Assembly: GCF_056712565.1 (NCBI RefSeq)
Contig: NZ_CM160072.1
Strand: one strand, 5' to 3'
Length of the DNA: 64,000 nt
Shown: one piece after another, positions 1 through 64,000 of the stretch
How positions within the stretch are numbered: the first letter of the stretch is position 1
Layout of the letters: each line of letters opens with the position of its first letter
Translations under genes and position numbers: made by a program
Notes under the pieces: generated by a model
What the model saw: only the letters and a program-made list of their open reading frames with translations
Databases searched by the model: none
Told to the model about the DNA's origin: nothing

Positions 1-1551
1 AACGCCGAACGCTACGAAAAAGGGGTGGCGAAAATTCTCCACCGTAGCCTGCGCTGGATTGTGATTTATGTCCTGCTGCTTGGCGGCATGGTGTTCCTGT
101 TCCTGCGTTTGCCGACGTCGTTCTTACCGCTGGAAGACCGTGGCATGTTTACTACTTCGGTACAGTTGCCCAGCGGTTCAACCCAGCAACAGACCCTGAA
201 AGTCGTTGAGCAAATCGAGAAATATTACTTCACCCATGAAAAAGACAACATCATGTCGGTGTTTGCCACCGTGGGTTCTGGCCCTGGGGGTAACGGGCAA
301 AACGTGGCGCGAATGTTTATCCGCCTGAAAGACTGGAGCGAACGCGACAGTAAGACCGGCACCTCGTTTGCCATTATCGAGCGTGCAACGAAGGCGTTTA
401 ACAAGATTAAAGAAGCTCGCGTTATCGCCAGCAGCCCGCCAGCAATTAGCGGTCTTGGTAGTTCTGCGGGTTTTGATATGGAGTTGCAGGACCACGCTGG
501 AGCGGGTCACGATGCGCTGATGGCAGCACGAAACCAGTTGCTGGCGCTGGCAGCGGAAAACCCGGAGCTAACCCGTGTGCGCCATAACGGCCTCGACGAC
601 AGTCCGCAGTTGCAGATTGATATCGACCAGCGTAAAGCTCAGGCGCTGGGCGTTGCTATCGACGATATTAACGACACACTGCAAACCGCCTGGGGTTCGA
701 GCTATGTGAATGACTTTATGGATCGCGGTCGCGTGAAGAAAGTCTATGTGCAGGCAGCTGCGCCGTATCGCATGCTGCCAGATGACATCAATCTCTGGTA
801 TGTCCGAAATAAAGATGGCGGCATGGTGCCCTTCTCTGCTTTCGCGACCTCACGCTGGGAGACAGGCTCGCCGCGTCTGGAACGCTATAACGGTTATTCT
901 GCGGTTGAGATTGTTGGGGAAGCCGCACCGGGGGTCAGTACCGGTACGGCGATGGATATTATGGAATCGTTAGTGAAGCAGCTGCCAAACGGCTTTGGTC
1001 TGGAGTGGACGGCGATGTCGTATCAGGAGCGGCTTTCCGGCGCGCAGGCTCCGGCGCTGTACGCCATTTCCTTGCTGGTGGTATTCCTGTGTCTGGCGGC
1101 ATTGTATGAAAGCTGGTCGGTGCCGTTCTCGGTAATGCTGGTCGTGCCACTGGGGGTTATCGGCGCGCTGCTGGCAACCTGGATGCGCGGGCTGGAAAAC
1201 GATGTTTACTTCCAGGTGGGCCTGTTAACGGTCATTGGTTTATCGGCGAAAAACGCCATCCTGATCGTCGAATTTGCTAACGAGATGAACCAAAAAGGCC
1301 ACGACCTGTTTGAAGCGACGCTCCACGCCTGCCGTCAGCGTTTACGCCCGATTCTGATGACCTCGCTGGCATTTATCTTCGGCGTATTGCCAATGGCAAC
1401 CAGCACAGGTGCCGGTTCCGGTGGTCAGCATGCGGTGGGTACTGGCGTAATGGGCGGGATGATTTCGGCCACTATTCTGGCTATTTACTTCGTGCCGCTG
1501 TTCTTTGTGCTGGTGCGCCGCCGCTTCCCGCTGAAGCCGCGCCCGGAATAA
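1..1551 (+). CDS. acrD: RND aminoglycoside/multidrug efflux pump AcrD, C-terminal part (5' end outside window)
   Basis: Frame open from window start to stop at 1549-1551; TM-rich RND C-terminus; K-12 neighbourhood acrD-ypfM-yffB-dapE. Confidence 0.85.
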
Positions 1552-1562
1552 GCAATAAAAAA

Positions 1563-1590
1563 GGCGACATGCCAATGTGTCGCCCTTTTC
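1563..1590 (+). terminator. Rho-independent terminator after acrD
   Basis: Hairpin GGCGACA...TGTCGCC followed by CTTTTC just after the stop. Confidence 0.5.
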
Positions 1591-1649
1591 AACTTTCCGA
1601 TTAAGAACCTGCTCAGCGGGTTCTTGCTGTTTGTACTTTGTCTCAGGAA

Positions 1650-1709
1650 TTACTTACGAAGCATAACTTCGATAAAGTCTTTCCAGTTCCCCAGTTCACG
1701 TTCAATCAT
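1650..1709 (-). CDS. ypfM: Small protein YpfM (19 aa, MIERELGNWKDFIEVMLRK)
   Basis: ATG at 1709-1707, stop at 1652-1650, RBS GAGAGG upstream; absent from ORF track (below 60 aa). Confidence 0.6.
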   Translation of the reverse strand: MIERELGNWKDFIEVMLRK

Positions 1710-2071
1710 AACAACCTCTCTTATAATTATGGGTATTCTACGGAAACAATATACCGTGGTGAAGCTAATTTACTCGATTGCTGCGATGACTACCTCCGGG
1801 GGACAAACCTTATGTAAATACTATGGTCCTGCGGTGATGATTTGTATGTGATACACCGCAACATTTCGAGATATTCATACGGCATCTAATACTGATTTAA
1901 TTCTGGTTAAAATACAGACAGATAACAAGATGAATATTCTTAATGTTTACGTTAAAAATGTTTAATGTTATTTAATAGTTGTTAATTTGAATACTTCGAT
2001 AATGTTATATTTCCTGATAATCATTTGCAGGCAAAATGTTTTCACCTTTAAATGAGTATTTATTCTCATAA

Positions 2072-2446
<375 letters not shown>

Positions 2447-2449
2447 TCT

Positions 2450-3577
2450 ATGTCGTGCCCGGTTATTGAGCTGACACAACAGCTTATTCGCCGCCCTTCC
2501 CTGAGTCCTGATGACGCAGGATGCCAGGCTTTGTTGATTGAACGTTTGCAGGCGATCGGTTTTACCGTTGAACGCATGGACTTTGCCGATACGCAGAATT
2601 TTTGGGCATGGCGTGGGCAGGGTGAAACGTTAGCCTTTGCCGGGCATACCGACGTGGTGCCGCCTGGCGACGCCGACCGTTGGATCAATCCGCCGTTTGA
2701 ACCAACCATTCGTGACGGCATGTTATTCGGGCGCGGTGCGGCAGATATGAAAGGCTCGCTGGCGGCGATGGTGGTAGCTGCAGAACGTTTTGTCGCACAA
2801 CATCCCAACCATACGGGGCGACTGGCATTTCTGATCACCTCTGATGAAGAAGCCAGTGCACACAATGGTACGGTAAAAGTCGTCGAAGCGTTAATGGCAC
2901 GTAATGAGCGTCTCGATTACTGCCTGGTTGGCGAACCGTCGAGTATCGAAGTGGTAGGTGATGTGGTGAAAAATGGTCGTCGCGGATCGTTAACCTGCAA
3001 CCTTACCATTCATGGCGTTCAGGGGCATGTTGCCTACCCACATCTGGCTGACAATCCGGTACATCGCGCAGCACCTTTCATTAATGAATTAGTGGCTATT
3101 GAGTGGGATCAGGGTAATGAATTCTTCCCGGCGACCAGTATGCAGATTGCCAATATTCAGGCGGGAACGGGCAGTAACAACGTTATTCCAGGTGAACTGT
3201 TTGTGCAGTTTAACTTCCGCTTTAGCACCGAACTGACGGATGAGATGATCAAAGCGCAGGTGCTTGCCCTGCTTGAAAAACATCAACTGCGCTATACGGT
3301 GGATTGGTGGCTTTCCGGGCAGCCATTTTTGACCGCGCGCGGTAAACTGGTGGATGCGGTCGTTAACGCGGTTGAGCACTATAATGAAATTAAACCGCAG
3401 CTACTGACCACAGGCGGAACGTCCGACGGGCGCTTTATTGCCCGCATGGGGGCGCAGGTGGTGGAACTCGGGCCGGTCAATGCCACGATTCATAAAATTA
3501 ATGAATGTGTGAACGCTGCCGACCTGCAGCTACTTGCCCGTATGTATCAACGTATCATGGAACAGCTCGTCGCCTGA
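2450..3577 (+). CDS. dapE: Succinyl-diaminopimelate desuccinylase
   Basis: 375-aa ORF, M20 peptidase family motifs, synteny. Confidence 0.95.
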
Positions 3578-3604
3578 TGAGTGGTTCTGCAAGAGGAAAT
3601 AAGC

Positions 3605-3805
3605 ATGGACTGGCTGGCTAAATATTGGTGGATTCTGGTGATTGTCTTTTTGGTAGGCGTCCTGCTGAACGTGATTAAAGATCTCAAGCGCGTCGACCAT
3701 AAGAAATTTCTCGCCAACAAGCCGGAGCTTCCCCCGCATCGTGATTTCAACGATAAGTGGGACGATGACGACGACTGGCCGAAAAAGGATCAACCGAAGA
3801 AGTAA
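3605..3805 (+). CDS. ypfN: Small membrane protein YpfN (66 aa)
   Basis: ATG 3605 with RBS AGAGGA; TM helix then acidic tail; ORF track start 3581 is an upstream extension. Confidence 0.75.
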
Positions 3806-3813
3806 GCTAAGTG

Positions 3814-3872
3814 GCCGGATAAGGCGTTAACGCCCCGGCCATGATGCCTGATACAGTCTTATCAGGCCTACC
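3814..3872. repeat. REP (repetitive extragenic palindrome) elements
   Basis: GCCGGATAAGGCG... and GCCTGATA...TATCAGGCCTAC palindromic units between ypfN and ypfH. Confidence 0.5.
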
Positions 3873-3881
3873 CGGCTATTA

Positions 3882-4580
3882 TTACATCATTTCAATCACA
3901 TCATCATCGCCAGGCTTACCGCCACTTAGCGCTTCGTCGAAATAATGTTTCGGAATGGTATAACGCAAGTGATCCAGGGCTAATTGCATACTGCGATTGT
4001 CGATCGCATGGCCTAAATCCTCCACGATATCCAGCGTCACATCGCCACCGGCACTGATTAACGCTTCCTGCGCCGCAACCGCATGCGCCAGATCGATAAC
4101 CGGATCTTCACCGCCATGAATCAAGTGAATTGTTGTGGCTGTAGACGCGGTTTCCGGCAGGCTCGCGTAGCGTCCGTTGAAGGCAATGACGCGCGAAGCA
4201 AGGCCCGGTTCGGCTTTAATGCTCTCCAGCGCCATAATCGCGCCTTGTGAGAAACCGATTAGCGCCGTGGCATTAGCCCCTACTCCGCTTTGTTTCTGCC
4301 AGTAGCGCACCGTCTCAATAAACGTCGGCATGATGGCATTCACACGCGCCTGGCGATTATCTTCCGTAATACCCTGCACCGAAAACCACTGACGCCCCGC
4401 CGGATTACCGCTCGGCTCCGCGCCACCGACACTCACCACCAGCGCATCAGGAAACAGCGGCGCAAACCAGCTACCTATTTCCCCCATTGCCACCGGGTTA
4501 TCCCCGACACCGTGGAAAAGCAGTAACAACTGTTGTGCTGGTTTATCCGGGCTTTGAACAACAAAATGGTCATGTTTCAT
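3882..4580 (-). CDS. ypfH: Esterase YpfH (alpha/beta hydrolase)
   Basis: Start at ATG 4580 (MKHDHF...) with RBS AAGGAG 6 nt upstream; ORF track start 4604 is an extension. Confidence 0.85.
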   Translation of the reverse strand: MKHDHFVVQSPDKPAQQLLLLFHGVGDNPVAMGEIGSWFAPLFPDALVVSVGGAEPSGNPAGRQWFSVQGITEDNRQARVNAIMPTFIETVRYWQKQSGVGANATALIGFSQGAIMALESIKAEPGLASRVIAFNGRYASLPETASTATTIHLIHGGEDPVIDLAHAVAAQEALISAGGDVTLDIVEDLGHAIDNRSMQLALDHLRYTIPKHYFDEALSGGKPGDDDVIEMM

Positions 4581-4653
4581 GGCGAACTCCTTAACTGATG
4601 TCATTAATTTTACGCCGCTGACTCACAATGACCATGGGAGAAAATTGAAGGAG

Positions 4654-6669
4654 TCAGTGAAAAAATTGCCATTGCGTTATGCGATCGCGCAGACGCTCAG
4701 TGCGAACATCATCAAGTGCGAATAGCGCCTGCGCGGCCTCTTCCCGCTGGCGAACCAGTAACAGCTTACGGCCTGAAAGTTTAAGTGTGGTACATAACTG
4801 CGCGTCACTGGCGTTTTTCTGTAAACGCCCACGCAGCGCCGGTAATGCCAGTTCGCTGGTTTGTAGCAAACGCAATAAGCAACCTAACGATGTTAATAGC
4901 GGACGATGAGTGAAAGCAAAACCGGCCAGTTCAAGCCAGTCGTCGTCAGAAAGGACGGCATCGTTTAGTGGATCAACAGGAAGCATTTCGCCATTCCACT
5001 GCGCGAGAGCTTGCGCATCGCGACGTAAACGGTAATGCTCACGTTCAGCCAGTTGTTTACCCGCATCACTCATCGGTAACAGCGCCATCGCCGTATAGCA
5101 ACCGCTGCTGGCTTCACGATGATTACCCATTCGCACCAGCACAAAACCGCAGCGTTGCCAGAAACGCCATAACTCCTCGGTGTAACCAAAACTCACCGAA
5201 AGATAGTCGAGGTCATGAATATATTGCAAAGCACCAGCAATCAGTTGCTGACCTGTGCCTTCCCGCTGACGAGCCGGATGAACTGCTATTCGGCTGACCC
5301 GCCTTCCGCGCAATGTCGCCGCCAGTGGATTGCTGCCGTGCGCCGCCAGCGACTGGGCCACCAGATTACCCCGCGGGCGACGAAAACCTGCCCATACCGC
5401 CTGACTGAGTTCTTGAGATAATCCGCCCTCATCCACCAGCCACAGCGCCCCGGCAATCTCGTTTTCGCCAGCCGCCTGTAAAAAATGTTGACCTGGTGCA
5501 TCCATCATGCGGCGTAAATCCAGCGGCGAAGTCCGGTAGTGCGCACCAGACAATAATTGATAAACCTTTAACGGCGTTTCTGGCTCGCTTCGCCATAACG
5601 TCTGTTCAAATGCGGAAATAACGATATTGCCTTGTGGTGTATGGGTGAAGTTTTCATCGTCAAACACCAGTGCCTCACTAACCATTTTTTCCAGCGGGCA
5701 TCCCTGCGCCCAACGGATCGGCTGTTGTAGTTCAAAACGGTGTAAATGCGGAAAGCGAGCGCAAAATTTCAGCAAAAAACCACGTCCGGTGCCTTCGTAG
5801 CCCTGCACCGTAGTGGTTAACAACGTTCGAGGAAAACGCGATACCAGTTGATACAACAACGGCGCAGGTATAGCTGCGGCTTCATCGACCACCAGCCAGT
5901 CGGCTTGCTCATCGCTGGCTAACAAGGCATCCGGTGCAATAAAGCGAAACTTCTCACCCGCAAATTGTGCCAGTACATCCGTTGCCGCTTTTGCGGGCGC
6001 GGTGACAATCGCACTGCCCGCAATACGAGAAATGAGTTGCCCTGCCAACGCCGACTTACCGCGCCCACGCGCAGCAGTTACCGCTGCCACGCCCGGCGGC
6101 ATGGTCAGTAGCTGCTGTAAGAGTTGCTGTTGTTCTGGTTGTGGTGCGCCGGTAGCGGGGTGCCAGTCAGTACGGGGAGTAAAATGCGCCAACGAGAACG
6201 GCTGGTTTTGCCGCCAGAGGATAGCGTCGTTATTCGCCGTAAGTACGCGTTTGAAATGCTGGACAAAATGCGGCGTCGCAATAGGGTCAGGGCAATCACT
6301 CCAGCGCAGCGAGTCGGCATCAGGTTGGTTTTCCCACTCATCCCATACAGGGAGTAACAACACCAGCCAGCTTCCCGCTTTCAACGTTCCGCTAAGTGCC
6401 GCAAAGGCAGCGGCATCAAAGCCTTGGCGGGCGTCGAATACCGCATGCCGGAACTCGCGCCCAAGTAAAGTTTGTAGTGCCGAGGGAGAACAGTGGTTTT
6501 CAGCATCTGGCTGCGGCGAAATCCACAGCCAGTCGCCAGGTAAGGCATCACGCAACTTAAGCGCATGATCAAAACACCAACGCTCTTCCCCGCTCAACAC
6601 CAGCAAGCGGCGGATCCCTTCACGTTTCATTTGCGCTGTTAATGTGTGAAGCGCAGTCAGTTCAGCCAT
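4654..6669 (-). CDS. tmcA: tRNA(Met) cytidine acetyltransferase TmcA
   Basis: 671-aa ORF, helicase-like ATPase plus GNAT domain, synteny. Confidence 0.9.
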   Translation of the reverse strand: MAELTALHTLTAQMKREGIRRLLVLSGEERWCFDHALKLRDALPGDWLWISPQPDAENHCSPSALQTLLGREFRHAVFDARQGFDAAAFAALSGTLKAGSWLVLLLPVWDEWENQPDADSLRWSDCPDPIATPHFVQHFKRVLTANNDAILWRQNQPFSLAHFTPRTDWHPATGAPQPEQQQLLQQLLTMPPGVAAVTAARGRGKSALAGQLISRIAGSAIVTAPAKAATDVLAQFAGEKFRFIAPDALLASDEQADWLVVDEAAAIPAPLLYQLVSRFPRTLLTTTVQGYEGTGRGFLLKFCARFPHLHRFELQQPIRWAQGCPLEKMVSEALVFDDENFTHTPQGNIVISAFEQTLWRSEPETPLKVYQLLSGAHYRTSPLDLRRMMDAPGQHFLQAAGENEIAGALWLVDEGGLSQELSQAVWAGFRRPRGNLVAQSLAAHGSNPLAATLRGRRVSRIAVHPARQREGTGQQLIAGALQYIHDLDYLSVSFGYTEELWRFWQRCGFVLVRMGNHREASSGCYTAMALLPMSDAGKQLAEREHYRLRRDAQALAQWNGEMLPVDPLNDAVLSDDDWLELAGFAFTHRPLLTSLGCLLRLLQTSELALPALRGRLQKNASDAQLCTTLKLSGRKLLLVRQREEAAQALFALDDVRTERLRDRITQWQFFH

Positions 6670-6683
6670 CCCTGCCCCGGAAG

Positions 6684-7547
6684 TTAAATGCTTTTACCAA
6701 AAGTATTGCATTGTGCCGGATCGCCGCTGTCGAAACCACGTTTAAACCAGCTGTAGCGTTGCTGAGAAGTGCCATGAGTGAAACTGTCTGGTACTACTCG
6801 CCCCTGACTTTGCTGTTGTAAACGGTCATCGCCGATGGCCTGCGCCGCGTTTAGCGCCTCTTCCAGATCGCCGGTTTCCAGAACACCTTGCTGCTGCATA
6901 CTATGCCCCCAGACACCGGCAAAACAGTCGGCCTGGAGTTCCATACGCACAGATAAGCGGTTTACTTCCGCCTGCGTCGCGTTTTGTTGCAGTTGACGAA
7001 CTTTCGGCTCGATGCCTAACAGTTTCTGCACATGATGACCGACTTCATGAGCGATAACGTACCCCTGGGCAAAATCGCCATCCGCGCCAAGTTTGTCTTT
7101 CATGTCATCATAGAAGGAGAGATCGATATAAACTGTGCCATCCGCCGGGCAATAGAATGGCCCCATTATGGACTGGCCCGCCCCGCAGCCGGTACGCGTC
7201 ATTCCACGGTACATGACCAGCTTCGGTTGCTGATAGGTTTTACCCATCTTCTCGAATTGCTGTCCCCAGGTGTCTTCCGTGGTTGCCAGAATCACCGAGG
7301 TGAATTTTGCGGCTTCGTCTTCATTAGGGCTAATTGACCGCGTTGATTGCTGTTGGGAAACCGGCTGTCCGGTCATCAACCCGGTTAAATCAACGCCATA
7401 GTAGCCTGCAACCAGCACGACTATCAGTAAAATCAGCCCGCCTTTACCGCTTGGCAGGCGAAAACCGGGACCGCCCATAGACGGACCACCAGAGCTGTTG
7501 CGCCTGTCTTCAACATTGTCACTTTCACGTCGCCCTTGCCAACGCAT
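6684..7547 (-). CDS. ypfJ: Zinc metalloprotease-like protein YpfJ
   Basis: 287-aa ORF with HExxH (HEVGHH) motif, synteny. Confidence 0.85.
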
Positions 7548-7714
7548 AGATACCTCAACATTATATTCATTATAGAAATGATCGTAGGTGGTTCAGAGGA
7601 AGATTACCACAGGAAAGCGGGATGAAATGGCGGAGGAATGAGCGTTCAATGCACATCTTATGAGAGCGGTTGTCTTGCCGTGCCAGCAGCACGGCAAGAT
7701 GATGAACAGAAAAA

Positions 7715-8428
7715 TCAGTCCAGCTGTACACCCAGGCGGCGGGCAACGGCTTCATAGGCTTCGATCAGGCCACCGAGGCTCTGTCGGAAACGGTCTTTGT
7801 CCATTTTCTCCAGCGTTTCTTTGTCCCACAGGCGGCTGCCGTCCGGGGAGAACTCATCGCCCAGTACCACTTCACCTTTGTACAGGCCAAACTCCAGCTT
7901 GAAGTCGACCAGAATGAGACCAGCATCATCGAACAGTTTTTTCAGCACGTCGTTCGCTTTGTAGGTCAGCTCTTTCATACGCGCCAGGTTCTCTTTGCTC
8001 ACCCAGCCAAAGGTTTCGCAGTAAGATTCGTTGACCATCGGATCGTGCATGGCGTCGTTTTTCAGGAACAGATCGAACAGTGGCGGGTTCAGCTCAATAC
8101 CTTCTTCGATTCCAAGACGTTTCACCAGAGAGCCAGCAGCACGGTTACGCACGACACACTCAACCGGCACCATATCCAGCTTTTTCACCAGACATTCGGT
8201 ATCGGAGAGCAGACGCTCCATTTGAGTCGGGATACCCGCTTCAGCCAGTTTGCTCATAATGAAGTAGTTGAACTTGTTGTTCACCATACCTTTGCGATCA
8301 AACTGCTCAATGCGCGCGCCATCCCCTGCTGACGTATCATTGCGGAATTCGAGCACCAACAGGTCCGGGTTTTCCGTGCTGTATACGGTTTTCGCTTTAC
8401 CACGATACAACTCAGCTTGCTTTTGCAT
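7715..8428 (-). CDS. purC: SAICAR synthetase
   Basis: 237 aa from ATG 8428 ([16 protein letters not shown]) with RBS AGGAG; track start 8437 is a GTG extension. Confidence 0.95.
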
Positions 8429-8482
8429 CTTTATCACTCCTGGGTGTGAATTAACGTTTTAAAATCTTTTGCTGTCTGGTGT

Positions 8483-8535
<53 letters not shown>

Positions 8536-8581
8536 AAACAAATTTCGTGCGAATTACCGCTAAAATCGCGTTTTTCTGCCG

Positions 8582-8597
8582 ACGCACACGTTTGCGT
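8582..8597. promoter_or_regulatory. Candidate PurR box in purC leader
   Basis: ACGCACACGTTTGCGT, near-palindromic match to PurR operator type aCGCAAACGTTTGCgt. Confidence 0.45.
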
Positions 8598-8640
8598 ATC
8601 ATATCAGAAAAAAGGGCCGGATGACTCCAGCCCTGTATTT

Positions 8641-9675
8641 TTACTTGCTAAACGCAGCCTGGAAGACAGCTACCAGCGCGTCGTTCTGACTCTGAGTCAG
8701 AGTATGACCTTTCGGATCGATGAACTGTAGGCTGCTGCGGTTATCTAAATCGCCAACCTGCAGTTTATAGTCACCGGATGCCAGACCTGGATCGCTCGCG
8801 CCCAGTTCGTGCCATTCGCTGTCAGACAGCGGCTTATAAGTTACGGCCATGTTGCCCTGCGAACGGGTGCTGTCAGTCACTTTCATGCCCACTTTTTCCA
8901 GCGCAGCTGGCAGACGTTGCCAAACCACATTGAACGGCCCGCGTACGACCAGCATTGGTAAACCGGTGTCATCAGCTGCACTTTGTACGTCCATAGTGGT
9001 GGAGGCACGATTTTGCGCAGCGTTCGCGGCGTCAGTGGCAGATTTATCCAGACCGGCGGAAATAACGTTCATCATCTCCGTGCTGTAACGCTGCATGGAC
9101 GCCGCGTCTGCAACCGGTTTGCCCGCCTGTTCCAGGTTCAGCAGTTTAACCGTAACCGCCTGCTGATAACCCTGCGGCTTAACAGAGATTTGATAACGAC
9201 CACGATACTGCTCGTCTTCATCCAGACGGTTCCATTGTACCCAATCGGTGGTCAGTGTCTGACCAGCATCATCACGTTGGGTGATGGTGTAGTTTTTCGC
9301 CTGCAGCACGCTAACCACCTGCGGCCACAGAGTATTGCCACGACCATTTTCCACCAGCAATGAAGCGGTATCGCCCGTGAACTGGGTACGCGCGCCAGAA
9401 ACCAGTGCCAGCGGCTGGGCTGGTGGACGAATGTCCAGCGCCTTACCGACGGCACCACTACCGTTGGTCACCGGGATTGCATAATCGCCGGAGGTCACCG
9501 GCAAGATCATTCCAGCCGGGGCATGAAGCTCCGCAAGCGGTGCCGCTTCCAGGTAGGCTTCATCACCACTGACCTGACGCTTATAGCGTGAGTCAGAACT
9601 ACAGGCAGCGAGTAATAAAACAAGCGAAACACCCGCAACCTTTGCCAGGCGCGACTTTTGAACAGAGTAAGCCAT
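8641..9675 (-). CDS. bamC: Outer membrane assembly lipoprotein BamC
   Basis: Lipobox LLAACSS after signal peptide; synteny dapA-bamC. Confidence 0.9.
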
Positions 9676-9691
9676 CAAATCTCCCTAAACT

Positions 9692-10570
9692 TTACAGCAA
9701 ACCGGCATGCTTAAGCGCCGCTCTGACCGTCTCACGACCACTGTCGGTGATTGGTGTCATTGGCAGGCGCAGCGTATCGGTCGCCACAAGACCCAGTTCC
9801 TTACATGCCCATTTCACCGGGATTGGATTGGGTTCGACAAATAGTTTGTTGTGTAATGGCATCAGACGCTGATTAATAACGCGTGCCTCGGCAAAATGCC
9901 CTTCTGCTGCCAGTTTGCACATCTGGGCCATATCACGCGCTGCGACGTTAGCCGTAACGGAAATAACCCCATGACCGCCTAATTGCATGAAGTCCAGCGC
10001 GCTCGCATCATCGCCGCTCAGCAGAACAAAATCATCTGAAACCAGCTCTTTGATCTGGTTTACACGCGTTAAGTTCCCTGTTGCCTCTTTGATTCCGATA
10101 ATATTTTTTACTTTCGCCAGACGGCCCACCGTTTCCGGGAGCAGATCGCAGCCAGTACGGGACGGCACATTATACAGAATTTGCGGCAGGTCAGTATGTT
10201 CAGCGATGGCTTTGAAATGCTGATACAAACCTTCTTGCGACGGACGATTGTAGTAAGGGGTTACCGTCAGGCAGCCGACGATACCGCTGTCATTGAAGCG
10301 CTGCGTCAGGCTAATGGCTTCCGCAGTAGCGTTAGCACCGGTCCCGGCAATCACCGGAATGCGCCCGTCAGCCAGCTCCAGCGTCATCATCACCACATCA
10401 GCATGTTCGTCATGATTTAAGGTAGCGGACTCGCCAGTGGTGCCAACAGAAACGATCGCCGAAGTACCGCTGGCGACATGATAATCAATCAGTTTTTTCA
10501 AGCTAGCCCGACAGACATTACCTTTTTCATCCATCGGAGTAACAATCGCGACAATACTTCCCGTGAACAT
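9692..10570 (-). CDS. dapA: 4-hydroxy-tetrahydrodipicolinate synthase
   Basis: 292 aa from ATG 10570 ([13 protein letters not shown]); track start 10588 is an extension. Confidence 0.95.
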
Positions 10571-10715
10571 GGGCCATCCTCTGTGCAAACAAGTGTCTCA
10601 ATGGTACGTTTGGTATGGCATTAAAAGCAAGCAGACAGAACCGTTCTGATTGTTGTATGCATGTTTTTTTTATGCTTTCCTTAAGAACAACTCACCCCTT
10701 GAAGGAATAACCAGT

Positions 10716-11288
10716 TTGACACTGTCATCGCAACATTATCTGGTGATCACTGCGTTGGGTGCCGATCGCCCTGGAATAGTGAACACCATCACCCGTCATG
10801 TCAGTAGTTGCGGCTGTAATATTGAAGACAGTCGCCTGGCGATGCTGGGAGAAGAGTTCACGTTTATCATGCTGCTTTCCGGTTCATGGAATGCCATTAC
10901 TCTGATTGAATCAACGTTACCGTTGAAAGGTGCCGAGCTGGATCTTTTAATCGTGATGAAGCGCACGACGGCGCGTCCGCGTCCGCCAATGCCAGCATCT
11001 GTCTGGGTTCAGGTCGATGTGGCAGACTCCCCGCATTTAATTGAACGCTTCACAGCACTTTTCGACGCGCATCATATGAACATTGCGGAGCTGGTGTCGC
11101 GCACGCAACCTGCTGAAAATGAAAGGGCTGCGCAGTTGCATATTCAGATAACTGCCCACAGCCCCGCATCTGCGGACGCAGCAAATATTGAGCAAGCGTT
11201 CAAAGCCCTATGTACAGAACTCAATGCACAAGGCAGTATTAACGTCGTCAATTATTCCCAACATGATGAACAGGATGGAGTTAAGTAA
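10716..11288 (+). CDS. gcvR: Glycine cleavage system transcriptional repressor GcvR
   Basis: 190 aa, probable TTG start at 10716 (LTLSSQHYLV) preceded by GAAGGA; ACT-domain protein. Confidence 0.8.
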   Translation: MTLSSQHYLVITALGADRPGIVNTITRHVSSCGCNIEDSRLAMLGEEFTFIMLLSGSWNAITLIESTLPLKGAELDLLIVMKRTTARPRPPMPASVWVQVDVADSPHLIERFTALFDAHHMNIAELVSRTQPAENERAAQLHIQITAHSPASADAANIEQAFKALCTELNAQGSINVVNYSQHDEQDGVK

Positions 11289-11758
11289 TGAATCCACTGA
11301 AAGCCGGTGATATCGCACCGAAATTTAGCTTGCCGGATCAAGACGGAGAACAAGTTAATTTGACCGACTTCCAGGGACAGCGTGTTCTGGTTTATTTCTA
11401 CCCGAAAGCCATGACCCCCGGCTGTACCGTACAGGCCTGCGGCTTACGCGATAACATGGATGAGTTGAAAAAAGCGGGCGTTGATGTGCTGGGTATCAGC
11501 ACCGATAAACCCGAAAAACTCTCCCGTTTTGCGGAAAAAGAGCTGCTTAACTTTACGCTCCTGTCTGATGAGGACCACCAGGTGTGCGAACAATTCGGCG
11601 TCTGGGGTGAAAAGTCCTTCATGGGCAAAACCTACGATGGTATTCATCGCATCAGCTTCCTGATTGACGCTGATGGCAAAATCGAACATGTCTTTGACGA
11701 TTTCAAAACCAGCAATCACCACGACGTTGTGCTGAACTGGCTGAAAGAACACGCCTGA
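11288..11758 (+). CDS. bcp: Thiol peroxidase Bcp (peroxiredoxin)
   Basis: 156 aa, peroxiredoxin PxxxTxxC motif (TPGCT). Confidence 0.9.
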   Translation: MNPLKAGDIAPKFSLPDQDGEQVNLTDFQGQRVLVYFYPKAMTPGCTVQACGLRDNMDELKKAGVDVLGISTDKPEKLSRFAEKELLNFTLLSDEDHQVCEQFGVWGEKSFMGKTYDGIHRISFLIDADGKIEHVFDDFKTSNHHDVVLNWLKEHA

Positions 11759-11856
11759 TTACTTTGCTCCATTCCGTGCTGGCTGCGCTTGCGGCCAGCA
11801 CATCTCAAATCTTCTCACTGCCCTGCAACACTCGTTTAAAATTTTTTCGCTGAAGG

Positions 11857-12918
11857 TCAGTCTTGCGCGATTTGCCCATCAGGCCAGGCGTGAATCACGG
11901 CTTTGATCAGCGTCGCCAATGGAATAGCGAAGAATACGCCCCAGAATCCCCACAAACCACCGAAGATCACCACCGATAAAATAATCACCAGAGGATGCAG
12001 GTTAACCGCTTCGGAGAACAACACCGGTACTAACAGGTTGCCGTCCAGCGCCTGAATAATCAGATACACCGCGAAGCAGCTCCAGAATTCCGTGCCAGCA
12101 CCAAACTGGAATAGCGCCACGCCAACCACCGGAATGGTCACCACAAATGCGCCAATGTACGGAATAAGTACCGAGAAGCCGACCAGCACCGCCAGCAGCA
12201 GCGAATAGTTCAGCCCAAAGAGCAAGAACCCCAGCCAGGTGGCGATCCCTACCACGATCATCTCCAGCACTTTGCCGCGGATATAGTTGGTGATTTGTTG
12301 ATTCATCTCCTTCCACACCTGTCCTGCCAGTCCACGGTTGCGCGGCAGCACCCGGCGAACGGCGTTCAGCATCTGCTCTTTGTCTTTCAGCAGGAAGAAG
12401 ACCATCAATGGCACCAGCACCAGATAGACGGCAATGGTCAGCAAACCAACCAACGAGGCGAGGGAAATTTTCACCACCGAATCGCCCATGGTCAGCATCC
12501 GACTGCGCATATTTTCAGCCATTGCATCAATAATGCCCGCATCCATTAACGCCGGATAGCGGCGCGGCAACGTGGCGGCAAAGTCAGAAAGCTTATTGAG
12601 CATCCCCGGCATATCGCGGATTAAGTAGATGCCCTGCTGCCAGGCGATAGGCAGTACCACGAACGCCATCAGTAGCAGGATGCCCACAAACAGGATCAGC
12701 ACGATAGATGTCGCCCAAGGGCGGGAACAGCCAATAGACTGCAGGCGGACAGTCGGCCATTCCAGTAAATAGGCCAGCACAATAGCCACCAGCAACGGCG
12801 CGAGTAGGCCGCTAAAGAAAAAGATAATGCCAAAACCAGCAACCAAAATAACCAGCAAGGCAATCGCTTCCGGGTCGCTAAAACGGCGGCGATACCATTG
12901 CATCAACATTTCGAGCAT
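11857..12918 (-). CDS. perM: Permease PerM (AI-2E transporter family)
   Basis: 353-aa polytopic membrane protein; K-12 neighbour of bepA. Confidence 0.85.
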   Translation of the reverse strand: MLEMLMQWYRRRFSDPEAIALLVILVAGFGIIFFFSGLLAPLLVAIVLAYLLEWPTVRLQSIGCSRPWATSIVLILFVGILLLMAFVVLPIAWQQGIYLIRDMPGMLNKLSDFAATLPRRYPALMDAGIIDAMAENMRSRMLTMGDSVVKISLASLVGLLTIAVYLVLVPLMVFFLLKDKEQMLNAVRRVLPRNRGLAGQVWKEMNQQITNYIRGKVLEMIVVGIATWLGFLLFGLNYSLLLAVLVGFSVLIPYIGAFVVTIPVVGVALFQFGAGTEFWSCFAVYLIIQALDGNLLVPVLFSEAVNLHPLVIILSVVIFGGLWGFWGVFFAIPLATLIKAVIHAWPDGQIAQD

Positions 12919-13130
12919 ACAGACCTTCCCTGAACCTCAAGAGCGGGATTGCGATCCGCAATTGTATCGAAATGTCACAAAAAAGACTTCGCTTTTTATG
13001 ACGGATTCAGGAAACTGAAAAGTCATTTGAGTGGGCTAATCTTCGCCGTTACACTCAAAGGCGGCGCGGTGGGAACGATATTTCACAGTATCGGTCAAAT
13101 GACTATCTCCAGAAATACAGGATAGAGGTT

Positions 13131-14594
13131 ATGTTCAGGCAGTTGAAAAAAAACCTGGTTGCAACCCTCATTGCTGCTATGACCATTGGTCAGGTAGCCC
13201 CGGCGTTTGCCGACAGCGCAGACACCTTGCCGGATATGGGAACCTCCGCAGGAAGCACACTTTCCATTGGTCAGGAAATGCAGATGGGCGACTATTATGT
13301 CCGCCAGTTACGCGGCAGCGCGCCGTTAATTAATGATCCGCTGTTAACGCAATACATTAATTCGCTAGGAATGCGTCTGGTTTCGCATGCCAATTCGGTT
13401 AAGACACCGTTTCATTTCTTTCTGATCAACAACGATGAAATTAACGCCTTTGCTTTCTTTGGCGGCAACGTGGTGCTGCACTCTGCCCTGTTCCGTTATT
13501 CCGATAACGAAAGTCAACTGGCTTCAGTTATGGCGCACGAAATCTCCCACGTCACCCAACGTCACCTGGCGCGAGCGATGGAAGATCAGCAGCGCAGCGC
13601 GCCGCTGACCTGGGTCGGCGCGTTAGGTTCTATTTTACTGGCGATGGCCAGTCCGCAGGCGGGGATGGCGGCGCTGACCGGTACACTGGCGGGAACGCGC
13701 CAGGGGATGATCAGTTTCACCCAGCAAAATGAACAGGAAGCGGACCGCATTGGTATTCAGGTGCTGCAACGCTCGGGATTCGATCCGCAGGCGATGCCGA
13801 CCTTCCTCGAAAAATTACTCGATCAGGCGCGTTACTCTTCGCGCCCACCAGAAATTCTGCTCACTCACCCACTACCGGAAAGCCGTCTGGCTGATGCCCG
13901 TAACCGTGCCAATCAGATGAGCCCGATAGTGGTGCAATCGTCAGAAGATTTCTATCTGGCAAAAGTGCGCACACTGGGGATGTACAATTCAGGGCGTAAC
14001 CAACTCACCAGTGATTTGCTGGATGAATGGGCGAAAGGAAACGTTCGTCAGCAACGAGCGGCGCAATATGGTCGTGCTTTACAGGCGATGGAAGCCAATA
14101 AATACGACGAGGCGCGTAAAACGCTGCAACCGTTACTGGCGGCAGAACCTGGCAACGCATGGTATCTCGATCTGGCTACCGATATCGATCTTGGGCAAAA
14201 CAAAGCCAATGACGCTATCAATCGCCTGAAAAATGCCCGCGATTTGCGCACCAATCCGGTGTTGCAGCTCAACCTGGCGAACGCTTATCTGCAAGGGGGG
14301 CAACCACAGGAAGCGGCCAATATTCTGAATCGCTACACTTTTAACAATAAAGATGACAGCAACGGCTGGGATTTACTGGCACAGGCGGAAGCCGCACTAA
14401 ATAACCGCGATCAGGAACTGGCTGCGCGAGCAGAAGGTTATGCGCTCGCCGGGCGACTCGATCAGGCTATTTCCTTGTTGAGTAGCGCCAGTTCGCAGGT
14501 GAAATTAGGCAGCCTGCAACAAGCGCGTTACGATGCGCGCATCGACCAGTTGCGCCAGCTGCAGGAACGCTTTAAGCCTTATACCAAGATGTAA
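13131..14594 (+). CDS. bepA: Periplasmic metalloprotease/chaperone BepA (M48 plus TPR)
   Basis: 487 aa, signal peptide, HEISH zinc motif, TPR C-terminus. Confidence 0.9.
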
Positions 14595-14614
14595 TTCGCA
14601 TTAAAGGAAGAACA

Positions 14615-14974
14615 ATGACCAAACAGGTAAAAATCTACCATAACCCACGCTGTTCAAAGAGCCGGGAAACGCTGAACCTGCTGAAAGAAAACGGCGTGGA
14701 GCCAGAAGTGGTGCTCTACCTTGAGACACCCGCCGATGCGGCAACGCTGCGTGATTTGCTGAAAATGCTGGGGATGAATAGCGCTCGTGAATTGATGCGC
14801 CAAAAAGAGGATCTTTATAAAGAACTGAACCTGGCTGACAGTTCGCTTAGCGAAGAGGTGCTGATTCAGGCGATGGTAGAGAATCCGAAGCTAATGGAAC
14901 GCCCGATTGTGGTCGCGAATGGCAAAGCGCGGATTGGTCGTCCACCGGAGCAGGTACTGGAAATCGTGGGTTAA
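14615..14974 (+). CDS. yfgD: ArsC-family protein YfgD
   Basis: 119 aa, ArsC-like, synteny. Confidence 0.85.
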   Translation: MTKQVKIYHNPRCSKSRETLNLLKENGVEPEVVLYLETPADAATLRDLLKMLGMNSARELMRQKEDLYKELNLADSSLSEEVLIQAMVENPKLMERPIVVANGKARIGRPPEQVLEIVG

Positions 14975-15004
14975 GATGTGCTCCATCGCTAGTTGAAGCA
15001 CATT

Positions 15005-15097
15005 GCCGGATGCGACGCTTGCCGCGTCTTATCCGGCCTACGAATACTATGGATTAACTTCGCGTAGGTCGGATAAGGCGTTCGCGCCGCATCCGAC
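15005..15097. repeat. BIME (pair of inverted REP elements)
   Basis: GCCGGATGCGACGC...TTATCCGGCCTACG and inverted copy CGTAGGTCGGATAAGGCG...GCATCCGAC. Confidence 0.55.
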
Positions 15098-15111
15098 AAT
15101 AAACACCTTAT

Positions 15112-15813
15112 CTACAACTTCAGAATTTCTTTCACAAACGGAATGGTCAGCTTGCGTTGCGCGGTAATCGACGCACGATCCAGCTGATCCAGCGTCATAA
15201 ACAACGTGCGCATTTCTCTGTCGAGCCGCTTCAGCAAGAAACGCCCCACATCTTCCGGCAGTTCAAAACCACGCAAACGCGCGCGTAACTGTAGCGCCTG
15301 CAACTTATCTTCATCAGAAAGTGGCTGCAATTTGTAGATCTGCCCCCAGTCGAGACGCGACGCGAGATCCGGTAATCCCAGATTCAACTGCCGCGGTGGA
15401 CGATCGCCGGTGATCAACAACCGTGTTTTGCCCGATTCCAGAATTCGATTGTAGAGATCGAAAATCGCCATCTCCCACAACTCATCGCCGGCAATACACT
15501 CAATGTTGTCAATACAGACCAGCGACAAATGCTCCATACCGTCGAGCACTTCCGGAACAAACCAGGTGCGTTTATCCAGCGGGACATAGCCCACCGCATC
15601 GCCACGCTGTGACAATTCCGCGCAAGCCGCGTGCAGCAGATGGCTGCGCCCCGCGCCTTCGCGTGCCCAGAGATAGATGTAACCGCTATGTTCCTGACGC
15701 AGCACGTTTTGCAGCGCGGCCAGTAAAGAGGAGTTATCCCCCGGCCAGAAACTTGCAAAGGTTTCGTCGTCAGGAAGATAAAGTGGCAAAGAGAGCTGTG
15801 CCGGTGTGTTCAG
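15112..15813 (-). CDS. hda: DnaA-inactivating protein Hda
   Basis: 233 aa if started at CTG 15813 ([10 protein letters not shown]...), as recalled for K-12 Hda; ORF track gives a 248-aa extension. Confidence 0.8.
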
Positions 15814-15907
15814 AGATACCTCAACCAGGATTTCACAAAATCGCGAGAAGTTTACCACAGAATCCCATGATGTTTGAACCGGGCAGCAACACTGCCCGGT
15901 CGGTACA

Positions 15908-17197
15908 TTATTTGTCTGTTATATCCGCGTCTTCTGCGTCCAGCACCACTTCTTCAGGGCGCAGCATACTAATCAGTTTGAAGATCAAACTTAAGCCGAT
16001 ACCGACGATGGTCGCCAGCGCCATACCTTTCAGCTCCGCCGCGCCAATGTTTACCTTCGCGCCACTGACGCCGATGATCAAAATAACGGAAGTCAGGATC
16101 AGGTTCTGTGCTTTGTTGTAATCCACTTTCGATTCGATCAACACACGAATACCGGAAGCACCGATGACCCCGTAAAGCAGCAGCGAAACGCCGCCCATCA
16201 CCGGCAATGGAATCATCTGGATAGCAGCAGCCAGTTTACCGACGCAGGAAAGCAGGATAGCGAAAATCGCCGCACCGCCGATAACCCAGGTACTGTAAAC
16301 ACGGGTGATCGCCATCACGCCAATGTTTTCTCCGTAAGTGGTGTTTGGTGTGGAACCAAAGAAACCGGAGATCACGGTCGACAAGCCGTTAGCAAACATC
16401 GAACGGTGCAGACCTGGATCGCGCAGCAGATCTTTTTTGACGATATTAGCCGTTACGACCAGGTGCCCTACGTGTTCGGCAATAACCACTAACGCCGCTG
16501 GCAGAATAGTCAGAATGGCAAACCACTCGAAGCGCGGCGTATAGAGGGTCGGCAGCGCAAACCAGTGAGCATTAATAATCGGCGTGGTATCGACAATTCC
16601 CATTGCGAAAGAGAGCGCGTACCCCACCAGCACGCCAATTAAAATCGGGATAATTGCCAGGAAACCACGAAACAGCACGGAACCTAAAACCGTGACCGCC
16701 AGGGTGGTAATAGAGATGATGATGGTTTTGGAGTCTGGCGTTTGCCCTTCAGCCGGGAGTAAACCCGCCATACCGGCAGCTACGCCCGCCAGCTCCAGAC
16801 CGATGACGGCAACGATTGCGCCCATTGCCGCAGGTGGAAACAGCACGTCCAGCCAGCCGGTCCCCGCTTTCTTCACGATAAAAGAAACCAGGCAGAACAG
16901 CACGCCGCACATAATAAAGCCGCCCAGCGCGACTTCATACCCCAACGGCAACAGTAACAATACCGGTGAAATAAAGGCAAAGCTGGAACCAAGATAAGCC
17001 GGAATTTTCCCTTTACAGATGAAGAGATACAGCAGTGTTCCTATACCGTTAAATAACAGTACAGTCGCCGGGTTAATATGAAATAAGACGGGCACCAGGA
17101 CGGTTGCACCAAACATGGCGAACAAATGTTGCAAACTAAGCGGGATTGTCTGTAAAAGTGGCGGTCTTTCACTCACCCCGATAGCACGGCGCGTCAT
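15908..17197 (-). CDS. uraA: Uracil permease UraA
   Basis: 429 aa from ATG 17197 ([16 protein letters not shown]); NCS2 transporter. Confidence 0.9.
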
Positions 17198-17282
17198 AGT
17201 ATTATCCTCTGTATTATGTGTTATAGGCGCTTTACTCAAAAAAAAGCCGACTCTTAAAGTCGGCTTTAATTATTTTTATTCT

Positions 17283-17909
17283 TTATTTCGTACCAAAGAT
17301 TTTGTCACCGGCATCGCCGAGGCCCGGAATAATGTATCCGTGCTCGTTCAGTCCCTGGTCAATCGATGCAGTATACAGTTCGACGTCCGGGTGCGCTTTT
17401 TCCAGCGCAGCGATACCTTCTGGTGCAGCTACCAGCACCAGAACTTTGATGCTGCTGCAGCCCGCTTTTTTCAGCAGGTCGATGGTCGCGATAACGGAAC
17501 CACCGGTTGCCAGCATTGGGTCAACGATCAGCGCCATACGCTCATCGATGTTAGAAACCAGTTTCTGGAAGTACGGTACCGGCTCCAGCGTTTCTTCATT
17601 ACGGTACATACCGACGACACTGATGCGCGCACTCGGAACGTTTTCCAGCACACCGTCCATCATCCCAAGACCCGCACGCAGAATTGGCACAACGGTAATT
17701 TTCTTACCTTTGATCTGGTCGATTTCTACCGGGCCGTTCCAGCCTTCGATAGTGACTTTTTCCGTTTCGAGGTCGGCGGTCGCTTCGTAAGTCAGCAGGC
17801 TACCCACTTCGGAAGCGAGTTCGCGAAAGCGCTTGGTGCTGATATCTTGCTCACGCATCAGTCCCAGCTTGTGTTTGACGAGTGGGTGTTTGACTTCCAC
17901 GATCTTCAT
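17283..17909 (-). CDS. upp: Uracil phosphoribosyltransferase
   Basis: 208 aa from ATG 17909 ([14 protein letters not shown]) with RBS AAGGAG. Confidence 0.95.
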
Positions 17910-18153
17910 ACTCTTTCTCCTTTGAGGGGCAGCCACAAAAAAATCGACGGATTATACCTCCTTTCTTCAAGGCGGCAATATTATTTTCGTTGACTTTAGT
18001 CAAAACGATAACGGTTTTAGATAAAGTTATTTTATATTCAAATGGTTATGAAAGAAGATTATTCCATCCGAAAACGATCCTTTGCCCTGGTACAAGTATT
18101 CTTTCGCCGCGCGCCTGGGGAAAAGACGTGCAAAAAGGTTGTGTAAAGCAGTC

Positions 18154-18169
18154 TCGCAAACGTTTGCTT
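18154..18169. promoter_or_regulatory. Candidate PurR box upstream of purMN
   Basis: TCGCAAACGTTTGCTT, palindromic core GCAAACGTTTGC. Confidence 0.5.
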
Positions 18170-18214
18170 TCCCTGTTAGAATTGCGCCGAATTTTATTTT
18201 TCTACCGCAAGTAA

Positions 18215-19269
<1,055 letters not shown>

Positions 19270-19270
<1 letters not shown>

Positions 19271-19908
19271 TGAATATTGTGGTGCTTATTTCCGGCAACG
19301 GAAGTAATTTGCAGGCAATTATTGACGCCTGCAAAACCAACAAAATTAAAGGCACCGTACGGGCAGTTTTCAGCAATAAGGCTGACGCGTTCGGCCTTGA
19401 ACGCGCCCGCCAGGCGGGTATTGCAACGCATACGCTCATCACCAGCGCGTTTGACAGTCGTGAAGCCTATGACCGGGAGTTGATTCATGAAATCGACATG
19501 TACGCACCCGATGTGGTCGTGCTGGCTGGTTTTATGCGCATTCTCAGCCCGGCGTTTGTCTCCCACTATGCCGGGCGTTTGCTGAACATTCACCCTTCTC
19601 TGCTGCCGAAATATCCCGGATTACACACCCATCGTCAGGCGCTGGAAAATGGCGATGAGGAGCACGGTACATCGGTGCATTTCGTCACCGATGAACTGGA
19701 CGGTGGCCCGGTTATTTTACAGGCGAAAGTCCCGGTATTTGCTGGTGATACGGAAGATGACATCACCGCCCGCGTGCAAACCCAGGAACACGCTATTTAT
19801 CCACTGGTGATTAGCTGGTTTGCCGATGGTCGTCTGAAAATGCACGAAAACGCCGCGTGGCTGGATGGTCAACGTCTGCCGCCGCAGGGCTACGCTGCCG
19901 ACGAGTAA
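19270..19908 (+). CDS. purN: Phosphoribosylglycinamide formyltransferase
   Basis: 212 aa, start overlaps purM stop (ATAATG). Confidence 0.95.
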
Positions 19909-20079
19909 TGCCCCCGTAGTTAAAGCGCCAGCTCTGCCGCTGGCGTTTTTCAATTCACCTGTAAATCGCAAGCTCCAGCAGTTTTTTTCCCCCTTTTCTG
20001 GCATAGTTGGACATCTGCCAATATTGCTCGCCATAATATCCAGGCAGTGTCCCGTGAATAAAACGGAGTAAAAGTGGTA

Positions 20080-23692
<3,613 letters not shown>

Positions 23693-23698
23693 TGCTTT

Positions 23699-23730
23699 GC
23701 GGGCCGACGAGAAATGTCGGCCCGCATTAT
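23699..23730. terminator. Bidirectional terminator between ppx and pdeF
   Basis: GCGGGCCGAC...GTCGGCCCGC hairpin. Confidence 0.5.
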
Positions 23731-25974
23731 TCAGGCACTTTCGCGAATGGGTTCGATTTCATTCAGCGTATCAATTAACGGTTGCGGCTTACCAATAAGA
23801 TAACCCTGCATATAATCGATCCCCAAAGAGAGCACCGCCTCGCGGATCTCTTCGTTTTCAACGTACTCTGCCACTACCCGCATTTTCTTCATTCGCGCCA
23901 GGTGGCAAATCGACGCCACTATCTGATAATCCAGACTATTTGATACAATATTGCGGATAAAACTGCCGTCAATTTTAAGCAGATCGGCATTCACATTTTT
24001 AAGCCGCGCATAGCTGGCGTAGCCGGTGCCGAAATCATCAATCGCAATCTGGCAGCCTAATTCCTGAAGATGCTGCAAGGTGATTTGCGCCTGCTTAACA
24101 TTGGTCAGAGCATTACTTTCGGTGACTTCAAAAATAAGTTGCCACGCTTCAATCTGATATTTAGCCAGCAGCTGACTGACTTCAACAGGAAAACGAGCCT
24201 GACATACCGAGGTTGGAGACAGATTAATAGCAAAACGGTGAGCGGGCATCTTCGCTCTGTTTTCAGCCATAAATTGCAGCGTATGCTCAATGACCCACAT
24301 GTCGATACTCGACGATAAACCAAATTCGTGCGCGACCGGTAAGAAGCTATCGGGGCTGATCAGCTCATCATTCTCACCCTTCATGCGCAGAAGAATTTCA
24401 TGGTAAACATCACCACGCATACCGGTAATCGGCTGGGCCATCAGGAAAAAATGGTTGTGTTCCAGCGCCCGCTGTAGCCGATTCATCATCGCGACTTTAT
24501 CTTTCAATTCGCGTTGCAAATACATTGCTCCGCGACGCTGCATATTTTCCGGGGCGTTGGTCACGATGGAAAGTTCGGCCACTGTATTTAGCTCTCCCAG
24601 CAGCAGGTAGATATGATTCACTGGCGAGCGCACATAGCAGTAACTGACGCCAATCTGCGGTTGCATCGGCATTCCATCCCAAAAGAAACGAAATTGCTTG
24701 AGATGGCTATCCAGTGCGGTAATGCGCTCCTGGTGCGATTCTGTATTCAGCCGCAGCGCGAGATCGTTACCCGAAAGCTGATAAACATCTTCACCCGGTT
24801 CCAGCAATGGTGACAGCCAGTGAGAAAGTTTTTGCTTGTATTGAATCCGCAGCATGATGCCATAATTCTTAACCAGCATTTCCATGCCAGGGATGCGTAA
24901 ATAACAAAGCGCAGACCAGGGGGCATCACGTAACGCGCGATTCAGGGCGCGAACATTTGGCAGATGAACCACCGGGTCCACATACGCAAGCCGCTGAATG
25001 CGTCTGACTACCGCTCGCTGACGGGTTGCCAGTACAGCCATATAATTGACAATAAAAGAGAATACCAGATAACTGGAGGAGGTTATGGTCAGCTGCGTGG
25101 TATAGCCAGGATAAATGGGAATGTAATTTTGATAGCTGTGGATGCTGATCATCAACACGACCGCCCAGAGCAATGAAATCAGCTTATAACCATAGCGCAT
25201 CGCTCCCCACATCATCAGGGGCAGCAATAATGACAAGGTGTAATTGGTGCTAAAAATCGTGCTTTTTTCATTTAACGGCATGCATAACAGCAATAGTAAA
25301 GCACCTAATGCCAGTAGCCAGATTGCGAACTCTTTTTTGGTAACTTTGGCATCAACCTGCTGTTTTAATTGCGAATAATAGCTACGTAAATAAAACGGAT
25401 TTCGCACCACCCGAATGATGAAGTAGCACAGCGGGACACCAATCAGATTACCCACCAGCAAGGCCTGATAATTGATTAAGGTCCCGAGGTTAAAGGGCAT
25501 GACGCCGACCAGATTTTCTCTGCTCGCCAGTAACCCTACAAACGCAGCAAACTGGAAAAGTATCAGAAACAGCGTTGCAGGAAACACAATCTGCCAGAAT
25601 AGTCGCTGGGAAATTAAACGGCTATCACCATGTGAAACGTTGTTACGCCGGGGGGTAAAAACCCTGTAACCGCCCCAACAGAGAATGATAATGATAATAA
25701 AATTAGCCGTTAATGAGAGCGTTTCGTAAAAACCCAGCTCTGCATATTTGCGGACAAAAATCCCTAAGGCGATCCCTGGCAATGCCGCCCAGCTGAAAAA
25801 CATCATCATGCTGATCATCAATGCCAGTGGCAGATAAAAGAGAAAAACTTCACCGGAAGAAATATGCGCGAAAGTATTAATGTGGGCGAAAATGGGCAAG
25901 ATTAAAGAAGGCAGGAACAGCGGAAGCCCCCACCATTTATCACGTATTTTTATATAAGTTGCATTCAGTTTCAT
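23731..25974 (-). CDS. pdeF: Membrane c-di-GMP phosphodiesterase PdeF (YfgF), EAL domain
   Basis: 747 aa, N-terminal polytopic membrane region plus C-terminal EAL domain. Confidence 0.9.
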   Translation of the reverse strand: MKLNATYIKIRDKWWGLPLFLPSLILPIFAHINTFAHISSGEVFLFYLPLALMISMMMFFSWAALPGIALGIFVRKYAELGFYETLSLTANFIIIIILCWGGYRVFTPRRNNVSHGDSRLISQRLFWQIVFPATLFLILFQFAAFVGLLASRENLVGVMPFNLGTLINYQALLVGNLIGVPLCYFIIRVVRNPFYLRSYYSQLKQQVDAKVTKKEFAIWLLALGALLLLLCMPLNEKSTIFSTNYTLSLLLPLMMWGAMRYGYKLISLLWAVVLMISIHSYQNYIPIYPGYTTQLTITSSSYLVFSFIVNYMAVLATRQRAVVRRIQRLAYVDPVVHLPNVRALNRALRDAPWSALCYLRIPGMEMLVKNYGIMLRIQYKQKLSHWLSPLLEPGEDVYQLSGNDLALRLNTESHQERITALDSHLKQFRFFWDGMPMQPQIGVSYCYVRSPVNHIYLLLGELNTVAELSIVTNAPENMQRRGAMYLQRELKDKVAMMNRLQRALEHNHFFLMAQPITGMRGDVYHEILLRMKGENDELISPDSFLPVAHEFGLSSSIDMWVIEHTLQFMAENRAKMPAHRFAINLSPTSVCQARFPVEVSQLLAKYQIEAWQLIFEVTESNALTNVKQAQITLQHLQELGCQIAIDDFGTGYASYARLKNVNADLLKIDGSFIRNIVSNSLDYQIVASICHLARMKKMRVVAEYVENEEIREAVLSLGIDYMQGYLIGKPQPLIDTLNEIEPIRESA

Positions 25975-26325
25975 AGATGCTCAGCAGAATCCCCCACATC
26001 CTGAAGGAGGTGTATTCAGACAGGCATCCCACCTGACTTCGAATGATGATTATTCATCACTATAGAGAGCAATGATTCTAAGTGTCATATGAAAGTTCCA
26101 ATTGATATATATCAAACAAAATAACCCTGATTAATGAATTATTACGTTTATCATGTTAACTCATCATTATTACATCATCATTGTAAATAATTAAATTAAC
26201 TTCCATAACATTAAAATATGTATCCACTGACGCTTTTTTACATAACGAAGAATTGACCATTTTGTCCTGTTGTGCCTTAATGTAAGTACCGTCCACGGCG
26301 TGGGACATACTTCAAGGAACCTTTT

Positions 26326-26517
26326 GTGAGTCAGGCAACCAGTATGCGAAAACGACACCGATTTAACAGTCGCATGACCCGTATCGTACTGCTCATCAGC
26401 TTTATCTTCTTCTTTGGCCGTTTTATCTACTCGTCCGTCGGTGCCTGGCAGCACCATCAGAGCAAAAAAGAAGCTCAGCAATCCACACTCTCCGTCGAAT
26501 CACCGGTACAACGTTAG
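26326..26517 (+). CDS. yfgG: Small membrane protein YfgG
   Basis: 63 aa with one TM helix, synteny. Confidence 0.7.
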   Translation: MSQATSMRKRHRFNSRMTRIVLLISFIFFFGRFIYSSVGAWQHHQSKKEAQQSTLSVESPVQR

Positions 26518-26827
26518 CGGTTACCTTCTCCACTCTCACAGAACATAACGGCACCTCGCTGTCGGATGCTTTTGCTCTTTGAGATTATCAAAGCGGCAGA
26601 TATTCTTTCATCTTAAATTTTACGTCTTTGTTCTGACTGAAGTTCATCCTGTTCGGCTGCGAAATAAATACATCATTAATACATATGTTGTGATGATGTA
26701 TTTTTATAAATTATTTCCAGCATGAATTTTAATAAATTTAATCTATTCCTTTATACGCAATACATTTACTTTCCTCTTTTGATGATCTTAAATGTCTCAT
26801 TTTTCGTAATGTGTATAACAAGGAATA

Positions 26828-27346
26828 GTGATGAAATTTAAAAAATGTCTTCTGCCTGTGGCAATGTTAGCGTCATTCACTCTGGCAGGATGCCAGTCAA
26901 ATGCTGATGATCATGCCGCCGATGTTTATCAAACCGATCAACTGAATACCAAACAAGAAACTAAAACCGTTAATATTATTTCCATTCTTCCCGCAAAAGT
27001 TGCCGTAGACAACGCCCAAAATAAACGGAACGCACAAGCCTTCGGCGCGCTTATTGGCGCTGTCGCTGGCGGTGTTATCGGCCACAACGTCGGGTCTGGC
27101 AGCAATTCCGGAACGACGGCAGGTGCAGTTGGCGGCGGAGCTGTAGGCGCGGCAGCGGGTTCTATGGTGAATGATAAAACCTTAGTGGAAGGTGTTTCTT
27201 TAACATATAAGGAAGGCACCAAAGTGTATACCTCCACCCAGGTGGGTAAAGAGTGCCAGTTTACGACAGGTTTAGCCGTTGTTATTACCACGACGTATAA
27301 CGAAACGCGTATTCAGCCAAATACCAAATGTCCTGAAAAGAGCTAA
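26828..27346 (+). CDS. yfgH: Outer membrane lipoprotein YfgH (glycine-zipper)
   Basis: Lipobox LAGC; Gly-rich GxxxG repeats. Confidence 0.85.
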   Translation: MMKFKKCLLPVAMLASFTLAGCQSNADDHAADVYQTDQLNTKQETKTVNIISILPAKVAVDNAQNKRNAQAFGALIGAVAGGVIGHNVGSGSNSGTTAGAVGGGAVGAAAGSMVNDKTLVEGVSLTYKEGTKVYTSTQVGKECQFTTGLAVVITTTYNETRIQPNTKCPEKS

Positions 27347-27361
27347 TAATCAGGAGGAGTC

Positions 27362-27901
27362 ATGAAGAAAGTTTTTCTTTGCGCCATCTTAGCCTCCTTA
27401 AGCTATCCGGCTATCGCCTCATCATTGCAGGATCAACTCTCGGCTGTCGCAGAAGCGGAACAGCAAGGTAAAAATGAAGAGCAAAGGCAGCATGACGAAT
27501 GGGTCGCGGAGCGCAACAGGGAAATCCAGCAAGAGAAGCAACGTCGCGCAAACGCCCAGGCCGCGGCTAATAAAAGAGCGGCAACGGCAGCAGCGAATAA
27601 GAAAGCTCGTCAGGATAAACTGGACGCCGAAGCCACTGCGGACAAAAAACGCGATCAAAGTTATGAAGATGAGCTACGTAGCTTAGAGATTCAGAAACAA
27701 AAACTGGCGCTGGCGAAAGAAGAAGCCCGCGTCAAGCGCGAAAACGAATTTATCGATCAGGAACTGAAGCACAAAGCTGCGCAAACCGATGTGGTGCAAT
27801 CTGAAGCTGACGCAAACAGAAATATGACTGAAGGCGGTCGCGATCTGATGAAAAGCGTGGGTAAAGCAGAAGAGAATAAATCAGATAGCTGGTTTAACTA
27901 A
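27362..27901 (+). CDS. yfgI: Secreted coiled-coil protein YfgI
   Basis: 179 aa, signal peptide, charged coiled-coil. Confidence 0.85.
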   Translation: MKKVFLCAILASLSYPAIASSLQDQLSAVAEAEQQGKNEEQRQHDEWVAERNREIQQEKQRRANAQAAANKRAATAAANKKARQDKLDAEATADKKRDQSYEDELRSLEIQKQKLALAKEEARVKRENEFIDQELKHKAAQTDVVQSEADANRNMTEGGRDLMKSVGKAEENKSDSWFN

Positions 27902-27946
27902 ACGATGTTAGTAACTTCAAACCTATAATTCTTTAGGATAAAAAAA

Positions 27947-27973
27947 CCCTCTGTAGTAACAGAGGGTTTTGTT
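27947..27973. terminator. Bidirectional rho-independent terminator (yfgI / original guaA)
   Basis: A-run, CCCTCTG-tagtaa-CAGAGGG, TTTTGTT. Confidence 0.6.
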
Positions 27974-27994
27974 CATTCATAGTGCAGGGTCAAA

Positions 27995-28009
27995 TCATTC
28001 CCACTCAAT
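27995..28009 (-). other. Displaced guaA 3' end (codons IEWE-stop) = prophage attachment core at junction
   Basis: TCATTCCCACTCAAT reverse-translates to ...I-E-W-E-stop then diverges into phage DNA; 9-bp inverted repeat CACTCAATT/AATTGAGTG at 28002-28038. Confidence 0.55.
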
Positions 28010-28119
28010 TATTTACGATAACCATAACCAATTGAGTGATAACATTTTTCCAAATCTCAATTTTTCCCGTACCGTTTTATATACCGTCACCGGAAATCAG
28101 TACCATGAAAAATGCCATG

Positions 28120-28602
28120 CTATCTGGTCAAAGTGTCGTACTGTTTTTCGCAGACTCTTCCGGCTTCGGCTGCCCGGTCAGCATACTCTGCCAGTTGTCT
28201 GTTTCTCTCGAGAGATTTGCTGAGCACGTCGGCAAGCAAAACTCCGGTGTCTGCGGCTGACGACCCAGCGCCGACAATGGCGTTATACTGCCTGAGCTGC
28301 TCACGGATGGCAAAGAGTTGTTGCTGCAACCGGCCAGCGCTAGCGGCAGCATCAAGAGCATCATTGCGCGCCTGGTCGATCCTCTGCTGAGCTTCACGTT
28401 CATTGGTCACTTTCTCCTGTTCGTAGTACTGACGAACTTTGTCTTCTTCGGCTTTGCGGTCTTCTTCCGCCTGAGCATACCCGGCATCGTACTGGCGACT
28501 GCCGTGTATATTCCAGGCAACCACTCCTGATATGACCAGAACAGCAAGCACTGCCACGATAAGCAACTGTTTCCAGTATGCTTTCACGAATGCCTTGATC
28601 AT
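28120..28602 (-). CDS. Rz-like i-spanin
   Basis: N-terminal TM anchor then charged coiled-coil; last gene of lysis cassette. Confidence 0.6.
   Translation of the reverse strand: MIKAFVKAYWKQLLIVAVLAVLVISGVVAWNIHGSRQYDAGYAQAEEDRKAEEDKVRQYYEQEKVTNEREAQQRIDQARNDALDAAASAGRLQQQLFAIREQLRQYNAIVGAGSSAADTGVLLADVLSKSLERNRQLAEYADRAAEAGRVCEKQYDTLTR
28128..28364 (-). CDS. Rz1-like o-spanin lipoprotein, embedded in Rz in the +1 frame
   Basis: MMLLMLPLALAGCS lipobox; fully nested within Rz. Confidence 0.5.
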   Translation of the reverse strand: MMLLMLPLALAGCSNNSLPSVSSSGSITPLSALGRQPQTPEFCLPTCSANLSRETDNWQSMLTGQPKPEESAKNSTTL

Positions 28603-28823
28603 ATACTTACCTTCGGCTGAAATCGGCGAACGTTAATTGGCTCACCATATGGCCATGACCAATTCAGCCAGGTAAATGTTTTCAGCTCGCACATCGCATC
28701 GAAAAATTCACCAGGATCGATGTCGGAATAGCTGCAAACTATTTCCAGACCACGTTCTGTTTCTTGCAAAGCAACTGTATCTGTTTCCCAGCGGGGAATG
28801 AGCAAAGAAAATAGTTTATTCAT
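28599..28823 (-). CDS. Hypothetical 74-aa protein, translationally coupled to endolysin
   Basis: ATG 28823 overlaps endolysin stop; RBS AGAAGG; no TM. Confidence 0.4.
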
Positions 28824-29446
28824 AAAAGCACCTTCTTGGCCGAAAGATACCGTACACGCCGGTCGTCGATACCGTTTCTGCCACCATTGATAATCAGAGT
28901 TACACGTGCAATATCGCCGGTATACTTCATGCATCCTTTGCTGGCGAAGAACCACGCCGCGCTACGAGCCGCATATTCGTCCTGCGCCAGCAGTTCAGGG
29001 CTCTCCAGCAGGTCAACCTTCAGACCGTTTCCGCAATCACGATAGTTATTCAAACCGGTAATCTGGATAAGTCCGCGCCCTCGGTAATTCCAGCCATCAC
29101 CAGGGGCATTGTTCCCCATGCGTTTGCTGTATACCAGATTTGCGATCGCGCGCTGGCGCTCAAGTGGCAATGGTGGTTCACCAGCACGGCGCCCCAGTGC
29201 ATTAGCCTGCCCCTGAGTGAGACGCCCAGCCCGAACGAAGTTAGCCAGTCCGCTGACACTGTAGTTGAAATTCTCCTGCAACCTGGTGAAGCCCCCAGAC
29301 TCATGCCCGACTTGAGCAATAAACATTGCCTGATCTTCTGCTTTGCTGATACCAAACTCTTTCATCGCAGAAGTTATATGCGAGAACCAGCGTGCGGCCA
29401 GTGCCTCGCTGATACCAGCAGCTCGCTGGAATTGTTTAATCTCCAT
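28820..29446 (-). CDS. Endolysin, glycoside hydrolase family 19-like
   Basis: [12 protein letters not shown]...[12 protein letters not shown] chitinase-class motifs; start ATG 29446 with RBS GAGGT; track extension to 29611 rejected. Confidence 0.75.
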
Positions 29447-29744
29447 GTTTAGACCTCGATACTTTAAAAATTTGAACGACGTTACCGCGCGTTTTAATAA
29501 CCGCAGCCAGCATGACAGCGTTGATAATGACCTCAGATAAATCCACAGCCATTGGCGTACGTAACCAGATTGCATAGGCGACTCGAACAGGAATACTGGC
29601 CGCAGCAACAATCAGGAAATAAGCAAGCCATCCTCCCCACCTTCGATGTTGAGAGCCGTTACGCCGGAATGTGACAACGCGAATTGCTATGCCAGTGCAA
29701 ATAACTGCATTGGTGATAAGCAAAAAAAACTCATGCGTTACCAT
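29436..29744 (-). CDS. Lysis-cassette membrane protein (holin or antiholin candidate)
   Basis: 102 aa, about 3 TM segments, overlaps endolysin start. Confidence 0.5.
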
Positions 29745-30135
29745 CGTCTTTTCTCCCCGGAATTAACTCGCGTGGATTATCGGAACGGTGATAGAGCCAT
29801 ATACCAATACGCACAGCGACAATTGCTGACACGAATGCGCCTGCAGAGAAAACAATCCCTTTTTCAAAAGAGTCCTGCGTGATGGTAGGGATCAGGCTGG
29901 CTATGCCGATAAGAATTGATGCTGCTGGTTTGTAAAAGAGAAGGCCACAAAGAAAGCTGAGCATCGAAAGGAGCACCCGGCGACGGATGGGGTACTCTAC
30001 TGCAGAGGTAACAAAAATTACCGCCCCAGCCAAAGCCCCTAAAGCAACCTCCGGAGGGACACCTGCAATAACCGCAGCAAGAGAACTAAAACTAAGCAAC
30101 TGATTTAATTGCTCACTTGTTACTTGAGCAGACAT
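29731..30135 (-). CDS. Holin-like membrane protein
   Basis: 134 aa, about 4 TM segments, charged C-terminus, first gene of lysis cassette. Confidence 0.5.
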   Translation of the reverse strand: MSAQVTSEQLNQLLSFSSLAAVIAGVPPEVALGALAGAVIFVTSAVEYPIRRRVLLSMLSFLCGLLFYKPAASILIGIASLIPTITQDSFEKGIVFSAGAFVSAIVAVRIGIWLYHRSDNPRELIPGRKDDGNA

Positions 30136-30416
30136 ACTTTCTCCTGTTTACTATCTATAAGCCAGTCAATTATTGATGACTAACTTCGCATAGTAAACCA
30201 TATATGAATCATTATTGTTCCATATCATATATCTCAATAAAAGTACTAATGATTTTACAGAACGAGCCAGCAGAGTGAGGGCAGTTGTACAGGAACCATA
30301 GACTTAATTTTGTATTTAATAATGCTATGGTGTAATAAACCTGAACATGTATTTAAAATACGTACTGATTCATGATAGAATTCAAAGATAACTTTTCACA
30401 AACTCCGTTTTTGATA

Positions 30417-30445
30417 CCCGCAAAATATTGCGGGCTTTTTTTTAA
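30417..30445 (+). terminator. Plus-strand rho-independent terminator abutting tailspike stop
   Basis: CCCGCAAAATATTGCGGG followed by CTTTTTTTTT. Confidence 0.4.
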
Positions 30446-33400
30446 CGTTCTTCCAGAGACTGAATCCGCTCTTTTATCTTATCCATTTCTCTGCGCTGCC
30501 ATGCTGCCTCGATATAGAATAAGAGATCAGGTCTGACCCCCCATCTAGATCCTGCTGGCGTTATTTCAACGCGCTCAATGATGTCTTCTATTACCATCAC
30601 TGGATTATCATCCTCATCAACAATGATGCTCCCGTCATTATCAGTCAGCGGCATTTCCCTTTGGCCAGTAATGACGTCATCATATACTGCGGGATAATCG
30701 TCATAGCAAAGAAAGGCATAGCGGCATGTTGTGCTTTCTTCTTCCATGAGTCCGTGAGAAATAAGAACATCACGAAGTTGCTGCGCGATTACACCATGAT
30801 GTATCCTCGCCCCTTCTTCCCCCTTTATAGCGACAGCGTTCAGCCATTTATAAGCGATATACCTGACGTCACCCCAGGCATCCAGCAATGCTTCGTCAGG
30901 AGAGACCGGCTCTGTCTTTAATGTTCCGTCACTGGTAACCACAGGATTGGAGCCAAGATAAACTGTCGAGAACCTGTTTCCCGGACCACCAAGAGCATTT
31001 ACATTATCAAGATAAGGTTTAACATCTCCGTTCTCAAAAAGATGTTCGAGTGCGTTATATACCGCGCGACGTGGAGTACTGCTTCCGGAACCATGCAACG
31101 TTATCATTGCACCATCTGCTGAAGACGTTGTTTCACCTCCGCTAACGATTAATCTCTGAGCGGTAACATCATCAGACGGTACTTTCTTCGCAATAATGGC
31201 GTAATTACCCTCAAGTTTGACTTCCGCGCGAACTTGTCCTGATGTACCTGCATGGACAGTCAGTGACTGGACGGCAACATCATCTGTGAAATCAACGGGT
31301 ACAGGAACCGTCCTCACGCCTGACGTCGACATAAAAGTAGGAAGCGTTCTGTTAGGAGTGGCTCCGTAGACAAAATCCCTTGAAACAAATTCTTCCTGTT
31401 TAATTTTCACCCTGAAACAATACAAATCAGCCGGGTGACCATCGTGAACATAAGGATATTTTCTGTTGTTATCCCCTATGCTCCATGGGTTTAGAAAGTC
31501 TTCCCCACCGAAAATGTAGTACAGCCAGTTGTCTTTGATACAAACTGAACCAACACCAACCGCAGAGTTAACTATTCCGCCCTGATAAATCTGATCAGTA
31601 ACATTAACCCACTCTACATTATCCAGACTCCACTCATTGACGTTAACTCTGGTCATAAATGTTCTTGGATAATTTCCTGCATAACGGTTATCAGGTTCTC
31701 CTCCTTCCCACTCACCAAATGCGCGCTCACTGCCAAAAATAATCAGCTCATCGCCAACTTTGGCAAAAGGAAGGTTTGAGTGATGAACATTATTTGGGAA
31801 GCGAAGAGAATTCCATGATGTACCTAAATCAGAGCTTCTGTGCAATGAACTACCGGGTTGAGTACTTAATGTCCCCCTGGTCGTCAGATACAGAATGCCA
31901 TCATAATATTTTACACATGGCTCAGATGCATTCGCCTCATATTCTGCAGGTATGCGTCTGCGAACAAAGCTACCAGGAGAACCGAAAGCATCAGAGAAAT
32001 AGAGTATCCCAAGCTCGCGTGGACCAATATCACCATTATGGTAGCCAACAGCAAAACTGTTATCGCTAATCGTCGCAAAACTGTGAATCTCAGTAACAGG
32101 AGTGCTTCCGTCAACAAAAGAAGGAATAGTTCCAAGACTGGTTTTTCTCCATGGTGACGAGTGAAATGATGTACCAAAACTCCAGTATCTACCCTCGTTA
32201 TTCTGATCCACATCCTGAGTATTTTGCGTCGTAACTGTAAAAGTATTTTTATCAATAACAGTAGTCACCGTCATATTCCCGGTAACACCTGTAACACCAG
32301 AGTTTGAGAAGTTGACAAAATCACCAGCAAATAATCCGTGATCAGTAATGCGAATATAAGCGACTTGCTGATTTGCTGCTTTCGTTATACCACCATAAAC
32401 GCGAAGGCTGCGACTCATTGGGCGATCCCACAACTCTGCAACCTGCAGTTTATTTCCTCTCACGGTCCGCGTCTCAATTACAGCAAAAAGGCGATTTCTG
32501 ACAACCCCCATACTCATGCAGTGATAGTTAACTGTGGGATAGTTTTCATGTAAATCTGTAAGCCATTCCGGCGTTGTCCAGGTCTTCCCGTCATCTCCTG
32601 AGCGAACCCATGCAACATGGAGGTTATTTACACCATGGCGGTCTCCAGCCATAAAAGGCGCATAGATGACATTGTCATATACAAACGTTTTATCCTGCGT
32701 CCAGGCGTTGTACCACGGTGTATCTGTAATTTTAAATAACTCTCCCTGGATAAAATCTTCAGAAGCATAAAAAAGAGGCTGGCCCGGTATTCTCTCAAAT
32801 AAAAAACGAGCATTTTTAAATCGACTGACATCCGGAAGAGTTGATACTTTAAAAGTAAGCCCTAATCCGTCAATTTTATAACCTGGAGATGAGGCTTCAA
32901 GGCACGCGCTTATTGCAGTGGAATCGTCATTTATACCATCACCAACAGCTCCAAAATCTTTGGGGCTAATAGCATCACGCATTTTATCCTGGAACGTTCG
33001 GTACACAGCCCCAGAACCATACTGAATAAACCAACCAAAACCACCAACAACCCCGGCGATTGCAGCATCGACATAATTACGCATTGAGCGATTATTTACA
33101 GCGTCCTGCTCAAATGATGGATCTGCAAGGTTAGAAATTTTGTTTTGCTTTGCATCGTAATATTTTGCAAGCAAAGATGGTTTCATCAATGCACGTCTGA
33201 ACCACCCAAAACATTGCTGGATCAGCATCGTCAGGTAGTCAAAGGCATCTTCATGCACTTCGGGGAAAAATTTTCCCTGATTGCGAAGGTCTGTCTCCTG
33301 CACTACATCAAGCACACGATCTATCGTAATTCGCCATCCAGTAGCAAGCGGAGACGGAAGAACCACAGAACCGCCACTATAAGTGCCCGCCCCAGTTACC

Positions 33401-33561
33401 GTATAACCGGTATCCAGGACCAATTCTGTTACGTTCCCGTTCAGGTCAGACACCTGAACAACCAGGTCTGATTTTCTGAAAATTCGAAAAGTATACGGAA
33501 ACGATGTCGTAACGCCGTTACCGGTGTATTCGTTGTGGTCAACTTCGGTTGAGACCGTCAT
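30442..33561 (-). CDS. Tailspike protein with Asp-box (BNR) beta-propeller-type central domain
   Basis: 1039 aa; conserved phage tail-fibre N-terminal domain; two SxDxGxTW motifs (SGDDGKTW, SSDLGTSW); RBS GGAG. Confidence 0.8.
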   Translation of the reverse strand: MTVSTEVDHNEYTGNGVTTSFPYTFRIFRKSDLVVQVSDLNGNVTELVLDTGYTVTGAGTYSGGSVVLPSPLATGWRITIDRVLDVVQETDLRNQGKFFPEVHEDAFDYLTMLIQQCFGWFRRALMKPSLLAKYYDAKQNKISNLADPSFEQDAVNNRSMRNYVDAAIAGVVGGFGWFIQYGSGAVYRTFQDKMRDAISPKDFGAVGDGINDDSTAISACLEASSPGYKIDGLGLTFKVSTLPDVSRFKNARFLFERIPGQPLFYASEDFIQGELFKITDTPWYNAWTQDKTFVYDNVIYAPFMAGDRHGVNNLHVAWVRSGDDGKTWTTPEWLTDLHENYPTVNYHCMSMGVVRNRLFAVIETRTVRGNKLQVAELWDRPMSRSLRVYGGITKAANQQVAYIRITDHGLFAGDFVNFSNSGVTGVTGNMTVTTVIDKNTFTVTTQNTQDVDQNNEGRYWSFGTSFHSSPWRKTSLGTIPSFVDGSTPVTEIHSFATISDNSFAVGYHNGDIGPRELGILYFSDAFGSPGSFVRRRIPAEYEANASEPCVKYYDGILYLTTRGTLSTQPGSSLHRSSDLGTSWNSLRFPNNVHHSNLPFAKVGDELIIFGSERAFGEWEGGEPDNRYAGNYPRTFMTRVNVNEWSLDNVEWVNVTDQIYQGGIVNSAVGVGSVCIKDNWLYYIFGGEDFLNPWSIGDNNRKYPYVHDGHPADLYCFRVKIKQEEFVSRDFVYGATPNRTLPTFMSTSGVRTVPVPVDFTDDVAVQSLTVHAGTSGQVRAEVKLEGNYAIIAKKVPSDDVTAQRLIVSGGETTSSADGAMITLHGSGSSTPRRAVYNALEHLFENGDVKPYLDNVNALGGPGNRFSTVYLGSNPVVTSDGTLKTEPVSPDEALLDAWGDVRYIAYKWLNAVAIKGEEGARIHHGVIAQQLRDVLISHGLMEEESTTCRYAFLCYDDYPAVYDDVITGQREMPLTDNDGSIIVDEDDNPVMVIEDIIERVEITPAGSRWGVRPDLLFYIEAAWQRREMDKIKERIQSLEER

Positions 33562-33665
33562 GTTAAATCTCCAGATAGTCGCAGCACCCGTTGCGCCGCA
33601 TATCTGGTTATTCTATTACCTGAAAAACCACATATGGATAAAAGGACTATAAATACCAATAGATA

Positions 33666-33680
33666 TTACCTTTCGGGTAA
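33666..33680. promoter_or_regulatory. Operator-like palindrome TTACC-N5-GGTAA
   Basis: TTACCTTTCGGGTAA; member of a family of 10 perfect sites in the prophage. Confidence 0.45.
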
Positions 33681-33717
33681 TTTGCAAAACGTGCTGGATA
33701 GCAAACAAATTATTTGT

Positions 33718-33737
33718 TACTGTATAAACATACAGTT
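33718..33737. promoter_or_regulatory. LexA (SOS) box
   Basis: TACTGTATAAACATACAGTT = CTGT-N8-ACAG with TA-rich spacer, 20 bp upstream of ATG 33757. Confidence 0.6.
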
Positions 33738-33756
33738 ATTGCATGGAGAAGATAAG

Positions 33757-34014
33757 ATGCAGCAGTATCACTATCCACTGGAAGACGGATTTACCGAAAG
33801 GATTCACACGCCGGGAGGCGTCAGATCACTGGTGGAGGGATCGCTCTTGATGAAATTACTCCGGGATCTCGATAAGGATGGATTTAATGTCGATGGCCCA
33901 CTTGCCGAACTGACTGCACTGATTAACTACGTCACCAGCTCACAGATGTCTATGCGGGATCTGCAAACACATCTCGACTATTGTGCCGAACAATTACGAA
34001 AACAAACCAGATAA
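33757..34014 (+). CDS. Small antirepressor-like protein (85 aa), paralog of the Ant C-terminal domain
   Basis: MQQYHYPLEDGF...; aligns with C-terminus of the BRO-N protein; RBS GGAGAAG; track start 33634 is an extension. Confidence 0.55.
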   Translation: MQQYHYPLEDGFTERIHTPGGVRSLVEGSLLMKLLRDLDKDGFNVDGPLAELTALINYVTSSQMSMRDLQTHLDYCAEQLRKQTR

Positions 34015-34017
34015 GGT

Positions 34018-34046
34018 TTGCAATTACCAAATGGAGTGCTTATATT
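34018..34046 (+). promoter_or_regulatory. Sigma70-like promoter for antirepressor gene
   Basis: TTGCAA, 17-bp spacer, TATATT; abuts operator 34046-34060. Confidence 0.45.
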
Positions 34047-34060
34047 TACCTTTGCGGTAA
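34046..34060. promoter_or_regulatory. Operator-like palindrome TTACC-N5-GGTAA
   Basis: TTACCTTTGCGGTAA overlapping -10/+1 of the antirepressor promoter. Confidence 0.45.
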
Positions 34061-34326
34061 ATTTACATCGCACTCCTCTTGTGCCATAGTAATCGGGCAC
34101 TGGCAAAATCCAGTGCCGGGATTGGCGTCCCGAGTTACTACAGAGGCACATATGCCGCATAAGCGGTTTTTTTATGTGTAAAGCGCACCTATTCTATGGT
34201 GGGCTGTGTGGGGGCACCGAAAGGTGCGCCGGGTCCTTTGTAGCCGGTTACGCCAACCCTGCACAGTTCACCACCAACCGATTGGCGTCGGTAGTGGTGA
34301 TTAACCTAACTACAAAGGTGATCGCC

Positions 34327-35019
34327 ATGAATACCAAACCTTCCATCTTTTCCTTTGAGTCATCCTGCCAGATCCGTATGTTCATGATTGACGGAGAACC
34401 TTGGTTTGTCACCAAAGATGTGTGCAATGCTTTGAATATTGATGTTACACAAGCGAGAAAACTTGATAAAAAAGGCTGGAACAAAAAGGGGCTGTATTCA
34501 ATACAGACCCCTGGTGGAATACAAGAACTATCCATCGTTTCAGAATCAGGTCTCTACATCCTTATTCTGCGTTGCAAAGAGGCAATGACTGAGGGAACGA
34601 GAGCATTCAGATTTCTTGAATGGGTTACAGGCGAAGTACTTCCTCAGATCCGCCGCACCGGAAGCTACATTAAAAACTCGCTCCCGCAGGAAGAACGCAT
34701 AAAGATGGTTGCCGACCAGGTAGCCAACGCCACGGCGTCAGCAGTAATGCAGGCGATGAAGATAGAGAACAAAACCTACAGCGCCCCACTGAAGCCCGGC
34801 TACCGCAGCCTGATTCATTCGCCGTCTGGTGTTCTCGGCCTGACGGAGAACTCACTGCTGATGAATCTGCTGAACCAGTTACAGGAAGACGGGCACGACG
34901 TATCGGGCGCGGCGGCGGAGCTGACCACCATGTTCTGCTACATCGTCGGTGTGAGCAAGTGCCTGCGTGATATCCAGACGCACGCGGAGTACATCAACGA
35001 CAAGGCTGGGTTCTTCTGA
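34327..35019 (+). CDS. Antirepressor, BRO-N N-terminal domain plus Ant-type C-terminal domain
   Basis: GEPWFVTKDVCNALNI...GLYILILRCKEA...EWVTGEVLPQIRRTG BRO-N signature; ATG 34327 with RBS AAGGTG. Confidence 0.75.
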   Translation: MNTKPSIFSFESSCQIRMFMIDGEPWFVTKDVCNALNIDVTQARKLDKKGWNKKGLYSIQTPGGIQELSIVSESGLYILILRCKEAMTEGTRAFRFLEWVTGEVLPQIRRTGSYIKNSLPQEERIKMVADQVANATASAVMQAMKIENKTYSAPLKPGYRSLIHSPSGVLGLTENSLLMNLLNQLQEDGHDVSGAAAELTTMFCYIVGVSKCLRDIQTHAEYINDKAGFF

Positions 35020-35027
35020 CGGGCGGC

Positions 35028-35046
35028 GGCACATGGATGTGCCTTT
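35028..35046 (+). terminator. Candidate terminator after antirepressor gene
   Basis: GGCACAT-gg-ATGTGCC hairpin then TTT. Confidence 0.35.
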
Positions 35047-35085
35047 AAAATAATCATTGGCGATGTGATGTAGATTCGCGTAATA

Positions 35086-35100
35086 TTACCTTACGGGTAA
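35086..35100. promoter_or_regulatory. Operator-like palindrome TTACC-N5-GGTAA
   Basis: TTACCTTACGGGTAA, 60 bp upstream of ATG 35160. Confidence 0.45.
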
Positions 35101-35159
35101 GAAAGCGTTTTTAATCTTCCCTTCAAAACGCGTCCTGTAGCCAAACATGGGAGGACGAA

Positions 35160-35792
35160 ATGAAAACAAATACAACAAGAAAAGCGATGCCATACATTAT
35201 CCCAGAAGCAGATTTCGACAGAAAACTGAACATGTCTGAGAAGAACACTAGTCACACCGAAAGCTACTTAGCGAAAGGTGTGGTTGATTTCGTTCTTCCG
35301 GGATTCACAACACCTTATGGTTATCGCCTTGTAAAATCTTGTAATGGCGATCATTACAGAATGATTACTACCAGCGATACTCCAGAAACGGTGTATGCGG
35401 TTAAGTTAATCTTTCGGGAAGATATCGTCGAAGCTAAAAGAACATGTACGCAGATCATGGTATGGCGTACGCCTAATGTTATTCATGACCGTGCTGTTCA
35501 TGGTTTGCCTCAGATTTTTTTTCAGTTCTTCCTAGAGCAATATGCGATCGTTGTATCTGATGAGCAACAAACAATCGATGGGAGAAGATTCTGGGAAAGA
35601 ATGATTTCTTGGGCTATAAACACCCCGGGATATAATGTATACGTTTCAGATGGCTCTGAAGAAGATAGACCTCTTAGCTTCATGACATCATGGGATGATT
35701 TCTATAGCCAGTGGGCTGATTTCTGTTGGGGCAGTGATAAAGATGTGCATACCCACAGACTACTGGTTATAAGCAAAGATAAACTGCATTAA
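35160..35792 (+). CDS. Hypothetical cytoplasmic protein (210 aa), moron
   Basis: Own operator, RBS GGGAGGA and terminator; Trp-rich C-terminus; no family recognised. Confidence 0.55.
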   Translation: MKTNTTRKAMPYIIPEADFDRKLNMSEKNTSHTESYLAKGVVDFVLPGFTTPYGYRLVKSCNGDHYRMITTSDTPETVYAVKLIFREDIVEAKRTCTQIMVWRTPNVIHDRAVHGLPQIFFQFFLEQYAIVVSDEQQTIDGRRFWERMISWAINTPGYNVYVSDGSEEDRPLSFMTSWDDFYSQWADFCWGSDKDVHTHRLLVISKDKLH

Positions 35793-35796
35793 TAGA

Positions 35797-35818
35797 AGCC
35801 CGCAGCGCGGGCTTTTTT
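35797..35818 (+). terminator. Rho-independent terminator
   Basis: GCCCGC-agc-GCGGGC then TTTTTT. Confidence 0.55.
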
Positions 35819-35890
35819 GTGGACGAAACAAAAGTCAGTGCTACACTCATTGACGCCACATTGAGGTGGCTTATAGATGGAAATTTCACA

Positions 35891-36052
35891 ATGAAAAAAA
35901 CATTTGCTGCACTGTTCGTTTTGTTGTCTCTGGTAGCTTCAACTCAGGCCTTTGCCGGTCGTTGTCAGCACGACAGCGATACTGCTGCTGACGGCTCCCG
36001 CTGCGGTGGGCGTTCTGCGGATTCCCGCCCGGGCGGCGGTGGCATTCGTTAA
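35891..36052 (+). CDS. Candidate small secreted peptide (53 aa)
   Basis: MKKTFAALFVLLSLVASTQAFA signal peptide, then 2-Cys Gly/Arg-rich 31-aa tail; weak RBS. Confidence 0.3.
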   Translation: MKKTFAALFVLLSLVASTQAFAGRCQHDSDTAADGSRCGGRSADSRPGGGGIR

Positions 36053-36058
36053 AAACAA

Positions 36059-36074
36059 GGCCGCGAAAGCGGCC
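36059..36074 (-). terminator. Terminator ending the minus-strand virion operon
   Basis: GGCCGCGAAAGCGGCC hairpin followed on minus strand by TTGTTTTTAA. Confidence 0.5.
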
Positions 36075-36075
36075 T

Positions 36076-36087
36076 GTGACATGTCAC
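36076..36087. repeat. Perfect 12-bp palindrome GTGACATGTCAC (copy 1 of 3)
   Basis: Exact copies at 36076, 53468, 55919. Confidence 0.5.
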
Positions 36088-36088
36088 G

Positions 36089-36649
36089 CTACATTGATAT
36101 ATGATTCATAAAGTAGCTTAAAGATTTACTTCCCAGAAAAGAAATTTCTTTTCCTGGATATGTCGCAATAATTGAGCATGACTTATCCCCGTTAGAGGTA
36201 ACAAATCCTGAATAACCTACTTGTTCTTTACCATTTTGTTGCTTGGCTAAAAAGTAGAGGTAGCTTATCTTTTTGCCCTCTGGGTAAAACTCTGCCAAAC
36301 CAGTATCGGTGATTGAATATTTTATTCTCCCGCCTTGAGTAACGTTTTCCATCTCAAGTTTAGCTATGTCTTTTCTGTTGTATTCAGCATTGATTTTCCT
36401 TTCGAAATCAATGTTGTTTTCAAATGAGTAGGAAGCAACAGTCTGAATAGATGGGAACACGTTTATCTGGATGCCCCCACAGTCGGCACAGGTATAAAGG
36501 TATGAATCAGATGGAATCCCCATAAAAGAAAACTGAGTTACCTTAAATTTATCGCTATCTCCAAAGTATTGAAGTTCGCATTTAACATTTTGCCCTGCAA
36601 AAGAAAATGCAGACATCAATATTGAAACAAAAAATATAATTGCCTTCAT
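36089..36649 (-). CDS. Secreted Cys-containing protein (186 aa), AT-rich moron at end of virion operon
   Basis: Signal peptide MKAIIFFVSILMSAFSFA; ATG 2 nt after stop of upstream gene. Confidence 0.55.
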   Translation of the reverse strand: MKAIIFFVSILMSAFSFAGQNVKCELQYFGDSDKFKVTQFSFMGIPSDSYLYTCADCGGIQINVFPSIQTVASYSFENNIDFERKINAEYNRKDIAKLEMENVTQGGRIKYSITDTGLAEFYPEGKKISYLYFLAKQQNGKEQVGYSGFVTSNGDKSCSIIATYPGKEISFLGSKSLSYFMNHISM

Positions 36650-36651
36650 TA

Positions 36652-39204
36652 TTATTTACCTAGCATGAACTGCGATGGTGGGATCAGAAAGTCGTTCCCC
36701 TGCTCACGCTCAACACGGCGCTGATAACGCTCAAGAGAGCCTGGGTCAAGGGCATCTTGTATCCGGTTCAATATTAAACCATTCATCGCCGTACGAAGCC
36801 AGAACACGTTGAGGAATGGCGTATTGTCAAGTGCCGTGCGATACCAGTCACCCAAATCTGCATCCCCTCTCGTGGTCTGCTGGAGCAGCGTGATAATGCT
36901 GTCAGCGTTCGATGCTGCTGGCCCCATTAGCGACGTAACCGGCCCGGCCCCCATGCGGTTGACCTCACCAAACATGAAGTCACCCAAGATGCCAAGACCG
37001 CCCCCCTGAGATGCGGCTGCGAGAAACGTCTTGGCATCTGCCGGGCGTGGTGTTTGCCCTTTCAGCATGAGTTTTGACTGCATGGAGATATAACCAAACA
37101 TAGTCGCCCAGACAAAGAGGTTTGCAGCACCAAGGAAAGCCCCCTTCCCGTTACGTAGCAGCGCATTCGTCAGCGATCCGGTTTTCGACTCACCAAGCCC
37201 AGCAGGAATATAACCACGCCCGAATACTTCGCGTCCTAGTACGTTCTGCATGAAGCTTGCAGTGAACGATTTGTACTGACCAGCGAATCGTATTGCTTCC
37301 CCAGCCACCGTTCCTGGCACCGTGCCCATCTTCATAAACGCCTGCGTGCGATCGCCAGGCTCTGACATGGCGATATTCAGACGGTCAAGGATGTAGCCGC
37401 GCAACTGCCCTTCCAATTGATCGCGTGCGTCAGCGATAGCGCGCTGCGTTGGTTTGATCCCCTTACTCTCTACATAACCGGCAATCACTTCGTCAGGCAC
37501 GCCGCGGATGCCGCTGGTCGTCATGAACTTACGACCTTCGCTATCGGCCATGTCCATGTTGCGAAAAATTTCCCACTCACGTTCGCCAATACCGTGCAGA
37601 TCCAGCACGCGTCGCAGGTCTTCCGGTAGCCGCGCATGAGACTGGTCAGCATTCTTTGCAAGCCAGTTGGTTATCATCATGGCGTTGCTGTTGCGACCGC
37701 TCTCGGTCCAGAAGTTCATGAGGTTGTACTTAAAGAAAAGCTGCTGCGCGCGACCAAGCTTTCCATTCAGCGTGTCATCACCAGATATGCGCCGGATGAT
37801 TTCCTGCGTCATGGAGTCGGAATAAACTCCGATAGAGGAAAGGATCTCTTTCTGCTCCGCGCTGTTGTAACGCGTGAAGCGGCCTCTCATAGCACCAAGC
37901 AACGCCTGCATAAAATTCTGCCCTTGGTAGCGCATCTCGGTAGCGGCGATAGGCACGTCGTTAAACGATGAGATTACCGCGCCACCAAGTTGGCTCATAC
38001 GCAACCAGCCGCGTACAGCCGCCGACGCATTGGCCCAGCCTACGCTGCCAGGAATATTTAGCGAGCCGTCAACCTGCGGCATTACGGTACGGTTAATGCG
38101 ACGCACCTTCGTCATGTAGTCAGCCAACGCTGCCGGTCTTCCGGATTTGCTGATATCTTCAGCAATGGCGTCCGTCAGGTACTTAAACATGTTCTGTGGG
38201 TTAGTGCCCAGTACGCGCATCATGCCCGTTGTGCGGGCAGCGCTGTTTAAGCCACCAAACAGCGCTTCTCGCAGGCTGCCGGTGCCGAATTGCTGGTTGT
38301 ACTCGTGCCACGAGATACCATCTTTGAAGTGCAAAATTCGCTCTTGGCTGGCGCGTTTAGCTGCGTTCGCCGATCCCTTAAAGCCATTCATCCAATCGGG
38401 CTTTTCAGATGTAAGATGCACGCCGGAAGCCAGCCCGTTATAAATGTTACGCATGAACTGCTCGCGGTCAGCCACGCCGTCAAAAGTGCGCTCATCAAGG
38501 CGCGGGAGAATAGCATTTCGCCATGCTTCATAACCTGCGGCGCGGATCTTCATGATGTCGTGTGACTGGCGCACTATATAGCCCGGCTCTTTGCGTATCC
38601 ATGCCCCGGCGCGGTTCTCATCAATGCGCGCAGTTTCCTGCCATTTCATGATGATTTGTGCAGCGCTTACGGATTGCTTTGTCATACCGTCAGTTGACTG
38701 CCCGCGCCCTATGCGCCACATTGCATCGGCAATTTCCCGGTCATTGCTGCCGCTGGCGATGAATTGCACCAGCCCGGCACGGTCAAAATCGTAGTTGATA
38801 CCGGAATGATACTTGCCGCGCAGTTGCGCCACCTCCGAAGATACCGACCGGCGGGCGCCGGTACGCGCATCGTTGCGGCCAACCAGCATTGCTTCAAGCC
38901 CGATATCCGGGCGGTCTTTCCAGATAGTACGAAGCTCTCTAAGTCGTTGTGCGGCAATACGGGCGTCGATTGCCTTATTGCGAGCCTCAATCTGTTTTGC
39001 CAGCATATCGGCATTGCTCAGTTCTTCCGCTGCGCGCATCGCGGCCTCTTCCAGAGACAGCGCCTCATTGGTCGCCAGAATTCGCCTAGTGGTGTCGTTC
39101 ATGTCACGCACCAGCGACTCCATCTCATCGGAAGAAAGCTCGCGACCAGCGGCAGCATTTACACTGCGCTCGCACTGCGTCAAAAATTCGTTTGCTGCCA
39201 TCAC
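36652..39204 (-). CDS. Large internal virion / DNA-ejection protein (850 aa)
   Basis: Position between tail-tube-like genes and tailspike; overlapping starts/stops with neighbours. Confidence 0.55.
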   Translation of the reverse strand: MMAANEFLTQCERSVNAAAGRELSSDEMESLVRDMNDTTRRILATNEALSLEEAAMRAAEELSNADMLAKQIEARNKAIDARIAAQRLRELRTIWKDRPDIGLEAMLVGRNDARTGARRSVSSEVAQLRGKYHSGINYDFDRAGLVQFIASGSNDREIADAMWRIGRGQSTDGMTKQSVSAAQIIMKWQETARIDENRAGAWIRKEPGYIVRQSHDIMKIRAAGYEAWRNAILPRLDERTFDGVADREQFMRNIYNGLASGVHLTSEKPDWMNGFKGSANAAKRASQERILHFKDGISWHEYNQQFGTGSLREALFGGLNSAARTTGMMRVLGTNPQNMFKYLTDAIAEDISKSGRPAALADYMTKVRRINRTVMPQVDGSLNIPGSVGWANASAAVRGWLRMSQLGGAVISSFNDVPIAATEMRYQGQNFMQALLGAMRGRFTRYNSAEQKEILSSIGVYSDSMTQEIIRRISGDDTLNGKLGRAQQLFFKYNLMNFWTESGRNSNAMMITNWLAKNADQSHARLPEDLRRVLDLHGIGEREWEIFRNMDMADSEGRKFMTTSGIRGVPDEVIAGYVESKGIKPTQRAIADARDQLEGQLRGYILDRLNIAMSEPGDRTQAFMKMGTVPGTVAGEAIRFAGQYKSFTASFMQNVLGREVFGRGYIPAGLGESKTGSLTNALLRNGKGAFLGAANLFVWATMFGYISMQSKLMLKGQTPRPADAKTFLAAASQGGGLGILGDFMFGEVNRMGAGPVTSLMGPAASNADSIITLLQQTTRGDADLGDWYRTALDNTPFLNVFWLRTAMNGLILNRIQDALDPGSLERYQRRVEREQGNDFLIPPSQFMLGK

Positions 39205-40898
39205 ATCCCCCGGTTAATCATACAGGCGGCAAATGCCCGGAAAGCGTTGCTCATGCTATTGTCGCTGGCGTCGGCACGAATATCATTGAGTTTCTGGCGC
39301 AACGTGGTCGCAAGATCAGGGTTATCGACAGCGATATCGTCAAGCAGGGCGTTACTCAGGTTGAGCTCGTTATCAAGGTCTGCAGCGGCAGCGGTAATTT
39401 CATGATCTGCCTTTTGCGTTTCTTGATAAACCCGATCGGCTGTTTCGCTTGCTGGGCGAGCCGTTTCATCAACCTGCCGTGCCGGGTTCTGTATGCGATG
39501 GATGGCGCGTTCACGCAGTGCTGGTTTGTGCAGTTCATAGAAGGGCTCAACATCTGGGCTACGTCCTTCCATCATGTGTGCCAGCGCAGCGCGATACGCC
39601 TGCTGGTTCACGTTCCAGTCAGCATCCCTGATGGCGCTTGCGGCAGTGCGAACTGCGCCAGCGACCGGCGACATCTGCATGCCGTCCAGGATCTGCTGCG
39701 CACGCTCGGAAATGGTGACTTTCAGGTCGTCGGGGATCTCGCCGCGGGAAATCTGAGACTGGCGCCAGCGCGCCTGCTCTGCTGTCGCGTTCTGCTCCAG
39801 CGATGTGTTGATCTCCTGATTGCGTGCAGCGATGGCGTCTTTCTCGGCCTGAATCTCTTTCAGTGCCCTAGAGCGCGCATCCTTAAACTTCATCCGCTGC
39901 CCCTGATACTTTTTGGTGCGCTGCTGCAGCGTCGCATCAAGCGAGTCAGCATGACGTTGATTAGCCGCAAGCTCGGCACGCAGGTCGGCAACGTTACCGA
40001 TCTGCCCGCTCTGTAACTCCTGCTGGCGCGCCATATAGTCAGGAACCACGTCGTCATAAGCCCGGCTGTATGCGTAGCTCTCCGCTTCACTGGAAATGGC
40101 CGCCGCCAGATCTGCGTTAGCGCCAACCTCAGGGATATTCACGCCCGCCGGAATGTTGTCAGGCGTTATCACCGGGGTTGGCTGCGCATCGCCAGAAAAC
40201 GCCGGGGACTCTCCCGTTGCAGCATCGGGAACGCGACGCGGTCGCACGATATCGGCGATAAGGCCGCCGCCGGCATGCATTAGACCGCCAGCCATCGTGT
40301 TAAAGAAAGTACTTTCCAACGCGTTGCTATAGGTGAAGTCGTCACCTTCCGCCGCCGCTGCCAGCCCGGTAAGCGGCACGGTCACCAACGCCTGCGCTGC
40401 CCCCATGCGTGCACCAGCAACAAATCGCTCGCCAAATCGGCCAAGCACAGAAGCCGCCTTTGCTTCTCCAGCGAACGGAACCAGCGCCAGCGCCACGTTA
40501 CCAGGATCTGCCATTGAACCAGCTAGGCTGGCTGCGAAATTAAGCGGCGTGGCTACCCACCCGCTCGGTGCCGACATCGCGATCTGCTGGCGTGCCAGAG
40601 AATCTTTGCGTTCGGCAATAACATGATCGAGAAAAGCCTGCGTAACGCCAGAATCTGGCACGTTTATGCTCTTTACGCCGTACTGCTTCAGGAGCTCATC
40701 CGCTTCCTGCTTACTGATAACTGTAGAGTTTGGGTCATTCGCCAGCGAGTCGGCCTGCGCAAAGCGGTAGCCGGACATGACCGGCCCCTCTTCAAATCCC
40801 TGCTTAAGGGAAGAAAGCAGCGATTCGCCAAGCCCTGCTGGCGCGTTGCCAATTGGCTGGTTAATTCCCTGTCCCGGATCATCTGTGTAAATTGGCAT
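39201..40898 (-). CDS. Internal virion / ejection protein (565 aa)
   Basis: Ala/Gly-rich with coiled-coil C-terminus; coupled to flanking genes. Confidence 0.55.
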   Translation of the reverse strand: MPIYTDDPGQGINQPIGNAPAGLGESLLSSLKQGFEEGPVMSGYRFAQADSLANDPNSTVISKQEADELLKQYGVKSINVPDSGVTQAFLDHVIAERKDSLARQQIAMSAPSGWVATPLNFAASLAGSMADPGNVALALVPFAGEAKAASVLGRFGERFVAGARMGAAQALVTVPLTGLAAAAEGDDFTYSNALESTFFNTMAGGLMHAGGGLIADIVRPRRVPDAATGESPAFSGDAQPTPVITPDNIPAGVNIPEVGANADLAAAISSEAESYAYSRAYDDVVPDYMARQQELQSGQIGNVADLRAELAANQRHADSLDATLQQRTKKYQGQRMKFKDARSRALKEIQAEKDAIAARNQEINTSLEQNATAEQARWRQSQISRGEIPDDLKVTISERAQQILDGMQMSPVAGAVRTAASAIRDADWNVNQQAYRAALAHMMEGRSPDVEPFYELHKPALRERAIHRIQNPARQVDETARPASETADRVYQETQKADHEITAAAADLDNELNLSNALLDDIAVDNPDLATTLRQKLNDIRADASDNSMSNAFRAFAACMINRGM

Positions 40899-40899
40899 G

Positions 40900-43521
40900 T
40901 TATCGTCCTGATTGCTGGCCGTTCTGGAAAATGTTAATCAGGTTGTCGCGCTGACTTTCTGCGCTGTATTCCTTAGACTGTCCGGGAGTATATTTCACCG
41001 GAGTATCAATGAACTTGGTAATGCTGTTCCATACTGATCGGTTGGTTGTTCCCAGTTTCGCCAGATCGTTGAACGGCACCGTAATCGGGTTGCCGTCGGC
41101 ACCGTTGACGATCAGCCCGTTGAGCATCAGGGTAAGTCCTGTTTCGTCGCTGTTGGTAACCCACTGCGCATTATCACGAATGCGGGAGATACTCTGCTCA
41201 CGGTTGACCTCATCAGGTAGCCTTGGGTCACCAATAAGCGGCATAATCTGATCTGCTGACAGGTTTTTCAGATACGCATTGGCACCATCGTTAACGTCAC
41301 GAATATCTATCCCTGCACGCTTAGGTAGCCGCCAAGTGCCATTGGTCTGGTACTGCTCGCCGAGGATGTCCTGATACGCCTGTTTTGCTGCATCAGACGC
41401 CGACATTCCGCGCTGCATGTTGATGTAAGTAAGTCGTTTTCCCTGCTCGTTGAAGTTATTCCACACGGCAGTGCCACCAGGCTGAACAACCATCGTGCAA
41501 GCAAAATCTTTCGATTGGTCATTCCATGACGAGTCGGCGCTATCCGCGTCGGTTTTCTCAAGACTGCCGCGTAAGTCAGCAGTTTTAACGCTACGGTTTT
41601 GCCAGAGCGCATTTGCCGCGCGCGGGTTCTCGGTAGCCATGACAACCTGCAACGCAGGATAAGCGCTCTTCTGAACCTGCTGCATCACCTGATCCGAGTA
41701 TTTGCCGAACGACTGCGCCACCGACTGAATGGCCTTTACGCTAGATTCCTGCGTGTTGTCAATACGCTGCAGTACGTCGTGGACCATGGACTCCGGTAAA
41801 ACTTTTTTGCTCATTATCCCCAGGCGGTCTTTTTCAGACTGTATGCGGGAAACTAGGTATTCACCAGATGAAGGGTCATTCAGGTACTGCTGGAATGCAG
41901 CCTGCACAACCGGAGAGTTTTGTTGCAGCCATGCCCCCGGATCCGCTTCCCGCGCCTTCAGTACCTGCCCAAGCTTGACCTTTGCCGATGCATAAAGCTC
42001 TGCTTTGTATTTAAAGTCAGGGTCGTTTTCCTGCGGTGCCATTGCCTGCACGGCGGCGGTACCCTGCTGGACGTTGCCCTGCATAATGGTCTGATAAACA
42101 GGTTGTAGCGTCATTGCCTGCTGGTATTGCTGGAAGGTTTTTTCCATCTGCAGGCGCTCGGCAGGCGCTGCCTGAAGCGGCATAACGGCGGCCCATTCGT
42201 GCGCTGAAATAGGCGTCACCTGCTTACCGGCCTCAATTTTGGATAGGTCGTCCTGCATTCGACTCTGTAGCGCAACGCGACCGGCTGAAGCCTGCATGTC
42301 GTACATGCCAGCAACCTTGCTCATCATCTGCGACTTTTTGTCCGGACTCATGGCGTTCCAGAATGGCTGTGCGATGAGGTTTTCCATCGTCGCAGATCCA
42401 GGAATAGCTCCAGCACTGCCAGTTACTTTTGCCACATAATTGCGCGTCTCGTCGTATGGGATAGCTGCGGCAAACTGGGCGTTACTGACTTCGCCTGTGC
42501 GCGGATCGCCAATCTGTTTAATCCAGCCGTCAACCTTTCCTGGGCCAGCGTTATAGGCAGCTACTGCCAGAACCGGGTTATTGTCGTATTTCTTCATCTG
42601 CGCGCCGAAATAAGCTTGCCCCAAGCGGGCATTATAGCGCGGGTCATTCAACCATTTATCTCGGTCCCACGGCACGCCAGCAAGGCGGGCAGCTTCGGGG
42701 CCAGTATCTTCCGTCACCTGCGCTACGCCAACAGCGCCTTTTGGCGACACCAGAGGTGTTCCGTCCTTTCCGTACTGATTTCCGCCACTCTCCTGCCAGA
42801 TTATTGCAGAGAATAACTGCGCCTCACTCGGTGTATCGGTTACCTCAATCTTGCCGTTCGGACCCATCATCTGTTGATACATCGGCACATACCACGCCTC
42901 CGCCGCACCGTTCGCGGCATTCTCGCGCCACGAAACCCAGTTCTGTTCGATCTCTTCCTGACTCTGGCCGTGGGCTTCGCCGTAAGCGATGATGCTATGA
43001 TATGCCTTCAATCCTGCCTGGTTTGCCATTGTCGGGTTACGGAACTGCATCGATAGGTTTTTTAGTGTCGCATCCTGCATATCCGCCTCATACTGGCGAA
43101 CCTGTCCTATTTCGTACCTCCCGGCCTGCGTAGCGAACTGAATACGCTGCTGCTGCGCCTGCTGCATGAAAGCATTACGAGCCTGTTCATCCGGCAGCGA
43201 CATAGCCAGTTGTTCGATCTGAGCATCAAACTGCTGTGTATACTCATGGCCTTTTCCAATAGCATTTTTCCCTTTCAGGTTAAGCAATCCTGTTTCAGGA
43301 TTATTCAGCAGATCGCTGCTTATCTGACTGAGGTTAAGAGATGCCTCCTGAGCCAGAGCGATATTGGCACGCTGTTTTGCCTGCCCCAAAACATCAATTG
43401 CCTCTGTCCCTGCCCGAACAAAAGCATCACCAATACCTGGCTGAGAAAACGTCTGCAAGCCTGCTGACTGAACTCCACGACTCTCAACCTGACGTCCGGA
43501 TACTGTTGGTACGACTGGCAT
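40900..43521 (-). CDS. Internal virion protein with lytic transglycosylase (SLT) domain
   Basis: WQESGGNQ...AYNAGPG motifs; start ATG 43521 with RBS GGAGG overlapping upstream stop. Confidence 0.7.
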   Translation of the reverse strand: MPVVPTVSGRQVESRGVQSAGLQTFSQPGIGDAFVRAGTEAIDVLGQAKQRANIALAQEASLNLSQISSDLLNNPETGLLNLKGKNAIGKGHEYTQQFDAQIEQLAMSLPDEQARNAFMQQAQQQRIQFATQAGRYEIGQVRQYEADMQDATLKNLSMQFRNPTMANQAGLKAYHSIIAYGEAHGQSQEEIEQNWVSWRENAANGAAEAWYVPMYQQMMGPNGKIEVTDTPSEAQLFSAIIWQESGGNQYGKDGTPLVSPKGAVGVAQVTEDTGPEAARLAGVPWDRDKWLNDPRYNARLGQAYFGAQMKKYDNNPVLAVAAYNAGPGKVDGWIKQIGDPRTGEVSNAQFAAAIPYDETRNYVAKVTGSAGAIPGSATMENLIAQPFWNAMSPDKKSQMMSKVAGMYDMQASAGRVALQSRMQDDLSKIEAGKQVTPISAHEWAAVMPLQAAPAERLQMEKTFQQYQQAMTLQPVYQTIMQGNVQQGTAAVQAMAPQENDPDFKYKAELYASAKVKLGQVLKAREADPGAWLQQNSPVVQAAFQQYLNDPSSGEYLVSRIQSEKDRLGIMSKKVLPESMVHDVLQRIDNTQESSVKAIQSVAQSFGKYSDQVMQQVQKSAYPALQVVMATENPRAANALWQNRSVKTADLRGSLEKTDADSADSSWNDQSKDFACTMVVQPGGTAVWNNFNEQGKRLTYINMQRGMSASDAAKQAYQDILGEQYQTNGTWRLPKRAGIDIRDVNDGANAYLKNLSADQIMPLIGDPRLPDEVNREQSISRIRDNAQWVTNSDETGLTLMLNGLIVNGADGNPITVPFNDLAKLGTTNRSVWNSITKFIDTPVKYTPGQSKEYSAESQRDNLINIFQNGQQSGR

Positions 43522-44066
43522 TATAATCCTCCGGGTAATCTGGTTCCTGCTGCTGCCCCGATTGGCGCAGGAGTGCTTTGAGTAAACGGACTCCACGTCC
43601 CACCAAACATCTGGTACGCACCGTATGCCTTCAGAGGCGCAGTGAGCAATGTTGTTGCTGCTCCCACATTCCCCTGTTTACGGGCTGAACTGGCTTCTGC
43701 TTTATAGTTGGCAGCCTGAACCTGATAACCGTAAGCCTCGCGTTGCGCGTTATTCACCGTCGTCAGAGAATCAAGAGCGCCAAACTGGGCAGTGTCGCCA
43801 AATATATCCAGCGCGTTACCTGTAGATAAATCAGCGCCGGTAGCCCCCATTGTCGCCGCCTGTGTACCAAGCCGCTGTCGGGTCTCTCTGCGCCGTTGCT
43901 CAGCTTCAGCGTTACCTCTGTTTATTGCATCATTTGCCTGAGCTGTGGCTATATCTGCGTTCGCTTCTGCAACCTTCGAGGCATACTTTCCCTGTTGGTA
44001 CTGGGTGTATGCCTGAATGCCACTCATGGCGAGCATTGCGCCACCAGCAATAACCGGATCGCACAT
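43521..44066 (-). CDS. Virion structural protein (181 aa)
   Basis: In-operon ORF with coupled start. Confidence 0.5.
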   Translation of the reverse strand: MCDPVIAGGAMLAMSGIQAYTQYQQGKYASKVAEANADIATAQANDAINRGNAEAEQRRRETRQRLGTQAATMGATGADLSTGNALDIFGDTAQFGALDSLTTVNNAQREAYGYQVQAANYKAEASSARKQGNVGAATTLLTAPLKAYGAYQMFGGTWSPFTQSTPAPIGAAAGTRLPGGL

Positions 44067-44530
44067 TATTTTCTCTCCATGTGAAATCTGTGGAAATTAA
44101 GACCAAGAGCACCATAAGGCGCGGCTTCTTCAAGCCTGAATCCAAGCCAGTGCAGCCATGCTTTGGCAACATGGTTTCGCTCGTCGACATAGTTTTCCAG
44201 GCGCGGATAAACTGCCAGCATCTGCTGCAATACAGGGAGGCAGTGGCGAAGAAATGTCTTCTGATATTTTTCAATACGGCTGGTTCCTACCAGCCAGGGC
44301 GTACCATTGCCACCGATCATTGACGCCGGAGATACGCCAAACATGGTTACCAGTTCTCCGTTCGCAAATCCTGACCAGGCCATAGTCGCAGTACGCAGAC
44401 CAACACGCAGCGCATCTTCGGTAGTCATCAGTGATACCGCATACAGTTCGTCAATATCAGCCTGACGAACATCCGGCAAAATCATCTGAAGATGCTCTTC
44501 GGTTGCGGGAATAATTTGAACATCGACCAT
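44066..44530 (-). CDS. Virion structural protein (154 aa)
   Basis: In-operon ORF with coupled start. Confidence 0.5.
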   Translation of the reverse strand: MVDVQIIPATEEHLQMILPDVRQADIDELYAVSLMTTEDALRVGLRTATMAWSGFANGELVTMFGVSPASMIGGNGTPWLVGTSRIEKYQKTFLRHCLPVLQQMLAVYPRLENYVDERNHVAKAWLHWLGFRLEEAAPYGALGLNFHRFHMERK

Positions 44531-47001
44531 CAGAATCCCCCAACAGTAAGGCGAGGAATAACGGCAAGAACAGACAGCGGCAACGGATCAAGCTGACGGA
44601 TTTTTACACGTCCGTTTTTGCCCCAGTTACTGTCCAGTTTCACTTCTACTTTTCCGGTAGCATCATCAACAGGATCATCGTAGAACTCGAATTCACGCTG
44701 TGGATATTCGTACCATTTACCGCCGGGCGTAGTCGCCCAGATGCCGCGACTGGCATTCACAACCAGAGTAACGGACGGGATCACCTGTTTTTTGTCCAGC
44801 AGCGTTTCCTGTCCGTTAATGTTGATATCCAGTGTTTCGAATTCAGCAGTTATTGGCAGGCCGATGTGCACAACAGCCCCAGGTGATTCCAGCGTGACGG
44901 CACCTCCGGAAACCACTTTCTGTGGTTCCACGTTCGCATCAGAGAGGATGTTTACGGTCTGGCCTTCAAGATGAGACAAGCCGCCAAATGTCCGGCGCGC
45001 CATCTGCCAGTTCGTGGTGGCCACATTCCTGAGGGATGGCGGGACGTTCCTGTTAGCACGAACCACTACAGCGGTATTGCTGGTTACAGAAATAATGTCG
45101 CAACGTAATTCTTTTGACACCTCATCGCCAGTATCAGGATCAGTTCCGGTATAAGGGAACTGTAGTTGCGCGCCGACATCACTACTGGTGAAGTACGCAC
45201 CACCAGAAACACTGATTGTATATTCCGCGCGGTAATCCCATTCGCCAGAACCACCAGTGATGGTCATCGTTCTGTCAGACGTATTTCTTCCATCATAGCT
45301 AAGGCCAGAATCAACAAAGAAAGCATCTTCATCGCTGGTAAATAAACGGCTGGACAGTCGCTCGATGTATCTCACTGTTTGCCCGTTAACGGTTCGGTTA
45401 ATGACGAAATACACCGCATCTTCATTGCCTTCGCTGATACTGCATGTGCTTTCATATTTTCCGGTACTGGACTGTGGTGCCCATGCAAAAACCTGTTGAT
45501 CACGCAAATAGGTCATCACCAGTAATTTACCGTCATCACGAATGCAGAAGGCGCTGGAGTAAGGGACTATCGAGAAGCACCAGTCAACAATGCTGTGCTT
45601 CTGAAAAAGATGATTGGCAAGGATGGTCAGGTCGTTCCCCTGATAGCCGTCAACATCGAATGAGTAGGCCAGATCACGGACAACGCTGCCTTTCTCCTGG
45701 ACGAACAGAGCAATATTCGCCACGGCAATTGGCGGGACGTTGCTTGAGCCATTTGATCCCTGAGAGCTGAATGCAAATGATGATGGGGTTAACACTTTGT
45801 TCTGGTCGCCGGTGATGACGTACTCACCTCCGGAAGTCAGCGCCACCAGCGAACCGACATCAATCAGGTGGCGGATCTCATTAACCTGACGCCCGGCATA
45901 GGTGTAGATAATTCTGTCGTCATCCTGCGTAGGATTGCTTTTGCCAAAATCCTTATAATCCCCGGTACGGCTGGCCCAGATAGTCTGAGGAAACGCAGTC
46001 GATGCGGCGAAGTAAAGACGTTGTTGATAATAAACAACAGTGCCAGGATAACCATTAACACTGTTCCAGGCATATTTAGCCCATTTATAGCTGGCATTAT
46101 CCTCGCCAACTACCTGCGAAGGGATATAGGAAATCACCTCGGCAGTTGCAGTAGTTCCATTTGCAGCAGAGATACGGGCAATGCCAAAACCACTGTGCAG
46201 ATACTCCCACTCAATGCCGGTATCATCATCACCGGATCCGCCCCAGCCATCCCATGATGTGCCTTCTGTATGCGAAGGGCGCAAAGTGCCTGTTTTGCCT
46301 ACTGTAACGGCGCGATAGTAGTTACTGTCTGCACGGCGAATATCGCCAATTGACGTACTCTTACTGGTTTCCCATACCGGCACAGAATCCACTGCAGGCT
46401 GTTCCAGATAGAACAATTTGCCTACCTGCTCCGCGCCAAAAATAGAGGCGCTTGCCGTTAACGTAATTGTCCCGGTGCTGGCGCTGGCATAAACCGTCAC
46501 TGACTCGTCAATATTGATATCTTCAAATGGTCCGTTCTTCGTTACCACATCAACCAGTTGCCAGTTGTCATGCGCATAGCGACGCAACTCTTTCGGCGGG
46601 TATGCCGGATGAACAAGCGTAAGCACGTCGGCGCTTTGCGTGAATTTAATTCGGAACAGATCGGCTTCAGTATATGGCGTGGAAATTTCATAAATAACAT
46701 TGCTGCTGTTCAGCACCAACGCACCATCTTTGATAACGCGCATGTACTGGTGTCCGAACTCCAGAGCATAAGTCTGAACCGTCGAGAACTGGAACGGGAT
46801 CAGGCGGCATTTCCGATTTGGGTATTTGGCGGCACCGACAAAACGCGTACCAGGTCGATTCTCAACTCCGCCATACTGCCGCACGATAAAGTTATCGCAC
46901 TTGCGCAATGCCACCTGGTACTTCGCCATGTCAATACGACCGTACAACGACGGTCCAATCTCACCACCGGCAAAGCTGGGCTGGATCCAACTGATAGCCA
47001 T
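44530..47001 (-). CDS. Tail tube/nozzle-like structural protein (823 aa)
   Basis: Large beta-rich protein after head-completion genes. Confidence 0.55.
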   Translation of the reverse strand: MAISWIQPSFAGGEIGPSLYGRIDMAKYQVALRKCDNFIVRQYGGVENRPGTRFVGAAKYPNRKCRLIPFQFSTVQTYALEFGHQYMRVIKDGALVLNSSNVIYEISTPYTEADLFRIKFTQSADVLTLVHPAYPPKELRRYAHDNWQLVDVVTKNGPFEDINIDESVTVYASASTGTITLTASASIFGAEQVGKLFYLEQPAVDSVPVWETSKSTSIGDIRRADSNYYRAVTVGKTGTLRPSHTEGTSWDGWGGSGDDDTGIEWEYLHSGFGIARISAANGTTATAEVISYIPSQVVGEDNASYKWAKYAWNSVNGYPGTVVYYQQRLYFAASTAFPQTIWASRTGDYKDFGKSNPTQDDDRIIYTYAGRQVNEIRHLIDVGSLVALTSGGEYVITGDQNKVLTPSSFAFSSQGSNGSSNVPPIAVANIALFVQEKGSVVRDLAYSFDVDGYQGNDLTILANHLFQKHSIVDWCFSIVPYSSAFCIRDDGKLLVMTYLRDQQVFAWAPQSSTGKYESTCSISEGNEDAVYFVINRTVNGQTVRYIERLSSRLFTSDEDAFFVDSGLSYDGRNTSDRTMTITGGSGEWDYRAEYTISVSGGAYFTSSDVGAQLQFPYTGTDPDTGDEVSKELRCDIISVTSNTAVVVRANRNVPPSLRNVATTNWQMARRTFGGLSHLEGQTVNILSDANVEPQKVVSGGAVTLESPGAVVHIGLPITAEFETLDININGQETLLDKKQVIPSVTLVVNASRGIWATTPGGKWYEYPQREFEFYDDPVDDATGKVEVKLDSNWGKNGRVKIRQLDPLPLSVLAVIPRLTVGGF

Positions 47002-47606
47002 CAGGACAACCTCGCAATGGTAAACTCGTCAACCGGTGGCAGTGGTTCCTGTGATTCATTCTGGCTATGCGAGCCAGCACTAAGAATCACGCGATTGTAC
47101 ATATTGAGGGCAAACGTACCGAGGTCTGCATTCCCAGTCAGCGCCATGTTAATAGCTGCCGCAAGACGCCAGGCCAACGCCTCCATAAAAATGGCATCAA
47201 ACATGTTCACATCTGTAACGCGAGATACATACTTGAGCCATGCCTGCGGCTGGTCTGTGTAGATCAACTTTCCTGTTCCGTTGGTGTCTGCACCAACTTC
47301 GTACTGAACGCGCATTGCTGCTGTTGGATTGCGTACACCAGGAAGCATAATTTCAGTAATGCGCAGACAATCGGACGGGTACTGGTACGCATATTCCCAG
47401 TCAGGCGGTGGATTGCTCGTATCTGCAAGCGCCACGCGTTTGGTAGCAAAGTTCCAGTCAAAATCAGAAAGCACAGCATCACGGCAGGCCTCAAAGTGCA
47501 GCGAACATTCCCCCGCTTCCTTGCTGGCTTCCGTCAGGCTGTTAATACTGCGGCTGTTGCCAATATTGGACAGCGCACGATTGCAGATCTCTACTACAGA
47601 GGCCAT
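47001..47606 (-). CDS. Head-tail adaptor-like protein (201 aa)
   Basis: Position between capsid module and tail tube-like gene. Confidence 0.45.
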   Translation of the reverse strand: MASVVEICNRALSNIGNSRSINSLTEASKEAGECSLHFEACRDAVLSDFDWNFATKRVALADTSNPPPDWEYAYQYPSDCLRITEIMLPGVRNPTAAMRVQYEVGADTNGTGKLIYTDQPQAWLKYVSRVTDVNMFDAIFMEALAWRLAAAINMALTGNADLGTFALNMYNRVILSAGSHSQNESQEPLPPVDEFTIARLS

Positions 47607-47630
47607 AAGTTTCTATACTCCTGCAATAAA

Positions 47631-47644
47631 GGGGCCGAAGCCCC
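47631..47644 (-). terminator. Intra-operon hairpin / partial terminator
   Basis: GGGGC-cgaa-GCCCC; minus strand followed by TTTATT. Confidence 0.35.
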
Positions 47645-47662
47645 TTGTCTGATTCGCGAGGC

Positions 47663-48007
47663 TTACACGCCCAGTTCTTTACGCTTATCTGCGATCTTCT
47701 CGCGTAGCGTTTCGGCTTTGGCGTTATGGTGTGGCTTCTCGTTAAAGAGCAATTCGTACTCTTCACGGAGCTTATCCAGTTCACCATCATCTGACACATC
47801 GTTGATGATTTTGGTGCTGGTTGCTGCCATTGACACCTTTCCTGCAACTTTTGCTTTTGCCTGTCTGGCTGCATCGTTAACAGGTTCCAGTGCGCTACCA
47901 GGCTCACCTTCGTATTCGATTTCTGCCCCCTCTGGCCACAGAGTGTTATGGATATGAGAGAGGCGCAGAACGCGGTATCTTGGTTTCTCACCTGACATCG
48001 ATATCAC
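47663..48007 (-). CDS. Hypothetical head protein (114 aa)
   Basis: ORF with RBS downstream of decoration-like gene. Confidence 0.45.
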   Translation of the reverse strand: MISMSGEKPRYRVLRLSHIHNTLWPEGAEIEYEGEPGSALEPVNDAARQAKAKVAGKVSMAATSTKIINDVSDDGELDKLREEYELLFNEKPHHNAKAETLREKIADKRKELGV

Positions 48008-48008
48008 C

Positions 48009-48446
48009 TTAACCAGTTACTTTTGAGCGGATCGGGTACGGCGTATTGGCATCAACATCCAGACTGATACCCGCAGTGAATTTGCCAGCCGTTAGTGGGC
48101 CAGTTGCGACGGAGTAGTTAACACGCAGATATCGCTGAACACCGGCTGGCACCTTTGCAGAAACAACTCGCTTACCTGCTGTCAGGGTGGCCTTTGCCAG
48201 TGCGCCACTATCATAAATAGTGGACCATGAGCTGTTATTCTCACTCGTCTGCAACTGGATGTTTACAGTTGCCTCACCACTTGCCGTGGCGGCTTCGTTA
48301 ATCAGCACCCAAAACTCAAGCGGATAACCCACGCCGATATCGCGACGGTTTCCATCAATTGGACCGAGATCGATTACGTCAGTAGAAGCCGCGGTATTCG
48401 TAACCGCCTGAGCTTCGGAGAACATCAACAGTTTGTCGGTGATCAT
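48009..48446 (-). CDS. Capsid decoration-like protein (145 aa)
   Basis: Small beta-rich protein directly after major capsid gene. Confidence 0.45.
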   Translation of the reverse strand: MITDKLLMFSEAQAVTNTAASTDVIDLGPIDGNRRDIGVGYPLEFWVLINEAATASGEATVNIQLQTSENNSSWSTIYDSGALAKATLTAGKRVVSAKVPAGVQRYLRVNYSVATGPLTAGKFTAGISLDVDANTPYPIRSKVTG

Positions 48447-48497
48447 CTTCTTTCTCCATTAGTGGGCCTGTTGCGGCCCACAGGTTAATAACAGGCG

Positions 48498-49490
48498 TTA
48501 CACCACGCGGGCTTCTGTTTCCAGAAGCGCATCAGTTTCACGGATTGGTACACCACGGAATGAAGTCCACCACTCGCCTTCAGTCTCTTTTACGCTGATA
48601 GCCAGAGATGTTTTCTCCAGAGATTGCAGATCAAGAGCCTGGCCTACAGTGCGGTTCATGTAGAACACCGGGCGGCCCATGCCACGGTTTGGAATGCGAT
48701 GCAGTGCCTTAACCATCAACTTGGCAATATTTGCGGCAGAGGATGGTTCTGAAAGATTGCTGACATCGATGTTTGCAATGCGAACAACATAACGCCAGTC
48801 ACGCAGAGCAAGTCCGTTGTCCCATTTGTAATGGGTGCGATAACCTTCGTACTTGCCGCCATTAGCATCTTCCAGTGTCACCTGGCCTTTATCTTCCATC
48901 TGGATGCCAGCCTTCTTCCCTTTCGGGAAGATGCCATGCACGGTGTTTTCGCCCCACACCACTAACCAGATTGAGGTGTTATCTGTACCCGTGCCACCAG
49001 CATCAATGATGTTCTGAGCATTACCCGCAGACAGGCTGGAATAGCGGGAGGACAGTCCCATAAACTGCTGAGGGTTAACGCTGGAATCACCATAAAACAG
49101 CGTCTGCGCCATCTGCTGATTCATCGCTTCAATAAATGCGCGGTCTTCAGACAGGCGGAATTCAGCGGTATTGCCGTTCAGATCAGCCAGTGACTTATCG
49201 ACTTCAGCATAGGTTTCCAGCATGCCAACGGAATCGGTTACCTGCACTGTGGTTGATTTGCTTGGCTGTACGCCATAGTTCAGCAAACGCCAGGTAGCTG
49301 AAGGTAAACCAGAACGAATGGTGGTTCGGTGTCCGGTAGGAAGGTTCCCTTCGACAAAGGGCATATCCTGAAGGATCGGGTTAGTTTGACCGAGAAGCTC
49401 GATAATCTTATCGACTTTCCCGTTTGGATCGACGCGCTTACCCCAGTCAGCCAGCGTTAGCGCAGTTAAGCCTTTAACAGCCATTGTCAT
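48498..49490 (-). CDS. Major capsid protein
   Basis: 330 aa, follows scaffold-like gene; typical size and position. Confidence 0.65.
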   Translation of the reverse strand: MTMAVKGLTALTLADWGKRVDPNGKVDKIIELLGQTNPILQDMPFVEGNLPTGHRTTIRSGLPSATWRLLNYGVQPSKSTTVQVTDSVGMLETYAEVDKSLADLNGNTAEFRLSEDRAFIEAMNQQMAQTLFYGDSSVNPQQFMGLSSRYSSLSAGNAQNIIDAGGTGTDNTSIWLVVWGENTVHGIFPKGKKAGIQMEDKGQVTLEDANGGKYEGYRTHYKWDNGLALRDWRYVVRIANIDVSNLSEPSSAANIAKLMVKALHRIPNRGMGRPVFYMNRTVGQALDLQSLEKTSLAISVKETEGEWWTSFRGVPIRETDALLETEARVV

Positions 49491-49498
49491 TTCCTCTC

Positions 49499-50200
49499 TT
49501 ATTTGCCATAGAGCACTTCGGCCGCACTACGCTGGCCTTCATTACCACCGGTGACCATGCCATCTTCAGACATCGCCTTTCCGATTTTCACGAACGTTTT
49601 GACCAGATCAGGGTGATTACCCAGCCCGGTGGTGTTCAGATATTCTTTGAGTTCAGGTGTCCCGAACTGGTCAAGCGCACGCTGTGCGGCGCTAAGGTTA
49701 GAAATCAACTTGTCGCCACCGATTTCTTTGTCAGCTTTTACATCCGCAGCCCACTGCTCGGTTGTTTTCTGCCAGGCTTCTGCCTGGCGCTGCTGAACAC
49801 CTGCCAGAATCTTCGGATAAGCATCAACCAGCTTTTGCGCTTGCTCGTTGGTCAGGTTAAGTTCTCGCGCCACCGGCTCGAATTCCTTCAACGCTTCTGT
49901 ATCCAGCTCTACGCCTTCGGCAGCCTGAAATTCGTACTTCTCCGGCGCACCCTCTGGTTTATCGCCGTCTTTTTTTTCACCCTGCTTATCGTTTTCAGAT
50001 TTTTTTTCATCATCAGGTTTATCGACATCAGCAACAGGTTGTGGCTTATCACCTTCCTGTTGTGATGGATCACCAACTGGAGCAGGGTTATCACCTGTAG
50101 GCGCTGACGGTTCTGACGCAGCCGGAGCTGCTCCACCATCGACTGGTTGCTCATTGCAAAGACGGCGATACAGCAAACGCTCAAATAAATTCATGATCAC
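49499..50200 (-). CDS. Scaffolding-like protein
   Basis: 233 aa, acidic/Pro-rich N-terminus, helical C-terminus, between portal and capsid. Confidence 0.5.
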   Translation of the reverse strand: MIMNLFERLLYRRLCNEQPVDGGAAPAASEPSAPTGDNPAPVGDPSQQEGDKPQPVADVDKPDDEKKSENDKQGEKKDGDKPEGAPEKYEFQAAEGVELDTEALKEFEPVARELNLTNEQAQKLVDAYPKILAGVQQRQAEAWQKTTEQWAADVKADKEIGGDKLISNLSAAQRALDQFGTPELKEYLNTTGLGNHPDLVKTFVKIGKAMSEDGMVTGGNEGQRSAAEVLYGK

Positions 50201-50493
50201 TCCTGTTCACTGGCCTCTTTGGCCATCTTCAAATACTGTTCAGGGCAATGCGCCATAACGCGCTGAAACAGTTCCAGCGCCAGATTGCGTTGCCCCTCAT
50301 TAAATGCCATTGCCATAGCGTCCATCGGTGAGATAGCGGAAAACACACGGCCTTTCTCCAGCACCGACCAGACAACGCGACGCCCCTGTTCACTGCTCAT
50401 GACAAAGCGAATGTCATCAATTTCACGCTGCGCCATGTCACGTTGCTTACGGGCGTTTTCTTCTTTCAGTTGATCGTCTTCGTAATCTGTCAT
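50197..50493 (-). CDS. Hypothetical head-assembly protein (98 aa)
   Basis: Coupled ORF between portal and scaffold. Confidence 0.45.
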   Translation of the reverse strand: MTDYEDDQLKEENARKQRDMAQREIDDIRFVMSSEQGRRVVWSVLEKGRVFSAISPMDAMAMAFNEGQRNLALELFQRVMAHCPEQYLKMAKEASEQE

Positions 50494-52169
50494 TGTGATT
50501 GCCCACCCTGACCACTAACTGCATTCGCCATAGCTGACAAAACACTCGGATCCGAAGTTTTAGCTTCACTTAGCGTCTTGGCACCCTGTGCCGCCGCCAT
50601 CCCCATCGCCATCATTTGTTGCTGCTGTTGTTGCTGTGCCCGTTGCTGGCGAGCCTGCTCAACCTGTTCCTGCGGAACAATGACGGTTGGAGACACTCCG
50701 GACATATCAGCGAATGCATCGATCGCCTGATCAACGTTGAGTTTGTCGAGAGCTTCTGGTTTCGCTTGCGCAAGTTGACCAATGAAGTTAACCGTGGACG
50801 CCAGACTGGACAGGCCGATAGACTTCTGCGCCTGAGCCATGACGGAAATGTATTCGACCTTCAGGGGCATGCCTTCCATCGCGTCAGGCGGTGGCGGCAG
50901 CATGTTTTTACGCACCATCATCGAGAAAGAGCGATCAATGAGAGGATTAAGACATTCGTCGTTCAGGCGCTCCAGAACCGGCCCCAACATCAGAAGTTTT
51001 TCTTCTTTCATTTCGATCACCGCTTCCACAGGCATCGAGCGGGTATTGATGTTCTGCAACATCATGAACAGATCGACAAAGTAGGCGCTGTTAATGATTT
51101 GACGAGTGTCCTGAATGTCTGCCACCAAATCTGCTGTACTGGGGTTAACCAGATAAGCAGGCCTGAAACCATCCTGACCAGTAATCTGATCGATATACGT
51201 GATGTCGCCAGGAAGAAGGGAGGCACGCTGATTCTTGAGGGAAGTCGGAGCAACCATCGGCGGATTGGTGGCTTTATCAATCAACTGCGACTTGCGCTTC
51301 TGGAGAAGCTGCAATGCCTTAACAGGTCCAAGCGCCAGCATACCCGGGCATGATGATCCATAAACATCTTCGCCGTTAACTTCCCAGCGCGGAGCCATAA
51401 TTGGAAACTCATCGAATCCGGACTCACGCAACAACTTGTCGTTATCGCCACCAACCTCGTAATAAACCGATTTGAATGGCTTGTTCTTGCTATCCAGCTT
51501 CGATGTATCGCGGTCAATGTTCGGGTAAACCGAATGCATCACTTCAATCCACTTCTCGTAGGTGCCGCTTTCCCACATGCTTTTTACGGATTCGCTGACG
51601 TTATTTAGCCCGAACTCCTGAACAAGCTGACGAACAGTCATAGAGAACTTGCGAAAACAGGTGTCCACACTGCCACGAGGTGAGTTAGCCAGGTAGTAAC
51701 TGCCTATCGGGAATGGCATTGTGCGAATGATGTCCTCGTCATCCTCCAGCACTGCCATTGCACCAGTGCTGTATGTGCCGAGGCTTCCGTATAACTGCGG
51801 CAGCGACTGATAGAGATTCGACTTATTGAACATATCGTTCATGCGGTTCTGCACCGCCTCAAGCCACAACTTAACAGGGCCATAATCCATCATTTCAGGA
51901 TCTGGCGTAGCCAGGCGAAACCACGGACGCGCGGGGCTTGTGATGCCTGACATCATGCCGCTGGCGAGAGTGCGCGCCGCCATAGTCCCGGTCGAATCAA
52001 TAATGCGTGTATTGCGTCGATCGTTACGGTTGACCTCAGAAGTCAGAAAGCGGGAACCACGCGGGTTGATGTAATCACTCAACTCGCGCCAGTGCGGCTC
52101 GAACGACTGACGCTCGCTTTCAAGTTGTGCGAACTGTTTGTTCAATCGCTCTTTAGTTGTTTCCGCCAT
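50490..52169 (-). CDS. Portal protein
   Basis: 559 aa, downstream of terminase with moron between; Gln/Ala-rich C-terminus. Confidence 0.7.
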   Translation of the reverse strand: MAETTKERLNKQFAQLESERQSFEPHWRELSDYINPRGSRFLTSEVNRNDRRNTRIIDSTGTMAARTLASGMMSGITSPARPWFRLATPDPEMMDYGPVKLWLEAVQNRMNDMFNKSNLYQSLPQLYGSLGTYSTGAMAVLEDDEDIIRTMPFPIGSYYLANSPRGSVDTCFRKFSMTVRQLVQEFGLNNVSESVKSMWESGTYEKWIEVMHSVYPNIDRDTSKLDSKNKPFKSVYYEVGGDNDKLLRESGFDEFPIMAPRWEVNGEDVYGSSCPGMLALGPVKALQLLQKRKSQLIDKATNPPMVAPTSLKNQRASLLPGDITYIDQITGQDGFRPAYLVNPSTADLVADIQDTRQIINSAYFVDLFMMLQNINTRSMPVEAVIEMKEEKLLMLGPVLERLNDECLNPLIDRSFSMMVRKNMLPPPPDAMEGMPLKVEYISVMAQAQKSIGLSSLASTVNFIGQLAQAKPEALDKLNVDQAIDAFADMSGVSPTVIVPQEQVEQARQQRAQQQQQQQMMAMGMAAAQGAKTLSEAKTSDPSVLSAMANAVSGQGGQSQ

Positions 52170-52183
52170 TTCAATGACTCCGG

Positions 52184-52390
52184 TTACTGACCAAGCAGCG
52201 TTTTACCGCTGGTATTAGCGGTTGATGTGTCGCCCTGAGAACCGGTAAGCAGCGTAGAACTACGACCAGCAGCAGCGCGACGGCGACGTGTTTCTTCGTC
52301 GCGGGCATCAACAACGGCGGCATCCTGCTCCTGTGGTGCTGCCTGAACTTCTGGTGTTGCAGGCACTGATGGTGAGCTACCCATGCACAT
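52184..52390 (-). CDS. Small hypothetical protein (68 aa) upstream of portal
   Basis: ATG 52390 with RBS GGAG; overlapping alternative frame 52171..52410 judged less likely. Confidence 0.3.
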   Translation of the reverse strand: MCMGSSPSVPATPEVQAAPQEQDAAVVDARDEETRRRRAAAGRSSTLLTGSQGDTSTANTSGKTLLGQ

Positions 52391-52458
52391 ATCAATGACT
52401 CCGTACGCAATTAAATTATTACCAATTTAACCACATATGATTTATTTATCGTAGAAGG

Positions 52459-52495
52459 TTGACATTTAACGCGTTAATTATTACCTTTCAGGTAA
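52459..52495. promoter_or_regulatory. TTGACA -35-like hexamer plus operator-like palindrome (52481-52495)
   Basis: TTGACA at 52459-52464; TTACCTTTCAGGTAA at 52481-52495. Confidence 0.4.
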
Positions 52496-52816
52496 CCAAG
52501 AGCTCATTCTGGTTACTAACCTGACTGGCTTGTCGTTAAATTAAACAGGTGGAGTGAGCTTTTATTTTGAGCAGTACGGCGTATGGCACATGCGCCGATA
52601 GCGGTCTGGATACGTTTAAGGGGCACCCTCCCTTGCTCGGGCAAACGAACCAGGTAGCCGGAATGTGCAAGTCGAGCGGTTTTATTCCGCGCACGGGGAT
52701 TCACCATCCCGGCGATTCGGTGTGACGCCTCGGAAGAGACGAGGGTACAACGATGAGAGCATTTATGGAGCCGCGACAAAGTGTGGCGCCTTAACAGGCT
52801 AAGTGCTCTCAGCGTT

Positions 52817-52893
52817 GTGGCATTAGCTCAGTTGGACAGAGCAACCGCCTTCTAAGCGGTTGGTCGCAGGTTCGAATCCTGCATGCCACGCCA
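52817..52893 (+). tRNA. Phage-encoded tRNA-Arg, anticodon UCU
   Basis: Cloverleaf by hand: acceptor GTGGCAT/ATGCCAC, D-arm GCTC/GAGC, anticodon stem ACCGC/GCGGT, loop CTTCTAA, T-arm GCAGG-TTCGAAT-CCTGC, CCA end. Confidence 0.85.
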
Positions 52894-53091
52894 GAATCAC
52901 GCCTAAGGACCGTGATGCCAGAAGTTCCAGGTGCTTGGCGGTGATGGTTTCCCTTGAAGGACTATCACCGCCCTTTTTACAGCAGGACGCCATTGCGATG
53001 ACTTCATGCTGTAAACCAGTACAGCCACGGAAGGCATAACTCATTGCTTCCAGTTCGCCCGGTTCGCCGGGCATTTTTTAAAGGTGAGATT

Positions 53092-53463
53092 ATGAACGAC
53101 CAGCAAATCGAAAAAGAAATCGTTGAGAAAGGCAAAACGGCACCGCGCGTTACGCCAGACCATATCGAAGGCATTATTGCTCAGGAGGCATATTTCACAG
53201 CAGAAGATGGTGCCTTTGGCAAAGCCATAAAAGCGAAACATACTGGCGGAGAGGTAAACTACCAGCCGCACGAATCACTTTCTCTGCTGACGTTCTGCGT
53301 CCTGGTGCTGCGCAACGGCTTCACCGTCACCGGAGAGAGCGCCTGTGCAAGCCCGGAAAACTTTGATGCGGAAATTGGTCGGGAGATTGCCCGGCAGAAT
53401 GCTGTAAACAAAATCTGGATGCTCGAAGGTTACTTGCTGAAGCAGAAGTTAAGCGAGCAATAA
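53092..53463 (+). CDS. Hypothetical protein (123 aa) co-oriented with tRNA; moron
   Basis: ATG 53092 with RBS AAAGGTGAG; plus-strand island in minus-strand operon; family not confidently recognised. Confidence 0.55.
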   Translation: MNDQQIEKEIVEKGKTAPRVTPDHIEGIIAQEAYFTAEDGAFGKAIKAKHTGGEVNYQPHESLSLLTFCVLVLRNGFTVTGESACASPENFDAEIGREIARQNAVNKIWMLEGYLLKQKLSEQ

Positions 53464-53467
53464 CACC

Positions 53468-53479
53468 GTGACATGTCAC
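53468..53479. repeat. Perfect 12-bp palindrome GTGACATGTCAC (copy 2 of 3)
   Basis: Immediately before the bidirectional terminator. Confidence 0.5.
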
Positions 53480-53483
53480 AAAC

Positions 53484-53510
53484 AGCCAGCCGATGAGCTG
53501 GCTTTGTTTT
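53484..53510. terminator. Rho-independent (probably bidirectional) terminator
   Basis: AGCCAGC-cgatga-GCTGGCT then TTGTTTT. Confidence 0.6.
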
Positions 53511-53553
53511 ATCCTCACCAGAGGATATCAGCAGTATTATCCCCACCAGCGGA

Positions 53554-55029
53554 TTAAGCATAAGGGTCATAATCCGTTATGGCCCTTCCCTGCTGGCTTT
53601 GCTGTCCAGGTATATTTATGCGTTTCGAGACCGGGAAAGCAAACGTCAGCAGTAGCGCATCGCCTTTACCCGGCGAACGCCCAAGCCGCTCCTTGATATC
53701 TTCCTTCGGTTCGATAACGATTTTACCGTCCACACGAACTTTGTACTCTGCCGCCGACAGGTCGTCTGCAGTTTCCTGGTCATCCAGCATGCCGCCGAGC
53801 CTCAGCCATGTCTTGCATGAGTTGAACATCTCCCCACGCTTGTTGAGCATCTGCGGGTCAGTAGACGCGCCACCGAACGGAACAAGTTGCCATGTACGTC
53901 CCCAGCCATCACCGATTGACTTCAAACCGGTTCCGTAACCGAAGTCGATGAACACCGCGTCAGCCTGATACTGGTCTTCAAAGTCAGCGATACGCTTCGC
54001 CATAATCAGATCGTCGGTAGTCTTGTTGCCAGTCCACAGCACCTTACTGTGTAGCCCCTGCCGCAGGTATATCACAGCGTCATCAACGCCGGAGTATGCC
54101 GGGTCAACGCCGATTATCACCGGAGCATGTGCAACCTGCGCAGCGGTTACCACCCGTTTCATTGCCTCGTCAGTAAGACCGGTAGGGATAAACTGCAATT
54201 CAGATGCATCAGGGAATATGCCACGCACACGGATTTTAACGAAGTCGCTGTCTTCCCCGTAGTCATCAACCCATTTCTGCAACTGCTGTTTGTTGGTACC
54301 TTCCACCGTCCGACTGTCAATCTGCGCAGTTTTCCAGCGGTGTTTATACTTGCGGAAACATTCACGGAAACGTCCGGTATTACGTGTAGGGTTTCCGAAC
54401 GCCACCCAAATAATCTCAGTGTCTTCGTCCGTAAGCGCACCCTCGGCAACTTCCCACACCAGATCCGCAATGTTCGACGCTTCATCAAACACCACGATGA
54501 TGCGTTTGCGCTCGTTGTGTAGTCCGGCGAATGCCTCGGTGTTGTGCTCAGACCAGGGTATTGCGTCAGCCCGCCACCGCTTGTCGTGCCCTAGGTCATT
54601 GCTGTACATCGCGGTAGCGGTACAGGTAAACCAGTCTTTCGTGATAGCAAGGTTCGACCACTTGATAATTTCCGGCCAGGTCTTCGTTCGTAGCTGGTTG
54701 TCGGTGTTGGCGGTCACCACGACCTTACAATCCTCGCAAGTGGACATGCCCCAGTTGATCAGCATTGAGATGAATGCGGATTTACCAATACCGTGACCAG
54801 AAGCGCGTGCCAGCATAAGCGGCTGATAGCGCGTCTCTGGATTCTGCAGGTGATCACGTATCTCTCGGAACGCATCAGCCTGCCACTGACGTGGGCCGGT
54901 GGCATGTGCCAGTTCAGTCCCCTCTTCCCCCCATGGGAACGCATAGAGGGCATAGCCAAGCGGATCGTGAGTGAACCCTGCAATATCCTCGATTAACTGC
55001 TCTTCAGGAGATAACGCTGTATCTGTCAC
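53554..55029 (-). CDS. Terminase large subunit
   Basis: 491 aa; Walker A-like ASGHGIGKS; C-terminal nuclease-like region; follows small subunit with overlap. Confidence 0.85.
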   Translation of the reverse strand: MTDTALSPEEQLIEDIAGFTHDPLGYALYAFPWGEEGTELAHATGPRQWQADAFREIRDHLQNPETRYQPLMLARASGHGIGKSAFISMLINWGMSTCEDCKVVVTANTDNQLRTKTWPEIIKWSNLAITKDWFTCTATAMYSNDLGHDKRWRADAIPWSEHNTEAFAGLHNERKRIIVVFDEASNIADLVWEVAEGALTDEDTEIIWVAFGNPTRNTGRFRECFRKYKHRWKTAQIDSRTVEGTNKQQLQKWVDDYGEDSDFVKIRVRGIFPDASELQFIPTGLTDEAMKRVVTAAQVAHAPVIIGVDPAYSGVDDAVIYLRQGLHSKVLWTGNKTTDDLIMAKRIADFEDQYQADAVFIDFGYGTGLKSIGDGWGRTWQLVPFGGASTDPQMLNKRGEMFNSCKTWLRLGGMLDDQETADDLSAAEYKVRVDGKIVIEPKEDIKERLGRSPGKGDALLLTFAFPVSKRINIPGQQSQQGRAITDYDPYA

Positions 55030-55622
55030 TGATTGCCATCCTGACGTTCTTTCAGTCTCTTCCTGGCTGCCGCTATGCGATCAGCAATTGTCACATTCAC
55101 ATTAACATCCAGGCGTTCTTTGAATGCGTTGACGTCGACGTGCTTACCAATCAGTTCGAGGTTCTTCACCTTGTCAGGCCATTTAATTTTTTTGAGGATT
55201 GTCTCTATCGAATCCTCGTTCATGTTCATGATGGTCGATGACAGATCAAAGCCACTAAGCGTAGTGCGCCAGATTTTCGGCCACTCGCGGATTGGCTTAA
55301 GGCTCCCATCGTCGTTGAGGATGTCGATCACGTCCATCTGGTCGATCTCCACCAGGCGCATGAGAACGTAATCAGCACTGACGCGCATTCGTTTGTTGCG
55401 CTCCTCCATCAACTCGGCAATCCGTTTTTGAATGCGTTCATCGCGCATCATGACACTGGCTTTAACTGCCGCTGTATTTGGGGAGAATCCTGCGTTAATC
55501 GCTGCCTGAGTCTGGTTTTCAGGCGTTTTGATGTATGACTGGCAATAAGCCTCCTGCATTGCTGTTAGTGGCTTAAATTGCGTTGATTTGCGTTTATAGG
55601 TTTTAGGTTCAGCAGGCATCAT
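55026..55622 (-). CDS. Terminase small subunit
   Basis: ATG 55622/55619 preferred; track start 55700 is a TTG extension over a terminator and operator. Confidence 0.55.
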   Translation of the reverse strand: MMPAEPKTYKRKSTQFKPLTAMQEAYCQSYIKTPENQTQAAINAGFSPNTAAVKASVMMRDERIQKRIAELMEERNKRMRVSADYVLMRLVEIDQMDVIDILNDDGSLKPIREWPKIWRTTLSGFDLSSTIMNMNEDSIETILKKIKWPDKVKNLELIGKHVDVNAFKERLDVNVNVTIADRIAAARKRLKERQDGNQ

Positions 55623-55639
55623 AACCACCGTGGTAATAG

Positions 55640-55654
55640 TTACCGTTGTGGTAA
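55640..55654. promoter_or_regulatory. Operator-like palindrome TTACC-N5-GGTAA upstream of packaging operon
   Basis: TTACCGTTGTGGTAA, 18 bp upstream of small-terminase ATG. Confidence 0.45.
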
Positions 55655-55663
55655 TAGTACCAT

Positions 55664-55691
55664 GCAAAATAAAGCCGCCATAGTTGGCGGC
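55664..55691 (-). terminator. Terminator separating early/middle operon from packaging operon
   Basis: Minus strand GCCGCCA-acta-TGGCGGC then TTTATTTTG. Confidence 0.5.
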
Positions 55692-55696
55692 AGTAT

Positions 55697-55909
55697 TCAA
55701 AGTCCATCAAATTCATCGTAAAAACTCTCGTCAAGATACCCTTCCCATTTACCGCGAATGAAAATTACATCCTCGCCGCAAGGGTGCTGACTGTCGATAA
55801 CTATATCCCTCCTGGCGCAACCATACTTATGCATGAGAAATTTAACCTCTTTCGGAAAATTTGCTGAGTTATCTCTCATATCTTCAAGGTCGTAGCGTAT
55901 TTTTGGCAT
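55697..55909 (-). CDS. Hypothetical protein (70 aa)
   Basis: ATG 55909 with RBS AAGGTG; track start 55930 is a GTG inside the palindrome. Confidence 0.35.
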   Translation of the reverse strand: MPKIRYDLEDMRDNSANFPKEVKFLMHKYGCARRDIVIDSQHPCGEDVIFIRGKWEGYLDESFYDEFDGL

Positions 55910-55918
55910 AACACCTTC

Positions 55919-55930
55919 GTGACATGTCAC
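55919..55930. repeat. Perfect 12-bp palindrome GTGACATGTCAC (copy 3 of 3)
   Basis: Overlaps stop codon of gene 55927..56265. Confidence 0.5.
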
Positions 55931-56265
55931 ACTATTAATTTCGTTTCATGCCAGCCTTTGGTCACCCAGCATTGCGAGTCACCATTACACGGGCATGAAT
56001 TAACTGGAACTCTCTCGCCGCACTTACCGCAACGTTTTCTGCTGATCGATTTTATACGCCCGCGCACGCGTGCATCATCCTGGCGGATCAGTAACGCTAT
56101 ATACTCACCAAATTCGTAAGGCGCACGCCCGGGGCGACGCGTGGCACAGTTACGCTCCAGCATTTCAATTTCCTGAGCATCAAGCACAATCTCCAGTTTA
56201 CGCACACCAGATGCAGCTTGTCTGGCTCTCTGAGCGGCTTTGCGCTCTGCTGCTGATTTAGCCAT
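55927..56265 (-). CDS. Hypothetical basic protein with Cys cluster (112 aa)
   Basis: ATG 56265 with RBS AAGGTG; CGKCGERVPVNSCPC motif. Confidence 0.4.
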   Translation of the reverse strand: MAKSAAERKAAQRARQAASGVRKLEIVLDAQEIEMLERNCATRRPGRAPYEFGEYIALLIRQDDARVRGRIKSISRKRCGKCGERVPVNSCPCNGDSQCWVTKGWHETKLIV

Positions 56266-56539
56266 CAATATTCACCTTTATCGCGAACACCTTTACCGGT
56301 TTATCTCCGAAGTGCGGATGTGTGATTGTCTTGATTTCATACCCTTCATACGGGACGTCTATTCTGCGACTGGAATCGTCACGCTTCGGATATCCCTTTG
56401 TGATAATCAGGCGGTCATACTCGCGGAACATAATTCGCTTATTCCAGTAGTCATTACACAGGCGATACTCTTCCGTTTTCTCTCCGCGAATCATGGCATC
56501 GAAGTATTCACCTTTAACGGCAAGTTGCAGGTTAGCCAC
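56258..56539 (-). CDS. Hypothetical protein (93 aa)
   Basis: GTG start with strong RBS GGAGG. Confidence 0.45.
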   Translation of the reverse strand: MANLQLAVKGEYFDAMIRGEKTEEYRLCNDYWNKRIMFREYDRLIITKGYPKRDDSSRRIDVPYEGYEIKTITHPHFGDKPVKVFAIKVNIDG

Positions 56540-56816
56540 GACCTTCCTCCTTTGGCTTGTGAATTTGTATCGTCATGCCGCTTTGAGTGGTGACTACAAC
56601 GACAGAACCAGGCTGAAGACTGTTAAGATTGAATGCTTCGTAAAACGAAGCCAAGGCCAGCGCTTTTTTATTCTTTCGGTTCCACCAACGCCATCCATTG
56701 CTACAGGCTACACTGACAATCCACTGTCCACTCCTGTAAGCCATATAAAACCAGATGAGCAAAACCTGAATGAATGCTATCCAGTCAATAATCGTATATT
56801 TCGCGAAGGAGACCAT
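56532..56816 (-). CDS. Small membrane protein (94 aa)
   Basis: ATG 56816 overlapping upstream stop (TGATG); one or two TM helices. Confidence 0.4.
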   Translation of the reverse strand: MVSFAKYTIIDWIAFIQVLLIWFYMAYRSGQWIVSVACSNGWRWWNRKNKKALALASFYEAFNLNSLQPGSVVVVTTQSGMTIQIHKPKEEGRG

Positions 56817-57394
56817 CAATTAACCTCCTGCGGCGGTTCCGGTAGAGGCATCCAGTACAAGGCGTTCCCTAACCACGATAAAGTGCCGTCGCTCAACTCC
56901 ACGTATTCCCCTTGTACCTGTCCTGCCATATACTCGCCGTGCTTTGAATAAATTAAAATCCAATCATCTTGAGCGGGCATTCGCTCACTACAGCTTATCC
57001 AACCATCCGGAGTTACCGGATAGTTGCCCGACAGCTCGTTCAACTTGTAAGTTTGGCTTACAGGTTCGGCTTCCAGTTCTGCAATGCGCTTCTCTGCAGC
57101 TTCCAGCTCAACGCGCAGCTTCCCTACCGTTAGCGCAATTTCCTCGTTCTCCTGGTCGCGGGATTTGATGTATTGCTGGTTCCTTTCCCGTTCATCCAGT
57201 AGTGCCAAAGCAATCTTTGGATTAAAGGCAGCAATAAATTCAGCGTTGTTTTTCAGAACGTGTTGCGCAATGGCCTGACTACTTAGTCGGACCTCATAAC
57301 CACGTGCGCCACGGTGTGGTTTATATGAGTCCCAGTCTCCCCACGTTGCTTTTTCTGCCTTAGCACGCAGTGCCTGATAATCAATCTTGCTCAC
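56816..57394 (-). CDS. Ead/Ea22-like protein
   Basis: GTG 57394 with RBS AAAGGAGG; coiled-coil N-terminus; track start 57475 rejected. Confidence 0.45.
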   Translation of the reverse strand: MSKIDYQALRAKAEKATWGDWDSYKPHRGARGYEVRLSSQAIAQHVLKNNAEFIAAFNPKIALALLDERERNQQYIKSRDQENEEIALTVGKLRVELEAAEKRIAELEAEPVSQTYKLNELSGNYPVTPDGWISCSERMPAQDDWILIYSKHGEYMAGQVQGEYVELSDGTLSWLGNALYWMPLPEPPQEVN

Positions 57395-57683
57395 TGGTTG
57401 CCTCCTTTGCTGGGCTTTCGAATGTATCAAGCTCAAACAACTTAACCACGTCATCAAACAGGACATAATCGCCATCAGAATCTTCAGTCATGTCAGCGCC
57501 ACAATCCTGACCGCACGAGTCACAACCATCCATATCAAGCTCGTATCGCTTCAGGTTTACGATATTTGATAAATTCAGCGCCAGTACAGCCAGGTCATAA
57601 ACCTCTTCGGCAGTGACATCGCTGTTCAGTCCCATTTCATGGCGATATATGATTTTTCCTACTCGTTGTTTTGTGATTGTCAT
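57381..57683 (-). CDS. Hypothetical acidic protein (100 aa)
   Basis: ATG 57683 overlapping upstream stop. Confidence 0.4.
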   Translation of the reverse strand: MTITKQRVGKIIYRHEMGLNSDVTAEEVYDLAVLALNLSNIVNLKRYELDMDGCDSCGQDCGADMTEDSDGDYVLFDDVVKLFELDTFESPAKEATSEQD

Positions 57684-58147
57684 TTTTGCTCACCTCCCTG
57701 TTCTTCCAGAAAAATACGCATAGCCTCAAGCATCTCTTCGGTGTCATACGGTGACAACTTGTCACGCAGGATGTGTTCAATGCTGTTAATGAACTTGCGG
57801 ATTGCTTTGCGTTCAATTTCAGCTAGGAAAGCATCGGTGGCTGGGGTGTCAACACGGATACTGTCGCGCAAGATGAAAAATGCATTGAGCATCCCAGTCT
57901 CCGGCACTTCATCCTGATACTTCTCATACGCATCAAGAGCCTTCATCATCTCAGGTCCGAATGGTTGAGGGTGCGCAGCCTTCAGCGCCGCATTCTCCGC
58001 TGCCAGCGCATTAGCACGCACCAGTTGCACTTCCAGTTGCGTTGCCAAACAGCGAACAAGCACGGATGGTGCGCCTGTCATGTCGTCAGCTAACGCATGC
58101 CCTGATGCCACTAAATCTTTGATCATACCTTCAGCCATACTTTCCAT
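57680..58147 (-). CDS. Hypothetical protein (155 aa)
   Basis: ATG 58147 with RBS GAGGGT. Confidence 0.4.
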   Translation of the reverse strand: MESMAEGMIKDLVASGHALADDMTGAPSVLVRCLATQLEVQLVRANALAAENAALKAAHPQPFGPEMMKALDAYEKYQDEVPETGMLNAFFILRDSIRVDTPATDAFLAEIERKAIRKFINSIEHILRDKLSPYDTEEMLEAMRIFLEEQGGEQK

Positions 58148-58208
58148 CTTTACCCTCGCTTATCCACATAACTTATTGATTACATTGATAACTAAAAAGA
58201 TCGTCGAT

Positions 58209-58553
58209 TCAGAACTCTTCGATGTTCCAGCCGCAACCTGCTTTCTTTGGTTTAACCGTTACCCCGATGATTCGGAACGGATACTGATCTGCGGCGACTT
58301 TGGTTTTCACCCTGGCGTCGTCGGTCCAGAAACCTTTCACTTCGTGCAGTTCCATCTCTCCGGTGGCGAGCATCACAGCGAAATCTGGCGTATAGAACGT
58401 GTTGTCAGCTAACCGCAGCTTGATACCCTCGAATCGATACCAGGCGATTTCCCCTGCACGTTTACGCAGCTCAAGGTGCTGGCAATACGCAGATTCTGTT
58501 TTGTTCATCTGGCCTGTTTTGAGTCGACCAAGAGCCTGTATCTGTTTTCTCAT
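58209..58553 (-). CDS. Small PD-(D/E)XK-like nuclease-fold protein
   Basis: YTPDF...HEVKGF motif. Confidence 0.45.
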   Translation of the reverse strand: MRKQIQALGRLKTGQMNKTESAYCQHLELRKRAGEIAWYRFEGIKLRLADNTFYTPDFAVMLATGEMELHEVKGFWTDDARVKTKVAADQYPFRIIGVTVKPKKAGCGWNIEEF

Positions 58554-58556
58554 GAT

Positions 58557-58571
58557 TTACCTCTAAGGTAA
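58557..58571. promoter_or_regulatory. Operator-like palindrome TTACC-N5-GGTAA
   Basis: TTACCTCTAAGGTAA immediately upstream of ATG 58553. Confidence 0.45.
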
Positions 58572-58618
58572 TTAAAAACCACATAAGACACGAAATCAAT
58601 AGATCTAAGAACATTTTG

Positions 58619-58633
58619 TTACCTATTGGGTAA
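58619..58633. promoter_or_regulatory. Operator-like palindrome TTACC-N5-GGTAA
   Basis: TTACCTATTGGGTAA in P / nuclease-like spacer. Confidence 0.45.
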
Positions 58634-58670
58634 CTATTGAGGCGTAAAAAAATGCGCTATCGCGCTGGTA

Positions 58671-59471
58671 TTACTTGATAAATCCTGCTGCCTTTCCTCG
58701 CCTGTATTCCTCCATCAGCCACTGCGCCGGTGTTATTCCCCCCAGGGTGGCGGCGTTAGGCATGCACCCGAAACTTCGCCCTGGTGGATGGTAAACGTCT
58801 CTCCCTGTGTCCGGAGGTGTACTCATGGGCTCTGGCTTTGCCTGTATGCTGATCACCGGATCGGGTATCTGCTGTCCGGAAGCCACCTTTTTCGCCCAAT
58901 CATCGAGCAACCTGCGCGCGTGTTTCTCAACCTCAATCTCGCTAAGCTGGCGCTGATACATTGCACGGCGGGTATCACATACGACCCAGTACATAACCGG
59001 ATGCCGCCACGGGAATCTTTCGGGACCACCAGGATATAAACTTTTTTCCTTGCTGTACCGGTGAAACTCCGCCATCACATCGTCAATGGTGACGCCAAGA
59101 ACCATCTTGCTGTCTTTACACCACTTGATGAATTGCCCTGGCGACGGCCAGAACGGAGACTCACTGGCGCGAGCGTGGCGCATACCAGCAGAAACCTGTT
59201 CACGGGTTCGGATCCCACCTTCGGCAAACGCAGCAATCCACTGCTGTTTTGCAGCAACTTCCTGCTCTGGCGTCTTCAGGTTGGTTACCACTGCCGCCGG
59301 AAACAGTTGTTTCAGCTGTTTGAAAAGGGCATCAACAAGTCTCTCTGCTGACATGTTCACCACATTGTCATTGTTGACGTACTGATGCTCATAACCTGAC
59401 ATGCGAGAAAGGGCTTCTCCGTCACGGTTTTGTATCGCGGTAAAAACGTTGTTCACAAGAAATCCTCCCAT
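58671..59471 (-). CDS. Replication protein P-like (helicase loader)
   Basis: WIAAFAEGGIRTREQVSAGMRHARASESPFWPSPGQFIKWCKD resembles recalled lambda P segment. Confidence 0.7.
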   Translation of the reverse strand: MGGFLVNNVFTAIQNRDGEALSRMSGYEHQYVNNDNVVNMSAERLVDALFKQLKQLFPAAVVTNLKTPEQEVAAKQQWIAAFAEGGIRTREQVSAGMRHARASESPFWPSPGQFIKWCKDSKMVLGVTIDDVMAEFHRYSKEKSLYPGGPERFPWRHPVMYWVVCDTRRAMYQRQLSEIEVEKHARRLLDDWAKKVASGQQIPDPVISIQAKPEPMSTPPDTGRDVYHPPGRSFGCMPNAATLGGITPAQWLMEEYRRGKAAGFIK

Positions 59472-60268
59472 GCTTCAGGGCTGTTCCAGTGCGGAACGTT
59501 GTTATCAGGTAATGTTGATTGCTTCTGTCTGCTAATCTGCAGCCGCCTTGCCAGCTTCTGCTCCCACTGTGCCTGATGGTATGCCTTACCCTCAGCCATC
59601 CAGTAAATTCTGAACTCTGCAAGTTCCTGTGCCGTTGGCAGACTGTCCAGGTAGATCCCCTGCAATGAGCTTTTCCGAAGAAAGTCATCTGATGGTTGCC
59701 ATTGTTCATGCATGACAAATTTGCCTAATTGCCCTGGCCCACCAGGAGGAACAAAGTTATTCATCACGGCGTTGTTTGCGCCGGGGTCATTAGGCACAGA
59801 ATCCCCGCTTTTTGTCCTGCTCTCCCTCTCTTGGTTAAATGACTGGTTATATGACTGGTTCTGGATCCCGTTTTTGGGATCATTCAACATCCCGTTTTTG
59901 GGATCATTCAACATCCCGTTTTTGGGTATATTCCCGTTTTCGGTAACATTACCGTTTTCGGGTTCATTACCCCCTTCCCGGTTGCCTTTAATGTTCCCGT
60001 TTTTGGTTATATTAAGAGAGAAAACCCGCACTCTTTTCGTCGCTCCCTTTCTCTCTCCGGTATCTGAAATAAGCCCCATTTTCATGAGCGATATAAGCCC
60101 GGCCTGCACGGTTTTTTTATTCAGGCAAGTGTCTTTAACGAGGCGTTCTATGCTGGGGTAGCAGAGGTTATATTCATCGGCTCTGTCAGCCATCGAGAGC
60201 AGTATGAGCTTTAATGACGAGCTACCTGGATCTGTCTCCCAGGCCCAATCTGTTGCATGTCTGCTCAT
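59453..60268 (-). CDS. Replication initiator O-like protein (origin-binding)
   Basis: HTH N-terminus; internal repeated PKNG peptides encoded by iterons; RBS GGAG. Confidence 0.65.
   Translation of the reverse strand: MSRHATDWAWETDPGSSSLKLILLSMADRADEYNLCYPSIERLVKDTCLNKKTVQAGLISLMKMGLISDTGERKGATKRVRVFSLNITKNGNIKGNREGGNEPENGNVTENGNIPKNGMLNDPKNGMLNDPKNGIQNQSYNQSFNQERESRTKSGDSVPNDPGANNAVMNNFVPPGGPGQLGKFVMHEQWQPSDDFLRKSSLQGIYLDSLPTAQELAEFRIYWMAEGKAYHQAQWEQKLARRLQISRQKQSTLPDNNVPHWNSPEAWEDFL
59862..60010. repeat. Origin-like iterons inside the O-like gene
   Basis: Two exact 24-bp tandem copies CCCGTTTTTGGGATCATTCAACAT (59866, 59890) plus about 4 CCCGTTTT(T)GG variants. Confidence 0.6.
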
Positions 60269-60283
60269 GATTAATCTCCGCTA

Positions 60284-60484
60284 TCAGCTTGAATGTTGTG
60301 GGGTGGAATTAATCATGATCTGCTTAATCTCTGCCCTGATGCGACGGTTTGATTCCATGGTGCACTCAACACAGTGTCCGTTGTAAACCCAGCGTTCACT
60401 GTCATGTCCGTGCTTACATGGTTTTCCGGTGTAGTAGCGTTTAAGTCCGCGCTTTGCGGCATCAATACGTGTAATGATTTCCAT
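60284..60484 (-). CDS. Small zinc-ribbon-like protein (66 aa), cII-position gene
   Basis: ATG 60484; CKHGH...CVEC motif; between cro-like gene and O. Confidence 0.4.
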   Translation of the reverse strand: MEIITRIDAAKRGLKRYYTGKPCKHGHDSERWVYNGHCVECTMESNRRIRAEIKQIMINSTPQHSS

Positions 60485-60564
60485 GGTAAGCCCTGTTATT
60501 AGTATTGGGATTACGGTTATTTTGTGCTGACACAAAAAAAAGATCAACCAGATTTGGTTTTTTA

Positions 60565-60579
60565 TTACCTTTGAGGTAC
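60565..60579. promoter_or_regulatory. Imperfect operator-like site
   Basis: TTACCTTTGAGGTAC (one mismatch). Confidence 0.35.
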
Positions 60580-60594
60580 GAATAGATATGAAAA

Positions 60595-60612
60595 GACCGC
60601 CGGGTGGCGGTC
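60595..60612 (-). terminator. tR1-like terminator after cro-like gene
   Basis: Minus strand GACCGCC-accc-GGCGGTC then TTTTCAT. Confidence 0.5.
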
Positions 60613-60634
60613 TACAGAGGGTTGTAGCTGGATA

Positions 60635-60865
60635 TCATGAGTAGAAGAAGTATGCCAGTTCTGCTTTTGAGCGCAGCCATTGTCTTGTTTTACAGGCTTT
60701 AAAAAGCCCATTCATCAATACTTTACCTGGCATTTTTCGCTTACCTGTTAAGTGAGTCTGGATATAGTGACTCGTCGTTCCGGCTTCCTGTGCGAAGGCT
60801 TCACGCTCATCCGGAGTAAGTGCAAGCCAGTGCTTTTTGAAATCGAAATGTCCGTTATCGCTCAT
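60635..60865 (-). CDS. Cro-like HTH regulator (76 aa)
   Basis: Divergent from cI-like gene across the operator cluster; HTH LTPDEREAFAQEAGTTSHYIQ. Confidence 0.55.
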   Translation of the reverse strand: MSDNGHFDFKKHWLALTPDEREAFAQEAGTTSHYIQTHLTGKRKMPGKVLMNGLFKACKTRQWLRSKAELAYFFYS

Positions 60866-60901
60866 AGCTATTGCCTGATATTTATTTCAGATAATAAATA
60901 T

Positions 60902-60964
60902 TCACCCATAAGGTAACAAAAATCAAGGATAGTTACCTATGAGGTGCATTTACCTGTTGGGTAA
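60902..60964. promoter_or_regulatory. OR-like tripartite operator region between cro-like and cI-like genes
   Basis: TCACCCATAAGGTAA (60902), TTACCTATGAGGTGC (60933), TTACCTGTTGGGTAA (60950). Confidence 0.5.
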
Positions 60965-61019
60965 TATTGCTTTAAATTGAATCATCTACTGATTCATATA
61001 TGAGGCGATTTTCCAGAAA

Positions 61020-61604
61020 ATGAAAAGTATCCAGGACGTCCGCAGGCAAAATCTCAACGACTTGATCGACCGTGAATTCAATGGTGTTCAGACGCGGATG
61101 GCAGAAAAACTTGGAACTCAGGCAAATCTGGTAAACCGCTGGGCTCTTGGCAAGAAGGTTATCGGCGACCAGGTTGCGCGAAAAATTGAAGCTGCCGCCA
61201 ATAAACCCCGTAACTGGCTTGATATCGATCGCTCGCTTTCTCAGGAAGGTTTTCAGCCTGTCGGCCCAAGCGACATTGGTCAGCTGGCGGCTCACAACCT
61301 GGAACGCTGGATGAGCGAAAGCCGCGACCTTTCAACACAGGGAAAACTTCACCGCGCATCCGGCGTCGCCCAGGTGACAATCAGCCGCCTGTTAAACAAT
61401 GAGGTCAGCGTTTCCATTTCCACCCTGGAGAATGTTGCATCCGCATTCGGGCGTCACGGCTATGAATTACTGATTCACCCGCACGACCCTGCGACTATCA
61501 ACTATGACCGCTCGCGCTACGCATTGTTACCCGAAACAGAGAAGGCAAAGATCGAAAGTTACATTGAATTTGTCATCAGCCAGAACGAAAAAAACAAACA
61601 ATAA
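61020..61604 (+). CDS. CI-like repressor, HTH type, no recognisable LexA-type autocleavage domain
   Basis: 194 aa, two HTH-like segments, no Ala-Gly/Ser-Lys S24 motifs; followed by terminator. Confidence 0.65.
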   Translation: MKSIQDVRRQNLNDLIDREFNGVQTRMAEKLGTQANLVNRWALGKKVIGDQVARKIEAAANKPRNWLDIDRSLSQEGFQPVGPSDIGQLAAHNLERWMSESRDLSTQGKLHRASGVAQVTISRLLNNEVSVSISTLENVASAFGRHGYELLIHPHDPATINYDRSRYALLPETEKAKIESYIEFVISQNEKNKQ

Positions 61605-61625
61605 AATCATATTTTTCAGTAAGTA

Positions 61626-61648
61626 AGCCGCCTCATGGCGGCTTTTTT
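61626..61648 (+). terminator. Rho-independent terminator after cI-like gene
   Basis: AGCCGCC-tcatg-GCGGCT then TTTTTT. Confidence 0.6.
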
Positions 61649-61661
61649 ATTGCCAGCAAGA

Positions 61662-61738
61662 TTACCTTATGGGTAATTTTTTTAACTCATATCTATTGAC
61701 ATCAAACCAGATACGCATAATCATTACCTCAACGGTAA
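61662..61738 (+). promoter_or_regulatory. pL-like promoter flanked by two operator palindromes
   Basis: TTACCTTATGGGTAA (61662-61676), TTGACA 61696-61701, ATAATC -10-like, TTACCTCAACGGTAA (61724-61738). Confidence 0.5.
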
Positions 61739-61757
61739 CAGACCGAGGTAACAAATT

Positions 61758-61910
61758 ATGCAGTGGAAAATCATCAACGGTTGGTACTGCGTTACTGCAT
61801 GCGGATTCATGAGCTGGAAGTTCCGCACCTTACAGGAAGGCATTAAGTGGGCTTTCGTCAGCAAAGAAGCTCGCGATGTGGCCAACGATAACGAGATATG
61901 GGAGGGCTGA
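61758..61910 (+). CDS. Small hypothetical protein (50 aa), first gene of leftward-type early operon
   Basis: ATG 61758 with RBS GAGGT; absent from ORF track (below 60 aa). Confidence 0.35.
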   Translation: MQWKIINGWYCVTACGFMSWKFRTLQEGIKWAFVSKEARDVANDNEIWEG

Positions 61911-61912
61911 TA

Positions 61913-62212
61913 ATGAACGTTAATCAGCAGAAAAATCTTCAAAAAATCATGCAGGCATTCGACAAGGACTACCACCTGTCAGAACAGCTATATGACCGAC
62001 AAGTTGAACTGATTGAGAGCATCCGACTTCATCAACTGTCATCAACTTTCGACGTTGTAACAGGCAAAGGCGTTCGTCAGGAAGTACTGGAGGCTGCTAA
62101 AGACAGCCCTGAGTTCGAAGAACTGATGGATGCCTATCGGCGAGAGGCAATGGCAATTATCGCCCGCTGGGATCTGGCGGATCAGCTTGATGGACAGAAG
62201 GACGCGGCATGA
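61913..62212 (+). CDS. Hypothetical protein (99 aa)
   Basis: ATG 61913 with RBS GGAGGG; coupled to downstream exonuclease gene. Confidence 0.45.
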   Translation: MNVNQQKNLQKIMQAFDKDYHLSEQLYDRQVELIESIRLHQLSSTFDVVTGKGVRQEVLEAAKDSPEFEELMDAYRREAMAIIARWDLADQLDGQKDAA

Positions 62213-63030
62213 AACCGGGAATTTATTTCGGCATCAGCAACGAAGACTACCACGCAGGTGACGGCGTGAGTAAGTCGCAACTGGACATGGTTGCCAAGAA
62301 TCCGGCGCTTCTTAAATGGGTTCAGGCAGCACCAGAAGACGAAGAGAAAAAGTCTGCATTGGATATGGGAACCGCATTGCACTGCCTGCTTCTGGAACCT
62401 GGAGAATTCGACAAACGCTTCATCGTGTCACCGAAATTCGATCGTCGGACAAAACAAGGTAAAGCTGACGAAGAAGCATTTCTTCGTGATGTGGCGGATA
62501 TGGGTATTACGGTACTTGATGTCGAGCAGTGGCGAAAACTTGAGCTCATGCGTGATAGCGCAATGGCTCATCCGGCGGCACGCTGGATGTTGGAAGCACC
62601 TGGTTACTGCGAAGCATCAATGTACTGGAACGATGAAGAGACGGGTGAGTTGTGCCGAATTCGTCCAGACAAATGGCTGAACGAGCACAACGTGATCGTC
62701 GACGTGAAAAAGGTTGCAGATATGGACCGTTTTGCACGCCACATCGAGGAATTCCGCTACCACGTGCAGGACGCAATGTACCGCGAAGGCGCAACGAGGG
62801 TTACTGGTCAACCGCATGGTTTTTTCTTTCTTGCCGTGAGCGAAAGCATTGATTGTGGTCGGTATCCGGTACGCGTGTTCGAGTTGGATGCGCCGGATGT
62901 CGATGCCGGGCACGCTCTGTTCCGCCGGGATCTGAATACCTATCACGAATGCCGCATCAACGATGAGTGGGGCGGAGTGGAAATTATTAAACGCCCTGAC
63001 TGGGCACGTAAACAGGATATGTACGTATGA
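62209..63030 (+). CDS. PD-(D/E)XK exonuclease (RecE-C-terminal/Exo VIII-like)
   Basis: 273 aa; RPD...IVDVKK nuclease motif; coupled to annealase gene. Confidence 0.6.
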   Translation: MKPGIYFGISNEDYHAGDGVSKSQLDMVAKNPALLKWVQAAPEDEEKKSALDMGTALHCLLLEPGEFDKRFIVSPKFDRRTKQGKADEEAFLRDVADMGITVLDVEQWRKLELMRDSAMAHPAARWMLEAPGYCEASMYWNDEETGELCRIRPDKWLNEHNVIVDVKKVADMDRFARHIEEFRYHVQDAMYREGATRVTGQPHGFFFLAVSESIDCGRYPVRVFELDAPDVDAGHALFRRDLNTYHECRINDEWGGVEIIKRPDWARKQDMYV

Positions 63031-63908
63031 GCAATGATATCGCAATCACATCACAACCAGGCGCAACTGTAGGTACTGCTGCGGCAATCTTCAGCCCGGA
63101 GGGCATGAATCAACTGGTGCGTTTCGCGGAGTTGATGTCACAAAGCAAAGCGACTGTACCGAAACATCTTGAAGGCAAACCTGCCGATTGTCTGGCGGTG
63201 ACCATGCAGGCGGCACAGTGGGGAATGAACCCTTTCGCCGTGGCGCAGAAAACGCATGTGGTAAACGGAACGTTAGGCTACGAAGCACAGTTGGTAAACG
63301 CGGTCGTATCCTCTTCCAGCCTGCTGGCGACACGCCTGAATTATCGCTGGAGCGGTGACTGGTCGAATGTTAACGGCAAAACAGATAAATCACCGAATCT
63401 GACGGTAACTGTGTCAGCAGTTCTTAAAGGAGAAGCAGAACCCCGTGAGCTTACCATCAGTATGGCGCAAGCCGGAGTGCGTAACTCTCCATTGTGGGAA
63501 CAGGATCCGCGCCAGCAGCTTGCCTATCTTTGCACGAAACGATGGGCTCGCCTGCACGCTCCTGATGTGCTTCTCGGTGTTTACACCCCTGACGAATTAC
63601 AGGAAACGGCACCGCGCGTTGAGCGAGACATTACTCCGCAAACAACTACTGCTGCGGGAATGAACAGTCTGATCAACGCTAAACCAGTGAAAAAGCCTGA
63701 TGAGCAAACTCGTAAAGCGGATAGCCGTGATCCAGAAGAAATGCTGATGGCCTTTACCAGCGCAGCGATGAATTACAGCACTGTCTCCGAACTGGATAAG
63801 GCTTACAAATACATTGCACAAAAACTTTCAGATGATGACGAACTGCTGGCAAAAGCCACCGACGTTTACAGCGTTCGTCGGGAAGAATTAAACGAAACAT
63901 CTATGTAA
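63027..63908 (+). CDS. Red-beta/Bet-family single-strand annealing protein
   Basis: QWGMNPF and ERDITPQ segments resemble recalled lambda Bet (GLNPW, ERDITPV). Confidence 0.6.
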   Translation: MSNDIAITSQPGATVGTAAAIFSPEGMNQLVRFAELMSQSKATVPKHLEGKPADCLAVTMQAAQWGMNPFAVAQKTHVVNGTLGYEAQLVNAVVSSSSLLATRLNYRWSGDWSNVNGKTDKSPNLTVTVSAVLKGEAEPRELTISMAQAGVRNSPLWEQDPRQQLAYLCTKRWARLHAPDVLLGVYTPDELQETAPRVERDITPQTTTAAGMNSLINAKPVKKPDEQTRKADSRDPEEMLMAFTSAAMNYSTVSELDKAYKYIAQKLSDDDELLAKATDVYSVRREELNETSM

Positions 63909-63957
63909 CCACCACCGCGGCGCCACACGCGCCGCACTGCAACCAAGAGAGGTATTT

Positions 63958-64000
63958 ATGAAAGGTGCATTAGGTAAGAAGGAACTCCTGGCGGTGGTGC
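63958..64000 (+). CDS. Start of next early gene (truncated by window end)
   Basis: ATG 63958 (MKGALGKKELLAVV) with RBS AGAGAGG. Confidence 0.3.
   Translation, partial: MKGALGKKELLAVV

Follow-up and report, generated by a model that had tools for sequence, protein, structure and literature searches.

The 98 bp that separate bcp from perM in the window, i.e. the whole stretch of 64,000 nucleotides analysed here, are in our view the hyf-less allele of a known presence/absence polymorphism of E. coli which is typical for phylogroup B2. We give a probability of roughly two in three to the reading that this spacer is an old deletion scar and that the scar and hyf alleles predate the radiation of the species. 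The scar would consist of the bcp stem-loop, some 50 nt of degenerate sequence from upstream of hyf and a single GCTGAA in front of the perM stop codon. The features of the locus are listed in Table 1.

Table 1 Features of the gcvR-bepA region, with window coordinates, strand and the evidence on which each feature is based.
Feature	Coordinates	Strand	Evidence or comment
gcvR	10716..11288	+	NF008612 at 397 bits; upstream neighbour of bcp
bcp, thioredoxin-dependent thiol peroxidase, 156 aa	11288..11758	+	ORF; NF006960 at 309.9 bits (cut-off 140)
bcp-perM spacer, 98 bp, convergent flanking genes	11759..11856	.	K-12 has hyfA-R and focB at the same site
Hairpin, 11-bp stem, 4-nt loop	11776..11801	+	GTGCTGGCTGC GCTT GCGGCCAGCAC; inverted-repeat search and fold
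Decayed remnant, promoter-distal part of the hyf upstream region (putative)	11802..11848	+	Local and multiple alignment
GCTGAA junction microhomology	11849..11854	+	Two bases before the perM stop codon; once at the window junction
perM (yfgO), AI-2E family transporter, 353 aa	11857..12918	-	ORF; PF01594; RefSeq annotation
bepA, downstream neighbour	13131..14594	+	NF052400 at 740.5 bits

The window Bcp is identical to that of K-12 (100% amino acid identity), and the perM product shares 98.9% of its residues with K-12 YfgO, the name yfgO being taken for the 353-aa open reading frame from RefSeq records with 100% identity over 2.5 kb. The gcvR stop overlaps the bcp start, K-12 GcvR matches positions 10716-11285 of the window with 100% identity (tblastn), and the RefSeq annotation at the identical ATCC 11775 locus agrees with this assignment; the neighbours are dapA, gcvR, bepA and arsC/yfgD. 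The genes bcp and yfgO/perM are adjacent and convergent with neither hyf nor focB between them, which fits a hyf-less allele of the B2 type.

In MG1655, the gene order is bcp - hyfABCDEFGHIJR - focB - yfgO and the distance from the bcp stop to the yfgO stop amounts to 13,871 bp. The missing hydrogenase-4 (hyf) and focB block comprises about 13.8 kb in K-12, and along with hyfA-J it is hyfR and focB that are missing. Except for this block, the window is collinear with K-12 from position 1 to 28009, and the Hyf and FocB proteins had no tblastn match anywhere in the 64-kb window. An earlier note on this DNA had described a gap of 98 bp with one hairpin, which is exact according to the ORF coordinates and a repeat search; it had further placed hyfA-R and focB, roughly 13 kb, between bcp and perM in K-12, in agreement with the MG1655 annotation, and its claim that hyf-focB is absent here is borne out by the tblastn search. 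Alignment to MG1655 and to B2 genomes, which the same note had suggested as a check, confirmed both the gene order and the shared junction.

Other parts of the window also depart from K-12. Divergence is raised to 3-4% at about 3500-6500, compared with 1-2% in the neighbouring sequence, and the bin 3501-4000 contains 33 gap columns; by offset, positions 3501-6500 correspond to the ypfN-ypfH-tmcA region. Collinearity with K-12 ends after yfgI, and guaA is not reached by position 64000. Positions 28010-64000 are a prophage, which is in blocks about 98% identical to the IAI39 prophage at the same yfgI/guaA site; in the annotation of the latter there is an endosialidase tailspike, in a region that has its match in the window. 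Of the phage records, phiV10, phiv142-3 and HEMP4 come closest to the first 25 kb (28010-52900), with about 96-97% identity over 52-55%. ATCC 11775 has no prophage at the yfgI/guaA site. Its yfgJ-xseA interval (locus L097, 20570-31978), a part of the chromosome that lies beyond the prophage and outside the window, carries sinH, sinI and an 8-kb adhesin gene, none of which is found in K-12.

The distribution of the two states was assessed in 5,426 complete E. coli genomes. A 2.5-kb probe spanning the junction was contiguous in 1,126 of them and split in two in the others, and an 80-bp junction-specific probe likewise recovered 1,126 genomes, all with at least 90% identity, among which are ATCC 11775, UTI89, NU14, E2348/69 and ST131 strains. 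The 4-kb hyfA-D probe matched 4,299 genomes, always on the chromosome and with at least 97.9% identity for full-length matches. The two counts add up to 5,425, i.e. all complete genomes with the locus, and the two states are therefore complementary at megablast sensitivity; from this we conclude that, at this sensitivity, hyf has not been relocated elsewhere in the complete-genome set. The junction had been proposed as a lineage marker, and indeed it is common to 1,126 genomes at 90% identity or more, classic B2 strains included. The window is 100% identical over 2.5 kb to ATCC 11775, S88 and APEC O1, and its junction is 100% identical to that of the B2 references ATCC 11775, UTI89, NU14, S88 and APEC O1; judged by this sequence identity to known B2 strains, the window would belong to B2, the Clermont markers chuA, yjaA and TspE4.C2 being located outside its 64 kb.

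One plasmid-labelled record among the matches carries the bcp-perM junction region and is probably either a chromosomal replicon with a wrong label or a large capture of chromosomal DNA. The perM end of the chicken isolate GPEC1352 is of the hyf-less type but only 95.9% identical, and judging by this isolate the allele without hyf may occur outside B2 as well.

The polymorphism itself is already known, since Touchon et al. (2009, PLoS Genet 5:e1000344, Table 5; PMC2617782) list hyfABCDEFGHIJ as specifically absent from B2. The locus and the missing gene set are the same as here, whereas that paper deals with gene content only. To this we add the breakpoints, the upstream remnant and the finding that E. 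albertii has the scar as well; the scar anatomy and its occurrence in both are a minor refinement. Gonzalez-Alba et al. (2019, BMC Genomics 20:936; PMC6896753) likewise treat hyf as a lineage-level loss including B2 and state that the F-G-B2 lineage lost the hyf operon. However, the hyfA-focB block is complete in IAI39, a strain of phylogroup F, which contradicts a loss across the whole F-G-B2 lineage; the loss does not cover all of F. In IAI39 (NC_011750.1; locus L086, 18672-20684), hyfR has an internal stop and is given as a pseudogene in the annotation, and in several hyf-carrying draft contigs (L088, L089, L091-L093, L096) hyfB is split or uncalled, which hints at a decay of hyf in some of the lineages that retain it.

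Starting at the bcp stop, the window equals K-12 until the hairpin ends at 11801, and beyond this position identity collapses. The blastn blocks between window and K-12 end at 11816 and restart at 11849, limits that were later refined by alignment. The roughly 50 nt after the hairpin (11802 to about 11854) align to about the first 85-89 nt of the K-12 bcp-hyfA spacer, where TCAAATCTTCTC, CCCTGCAACACTCGTTTAAA and TTTTTTCGCTGAA of the remnant are the counterparts of GATCACATTCTC, CCCTGCGACACGGGTGTCGAA and TTTTTTGCTGAA of K-12, respectively. The local score of this alignment was 28, compared with 14.8 +/- 2.5 for dinucleotide shuffles, and was reached by 2 of 5,000 shuffles; for the E. albertii scar against the K-12 hyf upstream region, the score was reached by 67 of 5,000. 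On the perM side of the junction, the window is collinear with K-12 from 11849 onwards. The hexamer GCTGAA is present twice in the intact allele and once in the scar. Its K-12 copies are located at 2601061, upstream of the hyf promoter, and at 2614812, beside the perM stop, which is a distance of 13,751 bp; when extended to 11 positions, the two copies agree at 9, with an exact part of 6 nt, and IAI39 also has both repeats.

From the alignments, we read the bcp-perM spacer as a deletion scar. By recombination or slippage between the GCTGAA repeats, the promoter, hyfABCDEFGHIJR, focB and the hairpin on the focB side would be lost, and such a deletion from GCTGAA to GCTGAA would yield exactly the junction seen. 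With two repeat copies in the intact allele, one in the scar and a scar that keeps sequence from both sides, this resembles microhomology-mediated deletions between short direct repeats in bacteria. It differs from them in that the repeat is exact over 6 nt only (9/11), in that the event is old and in that we infer the mechanism from the junction alone. As an alternative reading, the repeat of 6 exact nucleotides (9/11 when extended) could be a target-site duplication.

The hairpin, with arms at 11776-11786 and 11791-11801, is the sole inverted repeat in the gap and the final stretch of the spacer that is identical to K-12. It dominates the predicted fold of the spacer on the + strand (-25.2 kcal/mol, z = -2.85) and is probably the stem-loop at the 3' end of bcp. 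The stem is G+C-rich, there is no U-run 3' of it on either strand (ATCTCAAATC on +, GGAATGGAGC on -), and a terminator scan of the spacer did not call it; the hairpin may nevertheless serve as a terminator. E. albertii keeps the hairpin with one compensatory pair, T-A to C-G, as read from the alignment. An Rfam covariance-model scan returned nothing in the spacer and a single sub-threshold PhrS match inside bcp (13.6 bits vs a gathering score of 37, E = 0.51). Since the K-12 hairpin on the focB-perM side falls within the missing segment, a single stem-loop is left between bcp and perM, and this one shared hairpin would have to end both the bcp and the perM transcripts.

To place the site in a wider context, one genome per species was scanned with PerM, which resulted in 80 loci. 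In 55 of these, bcp is located at a distance of up to 400 bp from perM (Vibrio, Yersinia, Serratia, Proteus, Enterobacter and others); other cargo separates the two genes at 8 loci, hyf occupies the site at 2, and at the remaining 15 bcp lies outside the locus. Because adjacency is the commonest arrangement across Enterobacterales (55/80), the empty site is ancestral at that depth and hyf was once an insertion. From this we conclude that bcp-perM adjacency is ancestral at the level of the order and that the spacer is a recurrent cargo site. Unrelated cargo was seen at loci L005-L007, L016, L020, L029, L048 and L049. The spacers of Citrobacter werkmanii and C. youngae carry two Gate-domain membrane proteins and an amidohydrolase (2.6 kb), those of strain RIT691 and Pluralibacter a CdaR-type regulator, a GntP permease and a glycerate kinase, and that of Klebsiella sp. 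BIGb0407 Dak1, Fe-ADH, a sigma-54 activator and an MIP channel (dha genes; 8 kb).

Hyf lineages were found by following hyf-bearing loci and HyfR homologues. The complete order bcp-hyfA..R-focB-perM-bepA is present in Enterobacter sp. Bisph1, Citrobacter amalonaticus and an assembly labelled Salmonella enterica, and in a soil metagenome-assembled genome hyfR adjoins perM. Compared with K-12, the Hyf proteins of the other hyf-bearing lineages are 54-89% identical and the flanking proteins 85-98%. The Salmonella-labelled assembly (GCA_025013005.1; loci L103 / L106) carries the full hyfA-R-focB set between bcp and perM, with a HyfR that is 74% identical to that of K-12. Salmonella is usually described as devoid of hydrogenase 4, so that this assembly either stands for a rare lineage or bears a wrong label. 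Two further HyfR homologues (P0003 and P0020, 92-94%) were considered as representatives of other Escherichia species and rejected, being E. coli with errors or pseudogenes: their source assemblies show 97-98.6% DNA identity to K-12 and many split genes. Another homologue (P0010, 79%) was traced to a metagenome contig that is short and has its genes in fragments. When Bcp was looked up by exact sequence, no context other than the two known ones emerged.

In a multiple alignment, the bcp-hyfA spacers of K-12, C. amalonaticus, the Salmonella-labelled assembly and Bisph1 share conserved blocks, namely the palindromes GTGATC-N4-GATCAC and CGACAC-N3-4-TG(T/C)CGA and, as a third block, CTGAACGTTAATGACCATCAYTTTTGT, together with a sigma-54 -24/-12 element (TGGCAT-N5-TTATGCA; TGGCATCCTTTATGCA in K-12) and a ribosome-binding site. 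For the similarity between the upstream regions of K-12 and Bisph1, none of 2,000 shuffles was as good. The left GCTGAA of K-12 sits inside the third block, and the scar segments that align to K-12 coincide with the first two, i.e. the palindromes. Since these blocks are conserved with hyf in other genera, the stretch belongs with hyf, and its degenerate form in the window argues that hyf was once located to its right and that the spacer is a deletion scar rather than a never-occupied site. When the scar was compared directly with the sequences upstream of hyf in Citrobacter, the Salmonella-labelled assembly and Bisph1, the similarity was non-significant; what speaks for a decayed regulatory region is therefore the match with the hyf allele of E. 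coli, together with the conservation of that allele elsewhere. Compared with the K-12 hyf locus, a sigma-54 operon for hydrogenase 4 / formate hydrogenlyase-2, the window keeps only about 50 nt of decayed upstream sequence.

The age of the scar was addressed by comparison with E. albertii and a second non-coli Escherichia assembly, i.e. two species, with E. fergusonii, E. marmotae, E. ruysiae and clade I outside the sample. The bcp-perM spacer of E. albertii has 105 bp, is collinear with the window to the junction (compare TTTTCGCTAAAGGTCAATC with TTTTCGCTGAAGGTCAGTC) and has the same breakpoints. In the second assembly (L004), whose DNA is 92-93.5% identical to both E. coli types, the scar has the same ends with further internal loss. 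Beyond the hairpin, the B2 sequence is 82% identical to that of E. albertii over 62 nt, compared with 66% and 22 gap columns for K-12 and 69% for IAI39, whereas K-12 and IAI39 share 97.6%. The divergence between the scar and hyf alleles is far above what is usual among E. coli strains, from which we conclude that B2 does not descend from a K-12-like chromosome by loss of hyf, and the same junction in E. albertii indicates that the hyf-less state is not a deletion private to B2. Judged by these alignments, the loss of hyf looks older than E. coli and not specific to B2.

The flanks of the scar are different in this respect. E. albertii is about 8.4% divergent from both E. coli types, and at informative sites B2 falls with K-12 to the exclusion of E. 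albertii (left flank, 36:0:0; right flank, 37:6:4), which identifies both flanks as ordinary E. coli sequence. An import of perM together with hyf into the hyf-bearing strains was considered and rejected, since the informative sites (37:6:4) give no support for a long imported flank. Within perM, B2 and K-12 diverge more strongly, by 3-8%. The gene is unusually polymorphic (seen at 11857-12760 of the window), with 2.7% between the window and ST131, both of which are hyf-less, and 4-5% against hyf-bearing strains. In the reading we prefer, the scar and hyf alleles would both predate the radiation of E. coli, one of the two would have reached its present carriers by recombination, and the flanks would have been homogenised later. 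One specific form of this history, to which we give somewhat less than even odds, is that the B2 spacer represents the native, genus-old allele of Escherichia and that hyf was re-acquired later in K-12 and all other phylogroups. This would have happened by homologous replacement from a hyf-bearing enterobacterial relative, and within-species recombination would have erased the donor flanks up to the hairpin and the perM stop codon.

A recent deletion confined to B2, in which a B2 ancestor with a K-12-like bcp-hyf-focB-perM arrangement lost the block via the GCTGAA repeats, would be one alternative. Phylogroup F is often placed beside B2, so that, going by the tree alone, the presence of hyf in the F strain IAI39 agrees with a loss on the B2 branch, and the repeats needed for such an event exist in K-12 and IAI39. 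The literature also treats the absence as a gene loss in B2 (PMC2617782) or F-G-B2 (PMC6896753). However, a recent deletion should have left a remnant about 98% identical to K-12 and IAI39, but 66-69% with 22 gap columns was found, and the remnant is closer to E. albertii (82%), which has the same junction. Moreover, identity to K-12 up to the end of the hairpin followed by abrupt divergence is the signature of two old haplotypes, and we therefore regard a deletion private to B2 as distinctly improbable. That the locus was collapsed by an assembly or scaffolding artefact can practically be dismissed, considering that the identical junction is found in 1,126 independently finished genomes as well as in metagenome and draft contigs (L090, L095).

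The opposite polarity, according to which Escherichia never had hyf at this site, B2 and E. albertii keep the pre-insertion spacer and hyf-focB is an island of other E. coli that duplicated the 11-nt target GCTGAAsrTyA, agrees with bcp-perM adjacency as the rule from Vibrio to Enterobacter (55/80 loci), with the other cargo that the spacer holds in other genera (Gate-domain/amidohydrolase, CdaR/GntP/glycerate kinase and dha genes) and with the match at 9 of 11 positions between the repeats flanking the K-12 block. Yet the left repeat copy is located within the block CTGAACGTTAATGACCATCA, which is conserved with the hyf upstream region of three other genera, and the palindromes to the left of the repeat travel with hyf although a degenerate counterpart of them is present in the scar. 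The K-12 block is also without an annotated integrase, IS or tRNA in or beside it. More specifically, the annotations of MG1655 and IAI39 show no integrase, transposase, tRNA or att-type repeat between bcp and yfgO at either end of the hyf-focB block, the sole repeat there being the one of 6-11 nt. Furthermore, hyf occupies the identical position in four other lineages. A never-occupied site thus appears unlikely to us.

The hyf operon encodes hydrogenase 4 (formate hydrogenlyase-2), HyfR is its activator and FocB is a second formate channel; carriers of the hyf-less allele would accordingly be devoid of hydrogenase 4, of HyfR and of FocB. Passages of PMC7384014 describe native hyf expression in K-12 as poor (citing Skibinski 2002, Self 2004) and the K-12 hyf operon as being without an accessory gene, and the loss is therefore probably of small effect. 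How the enzyme works is seen no differently after the present findings. Their meaning lies in the reference state: about one fifth of the finished E. coli genomes, most extraintestinal pathogens included, are without hydrogenase 4, HyfR and FocB, the bcp/perM site is occupied by hyf-focB in several enterobacterial genera, and K-12 is not the reference state for hydrogen metabolism. The bcp-perM junction provides a clean single-locus marker for chromosomes of the B2 type, and, with an absence that looks older than E. coli, a "loss in B2" probably has the wrong polarity, or at least the wrong timing.

Follow-up and report, generated by a model that had tools for sequence, protein, structure and literature searches.

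Anatomy of a Uetakevirus-type attachment junction at the guaA tail and of its 9-bp inverted repeat

The attachment site of phage lambda is built around a C-O-C′ core, with the H′ site, at which IHF bends the DNA, lying between this core and the arm sites P′1-P′3. In lambda-type systems the core-type integrase sites flank an overlap of 6-8 bp, and this overlap must fall inside the segment of identity between attP and attB. The Uetakevirus phages vB_EcoP_ZX5, phiV10 and epsilon15 use an identical 17-bp core at the same target, the tail of guaA on its yfgI side, and their reported core is ATTGAGTGGGAATGATT (PMC9782041). For ZX5, whose host is K1, attB, attL and attR were PCR-amplified and Sanger-sequenced, and integration and excision at the guaA site were shown experimentally (PMC9782041). 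The guaA 3′ end is also the target of GIsul2 and other islands and integrative and conjugative elements (ICEs), which are different mobile elements with different cargo. We found no study in the literature on the intasome biochemistry of this integrase family.

Here we describe a junction of this already published type, an epsilon15/phiV10/ZX5-type prophage inserted in the last codons of guaA, in a 64,000-nt stretch of DNA (the window). The window and the Uetakevirus phages have in common the gene order Rz-like/attP/terminator/int and show no substantial difference at the junction; outside it, the prophage is mosaic.

The junction and its prophage

Left of the junction lie pdeF, yfgG, yfgH and yfgI, followed by a hairpin terminator, an arrangement as in E. 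coli K-12. The last chromosomal gene is yfgI (DUF5384; 27362-27901, + strand), as judged from the RefSeq annotation of near-identical genomes and from the K-12 order yfgH-yfgI-guaA. The hairpin (27940-27973) is chromosomal, has 15-nt arms that are 93% complementary, is near-identical in K-12 and serves the convergent yfgI and guaA alike; a terminator scan called a terminator-like site here at 27970-27943 on the − strand. In the lysogen, an orphan guaA tail and the lysis operon of the phage now precede this terminator. A promoter scan of 27300-28700 returned no promoter, and an Rfam search gave no match at the junction site.

Direct reading of 27700-28300 places the orphan tail at 27995-28009. 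The sequence, tcattcccactcaat, is the reverse complement of ATT GAG TGG GAA TGA (I-E-W-E-stop), the same 15 nt with which K-12 guaA ends. The initial annotation described this tail as the last five guaA codons; its position stands, and it comprises four sense codons plus the stop rather than five sense codons. In alignments, the window sequence coincides with K-12 attB as far as 28009 and, from 27993 onward, with ZX5 attP, and its phage arm right of the core is identical to that of ZX5 at 115 of 116 positions. K-12 has the core once, with guaA coding sequence directly after it (cccactcaatGGTAGCTGGCGG). Because the K-12 core runs straight into guaA, the prophage must lie right of 28009 and the tail at the window junction is an orphaned chromosomal copy, confirming the reading of an orphan guaA tail at a prophage/chromosome junction. 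Junctions of this type occur in 359 of 5426 complete E. coli genomes and make up 77 of the 127 core occurrences tallied over the loci examined, most of them from IMG/VR. The identity of the junction and its core as the Uetakevirus guaA attachment site is close to certain, and the region 27941-28043 is very probably the integrase-distal (lysis-gene-side) attachment junction of a Uetakevirus-type prophage.

The prophage spans about 40.7 kb and extends past base 64000 of the window. In all likelihood it is a temperate podovirus of the epsilon15/phiV10/ZX5 group (genus Uetakevirus) equipped with an endosialidase tailspike for the K1 capsule. BLAST alignments of the lysis-side DNA to free Uetakevirus genomes start at window position 27992/27993 and give identities of 99.2% (ZX5), 90.5% (phiV10) and 87% (epsilon15). 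The genes right of the junction are all on the − strand. The first prophage gene, which closes the lysis cassette, encodes an Rz-like spanin (DUF2514; 28120-28602; Pfam PF10721, E = 4.9e-44); further genes are those for a GH19 endolysin, for two holins and for an endosialidase tailspike of 1039 aa in which a domain search identified a C-terminal chaperone domain (30442-33561). By its endosialidase tailspike on an epsilon15-type backbone, the prophage is marked as having specificity for the polysialic-acid capsule K1, like ZX5, which has a K1-type host and an endosialidase tailspike. Sequenced phages cover 85-87% of the prophage, which elsewhere is mosaic relative to them; the closest of the 5426 complete E. 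coli genomes reaches 94% coverage at 98.3% identity.

Several other features of the prophage were recorded. The open reading frames from holin to spanin are arranged otherwise in the window than in the reference lysogen. Rfam models for isrK (74 bits) and C4 antisense RNA (79.5 bits) match at 34097-34278 (+ strand), immediately before a 281-aa open reading frame (34174-35019) and reaching into its beginning. The counterpart of this reading frame in a related lysogen is annotated as an antirepressor; together, these look like an antisense immunity module of the P1/P7 type. The prophage also carries a tRNA-Arg with anticodon TCT (52817-52893, + strand).

The att core and the crossover zone

The att core occupies 27993-28009 and reads AATCATTCCCACTCAAT, the exact reverse complement of the published core; on the − strand, 27995-28009 of it is the orphan guaA tail. 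The initial annotation held that the tail defines the core precisely. The core does lie at the guaA tail, and alignment to K-12 attB and to ZX5/phiV10 attP extends it to 17 bp common to phage and host, two bases beyond the 15 annotated. The idea that uninfected strains already carry the junction sequence is true of the native part only (27941-28009): K-12 has one core and no second repeat arm, and the phage arm is absent there.

A search of the 64,000-nt window for a second core copy with up to two mismatches found none, since the prophage runs past base 64000. The same core had been predicted at the guaA-proximal junction, and this is what we see in relatives. In the near-identical lysogen NZ_CP126940.1, the phage terminator and int precede a guaA-side junction of the form ...GAGTTAGCTGTT-AATCATTCCCACTCAAT-AGTTGCTGGTGG(guaA), or ...GCTGTT-AATCATTCCCACTCAAT-AGTTGCTGG(guaA) in a shorter reading, and the same junction occurs in 12 IMG/VR prophage loci and one Klebsiella lysogen; the window's own guaA-proximal end lies beyond base 64000. 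At this far end, the core copy brought in by the phage would complete guaA, with the phage-borne terminator and int after it.

The 12 bp of guaA adjoining the core, that is, the codons just upstream of it, differ by three synonymous changes between the lysogen (AGTTGCTGGTGG; L002 5590-5601) and K-12 (GGTAGCTGGCGG; L003 3974-3985). The base next to the core is the wobble position of a Thr codon and is A, G or C among hosts, and this variation sets the right-hand limit of the identity segment. The terminator on the integrase-side arm, AAAAACCCTCTGTAAAAACAGAGGGTT, has 25 of 27 positions in common with the host guaA/yfgI terminator (L002 5655-5690, reverse strand, and L005 1724-1756, compared with window 27940-27973), so that guaA receives a replacement tail together with a look-alike terminator upon integration. 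A similar terminator lies downstream of guaA in Klebsiella. The near-copy suggests an origin of attP by capture from the 3′ region of a bacterial guaA.

The Klebsiella lysogen MK422448.1 narrows the site of strand exchange. Its host-side junction reads GGGGATTACTCCCACTCAAT+TATTTAC (GATTACTCCCACTCAAT) and keeps the native Klebsiella tail GAG TAA, and its guaA-side junction reads GCCGTTAATCATTCCCACTCAAT+CGTTGC (core AATCATTCCCACTCAAT) and carries the phage tail GAA TGA. Core positions 1-6 are accordingly GATTAC on the host side and AATCAT on the guaA side: attP and attB differ in Klebsiella at three core positions (1, 4 and 6), with the parental bases retained at all of them in both junctions. 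Crossover thus falls within TCCCACTCAAT, and by these sequence comparisons it is bounded to the 11 bp at 27999-28009. In the same tail of guaA, the recombination core of GIsul2 is GAGTGGGA (PMC9376610), which corresponds to window 27999-28006, inside the 11-bp zone.

Strand exchange inside this zone would most likely involve the 7-bp overlap CCCACTC (28000-28006), a candidate for the exact overlap, flanked by ATT/AAT-based core-type half-sites. The candidate half-sites in attP are TTAATCATT and AATTATTTA, which form an imperfect inverted pair: AATTATTTA agrees with the reverse complement of TTAATCATT at seven of nine positions. A viral scan with the core variant ...CTCGAT, intended to bound the crossover from the right, recovered further elements integrated at guaA along with unrelated fortuitous hits, none of which supplied an attP/attB mismatch pair that would be informative.

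The window holds TCCCACTCAAT exactly twice more, at 3098-3108 (− strand) and 46205-46215 (+ strand), against 0.04 expected. In each case the 11-mer is read in frame as I-E-W-E/D, once within an M20 peptidase gene and once within the gene for an 823-aa prophage protein; in the prophage gene the match widens to TACTCCCACTCAAT, which is also the sequence of the Klebsiella attB tail. The flanks of these copies lack similarity to att, and we rejected them as att-related; they are probably due to chance.

The inverted repeat and the conserved phage arm

The annotated 9-bp inverted repeat is exact on direct reading. Its left arm, CACTCAATT (28002-28010, + strand), spans 8 nt of core and, at its right end, the first base that is phage-only, and it is perfectly complementary to AATTGAGTG (28030-28038), 19 nt away. 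In a repeat search the arms lengthen to 14 nt (28002-28015 and 28025-28038, with a 9-nt loop) and are then 86% complementary. Perfect inverted repeats with 9-nt arms and a loop of at most 30 nt number 18 in the window, counted as distinct repeats, against about 6.7 in simulated sequence, and they touch only 1.2% of 17-bp segments. The repeat is therefore real, and its chance occurrence here is modestly unlikely on an estimate made post hoc.

The left arm is fixed by guaA, which precludes a classical covariation test. We instead used the one-sided variation of the phage arm, scoring conservation over 75 unique arms. The bases adjoining the core, TATTTACG (28010-28017), are conserved in at least 71 of the 75 arms at every position, and the TATT..AC of this block is also found in distant guaA-integrating elements; the block may be a core-type, C′-like integrase half-site. 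The next five nucleotides (28018-28022) are hypervariable, with three to four bases at each position and none present in more than 51 of the 75 arms, in sharp contrast with the blocks on either side, and we read them as an unconstrained spacer. They are followed by a second conserved block, CATAACCAATTGAGTGATAACA (28023-28044, − strand), which contains the right repeat arm.

This second block also contains a motif, ACTCAATTGGTTA (28025-28037, − strand), that agrees with the IHF consensus WATCAANNNNTTR at 12 of 13 positions. Three stretches are invariant in all 75 arms: TAA (28025-28027), AATTGA (28030-28035) and T (28037). Read on the − strand, the invariant bases spell A-N-TCAA-N4-TTA, which is the IHF consensus with position 2 alone left free. 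That position is base 28036, the sole base to vary freely among the arms and also the one at which the window motif deviates from the consensus. Matches to the consensus with at most one mismatch occur once per 1185 bp across the window, compared with three within 28003-28041. Moreover, distant and otherwise unalignable arms from about ten lineages carry a match at the same offset of 16, with no mismatch (L092, L107, L132, L134 and L141), one (L004, L104, L131 and L143) or two (L133 and L137). A T-tract at 28045-28049, an A-tract on the − strand, lies 7 nt upstream of the motif, with T at 28047-28049 in at least 71 of the 75 arms; it may parallel the A-tract of the lambda H′ site. The epsilon15 GenBank record, AY150271, predicts IHF sites at equivalent positions.

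Seven of the distant elements (L131-L134, L137, L141 and L143), all from IMG/VR, are mobile elements at guaA tails ending in ...CTCGAT (with an Ile ATC codon). Their arms start with TATT..AC and have the IHF-consensus match at the same offset, features they have in common with the window arm, and they point to a wider family of guaA-targeting integrases with what would be a common attP layout.

We give a predicted IHF-type role of the block at 28023-28044 an even chance. By the same conservation pattern, the right repeat arm is more likely part of an IHF-like DNA-bending site than a core-binding partner. In such an arrangement, the right arm would reside in the conserved block together with the IHF-type motif (28025-28037), and its complementarity to the core would follow from the guaA tail happening to hold an ACTCAA-N4-TTA-like string in the opposite orientation.

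The complementarity itself may then have no function, being a chance by-product of a phage-arm site that resembles a string in the guaA tail. This is a real though lesser possibility, and it is compatible with, and largely contained in, the explanation we prefer. The left arm is set by guaA coding sequence, complementarity decays in relatives to 3-7 of nine positions in distant lineages, and about seven such repeats are expected per window; against this stands the small share of 17-mers that such repeats touch. The statistically unusual fold of the repeat (z = −3.55) likewise leaves some chance that the symmetry plays a part.

A different accessory protein might also bind 28023-28044, either a phage excisionase (RDF) or integrase itself at an extra, bridging core-type site, in which case the inverted symmetry with the core would mirror the recognition sequence of that protein. 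A CAATTG palindrome lies in the conserved block, together with two direct copies of ATAAC spaced by 15 bp, so it could bind another protein; a gene of the HTH/AlpA family is annotated near int in relatives, and AATTGA resembles the inferred half-sites AATGAT and AATTAT. A second register, TATCACTCAATTG (28029-28041), fits the IHF consensus equally well by mismatch count. The distant elements, however, keep only the IHF-consensus positions and neither the palindrome nor the ATAAC repeats, and their accessory proteins differ, IHF being a host factor common to them. We consider binding by another protein unlikely.

More doubtful still is that the two IHF-like motifs, at 28003-28015 (+ strand) and 28025-28037 (− strand), form a directionality or regulatory device. 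The inverted pair is found only in attP and the window junction, being absent from attB and from the guaA-side junction, and one of its members overlaps the crossover zone. A host bending protein could, on such a reading, compete with integrase on the core itself or position it there.

The initial annotation had proposed that the repeat is a likely integrase core-binding arrangement; strand exchange would then occur between two inverted core-type sites. In favor of this, an exact repeat that reaches into the core is not readily expected here by chance, and its right arm lies in a conserved block. Its geometry nevertheless does not suit a tyrosine recombinase: the arms are 19 bp apart, far more than the 6-8-bp overlap, or 9 bp apart when extended imperfectly. 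The center of the repeat, near 28020, falls 10 bp outside the attP/attB identity (27993-28009) and outside the crossover zone to which the Klebsiella junctions hold the exchange, and the right arm is phage-only, for K-12 attB continues as guaA coding sequence with no such arm. Nor is pairing maintained in relatives. Position 28036, the partner of core base 28004, varies freely among the 75 unique arms (G in 47, C in 24, T in three and A in one) next to invariant neighbors, and the relative L139 has the left arm CACTCGATT with AATTGAGTG unchanged and so uncompensated. We are confident that the 9-bp repeat is not a crossover-flanking pair, and the proposal of inverted core-type sites retains very little probability.

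Least probable of all is a nucleic-acid structure, whether a cruciform in the DNA or a hairpin in the RNA that terminates the − strand lysis transcript: although a DNA fold of −6.3 kcal/mol (z = −3.55) is predicted for the 61-nt stretch and the repeat lies just downstream of the Rz-like stop codon, its stem is AT-rich with a 19-nt loop and without the G+C-rich stem and T-run of a Rho-independent terminator, the terminator scan called only the 27943-27970 hairpin, a strong terminator stands on either side of the core in prophage and phage contexts alike, and the arms show no compensatory changes, with a mid-stem mismatch in at least 28 of the 75.

Comparison with lambda and implications

Beyond the IHF-like motif lie two candidate arm-type integrase sites on the + strand, GTACCGTTTT (28069-28078) and ATACCGTCAC (28081-28090), conserved at 90% or more; the stretch TACCGTTTTATATACCGTCACCG (about 28070-28092) is conserved across phage arms. 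The 10-mer ATACCGTCAC recurs on the integrase-side arm at −142 and, inverted, at −171, and the motif ATACCGTCA is present on both phage arms. In the epsilon15 record AY150271, the equivalent of 28081-28090 is marked as integrase binding, which is a prediction. The tyrosine integrase in NZ_CP126940.1 has the domains Arm-DNA-bind_3, Phage_int_M and Phage_integrase. An integrase of this kind would be expected to use arm-type sites in addition to the core, here at 28081-28090 and at the partial copy at 28069-28078.

These features resemble lambda attP in three respects: an integrase with an arm-binding N-terminal domain, repeated arm-type motifs 65-170 bp from the core on both arms, and an IHF-consensus motif between the core and the arm sites, all of the sites here being predicted. 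The succession of core, IHF-like site and arm-type sites presumably parallels the lambda P′ arm. The core sequence, the target and the arm motifs are unrelated to those of lambda, and the 17-bp identity segment is as long as it is here because it restores the end of a gene.

Our analysis fixes one prophage boundary in the window at 27993-28009, at a well-known hot spot for integration in guaA, and identifies the element as a K1-specific prophage of the ZX5/phiV10/epsilon15 type, which is of little import beyond annotation. It also yields testable predictions for the intasome of this family, namely an 11-bp crossover zone delimited by a natural mismatch in Klebsiella, a position-conserved motif of the IHF type, and arm sites of the ATACCGTCAC type. 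The results thereby refine a known kind of system rather than describe a new one.

Follow-up and report, generated by a model that had tools for sequence, protein, structure and literature searches.

Insertion of a prophage at guaA

The 64,000-nt stretch of DNA analysed here (the window) passes from chromosomal yfgI into phage DNA, and the locus raises the question of what kind of phage has inserted there, by which site, and whether it is still active. Blastn-type comparisons and PHROG scans identified all of 28010 to 64000 as phage DNA, and the prophage extends past 64000, the window edge falling 92 nt beyond recT. PHROG assignments were obtained for nearly every ORF, and the gene order is syntenic with that in the annotated records of phiV10 (NC_007804) and epsilon15 (NC_004775), the type members of Uetakevirus, and of vB_EcoP_ZX5 (MW722083.1; hereafter ZX5). 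Positions 40000-64000 share 97-98% DNA identity over 70-79% with PAS61, phiv142-3, ZX5 and TL-2011b, and 97.6% with phiV10 (53% covered); the structural genes are 77% identical at the DNA level to those of epsilon15. Judged by gene order and the 97-98% DNA identity, the prophage is a Uetakevirus. We hold with high confidence that the window from 27993 to 64000, and the DNA beyond it, represents a phiV10/epsilon15-type temperate podovirus with a P4-type tyrosine integrase, inserted through a 17-bp core at the 3' end of guaA, for which a mechanism is proposed below. The original prediction of a temperate tailspike podovirus prophage of epsilon15/phiV10 architecture at this site is supported by DNA identity, synteny and the att flanks, and its gene order (terminase, portal, capsid, large ejection proteins, tailspike, holins, GH19 endolysin, spanins) was right, on the minus strand.

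To the left of the att core lie yfgI (27362-27901, plus strand) and its hairpin terminator (27940-27973). The string TCATTCCCACTCAAT at 27995-28009, whose reverse complement (ATT GAG TGG GAA TGA) encodes I E W E and a stop, also ends guaA at the empty K-12 site, where the yfgI-side flank and terminator are identical; in strain MS20653 it adjoins guaA where a related prophage has its far end, and in GPEC1337 it recurs where the phages of a tandem prophage meet. The four-way identity runs 2 nt beyond the 15-nt string (AA at 27993-27994), giving a 17-nt core, attgagtgggaatgatt, which is the attP of phiV10, epsilon15 and ZX5 (PMC9782041). The junction between the yfgI side and the lysis-gene side (27993-28009) thus carries AATCATTCCCACTCAAT, the reverse complement of the 17-nt ATTGAGTGGGAATGATT published as the attP/attB core of these three phages, and integration of ZX5 at guaA was verified by PCR/Sanger sequencing (PMC9782041). 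The copy of the guaA C-terminal codons predicted next to the yfgI/guaA terminator was correctly placed but is 17 rather than 15 nt long; the accompanying statement that epsilon15 integrates at guaA agrees with the published work. The phage DNA that separates the core from the spanin genes (28010-28119), one attP arm, matches ZX5/phiV10 DNA exactly downstream of Rz and contains a partial, inverted copy of the core at 28025-28038.

A 15-mer is short when taken alone and a single junction is visible in the window, and one might suppose that the guaA-like string is a chance match and that the phage DNA came by illegitimate recombination, an assembly join or similar. This supposition, to which we give practically no credence, is refuted by the flanks, which are those of the empty K-12 site before the core and of phage attP after it; moreover, the same junction is present in many independent genomes, and the core is an experimentally verified attP/attB (PMC9782041). 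In related E. coli genomes, the ~3 kb after recT hold an AlpA/Xis-like gene, PerC, an MT-A70 methylase, DUF1382, the (tyrosine) integrase and the second core copy, with 192 nt between the integrase and an intact guaA, and by analogy the integrase and second core copy of this prophage, and guaA with them, would be found ~3 kb beyond the window. With the phage core copy providing its four final codons and stop codon, guaA would stay intact.

Lysis cassette and tailspike

The lysis cassette, on the minus strand, begins next to the phage arm with a 160-aa Rz-like i-spanin (28120-28602; DUF2514; PHROG 312, E 7e-59; p30/p30a in the phiV10 annotation), in which an Rz1 o-spanin with a lipobox LAGC in its translation is embedded (28128-28403). 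It further comprises a 208-aa GH19 (chitinase-like) endolysin (28820-29446; PHROG 181, E 3e-90; glycoside hydrolase family 19 in RefSeq relatives) and two holin-family membrane proteins of 102 and 134 aa (29436-29744 and 29731-30135; PHROG 217 and 198 for the pair). Lysis would proceed by the two holins, the GH19 endolysin and the Rz/Rz1 spanins. Between endolysin and Rz lies a 74-aa ORF with no assigned function (28599-28823, minus strand; PHROG 2241), which falls in a gap of the blastn map, gave no tblastn match and is missing from ZX5, phiV10 and epsilon15, and which is also found in GPEC1337.

The 1039-aa tailspike (30442-33561, minus strand) consists of an N-terminal particle-binding domain, a K1 endosialidase beta-propeller and a C-terminal intramolecular chaperone domain. 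The particle-binding domain (~aa 1-190) is of the phiV10/epsilon15 type, the N-terminal 165 aa being 68-72% identical to those of phiV10 and epsilon15, and residues 193-1039 share 95% identity with the CUS-3 endosialidase and 62% with K1F EndoNF. ZX5 ORF7 is 99.9% identical to the tailspike at the amino acid level. On these alignments, the tailspike is chimeric, a particle-binding N-terminus of the phiV10 type being joined to an endosialidase of the CUS-3 type: it shares the catalytic beta-propeller and the C-terminal chaperone domain with the CUS-3, K1F and K1E endosialidases, but its N-terminal adaptor is of the phiV10/epsilon15 rather than the P22 or T7 type. The tailspikes of phiV10 and epsilon15 are, in contrast, O-antigen-specific, and O-antigen-modifying genes (oac; O-polymerase and inhibitor) adjoin them; no receptor-modifying gene was recognised in the prophage and no neuO-like capsule O-acetyltransferase in the window, which does not include the kps locus.

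The likeness to CUS-3, which extends to 99.4% DNA identity over 2.4 kb (30471-32863), and the O/P-type replication genes common to many lambdoid and Stx phages could be taken to indicate that the prophage is not of the epsilon15 type but lambdoid/P22-like, of the type of CUS-3, which is the classical prophage with an endosialidase in K1 E. coli. We consider this very improbable. The module map refutes it, in that CUS-3 matches the tailspike segment only, whereas terminase, portal, capsid, tail, internal, lysis, repressor and att modules are all of the phiV10/epsilon15 type. In addition, PHROG scans of the prophage returned no N- or Q-like antiterminator, and the Pfam matches of its repressor are all HTH domains, with no S24 self-cleavage domain among them.

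Virion genes

Two local peculiarities are seen among the virion genes of this Uetakevirus prophage: the gp10 capsid-staple gene is absent, and the ejection module (36652-43521) has a DNA match in none of 50,697 phage records. The small and large terminase subunits (55026-55700 and 53554-55029; PHROG 51 and 2/5902) and the head genes (47663-52390) are on the minus strand, the latter, assigned by PHROG and the annotation of relatives, including gp3-like (52184-52390), portal (50490-52169), protease (49499-50200), major capsid protein (48498-49490), Bbp16-type cement protein (48009-48446), gp5-like and gp9-like genes. A tRNA-Arg(UCU) (52817-52893; ARAGORN, Rfam) and a 123-aa Sf6 gp66-like ORF (53092-53463; PHROG 322; 'Gp49 family' in RefSeq) lie on the plus strand, opposite to the late genes. 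The internal virion and tail block (43521-47606, minus strand), 98% identical in DNA to phiV10 and ZX5, encodes gp14-like and gp13-like internal virion proteins (43521-44066 and 44066-44530) and gp12-like and gp11-like tail proteins (44530-47001 and 47001-47606; PHROG 418, 308, 376 and 394 for the gp14- to gp11-like set).

The gp10-less junction is at 47607-47613; the gene measures 324 nt in phiV10, ZX5 and MS20653, and its loss could in principle impair the capsid. The same 61-nt junction was found in 67 E. coli genomes, whose sources are humans, poultry, pigs, dogs, a dolphin and wastewater, and in phage EC.W1-9 (PP445227.1), isolated from sewage water in South Korea and propagated. In EC.W1-9 the identical junction lies between gp9-like and gp11-like genes amid the same head and tail genes, but the large ejection genes are another set (576, 2748 and 3390 nt) and the tail enzyme is different, being annotated as 'eliminase'. 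The three large internal/ejection proteins of the prophage, of 850, 565 and 873 aa (36652-39204, 39201-40898 and 40900-43521, minus strand; PHROG 684, 3003 and 1044 for the module), the last with an SLT transglycosylase domain, occupy the positions of epsilon15 gp17, gp16 and gp15. The module is divergent: compared with phiV10, the proteins show 23% identity, no match, or 67% over the first 235 aa only, and their nearest isolated phages are Stenotrophomonas BUCT708 (39%) and a Pseudomonas Ab31-like phage (31%). Three accessory ORFs (35160-36649) adjoin the module, of 210 aa (35160-35792, plus strand; PHROG 1349), 77 aa (35819-36052, plus strand; membrane-associated family, PHROG 3117/14503) and 186 aa (36089-36649, minus strand; signal-peptide-like N-terminus, PHROG 11983), and none has an NCBIfam or PADLOC match.

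The absence of gp10, an ejection module unlike any isolated phage's and a right end beyond the window are features that a defective (cryptic) remnant might display, fixed in the chromosome and yielding no infectious particles owing to the loss of gp10, to a mismatched, imported ejection module or to damage at the integrase end. Such a remnant appears unlikely given that EC.W1-9, an isolated and propagated phage, shares the gp10-less junction with E. coli genomes of such varied origin. The ejection module, for its part, is present in 61-63 of 5426 E. coli genomes, where it is 99% conserved, and its distribution is independent of that of the gp10 deletion (of the 60 accessions listed, only 17 are shared), which argues for ongoing recombination among active phages. 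Furthermore, GPEC1337 carries the same prophage type in tandem, and in the visible part all core ORFs are full length, with no frameshifted or truncated core genes seen relative to phiV10 or ZX5. The prophage is apparently intact, its visible part stopping at the window end.

Early genes and control of lysogeny

The early/middle genes (55697-58553, minus strand; PHROG and annotation of relatives) include ASCH, DUF4752-like and Ea22-like genes, an epsilon15 gp49/N15 gp46-like regulator (55927-56268) and a DUF1064 gene (58209-58553). The replication module (PHROG 109 and 1032) consists of a lambda-P-like helicase loader (58671-59471, minus strand) and an O-like/DnaT-like initiator (59453-60268, minus strand); replication would start, with the help of the loader, at six iterons (YCCGTTTTYGG cores) located within the initiator gene at 59865-60014. 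A recombination operon (61898-63908, plus strand; PHROG 856, 412 and 561) encodes a gp36-like protein (61898-62212), a RecE-like exonuclease VIII (62209-63030) and RecT (63027-63908). The early region had been described as lambdoid, with cI, O with iterons, P and exo/bet. PHROG and the repeat search bore out O and P, but the recombinases are a RecE-like PD-(D/E)XK exonuclease and RecT (PHROG) rather than lambda Red alpha/beta, and the place of cI is taken by a two-HTH repressor of the SPC32H type without S24 (Pfam), paired with a small antirepressor. An O/P-type replication module joined to virion genes of the epsilon15 type is nothing out of the ordinary, being the standard arrangement of phiV10.

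The immunity region (60635-61604; PHROG 35 and 8) comprises a Cro-like gene (60635-60865, minus strand), three operator-like palindromes (60903-60963) and the two-HTH repressor Rep (61020-61604, plus strand), which is homologous over its full length to the SPC32H repressor (PDB 5D50 chain A, E 4e-42). The motif TACCTnnnAGGTA occurs 31 times against 12.9 +/- 4.0 expected, and the 'repressor' binding features annotated for epsilon15 in RefSeq are scattered in a matching way; because of both, we propose that in lysogeny the non-cleavable Rep would bind about a dozen TACCTnnnAGGTA-like palindromes scattered across the phage genome. The 85-aa small antirepressor Ant (33757-34014, plus strand; PHROG 450) is a homologue of SPC32H Ant (PDB 5D50 chain E, E 5e-45) and of epsilon15 gp19. 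A predicted LexA box, TACTGTATAAACATACAGTT (33718-33737, plus strand), overlaps its promoter region and is found at the same place in epsilon15, phiV10, ZX5 and GPEC1337, local DNA identity to epsilon15 being only ~74%. Homology to both proteins of PDB 5D50 and the genus-wide LexA box suggest induction by the SPC32H scheme (Kim & Ryu 2013, J Virol, as cited in PMC7380047), in which DNA damage would remove LexA from the box preceding ant, and Ant would then inactivate Rep. As far as sequence tells, the likeness to SPC32H covers Rep, Ant (with conservative differences only) and the LexA box ahead of ant; unlike SPC32H, the prophage adds a larger second antirepressor with an Ant-like C-terminal domain and predicted RNA control.

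This second antirepressor, Bro-Ant (34327-35019, plus strand; PHROG 130 and 450), has a Bro-N N-terminus and a C-terminal domain 45% identical to small Ant (blastp). Its leader contains an isrK-like RNA (34097-34173, plus strand) and a C4 antisense RNA (34192-34278, plus strand), with Rfam scores of 74.2 and 79.5 bits, both above the gathering scores; the pair is also present in ZX5 and phiV10. In the immI system of P1 and P7, c4 antisense RNA controls ant. As in P1/P7 immI and Gifsy-1 isrK-anrP, a C4-family RNA lies directly upstream of the antirepressor gene, its predicted loop (34235-34243) is complementary to the ribosome-binding region of Bro-Ant (34310-34318), with which it could pair, and decoy copies of the C4 target sites lie within the upstream isrK-like RNA. 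Unlike those systems, the prophage belongs to a podovirus whose Rep/Cro immunity region is separate, and an icd-like ORF was not identified. Bro-Ant, behind a repressor-site-bearing promoter and the P1-immI-like RNA pair, may form a second layer of control. Its ZX5 counterpart, ORF4 (81% identity), favoured the lytic cycle when overexpressed (PMC9782041).

Relation to known phages

Among the closest known phages is ZX5, with the same 17-nt core, guaA site and isrK/C4 plus Bro-Ant arrangement, a 99.9% identical tailspike, 96-99% DNA identity across the lysis, tailspike, head, tail and immunity blocks, and near-identical Rep (99.5%), Cro-like protein (100%), RecT (100%) and small Ant (98%). ZX5 differs in carrying phiV10-type ejection proteins and the gp10 staple gene, in lacking the 74-aa lysis ORF and the 210-aa and 186-aa accessory ORFs, and in having different alleles of the O-like initiator and several early genes. 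With both phiV10 and epsilon15 the prophage shares gene order, att core, integrase site, the Rep/small-Ant pair with its LexA box, scattered repressor sites, GH19 endolysin and Rz/Rz1. With phiV10 it also shares the O-like initiator (97% at the amino acid level), P (99.6%), tRNA-Arg and isrK/C4; epsilon15 has neither a lambda-P homologue nor Bro-Ant/C4.

The prophage belongs, as an ordinary member, to a well-described group of temperate E. coli phages with short tails, and it occupies the insertion site published for them; the phage kind, the guaA site and, in ZX5, the K1 tailspike were already known. With its chimeric tailspike, 95-99.9% identical to characterised proteins, the phage would be expected to adsorb to the K1 capsule and degrade its polysialic acid.

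Insertion at the 3' end of guaA

The temperate tailspike prophage predicted at the 3' end of guaA was placed there by comparing its junction with three E. coli loci: the empty K-12 site, a related prophage in strain MS20653 and a tandem prophage in strain GPEC1337. As originally read, phage DNA starts after a 15-nt copy of the last guaA codons, TCATTCCCACTCAAT at 27995-28009, the reverse complement of which encodes I-E-W-E-stop. The K-12 site reads ...AGGGTCAAATCATTCCCACTCAATGGTAGCTGG..., guaA terminating there, and the window is the same through the end of AGGGTCAAATCATTCCCACTCAATGGTAGCTGG and phage sequence thereafter. The MS20653 prophage finishes in ...GCTGTTAATCATTCCCACTCAAT, fused to guaA, and the attP form is visible in GPEC1337 at the phage-to-phage junction where the tandem copies meet. 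Common to all four forms are 17 nt, AATCATTCCCACTCAAT (27993-28009), so that the shared core extends slightly beyond the predicted copy. This core is the reverse complement of attgagtgggaatgatt, which has been described both as the attP core of phiV10, epsilon15 and Escherichia phage vB_EcoP_ZX5 (hereafter ZX5) and as the attB at the guaA 3' end (PMC9782041); its listing for epsilon15 agrees with the original statement that this phage itself integrates at guaA. The attB, attL and attR products of ZX5 were confirmed by PCR and Sanger sequencing in the same study (PMC9782041), and insertion at guaA is likewise on record for TL-2011b, a relative of phiV10. Recombination of the Uetakevirus attP core, ATTGAGTGGGAATGATT, with the guaA 3' end is thus supported here by the attB/attR/attP comparison, one of the two junctions lying within the window. 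The flanking yfgI gene (27362-27901) and the hairpin terminator beside the junction (27940-27973) are native, the latter as predicted. A P4-type tyrosine integrase beside attP is expected in Uetakevirus, and in close relatives the integrase gene lies 192 nt from guaA.

We note that a phage hairpin terminator (AACCCTCTGT-loop-ACAGAGGGTT) adjoins the guaA-side core copy at positions 22815-22845 of the MS20653 locus, and that its stem is identical to that of the native yfgI/guaA terminator. Given this phage-borne terminator with a native stem, the phage seems to replace both the final codons and the terminator of guaA. The GPEC1337 locus (NZ_CM142779.1, 1-45400) reads tailspike-lysis-att-integrase-...-tailspike-lysis-att-yfgI and contains a natural attP-like junction; this tandem may be a genuine double lysogen or an artefact of assembly.

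Relatedness and gene order

By megablast, the segment 40000-64000 is 97-98% identical over 70-79% of the query to PAS61, phiv142-3, HEMP4, ZX5 and TL-2011b, and 97.6% identical to phiV10 with 53% covered; the structural genes are 77% identical to those of epsilon15. ZX5 is the best match for 27900-40000, and a block map places the lysis and tailspike blocks at 96-99% identity to this phage. The exception to this high nucleotide identity with Uetakevirus is an ejection module of about 7 kb. The top matches among complete E. coli genomes are 97-99% identical and mosaic. A CUS-3/P22-like identity was also considered and rejected, the module map being against it.

PHROG assignments, set against the gene tables of phiV10, epsilon15 and ZX5 and the block map, revealed the Uetakevirus order terS-terL-portal-protease-capsid-tail-internal proteins-tailspike-lysis-att-int, the int part falling outside the window, and bear out the predicted epsilon15-like podovirus architecture. 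On the minus strand, genes for a Cro-like protein, a gp40-like protein, an O-like initiator and a P-like loader are followed by DUF1064, Ea22-like and further small early genes and, ahead of the terminase genes terS and terL, by a regulator resembling epsilon15 gp49 and N15 gp46. Between terminase and portal, a tRNA-Arg(UCU) and a 123-aa ORF (52817-53463, plus strand) are transcribed in the direction opposite to the late operon. The minus strand continues with gp3-like, portal, gp5-like, protease, major capsid, Bbp16-like cement and gp9-like genes, gp11- and gp12-like tail genes, gp13- and gp14-like internal protein genes, and then the genes for the three large ejection proteins and for a 186-aa protein that looks secreted. 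A plus-strand island then precedes the tailspike (77-aa ORF, 210-aa ORF, the antirepressor Bro-Ant, C4 RNA, isrK RNA and the small antirepressor, small Ant), after which the minus strand carries the tailspike, two holins, a GH19 endolysin, a 74-aa ORF, Rz and the att core, with Rz1 embedded in Rz on the same strand (lipobox LAGC). At the right end, the repressor, two small ORFs, a RecE-like exonuclease and RecT are encoded on the plus strand, where the window stops. Relatives continue past RecT with AlpA/Xis-like, PerC, MT-A70 methylase, DUF1382 and integrase genes, the core and guaA, and the full prophage should therefore span about 39 kb.

Accessory genes include the 74-aa ORF between endolysin and Rz (28599-28823, minus strand; PHROG 2241), which is absent from ZX5, phiV10 and epsilon15 and present in GPEC1337, and the 210-aa (PHROG 1349) and 77-aa membrane-associated (PHROG 3117/14503) ORFs at 35160-36052 (plus strand), whose place is taken by different small genes in phiV10 and epsilon15. 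The accessory ORFs (186, 210, 77, 74 and 123 aa, and several early ORFs) all lacked an NCBIfam or PADLOC match and give no grounds for proposing a defence system or a receptor-modifying enzyme; nor was any gene for modification of the O antigen or capsule, such as phiV10 oac, recognised among the prophage ORFs.

A chimeric tailspike of predicted K1 specificity

The 1039-aa tailspike is 99.9% identical to ZX5 ORF7 over its full length. Its first 165 residues share 68-72% identity with the tailspike N-termini of phiV10 and epsilon15, and over residues 193-1039 the identity is 95% with the CUS-3 endosialidase (siaK1) and 62% with K1F EndoNF. The protein is accordingly predicted to combine the catalytic beta-propeller and the C-terminal intramolecular chaperone domain of K1 endosialidases, and related RefSeq entries carry the name 'endosialidase catalytic beta-propeller domain-containing protein'. 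Although genuine, the chimera is not new: its three-domain structure and K1 polysialic-acid target have been described for ZX5 (PMC9782041). For annotation, the prophage identifies its host as probably a K1 strain lysogenic for a ZX5-like phage.

Early region and control of induction

The early region had been predicted to be lambdoid (cI/cro, O with iterons, P, exo/bet), which holds for its replication genes. The initiator (59453-60268) matches both O-like and DnaT-like replication initiator families (PHROG 1032/391), contains six YCCGTTTTYGG-centred repeats (59865-60014), three of which are spaced by exactly 24 nt, and is followed by a loader of the lambda-P family (PHROG 109); an O gene with an internal iteron origin and a P helicase loader are thus present. 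The cI and exo/bet assignments did not stand. The 194-aa repressor, Rep (61020-61604, plus strand), has two helix-turn-helix regions and no Peptidase_S24 domain (Pfam), and hence differs from repressors of the cI type, in which an S24 domain serves autocleavage; the recombination genes belong to the exonuclease VIII (RecE)-like and RecT families (PHROG), functional analogues of Red exo/bet. Nor did any ORF scanned against PHROG, very small ORFs not exhaustively, match an N or Q antiterminator family through which early and late genes would be controlled. Annotation stands to gain from these corrections, the apparent cI and exo/bet being an SPC32H-type Rep and RecE/RecT.

Rep aligns end to end with the repressor of Salmonella phage SPC32H (PDB 5D50 chain A, E 4e-42), and the 85-aa product of an ORF beside the tailspike gene (33757-34014), the small Ant, with the antirepressor in the same structure (chain E, E 5e-45). 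The prophage thus encodes the pair typical of SPC32H, a non-cleavable two-domain helix-turn-helix repressor and a small Ant. A near-consensus predicted LexA box, TACTGTATAAACATACAGTT (33718-33737), lies 20 nt 5' of the small ant ATG and would overlap its promoter as the LexA operator does in SPC32H. A box also occupies this position in epsilon15, phiV10, ZX5 and GPEC1337, although the DNA around it is only about 74% identical to epsilon15. According to Kim and Ryu in 2013, the SPC32H repressor is reportedly inactivated by a LexA-controlled antirepressor, not cleaved, a mechanism with which the Rep, small Ant and LexA-box set of the prophage agrees. The Kim and Ryu study appears among the references of PMC7380047. 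There are two other CTGTN8ACAG matches, at 48468 and at 53009, whose poor flanks and G+C-rich centres make them unlikely LexA sites. The latter palindrome, CTGTAAACCAGTACAG (53009-53024), lies 5' of the 123-aa ORF, bears the bare LexA-box pattern and is conserved in relatives.

The palindrome TACCTnnnAGGTA, which is presumably the repressor operator, occurs 31 times in the window with up to two mismatches, against 12.9 +/- 4.0 in shuffles. About a dozen best copies are spread across the whole prophage, late region included: three in the Rep-Cro interval (60903, 60934, 60951), one past Cro (60566), two between Rep and the recombination operon (61663, 61725), and others before DUF1064 (58558, 58620), before the gp3-like gene and portal (52482) and in the antirepressor island (33667, 34047, 35087). 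The epsilon15 RefSeq record has annotated repressor-binding sites at equivalent places.

A second antirepressor, Bro-Ant (34327-35019, plus strand), is a Bro-N protein whose C-terminal 74 residues are 45% identical to the small Ant. Its gene is preceded by an isrK-like RNA (34097-34173; Rfam, 74 bits) and a C4 antisense RNA (RF01695, 34192-34278; 79.5 bits against a gathering score of 45), the latter separated from the Bro-Ant ATG at 34327 by only 48 nt. The pair is present in ZX5 and phiV10 and absent from epsilon15. A C4 loop, CCTTTGTAG (34235-34243), is the perfect 9-nt complement of CTACAAAGG (34310-34318), which overlaps the Bro-Ant Shine-Dalgarno region, and the isrK-like RNA carries near-copies, or decoys, of the C4 target (CTACAGAGG) and likewise of another element, TTGGCGT, which occurs again in the leader. 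The immI locus of P1 is laid out as a1/b1 - c4 - a2/b2, and the isrK/C4/ant leader matches this layout, here inside a podovirus; judging from base complementarity, C4 may likewise act at the translation start region of the downstream ant. A promoter-like site (34017-34046) is directly followed by a repressor-type palindrome. Bro-Ant is 81% identical to ZX5 ORF4, overexpression of which shifted ZX5 toward the lytic cycle (PMC9782041). The two antirepressors, small Ant under LexA and Bro-Ant under Rep and C4, may make up a switch with two stages, in which a trigger leads on to self-amplifying commitment.

In relatives, part of the region equivalent to 34097-34345, which holds isrK and C4, bears protein-type labels: 'ash family protein' in ZX5 and a misc_feature 'similar to hypothetical protein SF0880' in phiV10.

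A divergent ejection module and the loss of gp10

The ejection module (36089-43100) encodes the three large ejection proteins and the 186-aa signal-peptide protein at a G+C content of 54-58%, versus about 50% elsewhere. Searches of 50,697 phage records by megablast and blastn returned no DNA match to it beyond fragments covering 1-2% of the query. The 873-aa SLT protein shares 67% identity with its phiV10 counterpart over the first 235 residues only, the 850-aa protein 23%, and the 565-aa protein has no match in phiV10, its closest isolated phages being Stenotrophomonas BUCT708 (39% aa identity) and Pseudomonas Ab31-like phages (31%). The ejection proteins are all assignable to existing PHROG families, and 61-63 of the 5426 complete E. 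coli genomes carry the module in a 95-99.9% conserved form.

The prophage also departs from phiV10 and epsilon15 in the clean absence of the gp10 capsid staple gene (phiV10 p13, epsilon15 gp10), which measures 324 nt in phiV10, ZX5 and MS20653; here, 7 nt (47607-47613) connect the region upstream of gp10 to the gp11-like ATG. Such a loss might mark a dead prophage, a reading that we rejected: the exact junction is shared by EC.W1-9, an isolated phage from sewage water, and loss of gp10 thus does not mean a dead phage. An identical junction in 67 of 5426 complete E. coli genomes (433 genomes have gp10), together with EC.W1-9, further indicates that gp10 is not universal in Uetakevirus. Nor did the loss of gp10 prove linked to the variant ejection module: of the 60 accessions listed for each, only 17 are common to both.

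Biological significance

The original prediction was essentially correct in its finding and, with the corrections made to the early region, right in its interpretation. The prophage is a mosaic member of a phage group that is already published, as are its guaA site, endosialidase tailspike and antirepressor switch, so that its value as a discovery is small; its value for annotation remains. It may be a working Uetakevirus that combines the loss of gp10 with an ejection set whose isolated relatives, podoviruses of Stenotrophomonas and Pseudomonas, reach at most 39% amino acid identity. We put forward this reading, and the related one of a two-stage induction switch, tentatively, as possible but somewhat short of probable. 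The divergent ejection module and the gp10-less capsid set circulate in about 1% of complete E. coli genomes, and these variants are possibly of use to structural virologists studying epsilon15-type particles and to designers of K1-targeting phages. Were the combination indeed functional, the genome-delivery apparatus and a capsid-stabilising protein would count, in virions of the epsilon15 type, as modules that can be swapped freely or dispensed with.

Follow-up and report, generated by a model that had tools for sequence, protein, structure and literature searches.

The lysis genes of the Uetakevirus phages phiV10, epsilon15, SPN1S, TL-2011b, vB_EcoP_ZX5 (ZX5) and Tyrion form a compact cassette. 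The same five genes follow one another in the same order and with the same overlaps, at the prophage end beside the guaA att core, and the stop codon of the endolysin gene overlaps the start codon of Rz directly. The spanins of phiV10, epsilon15 and SPN1S have been assigned to the embedded "Bcep176" family (PMC6139136). A literature search returned nothing on the lysis cassettes of Uetakevirus.

Small genes with a role in lysis, or a position that suggests one, have been described in other phages. T4 RIII is a small soluble cytoplasmic antiholin cofactor that binds the cytoplasmic domain of the holin and modulates lysis timing; its gene lies outside any holin-endolysin-spanin operon. Pseudomonas phage MD8 has a gene of unassigned function between its endolysin and inner-spanin genes (PMC8508860), and T1-like phages encode at the lysis module a standalone, non-universal SH3 protein (DUF7244) for which an auxiliary part in lysis has been proposed (PMC13164509).

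Here we describe a Uetakevirus lysis cassette that carries an additional 225-bp gene, encoding a protein of 74 aa, between endolysin and Rz. It lies in a 64,000-nucleotide stretch of DNA (contig NZ_CM160072.1 of assembly GCF_056712565.1), the whole of which is referred to below as the window.

Results

An ordinary cassette with one added gene

Six overlapping genes on the minus strand of the window, from 30135 down to 28120, make up the cassette, in the order Phage_holin_8, Phage_holin_3_7, GH19 endolysin, the 74-aa gene, and Rz with Rz1 embedded in it. Matches in Pfam, PHROG and the PDB bear out this anatomy, which a preliminary description of the locus had given with the same order and coordinates. 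It represents the late lysis operon of a Uetakevirus prophage of the phiV10/epsilon15 type, which occupies the guaA att site in a K1 E. coli. A 17-bp att core (27993..28009; aatcattcccactcaat, the reverse complement of attgagtgggaatgatt) marks the boundary between prophage and host, and the same sequence has been published for phiV10, epsilon15 and ZX5 at the 3′ end of guaA (PMC9782041). To its left lie the host genes yfgG, yfgH and yfgI. An intrinsic terminator on the minus strand (27943..27970), with a 12-bp stem, a 4-nt loop and a T-run, closes the lysis operon; in phiV10 a terminator is annotated at the equivalent position. This terminator also faces yfgI, on the plus strand.

Gene order, DNA homology and location beside att all agree with the known Uetakevirus cassettes, to which the DNA is 79–99% identical. 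With one gap excepted, identity is 99% with ZX5 and 89–95% with phiV10, TL-2011b and others. The direct overlap of the endolysin stop with the Rz start is absent here, and the 225-bp gene that separates the two is the only structural departure. The cassette itself is of an ordinary, well-known type that adds nothing new, and the 74-aa gene is its only unusual part.

The first membrane protein (29731..30135, minus strand; 134 aa) belongs to Phage_holin_8 (PF16931, E 9e-12, 45.6 bits against a cut-off of 26.4; phrog_198 "holin", E 7e-41). It has about three hydrophobic segments, at roughly residues 18–50, 54–83 and 90–115, and an AGGAG Shine-Dalgarno sequence lies 5′ of its gene. The second (29436..29744, minus strand; 102 aa), whose gene overlaps the first by 14 nt, belongs to the 3-TM holin family Phage_holin_3_7 (PF05449, E 5e-27, 94.2 bits against a cut-off of 25.4; phrog_217 "holin", E 1.5e-35) and has three hydrophobic segments, at residues 5–26, 38–61 and 64–84. 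Both are therefore holin-family proteins in the usual sense of small membrane proteins, above the Pfam cut-off, encoded beside an endolysin.

The endolysin (28820..29446, minus strand; 208 aa) is of the soluble GH19, SPN1S type (PF00182, 36.3 bits against a cut-off of 25.5; phrog_181, E 2.5e-90). Its residues 1–207 align with the SPN1S endolysin in PDB entry 4OK7 (E 5e-116), a solved structure to which it is about 85% identical. The protein is basic (pI 9.8), and its maximum 19-residue hydropathy is 0.57. It is judged soluble because it contains no hydrophobic segment and, with neither a SAR nor a signal sequence, it would therefore depend on a holin. Residues E49 and E58, which we take to be catalytic, are invariant in 18 orthologues.

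The i-spanin Rz (28120..28602, minus strand; 160 aa) is a DUF2514 protein (PF10721, E 5e-44; phrog_312, E 7e-59) with an N-terminal TMD at residues 4–35. The o-spanin Rz1 (28128..28403, minus strand; 91 aa; phrog_11621, E 1.6e-40) is encoded wholly within the Rz gene in the +1 frame, its start offset by 199 nt, and has a signal peptide, an L-A-G-C lipobox (Cys26) and its own AGGAG Shine-Dalgarno sequence. In length and position it equals phiV10p30a. The pair thus has every feature of a two-component embedded spanin: an i-spanin TMD, a lipobox Cys, and Rz1 entirely inside Rz. The preliminary description had read two membrane proteins, a GH19-type endolysin and an Rz with nested Rz1 at this locus, and the topology check (about three and three segments), the PF00182 and 4OK7 matches, and the position and lipobox of Rz1 agree with it in each case.

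The 74-aa gene and its product

The added gene (28599..28823, minus strand) is tightly fitted to its neighbors. Its ATG overlaps the endolysin TGA and its own TGA overlaps the Rz ATG, as ATGA in both cases, and a GAAGGTG Shine-Dalgarno sequence lies 5′ of it. Comparison with a Salmonella copy gave pN 0.07, pS 0.68 and dN/dS ~0.04; synonymous sites were saturated in the comparisons with the copies from Enterobacter and Cronobacter. Orthologues are constant at 74 codons across genera. On these coding signatures, the open reading frame is to be regarded as a real gene and not a chance ORF.

Its product is acidic (pI 4.6), with a maximum 19-residue hydropathy of 0.36, and hydropathy analysis found neither a TM segment nor a signal peptide. 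This agrees with the preliminary description, which had also reported the overlap with the endolysin stop. An N-terminal signal peptide was ruled out, the hydrophobic core LFSLLI being just 6 residues long.

The AF2 model of the protein (pLDDT 90.3) has an N-terminal helix followed by four beta strands. No relative was found in Pfam (for the protein and all 104 of its relatives), NCBIfam, PDB sequences or PDB folds; the absence of a characterized relative there is to be read with the caveat that T4 RIII, P1 LydB and Ms6 Gp1 are perhaps not all represented in these resources. The predicted fold had no match among known anti-defense proteins. PADLOC also returned no match, but its silence is uninformative on this point because it models defense systems, not anti-defense proteins. 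An AF2 model of the endolysin fused to the 74-aa protein through a (GGGGS)x6 linker, built on 18 paired sequences, was too poor to bear on binding either way (mean pLDDT 59, pTM 0.50), with a pLDDT of 30–46 in the 74-aa part.

A widespread family found in many neighborhoods

The protein had previously been called an orphan. It is instead a member of PHROG 2241, which it matches significantly and over its full length (E 2.6e-25, residues 1–73). A profile search of a library of 1.84 billion proteins placed 219 clusters at 50% identity in this family, which is present in 294 phage records; the PHROG number had no match in a literature search. PHROG 2241 is thus a widespread, uncharacterized family that has no Pfam entry and that, to judge from a confident model, has a predicted beta fold with no PDB relative.

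Examples include WNO25015 of Pseudomonas phage LPPA36, ZC03_074, LIMEstone1 ORF016, and a Vibrio phage gene between terS and terL. With these and other members the 74-aa protein shares an N-terminal L-I-P-R-F/W-x-T-E/D-x-V-A-L motif, a conserved Cys and a P-G-E-x-F-D loop. The other members are of similar size and typically have ATGA overlaps with their neighbors. They differ in setting, since other copies occupy early, DNA-metabolism or terminase regions, and in build, since some carry a hydrophobic N-terminal extension or are fused to Lar restriction-alleviation Zn-ribbons. The enteric clade to which the 74-aa protein belongs is set apart from them by a distinct Trp-rich C-terminal half, with a Trp-rich hairpin.

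Close relatives share the position seen here. In all 46 IMG/VR loci that were at least 58% identical, a set biased towards the enteric clade by the narrower alignment used in that search, the gene lay between endolysin and i-spanin with 4-bp overlaps. Prophages examined from Salmonella, Cronobacter and Enterobacter had it at this position as well. Of the 46 loci, 43 had the gene directly downstream of a GH19 gene and translationally coupled to it, and three enteric-clade members (L050, L056 and L067) followed a GH108 endolysin. Across the family, the neighboring endolysins were GH19, GH108 with PG_binding_3, GH24 Phage_lysozyme and Peptidase_M15_4. The first three classes were confirmed, and the M15 protein is probably an endolysin, given its family and the membrane proteins that follow it. 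The neighboring i-spanins were of three types (DUF2514, PF03245 and a 92-aa i-spanin). At least three to four lineages adjoin an endolysin: the enteric clade, L069/L072/L094, L070/L071 and L074/L077/L081. Against a null of uniform placement, and assuming ~2/55 junctions per genome, this adjacency has a rough P of about 0.005, an excess that could mark a genuine role in lysis.

More than half of the sampled lineages lie outside lysis cassettes. P0019, sister to the enteric lysis clade with 98% bootstrap, is located in a nin-like region, after DnaB, and it alone shares the Trp-rich C-terminal half with that clade. In the Ackermannviridae, across which the family is conserved, the gene follows topoisomerase II. 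Other members adjoin terminase genes; the ORF calls upstream of terminase-adjacent members in the GC-rich L075, L084 and L087 looked spurious and were left out. Tad2-like (anti-Thoeris) genes directly adjoin two members, L097 and L099, in two different arrangements, and some distant members lie near DNA methylases. Together with the Lar fusions, these place distant members in known anti-defense neighborhoods, by guilt by association only and through relatives less than ~40% identical to the protein described here. The present copy has no such neighborhood because it is located inside the lysis operon.

An optional and mobile insert

The annotated cassettes of phiV10, ZX5 and Tyrion lack the 74-aa gene and are otherwise identical in order. 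Among 5,426 complete E. coli genomes, the endolysin-Rz region was matched in ~530, and the insert was covered in only 7 of those; searched alone, the gene was carried by 8 genomes of the same set. The gene is therefore missing from about 98% of the E. coli genomes that have this cassette. Tyrion and two related Pseudomonas phages (Persinger and PPpW-3) lack the gene, whereas L069 and L072 carry a homologue at this very junction.

The 225-bp gene is 100% and 99.6% identical between cassettes whose flanks are 55–94% identical; in these, endolysin DNA is 93% and 72% identical, respectively, and Rz DNA is 55% and 84% identical. One and the same 74-aa protein was found paired with GH19 proteins at 78–100% identity and with Rz at 52–100%. 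Alignment of the junction showed that the Shine-Dalgarno/ATGA units are duplicated around the insert and that the final ~40 nt of the endolysin gene are replaced relative to insert-free phages. The 74-aa gene, inserted between endolysin and Rz, is both optional and horizontally mobile, and these sequence comparisons indicate that it moves as its own module, recombining independently of both neighbors. A homing or selfish element was considered and rejected, as a nuclease is absent and the 74-aa protein is under strong purifying selection.

Discussion

From the behavior of their families, the two holin-family membrane proteins would set the timing of membrane permeabilization, the soluble GH19 endolysin would then reach and cut the cell wall, and the Rz/Rz1 spanin pair would break the outer membrane. 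The 74-aa gene would stand outside this core machinery, as optional mobile cargo spliced into the endolysin/Rz junction. Because the splice keeps a Shine-Dalgarno sequence and an ATGA stop-start overlap on either side, its product would appear late in the cytoplasm, alongside the lysis proteins. The lysis operon would then serve mainly as a permissive, well-expressed landing site. Our preferred reading, to which we give a probability of about one half, is that the 74-aa protein is a context-independent mobile accessory protein acting on a host or defense target, not a dedicated GH19 partner. Such a general accessory or counter-defense role is more likely than that of a lysis helper. Against the counter-defense part of this reading, it is odd that a protein with that role would be made so late, along with the lysis proteins.

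A less probable reading makes the protein a genuine lysis accessory, small and cytoplasmic, that adjusts the timing or efficiency of lysis. Such a factor might bind the cytoplasmic domain of a holin, keep the endolysin inactive, or cross the holin lesion alongside the endolysin and act on the wall in trans. The strictly conserved position between endolysin and i-spanin, with 4-bp overlaps in 46 of 46 IMG/VR loci, is what this idea would predict, as is the presence of separate family lineages within lysis cassettes. The opposite charges of the acidic protein and the basic endolysin (pI 4.6 and 9.8) and the Trp-rich hairpin of the enteric clade are also consistent with it, and identical DNA of just the gene's length, swept into diverged cassettes, suggests an advantage there. 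However, about 98% of otherwise equivalent cassettes do without the gene, its partner endolysins and spanins come from unrelated families, it is not co-inherited with either neighbor, and most sampled lineages of the family are in early or accessory regions. Nor is there a lysis-specific change in sequence, because the C-terminal motif recurs in a gene of a nin region, the closest relative beyond the clade. A bolder and slightly more doubtful extension of the idea is that PHROG 2241 as a whole is an unrecognized accessory of Gram-negative phage lysis, a group of small, cytoplasmic, new-fold beta proteins, independent of endolysin class, repeatedly recruited to the interval from endolysin to spanin genes to tune when or how the holin-endolysin-spanin pathway acts.

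A specific partnership with the GH19 endolysin, as chaperone, inhibitor or activator, is unlikely. The coupling of the gene immediately downstream of GH19 in 43 of 46 close loci and the opposite charges of the two proteins would fit it, but members of the same clade also follow GH108 endolysins, and elsewhere in the family the gene comes after a GH24 endolysin or an M15-type peptidase. Moreover, GH19 variants with as little as 78% identity occur with one and the same 74-aa protein, and the endolysins of SPN1S, phiV10 and ZX5 have no such partner gene. The varied endolysin and spanin neighbors, the module-like movement of the gene and the early location of distant relatives thus make a dedicated partner improbable. 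The preliminary description had suggested a lysis regulator or an endolysin partner, and the second, narrower form of this idea is weakened accordingly, given the ~98% of cassettes that are gene-free, the independent recombination, and the many lineages found elsewhere. Least probable is that the ORF is untranslated, or a functionless spacer or remnant carried along by recombination. It is short, lies within a mosaic region, and its translation is a prediction; yet dN/dS is ~0.04 while synonymous sites are saturated, its 74 codons are constant across genera behind a good Shine-Dalgarno sequence, and it belongs to a deep family with a confident predicted fold (pLDDT 90).

It is useful to contrast the gene with the published cases. 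The MD8 gene can be likened to it by position only, within a lambdoid lysis cassette whose outer-spanin gene is nested. The DUF7244 protein and the 74-aa protein are both products of small, beta-rich, non-universal accessory genes at Gram-negative phage lysis modules. The 74-aa protein, however, matches neither DUF7244 in sequence nor an SH3 fold in structure. The T1 SH3 gene also precedes the holin gene and is confined to the lysis locus, but PHROG 2241 occurs in many contexts.

The 74-aa gene provides a well-defined entry point into a sizeable uncharacterized family of phage proteins. ZX5, with flanking DNA that is 99% identical and without the gene, offers a natural near-isogenic comparison. 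If the gene alters lysis timing, it would represent a new accessory lysis function. If it protects against host defense, it would be a new anti-defense candidate alongside Tad2, Lar and orphan methylases.

Genomic setting of the lysis cassette

By BLAST, the cassette region (28120–30135) shares 99% identity with Escherichia phage vB_EcoP_ZX5 and 89–95% with phiV10, TL-2011b, and their relatives in the genus Uetakevirus. The E. coli GPEC1337 chromosome (NZ_CM142779.1) matches it at 100%; a second site there matches the endolysin/74-aa/Rz region, which suggests a second related prophage in that chromosome. The 17-bp att core published at the guaA 3′ end for phiV10, epsilon15, and ZX5 (PMC9782041) occurs as its reverse complement at 27993–28009. 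It is separated by 23 bp from an intrinsic terminator with a 12-bp stem (27970–27943, minus strand), which closes the lysis operon and faces both that operon and the host gene yfgI. To the left of the core, on the plus strand (26326–27901), lie ordinary E. coli core genes: a yfgG-like gene (63 aa), yfgH (a 172-aa glycine-zipper lipoprotein), and yfgI (DUF5384, 179 aa). The next phage gene, upstream of the cassette, encodes a 1039-aa K1 endosialidase tailspike (33561–30442, minus strand) in which every domain of the K1 endosialidase set is present: End_N_terminal, beta-propeller, beta-barrel, End_tail_spike, and the Peptidase_S74 chaperone. Whereas phiV10 carries the O-acetyltransferase gene oac between its tailspike and lysis genes, the window has no such gene there; its tailspike and lysis genes are separated only by 306 bp of intergenic DNA that includes several promoter-like sites. 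Together, the phage identity, att core, flanking host genes, and K1 tailspike indicate that the cassette forms the right end of a phiV10-like prophage integrated in a K1 strain.

The six cassette genes are all read from the minus strand, and overlaps join every one of them. They encode two membrane proteins (134 aa, 30135–29731, PF16931 Phage_holin_8; 102 aa, 29744–29436, PF05449 Phage_holin_3_7), a soluble 208-aa GH19 endolysin (29446–28820, PF00182), the 74-aa protein (28823–28599, phrog_2241), a 160-aa Rz with an N-terminal TMD (28602–28120, PF10721 DUF2514), and, within Rz in the +1 frame, a 91-aa Rz1 with lipobox LAGC (28403–28128). The solved SPN1S endolysin 4OK7 aligns with the window endolysin over 207 residues (E = 5e-116), and the spanins are members of the embedded “Bcep176” family described by Kongari et al. 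(PMC6139136). The 74-aa ORF has the Shine-Dalgarno GAAGGTG; its ATG overlaps the endolysin stop and its TGA overlaps the Rz start. The product has a pI of 4.6, and a scan of it for a hydrophobic segment found none. The preliminary description of the cassette was therefore accurate. Judged by family membership, the core mechanism of holin, endolysin, and spanin would be conventional.

An added gene at the endolysin–Rz junction

In ZX5, phiV10, and Tyrion, which have an equivalent cassette, the endolysin stop directly overlaps the Rz start, whereas in the window a 225-bp gene lies in between, and every BLAST match to a cultured relative is split into two pieces. Alignment of the junction places a Shine-Dalgarno plus ATGA unit on both sides of this gene, and the last ∼40 nt of the endolysin gene differ in the window. 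The added 225 bp, the doubled unit, and the changed endolysin end indicate acquisition by recombination with another cassette. The endolysin–Rz region is matched in ∼530 of 5,426 complete E. coli genomes, with the insert covered in 7 only. When used alone as query, the 74-aa gene was found in 8 genomes (7 with 100% identical DNA, strain ML35 at 81%), and none of the cultured phages in the collection searched has the window's version.

Selection argues that the ORF is a real gene. Sixteen clusters (90% identity) from Salmonella, Cronobacter, and Enterobacter share 70–90% identity, and all but one are exactly 74 aa long. Comparison with the Salmonella orthologue gives a pN of 0.07 and a pS of 0.68 (dN/dS ∼0.04). 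For the Enterobacter and Cronobacter copies, pN is only 0.17–0.25, with saturation at synonymous sites. Because of this signal, an untranslated or functionless ORF is effectively excluded.

The protein is also not the orphan it was first taken for. It matches PHROG 2241 (E = 2.6e-25), a family labeled as of unknown function, and 219 clusters were recovered (E up to 0.001) when 1.84 billion representative proteins were searched with a profile. Searches of Pfam, NCBIfam, PADLOC, and PDB sequences with the protein and 104 relatives gave no match. Most members are standalone proteins of 65–95 aa; in a few, the family domain is N-terminal, with a Lar restriction-alleviation Zn-ribbon or unknown domains behind it. 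Such fusions occur in Pseudomonas phage LPPA36 (locus L004, 3001–3546) and in members P0029, P0055, and P0061, with a Lar Zn-ribbon or CxxC pairs after the family domain; P0027 and P0029 have a further C-terminal helix module in common. Member P0155 (387 aa), with about six tandem 60-aa units and profile matches in five stretches, is probably a repeat or assembly oddity. A tblastn search with a Pseudomonas-type member found the family in 294 phage records. Those inspected are Ackermannviridae, in which the gene directly follows the topoisomerase II genes, a position read in two records (Dickeya phage LIMEstone1, L092, and Salmonella phage P46FS4, L093; both 3956–4243). The LIMEstone1 copy is annotated as a membrane protein because of a hydrophobic N-terminal extension.

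Mobility and genomic contexts

The gene occupies the interval from endolysin to i-spanin, with the same 4-bp overlaps, in each of the 46 IMG/VR loci at 58% identity or more and likewise in the prophages examined from Salmonella, Cronobacter, and Enterobacter. The adjoining endolysin is GH19 in most close loci and GH108 plus PG_binding_3 in three (L050, L056, L067). Three i-spanin types occur, namely DUF2514, PF03245, and a 92-aa protein overlapped by a LysC-like lipoprotein. The phage backbone ranges from Uetakevirus-like to a lambdoid type that has Q antiterminator and HNH-terminase genes. One and the same 74-aa protein occurs with GH19 at 78–100% and Rz at 52–100% identity. Two loci, L007 and L023, match the 225 bp of the window at 100% and 99.6%, with endolysin DNA at 93% and 72% and Rz DNA at 55% and 84%; DNA identity over the flanking genes spans 55–94%. 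Such comparisons show a recent, gene-sized horizontal sweep whose breakpoints coincide with the start and stop codons of the gene itself; the 74-aa gene recombines on its own.

More distant members, sampled across ∼20 lineages with a partial bias because the locus-search patterns derived from the enteric clade, have varied neighbors. Some of them, too, belong to lysis cassettes. In L069 and L072 (45% identity), the gene has a GH24 lysozyme on one side and, on the other, a DUF2514 Rz that contains an embedded Rz1, whereas the related phages Persinger and PPpW-3 lack it at exactly that junction. Member P0030 precedes a DUF2514 Rz in locus L094; the endolysin position there (2513–3004), between two membrane proteins and the family member, is occupied by a 163-aa protein that has no Pfam match and may be an unclassified endolysin type. 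Elsewhere the gene follows a Peptidase_M15_4 protein, a putative endolysin, with membrane proteins next (L070, L071), or is flanked by a membrane protein and, on its other side, a SAR-type GH24 lysozyme (L074). Other members lie outside lysis cassettes. P0019 (49% identity) occupies a nin-like region, behind DnaB and at 2.5 kb from a DNA methylase; P0022 and P0045 have N6_N4 methylases on one side and a PP-binding protein on the other; P0045 and P0058 directly adjoin Tad2-like (anti-Thoeris) genes in opposite orders; P0036 lies near ThyX; P0033, P0065, and the ZC03 member lie within arrays of small early genes; and several members adjoin terminase genes. The LPPA36 Lar fusion is two genes away from a DNA methyltransferase. 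At the Tad2-like junctions (L097, 3–619; L099, 753–1282), an ATGA overlap joins the member to the Tad2-like (Thoeris anti-defence 2) gene, upstream in one and downstream in the other; the two members belong to different 50%-identity clusters.

A neighbor-joining tree (78 columns) recovers the enteric lysis clade as monophyletic (100% bootstrap) and places the nin-region member P0019, which already carries the clade's Trp-rich C-terminal motif, as its sister (98%); the remaining lysis-cassette members fall elsewhere. Hence the position beside an endolysin arose several times, and no lysis-specific sequence change is seen in the enteric clade.

Possible functions

The 74-aa protein had been proposed to be a lysis regulator or an endolysin partner. 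The second half of that proposal fares poorly: a GH19-specific partner is unlikely because the partner enzymes are unrelated, the genes are not co-inherited, and nearly all equivalent cassettes lack the gene. Adjacency to endolysins recurs in three to four lineages, above the expectation for uniform placement (rough binomial P ∼0.005), and a real lysis modulator therefore keeps an appreciable, though lesser, probability as one of the two broader readings left. However, the start of late operons tends to collect accessory genes, and the enrichment is inseparable here from that tendency.

We favor, at a probability of about 0.5, a mobile accessory gene whose function is independent of context and for which the Shine-Dalgarno/ATGA junctions of tightly packed operons would serve as landing sites. 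The company that the family keeps (Tad2-like, Lar, orphan methylases, nin-type regions) is that of counter-defense and host-interaction genes. Overall, the cassette is of an ordinary, well-described lysis type with a rare, mobile, uncharacterized small gene. Modest follow-up is worthwhile, since ZX5 provides a natural isogenic comparator and the gene belongs to a large, unstudied family.

Follow-up and report, generated by a model that had tools for sequence, protein, structure and literature searches.

A plus-strand terminator and a predicted short RNA in the ORF-free spacer beside the endosialidase tailspike of K1-specific Uetakevirus prophages

There is a gap in the annotation of an epsilon15/phiV10-like (Uetakevirus) prophage, a temperate podophage specific for the E. 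coli K1 capsule, and the question raised by this locus is whether the DNA between its lysis cassette and its tailspike gene encodes a small regulatory RNA or serves its neighbours in some other way. The gap covers 306 bp (30136-30441) of the window, by which we mean the whole stretch of 64,000 nucleotides that was analysed. RefSeq and GenBank annotation leave it empty and place a putative holin, a holin, a GH19 endolysin and an Rz-like protein on one flank and the endosialidase tailspike on the other, in agreement with the genes named in a preliminary description of this DNA. The same description had reported an AT-rich spacer of about 300 bp without ORFs, and our analysis confirmed this. The GC content is approximately 30% (0.30-0.35), compared with 0.43-0.59 in the flanks, ORF enumeration revealed no ORF of at least 30 aa lying entirely within the spacer, and no ORF of at least 8 aa on either of its strands was preceded by a credible Shine-Dalgarno sequence. 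A 54-aa plus-strand ORF at 30372-30536 was rejected as a gene because it crosses the terminator described below and because a T8/T9 length polymorphism shifts its frame.

Architecture of the spacer and its place in the genus

The spacer is composed of three parts, namely a lysis leader (30136-30207), lineage DNA (30208-30416) and a terminator (30417-30443). The features within and around it are the following.

29731-30135, minus strand: first lysis gene, an epsilon15 gp23-like membrane protein called "putative holin" (from the ORF and the RefSeq/GenBank annotation)
30141-30145, minus strand: Shine-Dalgarno sequence AGGAG of the first lysis gene, read from the sequence and aligning with GGTGG in relatives
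30146-30198, minus strand: conserved hairpin of the lysis-mRNA leader, an inverted repeat with 9-bp perfect arms (30190-30198/30146-30154) and an inner stem-loop
30194-30207, minus strand: conserved motif TCATATATGGTTTA, the upstream element of the Uetakevirus lysis promoter
30208-30416, no strand: AT-rich, non-coding segment specific to the K1 lineage, occupying the serotype-conversion (moron) slot
30208-30237, minus strand: second minus-strand promoter-like site, TTGAGA-18-AATGAT, with a predicted start at ~30201
30352-30381, plus strand: sigma70 promoter-like site, TTTAAA-18-TGaTAGAAT, with a TG-extended -10 element at 30376-30381
30372-30401, minus strand: promoter-like site, TTGTGA (30401-30396), an 18-nt spacer and TATCAT (30377-30372)
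30388-30443, plus strand: predicted RNA of ~56 nt, placed by the positions of the promoter-like site and the terminator
30417-30443, plus strand: predicted intrinsic terminator with stem 30417-30423/30428-30434, loop AATA, a C, and U-tract 30436-30443
30442-33561, minus strand: endosialidase tailspike with a Uetakevirus-conserved N-terminal part of ~230 aa, a K1-specific catalytic part and a C-terminal chaperone domain, an architecture described for phage vB_EcoP_ZX5 (PMC9782041)

The left part of the spacer, approximately 70 bp (30136-30207), is conserved, and the remaining ~235 bp is exclusive to the K1 lineage. The product of the first lysis gene is 91-99% identical to the gp23 homologues of phiV10, epsilon15 and TL-2011b. 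In the leader of this gene, a 13-pair helix was 91% paired in 33 distinct Uetakevirus leaders, compared with 32-58% for slid controls; the helix was specified by hand and its pairs were counted, as RNAalifold alone gave almost nothing. It shows GC<->AU covariation and contains many G.U pairs that are possible only on the minus strand, and the corresponding stretch is annotated in the epsilon15 record as a site for RNase III. At the upstream end of the leader, relatives carry the palindrome CCATATATGG where the K1 type has the motif listed above. In phiV10, the same upstream element belongs to a promoter matching 10 of 12 consensus positions (TTAACC-17-TATAAT), and the K1 equivalents of its hexamers are GATTCA, and CGAAGT or CGGGTT. 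As judged from these equivalents, the K1 lineage has lost the conserved lysis-promoter hexamers, both the -35 and the -10 element having decayed.

Among 80 related loci, the interval between the tailspike and gp23 spans 72 to 2258 bp and contains opposite-strand acyltransferase or O-antigen genes of 329-646 aa, small ORFs on the late strand, or nothing. In phiV10 and epsilon15 it is occupied by oac and by gp21/gp22, respectively, on the strand opposite to the late genes. By position and gene content, the interval is a variable serotype-conversion (moron) slot, which in the K1 lineage is without a protein gene. With other tailspike types, the slot also holds 111-325 bp of unrelated ORF-free DNA, and no equivalent promoter-terminator unit was found in these other ORF-free slot types. 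Relatives have hairpin terminators 4-38 nt past the tailspike stop codon that are late-strand or bidirectional, and in one of them a bidirectional terminator closes a convergent 329-aa gene. Furthermore, phiV10 possesses an intact lysis promoter and a late-strand terminator after the tailspike, whereas the K1 type has neither.

Of 5426 complete E. coli genomes, 71 carry a K1-specific Uetakevirus prophage, and most of these genomes come from extra-intestinal K1 isolates. The lineage-specific spacer DNA was found only beside the endosialidase tailspike; the lysis leader and the N-terminal ~230 aa of the tailspike are common to the genus, while the spacer DNA tracks the K1 receptor-binding part. 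Searches with the ~235 bp of lineage DNA retrieved no homologue from 50,697 phage records, for which hits up to E = 5 were considered, no match in other Uetakevirus slots, and no match downstream of CUS-3-type endosialidase genes, where neuO sits. A decayed slot gene was considered and rejected, as none of 882 slot peptides from relatives scored above 20 bits when compared with the spacer by tblastn.

The plus-strand terminator and the promoter-like sites

We compared the promoter-like hexamer pairs and terminator-like sites in a 310-bp region with those in dinucleotide shuffles of the same region. A single terminator-like site was present, against 0.1 +/- 0.2 in the shuffles, and there were six hexamer pairs, against 1.6 +/- 1.4. 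Both the hairpin with a T-run on the plus strand, where no plus-strand gene exists, and the many -10/-35-like hexamers on the two strands, which the preliminary description had pointed out, were thus recovered.

The predicted terminator reads CCCGCAA-AATA-TTGCGGG on the plus strand, followed by C and T8. Its stem has 7 bp, 5 of them GC, its loop has 4 nt, the hairpin has a predicted energy of -11.2 kcal/mol, and the U8 overlaps the tailspike stop codon (30442-30444). In the minus-strand reading, A8 stands before the hairpin and UAUCAAAAAC, which is not a U-tract, comes after it, so that the hairpin is a terminator in the plus direction only. No variant that disrupts the stem was present in the 13 haplotypes and 4 divergent genomes examined. 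Other positions of the element do vary: one haplotype carries an inverted loop (AATA/TATT), the A30416G haplotype has a stem lengthened to 8 bp, and the T-run after the stem comprises 8 or 9 residues in every copy examined. The terminator is predicted to end transcripts of the plus strand.

Four of the six hexamer pairs lie on the minus strand, and the remaining two are alternative registers of a single plus-strand site. Every one of these sites matches the consensus at only 9 of 12 positions, a degree of matching that AT-rich DNA commonly gives. The plus-strand site has a predicted start at ~30388 and is located 55-60 nt upstream of the terminator end; its -10 element and TG are unchanged in all copies examined, and its -35 element is TTCAAA in one genome. 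The TAGAAT of this site and the TATCAT of the minus-strand site at 30372-30401 share 2 bp, such that positions 1 and 2 of each hexamer pair mutually, and the predicted divergent starts are ~23 bp apart at overlapping -10 elements. An overlapping opposite-strand -10 geometry has been reported to yield divergent transcription, and a start separation of 23 bp is listed as enriched among symmetric bidirectional-promoter configurations (Warman et al., bioRxiv 10.1101/2020.01.31.928960). The spacer site, which is known from prediction alone, shares with the bidirectional sigma70 promoters of that study both the -10 overlap and the spacing. Transcription from the second minus-strand site would place the entire leader hairpin in the transcript. 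The prophage contains 10 exact operator-like TTACC-N5-GGTAA palindromes, none of them in the spacer and one upstream of the tailspike promoter motif. The predicted promoters may fire.

The predicted RNA and the explanations for the unit

The 56-nt RNA delimited by the plus-strand site and the terminator is predicted to consist of a mostly unstructured 5' part of 29 nt with an anti-SD-like CUCCG, followed by the terminator hairpin and U8, and to fold at -12.7 kcal/mol (z = -3.5). By sequence, it has the hallmarks of an Hfq module, namely a U-rich UUUUUGAUA (UUUUU) just 5' of the hairpin and a tail of U8-9. The preliminary description had proposed a candidate sRNA at this locus. An extended -10 site, a canonical terminator and an Hfq-type 3' end make a discrete plus-strand transcription unit plausible, while only the promoter and terminator grammar speaks for a regulatory sRNA, which is a possible but less likely reading. 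The further proposal that such an RNA would be antisense to the 5' region of the holin or to the lysis promoter was not supported, as the predicted RNA avoids both. No plus-strand promoter-like site was found at or to the left of the holin start, and the predicted RNA therefore does not overlap the 5' end of the holin; it would be antisense to nothing beyond the tailspike stop codon and the intercistronic RNA between the tailspike and the lysis genes.

To place the candidate among known RNAs, we scanned 5 kb and 381 bp against Rfam 15 with permissive E-values, and no family matched the candidate at its gathering threshold. The best sub-threshold scores, both driven by the terminator, were 21.3 bits for Arrc14 (threshold 99) and 14 bits for GcvB (threshold 42). 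The spacer receives no mention in the paper on vB_EcoP_ZX5 (PMC9782041), and neither does any terminator or sRNA; a broad search of the literature on Uetakevirus and its members epsilon15 and phiV10 for small RNAs retrieved nothing relevant and no report of an RNA at this locus. With all copies of the locus 96-100% identical, conservation speaks neither for nor against a function. The segment of the candidate RNA is the most variable one, with 8.9 segregating sites per 100 nt compared with 1.6-2.7 in the flanking genes, and a SNP of intermediate frequency, A30400C, is found within the seed in 6 of 13 haplotypes. No purifying selection on the candidate RNA was visible, at an overall diversity too low for the test to inform.

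The explanation that we favour, though tentatively and at a little under an even chance, is that the terminator acts as an insulator, keeping rightward transcription that starts in the slot out of the tailspike gene, with the lysis genes being transcribed by read-through from the tailspike. In such a scenario, late transcription from the repressor-controlled tailspike promoter would pass leftward through the hairpin, since there is no U-tract on the minus strand, and continue into the lysis genes; we infer this late read-through from the fact that the K1 type is without a late-strand terminator. The overlapping -10 elements at 30372-30381 may act as a sigma70 bidirectional promoter, and rightward transcription from the AT-rich slot would halt within ~56 nt, before its antisense entry into the tailspike gene. 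Because rightward transcription would be stopped so soon, the short RNA (~30388-30443) would most likely be a terminated divergent transcript. The K1 terminator would also correspond in position to the convergent terminators that close the opposite-strand conversion genes of relatives. Taken with the decay of the lysis promoter, the arrangement suggests that the lysis genes of the K1 lineage are read through from the tailspike promoter.

Besides the commonness of such promoter-like matches in AT-rich DNA, three points speak against the insulator model. First, a 56-nt RNA leaves ~165 bp of the lineage DNA (30208-30371) unexplained. Second, the strong terminator, the long U-tail and the U-rich 5' flank exceed a minimal insulator and resemble the 3' end of an sRNA. 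Third, the terminator may be a passive relic that arrived with the tailspike module.

The last of these points leads to an explanation that is unlikely but deserves consideration, in which the terminator and its AT-rich flank are a functionless relic of a former opposite-strand gene, a neighbour of the endosialidase module in an ancestor or a donor phage, imported by exchange of the tailspike module. The strict association of the lineage DNA with the K1 receptor-binding part of the tailspike is consistent with this, as are the unrelated ORF-free slots of other tailspike types and the invisibility of purifying selection. In addition, surface-polysaccharide genes usually have a low GC content, and a GC content of ~30% would suit an origin from such genes. 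However, no coding remnant was recognisable by comparison with the slot proteins of relatives, no donor sequence was found in the phage or E. coli collections, and the CUS-3-type endosialidase, although 97% identical, differs in its last few codons and in its downstream region, which carries neuO. Moreover, the terminator is still perfect in all copies, even in a prophage with a tailspike cut by an IS3 element.

It is improbable, in our view, that the spacer is an ORF-less moron encoding a trans-acting Hfq-type sRNA that replaces the protein conversion genes and whose 29-nt 5' part pairs with host or phage mRNAs. The promoter-plus-terminator grammar, in the orientation of the prophage-expressed conversion genes of phiV10 and epsilon15, would fit such an RNA, and so would the single-stranded 5' part, the UUUUU before the hairpin, the U8-9 tail and a slot without a repressor operator. 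Relatives cope with a junction of 72 bp, so the extra ~235 bp is dispensable for the lysis genes. Nevertheless, the RNA belongs to no Rfam family, no copy outside the prophage exists in the 5426 E. coli genomes or the 50,697 phage records, and the candidate segment is the most polymorphic one, with A30400C inside the seed. The search for trans targets in the 64-kb window gave a best pairing of -18.3, compared with a shuffled-seed mean of -18.4. When both strands of ~246 kb of IAI39 were scanned, the two best pairings of the 5' part were with the sense RNA of kps region 1 (-22.2 and -22.8 kcal/mol), one of which includes 11 contiguous bp; CUCCGUUU forms the core of the predicted pairing, and A30400C falls at an unpaired position. 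Approximately 6-7% of shuffled seeds reach the same pairing (p ~0.06), and this weak lead is thus not significant. That the ~56-nt RNA pairs with the kps region-1 (kpsF-kpsE/kpsE) mRNA of the K1 capsule operon and brings about RNA-based lysogenic conversion or superinfection exclusion at the polysialic-acid receptor is very improbable. A unit expressed from the prophage would nevertheless fit the orientation, the promoter and terminator grammar, and a slot in which no repressor operator lies.

Another doubtful explanation is a cis-antisense regulator like lambda OOP, in which a duplex of ~56 bp with the read-through late mRNA would be cleaved by RNase III and would damp or uncouple the lysis genes. 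The roles proposed for such a regulator are to prevent leaky lysis in lysogens, as a safety lock, or to time lysis. If the K1-type lysis promoter is dead, the predicted RNA would be a perfect complement of the sole RNA able to carry lysis-gene expression, and a short promoter-to-terminator RNA that runs against the upstream phage gene and overlaps its 3' end does resemble OOP; the annotators of epsilon15 have also already proposed RNase III processing in the leader. However, the overlap with the tailspike coding sequence is restricted to the stop codon, the predicted RNA lies more than 250 nt from the start of the lysis gene and leaves the ribosome-binding site and the conserved leader hairpin untouched, and relatives with other tailspikes have no equivalent unit.

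Finally, the hairpin might act on the minus strand alone, stabilising the 3' end of the tailspike mRNA or serving as a processing site in it, with a plus-strand T-run that is incidental because it is complementary to an A-run behind the stop codon. This would agree with its location 7 nt past the tailspike stop codon (at 8-25 nt), with its 8 pairs on the minus strand and the -15.1 kcal/mol of a 51-nt minus-strand segment that contains it, and with the stronger folding of the whole spacer on the minus strand (z = -3.7) than on the plus strand (z = -1.7) relative to shuffles. It is nevertheless highly improbable, as no role is known on that strand for A8-9 ahead of a GC hairpin while the complement is a textbook terminator, most relatives have true late-strand terminators at the same spot, and the T-run stays at 8-9 in all copies.

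Significance and comparison with known systems

The terminator marks the moron slot of the K1-specific Uetakevirus prophages. If it is an insulator or a relic, the unit represents ordinary phage genome grammar, and its value lies mainly in annotation. Should the short RNA be produced and have a function, the spacer would be a moron with an RNA cargo in a slot otherwise used for receptor-modifying enzymes, and it would provide a testable prophage link to the control of the K1 capsule or of lysis in neonatal-meningitis and avian-pathogenic strains.

DicF, AgvB and AsxR are prophage-encoded Hfq-dependent sRNAs or anti-sRNAs of E. coli. The predicted RNA shares with them its location in a prophage, a size of ~50-60 nt, a U-rich stretch together with a terminator having a long U-tail, and a single-stranded 5' region; it differs from them in that it has no Rfam homology, a seed with a common SNP and no significant target. 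Lambda OOP RNA, of 77 nt, and P22 sar RNA are short phage antisense RNAs that extend from a promoter to an intrinsic terminator. The predicted K1 RNA is in a similar size class, runs opposite to the flanking phage genes, has a 3' end that adjoins or overlaps that of the upstream gene and would likewise form a perfect duplex with a read-through mRNA. However, there is no sequence relationship, and the predicted RNA overlaps a stop codon only, not the coding 3' end or a ribosome-binding site.

The morons described by Hendrix and colleagues are autonomous promoter-gene-terminator units inserted between phage genes. The K1 spacer likewise lies between conserved genes, is absent from close relatives and has a deviant composition, and it combines a predicted sigma70-like promoter with a factor-independent terminator and no phage repressor operator, whereas its "gene" would be at most the predicted 56-nt RNA. 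The closest comparison is with the Uetakevirus slots themselves, which hold gp21/gp22 in epsilon15, oac in phiV10 and an O-acetyltransferase gene in TL-2011b. The K1 slot has no protein gene, its similarity to theirs is limited to the ~70-bp lysis leader, and its terminator serves the anti-late strand only, while those of relatives are late-strand or bidirectional. Nevertheless, it occupies the same position, shares a low GC content and the presence of a hairpin terminator near the tailspike stop codon, and its predicted unit faces against the late genes, as do the conversion genes of phiV10 and epsilon15.

The spacer and its flanking genes

The DNA between the first lysis gene and the endosialidase tailspike gene had been described, in a preliminary description, as an AT-rich spacer of about 300 bp without an ORF, carrying many promoter-like hexamers and ending in a plus-strand hairpin followed by a T-run, and our analysis bore out each of these points. 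The spacer (30136-30441) is 306 bp long, with a GC content of 0.30-0.35 vs. 0.43-0.59 around it. It contains no ORF of at least 30 aa, no smaller one preceded by a credible ribosome-binding site and no annotated RefSeq feature. Six promoter-like hexamer pairs were counted, vs. 1.6 +/- 1.4 when the same AT-rich sequence was shuffled, and there is a single terminator-like site, on the plus strand, where 0.1 would be expected.

Genes flanking the spacer
29731-30135, minus strand: membrane protein of 134 aa, annotated 'putative holin'
30442-33561, minus strand: tailspike of 1039 aa

RefSeq lists a putative holin, a holin, a GH19 endolysin and a DUF2514 (Rz-like) protein on the lysis side. Because the tailspike is annotated as an 'endosialidase catalytic beta-propeller domain-containing protein', the phage is specific for the K1 polysialic-acid capsule. 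Matching DNA, 96-100% identical, was found at 74 places, all chromosomal, in 71 of 5426 complete E. coli genomes, and also in vB_EcoP_ZX5, a temperate Uetakevirus (epsilon15/phiV10-like podophage) whose tailspike domains have been described with the spacer unmentioned (PMC9782041). Two of the prophages are decaying: in 23CRST038 (NZ_AP045810.1; locus L135, 606-905), the tailspike gene is reduced to a 204-bp 3' remnant, with an IS3-family transposase gene starting about 55 bp beyond, and in CUVET20-PYO2 (NZ_CP115386.1; locus L132, 403-706), it carries a frameshift. In both, spacer and terminator have remained intact.

Past the Rz-like gene, two plus-strand ORFs (26828-27346 and 27362-27901) are present in the window, laid out as in TL-2011b (compared loci: L001, 16451-17701, and L005, 7018-8088), whose record names the corresponding ORFs a DUF5384 protein and a small 'DNA methyltransferase'. 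ZX5 and the GPEC1337 prophage, otherwise identical, have an integrase gene at that place, and the prophage end thus appears mosaic. A 12-bp hairpin between an A-run and a T-run (27943-27970), placed between the two ORFs and the convergent Rz-like gene, the last of the lysis cassette, would be a candidate bidirectional terminator.

Module exchange and the lysis leader

We gathered 80 related loci via the gp23-like protein (the putative holin) and added the annotated records of phiV10, epsilon15, TL-2011b and phiv142-3. The interval from tailspike to gp23 ranged from 72 to 2258 bp and varied more than any other part of this genome region. Common to all types were the N-terminal ~230 aa of the tailspike and the last ~70 bp before gp23, the DNA between them being swapped as one module. 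In the K1 type, the lineage with the endosialidase tailspike, this slot measured 306-308 bp in every case. Its lineage-specific part (30208-30441) was restricted to the endosialidase module and showed no similarity to any other phage in a search of phage records, and comparison with the slot proteins of relatives revealed no trace of a decayed slot gene in the spacer. CUS-3-type K1 prophages encode an endosialidase 97% identical to the K1-type one, but it differs from a few codons before the stop and neuO follows; this diverging 3' end and neuO downstream ruled them out as the source of 30208-30441.

The left end of the spacer (30136-30207, minus strand) is conserved across the genus and comprises the Shine-Dalgarno sequence of the first lysis gene, a hairpin that abuts it with its 3' arm, and a motif, (C/T)CATATATGGTTTA.

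Leader, motif and palindrome sites
30146-30198, minus strand: conserved leader RNA hairpin of 13 pairs, also in L003, L004 and 30 other loci of the leader alignment (A2)
30194-30207, minus strand: motif CATAT(A/G)TGGTT, upstream of the lysis cassette
33624-33637, minus strand: the same motif, upstream of the tailspike gene
52427-52440, minus strand: the same motif, third site
33666, 34046, 35086, 52481, 55640, 58557, 58619, 60950, 61662 and 61724: exact 15-bp TTACC-N5-GGTAA sites

The 13-pair hairpin was specified by hand, RNAalifold alone having missed the helix, and its pairs were counted over 33 distinct sequences; it was 91% paired vs. 32-58% for slid controls. One position was GC in 14 sequences and AU in 13, indicating covariation, and many pairs were U.G or G.U, formable only in the minus-strand (late) RNA. 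The corresponding stretch of the epsilon15 GenBank record is labelled an RNase III site. Most non-K1 leaders (A2 columns 71-90; L003 about 4968-4990) have a conserved ATG inside the hairpin, after GGGGG or AGGAGG and not in the gp23 frame; in phiV10, an upstream ORF of six codons (MHSKRW) starts from it. This ATG is absent from the K1 type.

The CATAT(A/G)TGGTT motif (6 matches vs. 1.25 expected) is followed about 9 nt on by TAATAG, TAATAA or a TATAAT-like hexamer, and in phiV10, the leader motif and the TATAAT after it form a 10/12 promoter, TTAACC-17-TATAAT. Since further copies lie before the tailspike gene and at 52427-52440, the motif probably marks the late promoters, and with the hexamer it may be the phage's late-promoter signature. 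In most relatives, a late-strand or bidirectional terminator lies 4-38 nt past the tailspike stop and the lysis promoter is retained. The K1 type lacks both a late-strand terminator after the tailspike and an intact lysis promoter: its two hexamers are now GATTCA and CGAAGT or CGGGTT, and the downstream hexamer of the motif is lost. A terminator is also missing from the type with a 72-bp interval, whose hexamer has decayed to CGCGGT. Most economically, transcription of the K1-type lysis genes would come from the tailspike promoter by read-through. Of the ten exact, operator-like TTACC-N5-GGTAA palindromes of the prophage (16 with at most one mismatch in the window, vs. 1.1 expected), one belongs to this promoter and none lies within the spacer; the homologous palindrome upstream of the epsilon15 tailspike gene is recorded as a repressor-binding site.

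The predicted plus-strand RNA

Predicted elements at the right end of the spacer
30352-30381, plus strand: promoter-like site TTTAAA-18-TAGAAT with a TG extension, the sole one on this strand in or near the spacer
30401-30372, minus strand: promoter-like site TTGTGA-18-TATCAT
30417-30434, plus strand: terminator stem-loop CCCGCAA-AATA-TTGCGGG, then C, then T8 at 30436-30443

The -10 elements of the two promoter-like sites (TAGAAT and TATCAT) overlap by 2 bp, and the predicted starts, at about 30388 (plus) and about 30365 (minus), are 23 bp apart, one of the symmetric spacings at which divergent transcription is enriched (Warman et al., bioRxiv 10.1101/2020.01.31.928960). The terminator hairpin (-11.2 kcal/mol) is followed by a T-run that overlaps the tailspike stop codon. 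Together, the promoter-like site and the terminator predict a 56-nt RNA (30388-30443). Its elements would be a 5' part of 29 nt, mostly open and with an anti-SD-like CUCCG, a UUUUU stretch, the hairpin and a U8-9 tail. An RNA here had been proposed to run antisense to the holin 5' region or the lysis promoter. The predicted RNA would reach neither the holin start nor the lysis leader, and further to the left there is no promoter-like site on the plus strand, so that this proposal is unsupported. Its antisense partners would be the tailspike stop codon and the intercistronic RNA.

The candidate RNA matched no Rfam family, and the plus-strand unit was absent outside this prophage in E. coli genomes and phage records. 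Among 13 haplotypes, it had 8.9 variable sites per 100 nt, compared with 1.6 in the 3' part of the tailspike gene, 2.2-2.3 in the remaining lineage-specific DNA and 2.7 in the holin gene. A SNP in the 5' part, A30400C, was present in 6 of the 13 haplotypes; further variants were A30416G, which lengthens the stem, T8/T9, and an inversion of the loop at 30424-30427 (AATA vs. TATT) that leaves the stem unaltered, is linked to A30400C and characterizes one common haplotype (L010, L011, L013, L018 and L132-L135). To judge from its form, this inversion is a signature of template switching within the hairpin. The -10 was invariant, the -35 was changed to TTCAAA in one genome, and the stem was unbroken in all copies, which is not significant because divergence is so small. 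A further reading, which we consider rather unlikely, is that the unit is a functionless relic imported with the tailspike module.

A functional trans-acting sRNA seems doubtful. Inside the window, no pairing of the 5' part was better than that of shuffled seeds. Because the slot elsewhere holds genes modifying the phage's own receptor, the K1 capsule (kps) cluster of IAI39, a strain with this prophage, was scanned as a target.

Predicted pairing sites in kps region 1 (L138, the IAI39 kps cluster)
1198-1225, sense: kpsF-kpsE junction, 46-73 nt upstream of the kpsE start, -22.2 kcal/mol
1853-1874, sense: inside kpsE, -22.8 kcal/mol, 11 contiguous pairs (CAGAAACGGAG with CUCCGUUUUUG)

The scan covered ~246 kb of IAI39 (both strands), and these two were the best predicted pairings in it; ~200 kb (both strands) from other parts of IAI39 yielded none at or below -21. 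Position 30400 is unpaired in both duplexes. On the kps sense strand, shuffled seeds reached -22.8 or better in 5 of 68 trials and in 4 of 68 produced at least two windows scoring -22 or better, so that the pairings are not significant (p about 0.06), and a third site at -22.2 sits on the non-sense strand. We therefore treat kps pairing as a lead and not as evidence. Capsule region 1 of IAI39 begins with kpsF (L138 999-1199), annotated as a fragment truncated at its N terminus; just upstream are a fragment of an IS3-family transposase and the reverse-transcriptase gene of a group II intron.

The spacer as a proposed conversion slot

We tentatively favor the reading that the spacer is an ORF-less serotype-conversion (moron) slot with an orientation-specific terminator at its right end. 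The terminator would let tailspike-to-lysis transcription through, and transcripts heading rightward from the AT-rich slot would end there before running antisense into the tailspike gene; the ~56-nt RNA would be the product of that termination. The predicted overlap with the tailspike stop codon and intercistronic RNA could belong to an OOP-like cis-antisense regulator of the read-through mRNA, which appears improbable. That the hairpin matters for the minus-strand mRNA only is very improbable. Read on that strand, it has A8 before it and UAUCAAAAAC after it, and therefore is no terminator for the late genes.

All five readings, the conversion slot included, invoke known kinds of phage features, and the sequence itself was previously undescribed and unannotated. 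The K1-type slot holds no ORF. In phiV10, the slot carries the O-acetyltransferase gene oac, and in epsilon15, the O-antigen polymerase and alpha-polymerase inhibitor genes, in each case on the opposite strand; other types contain opposite-strand genes of 329-646 aa or late-strand ORFs of 99-107 aa, or are empty.
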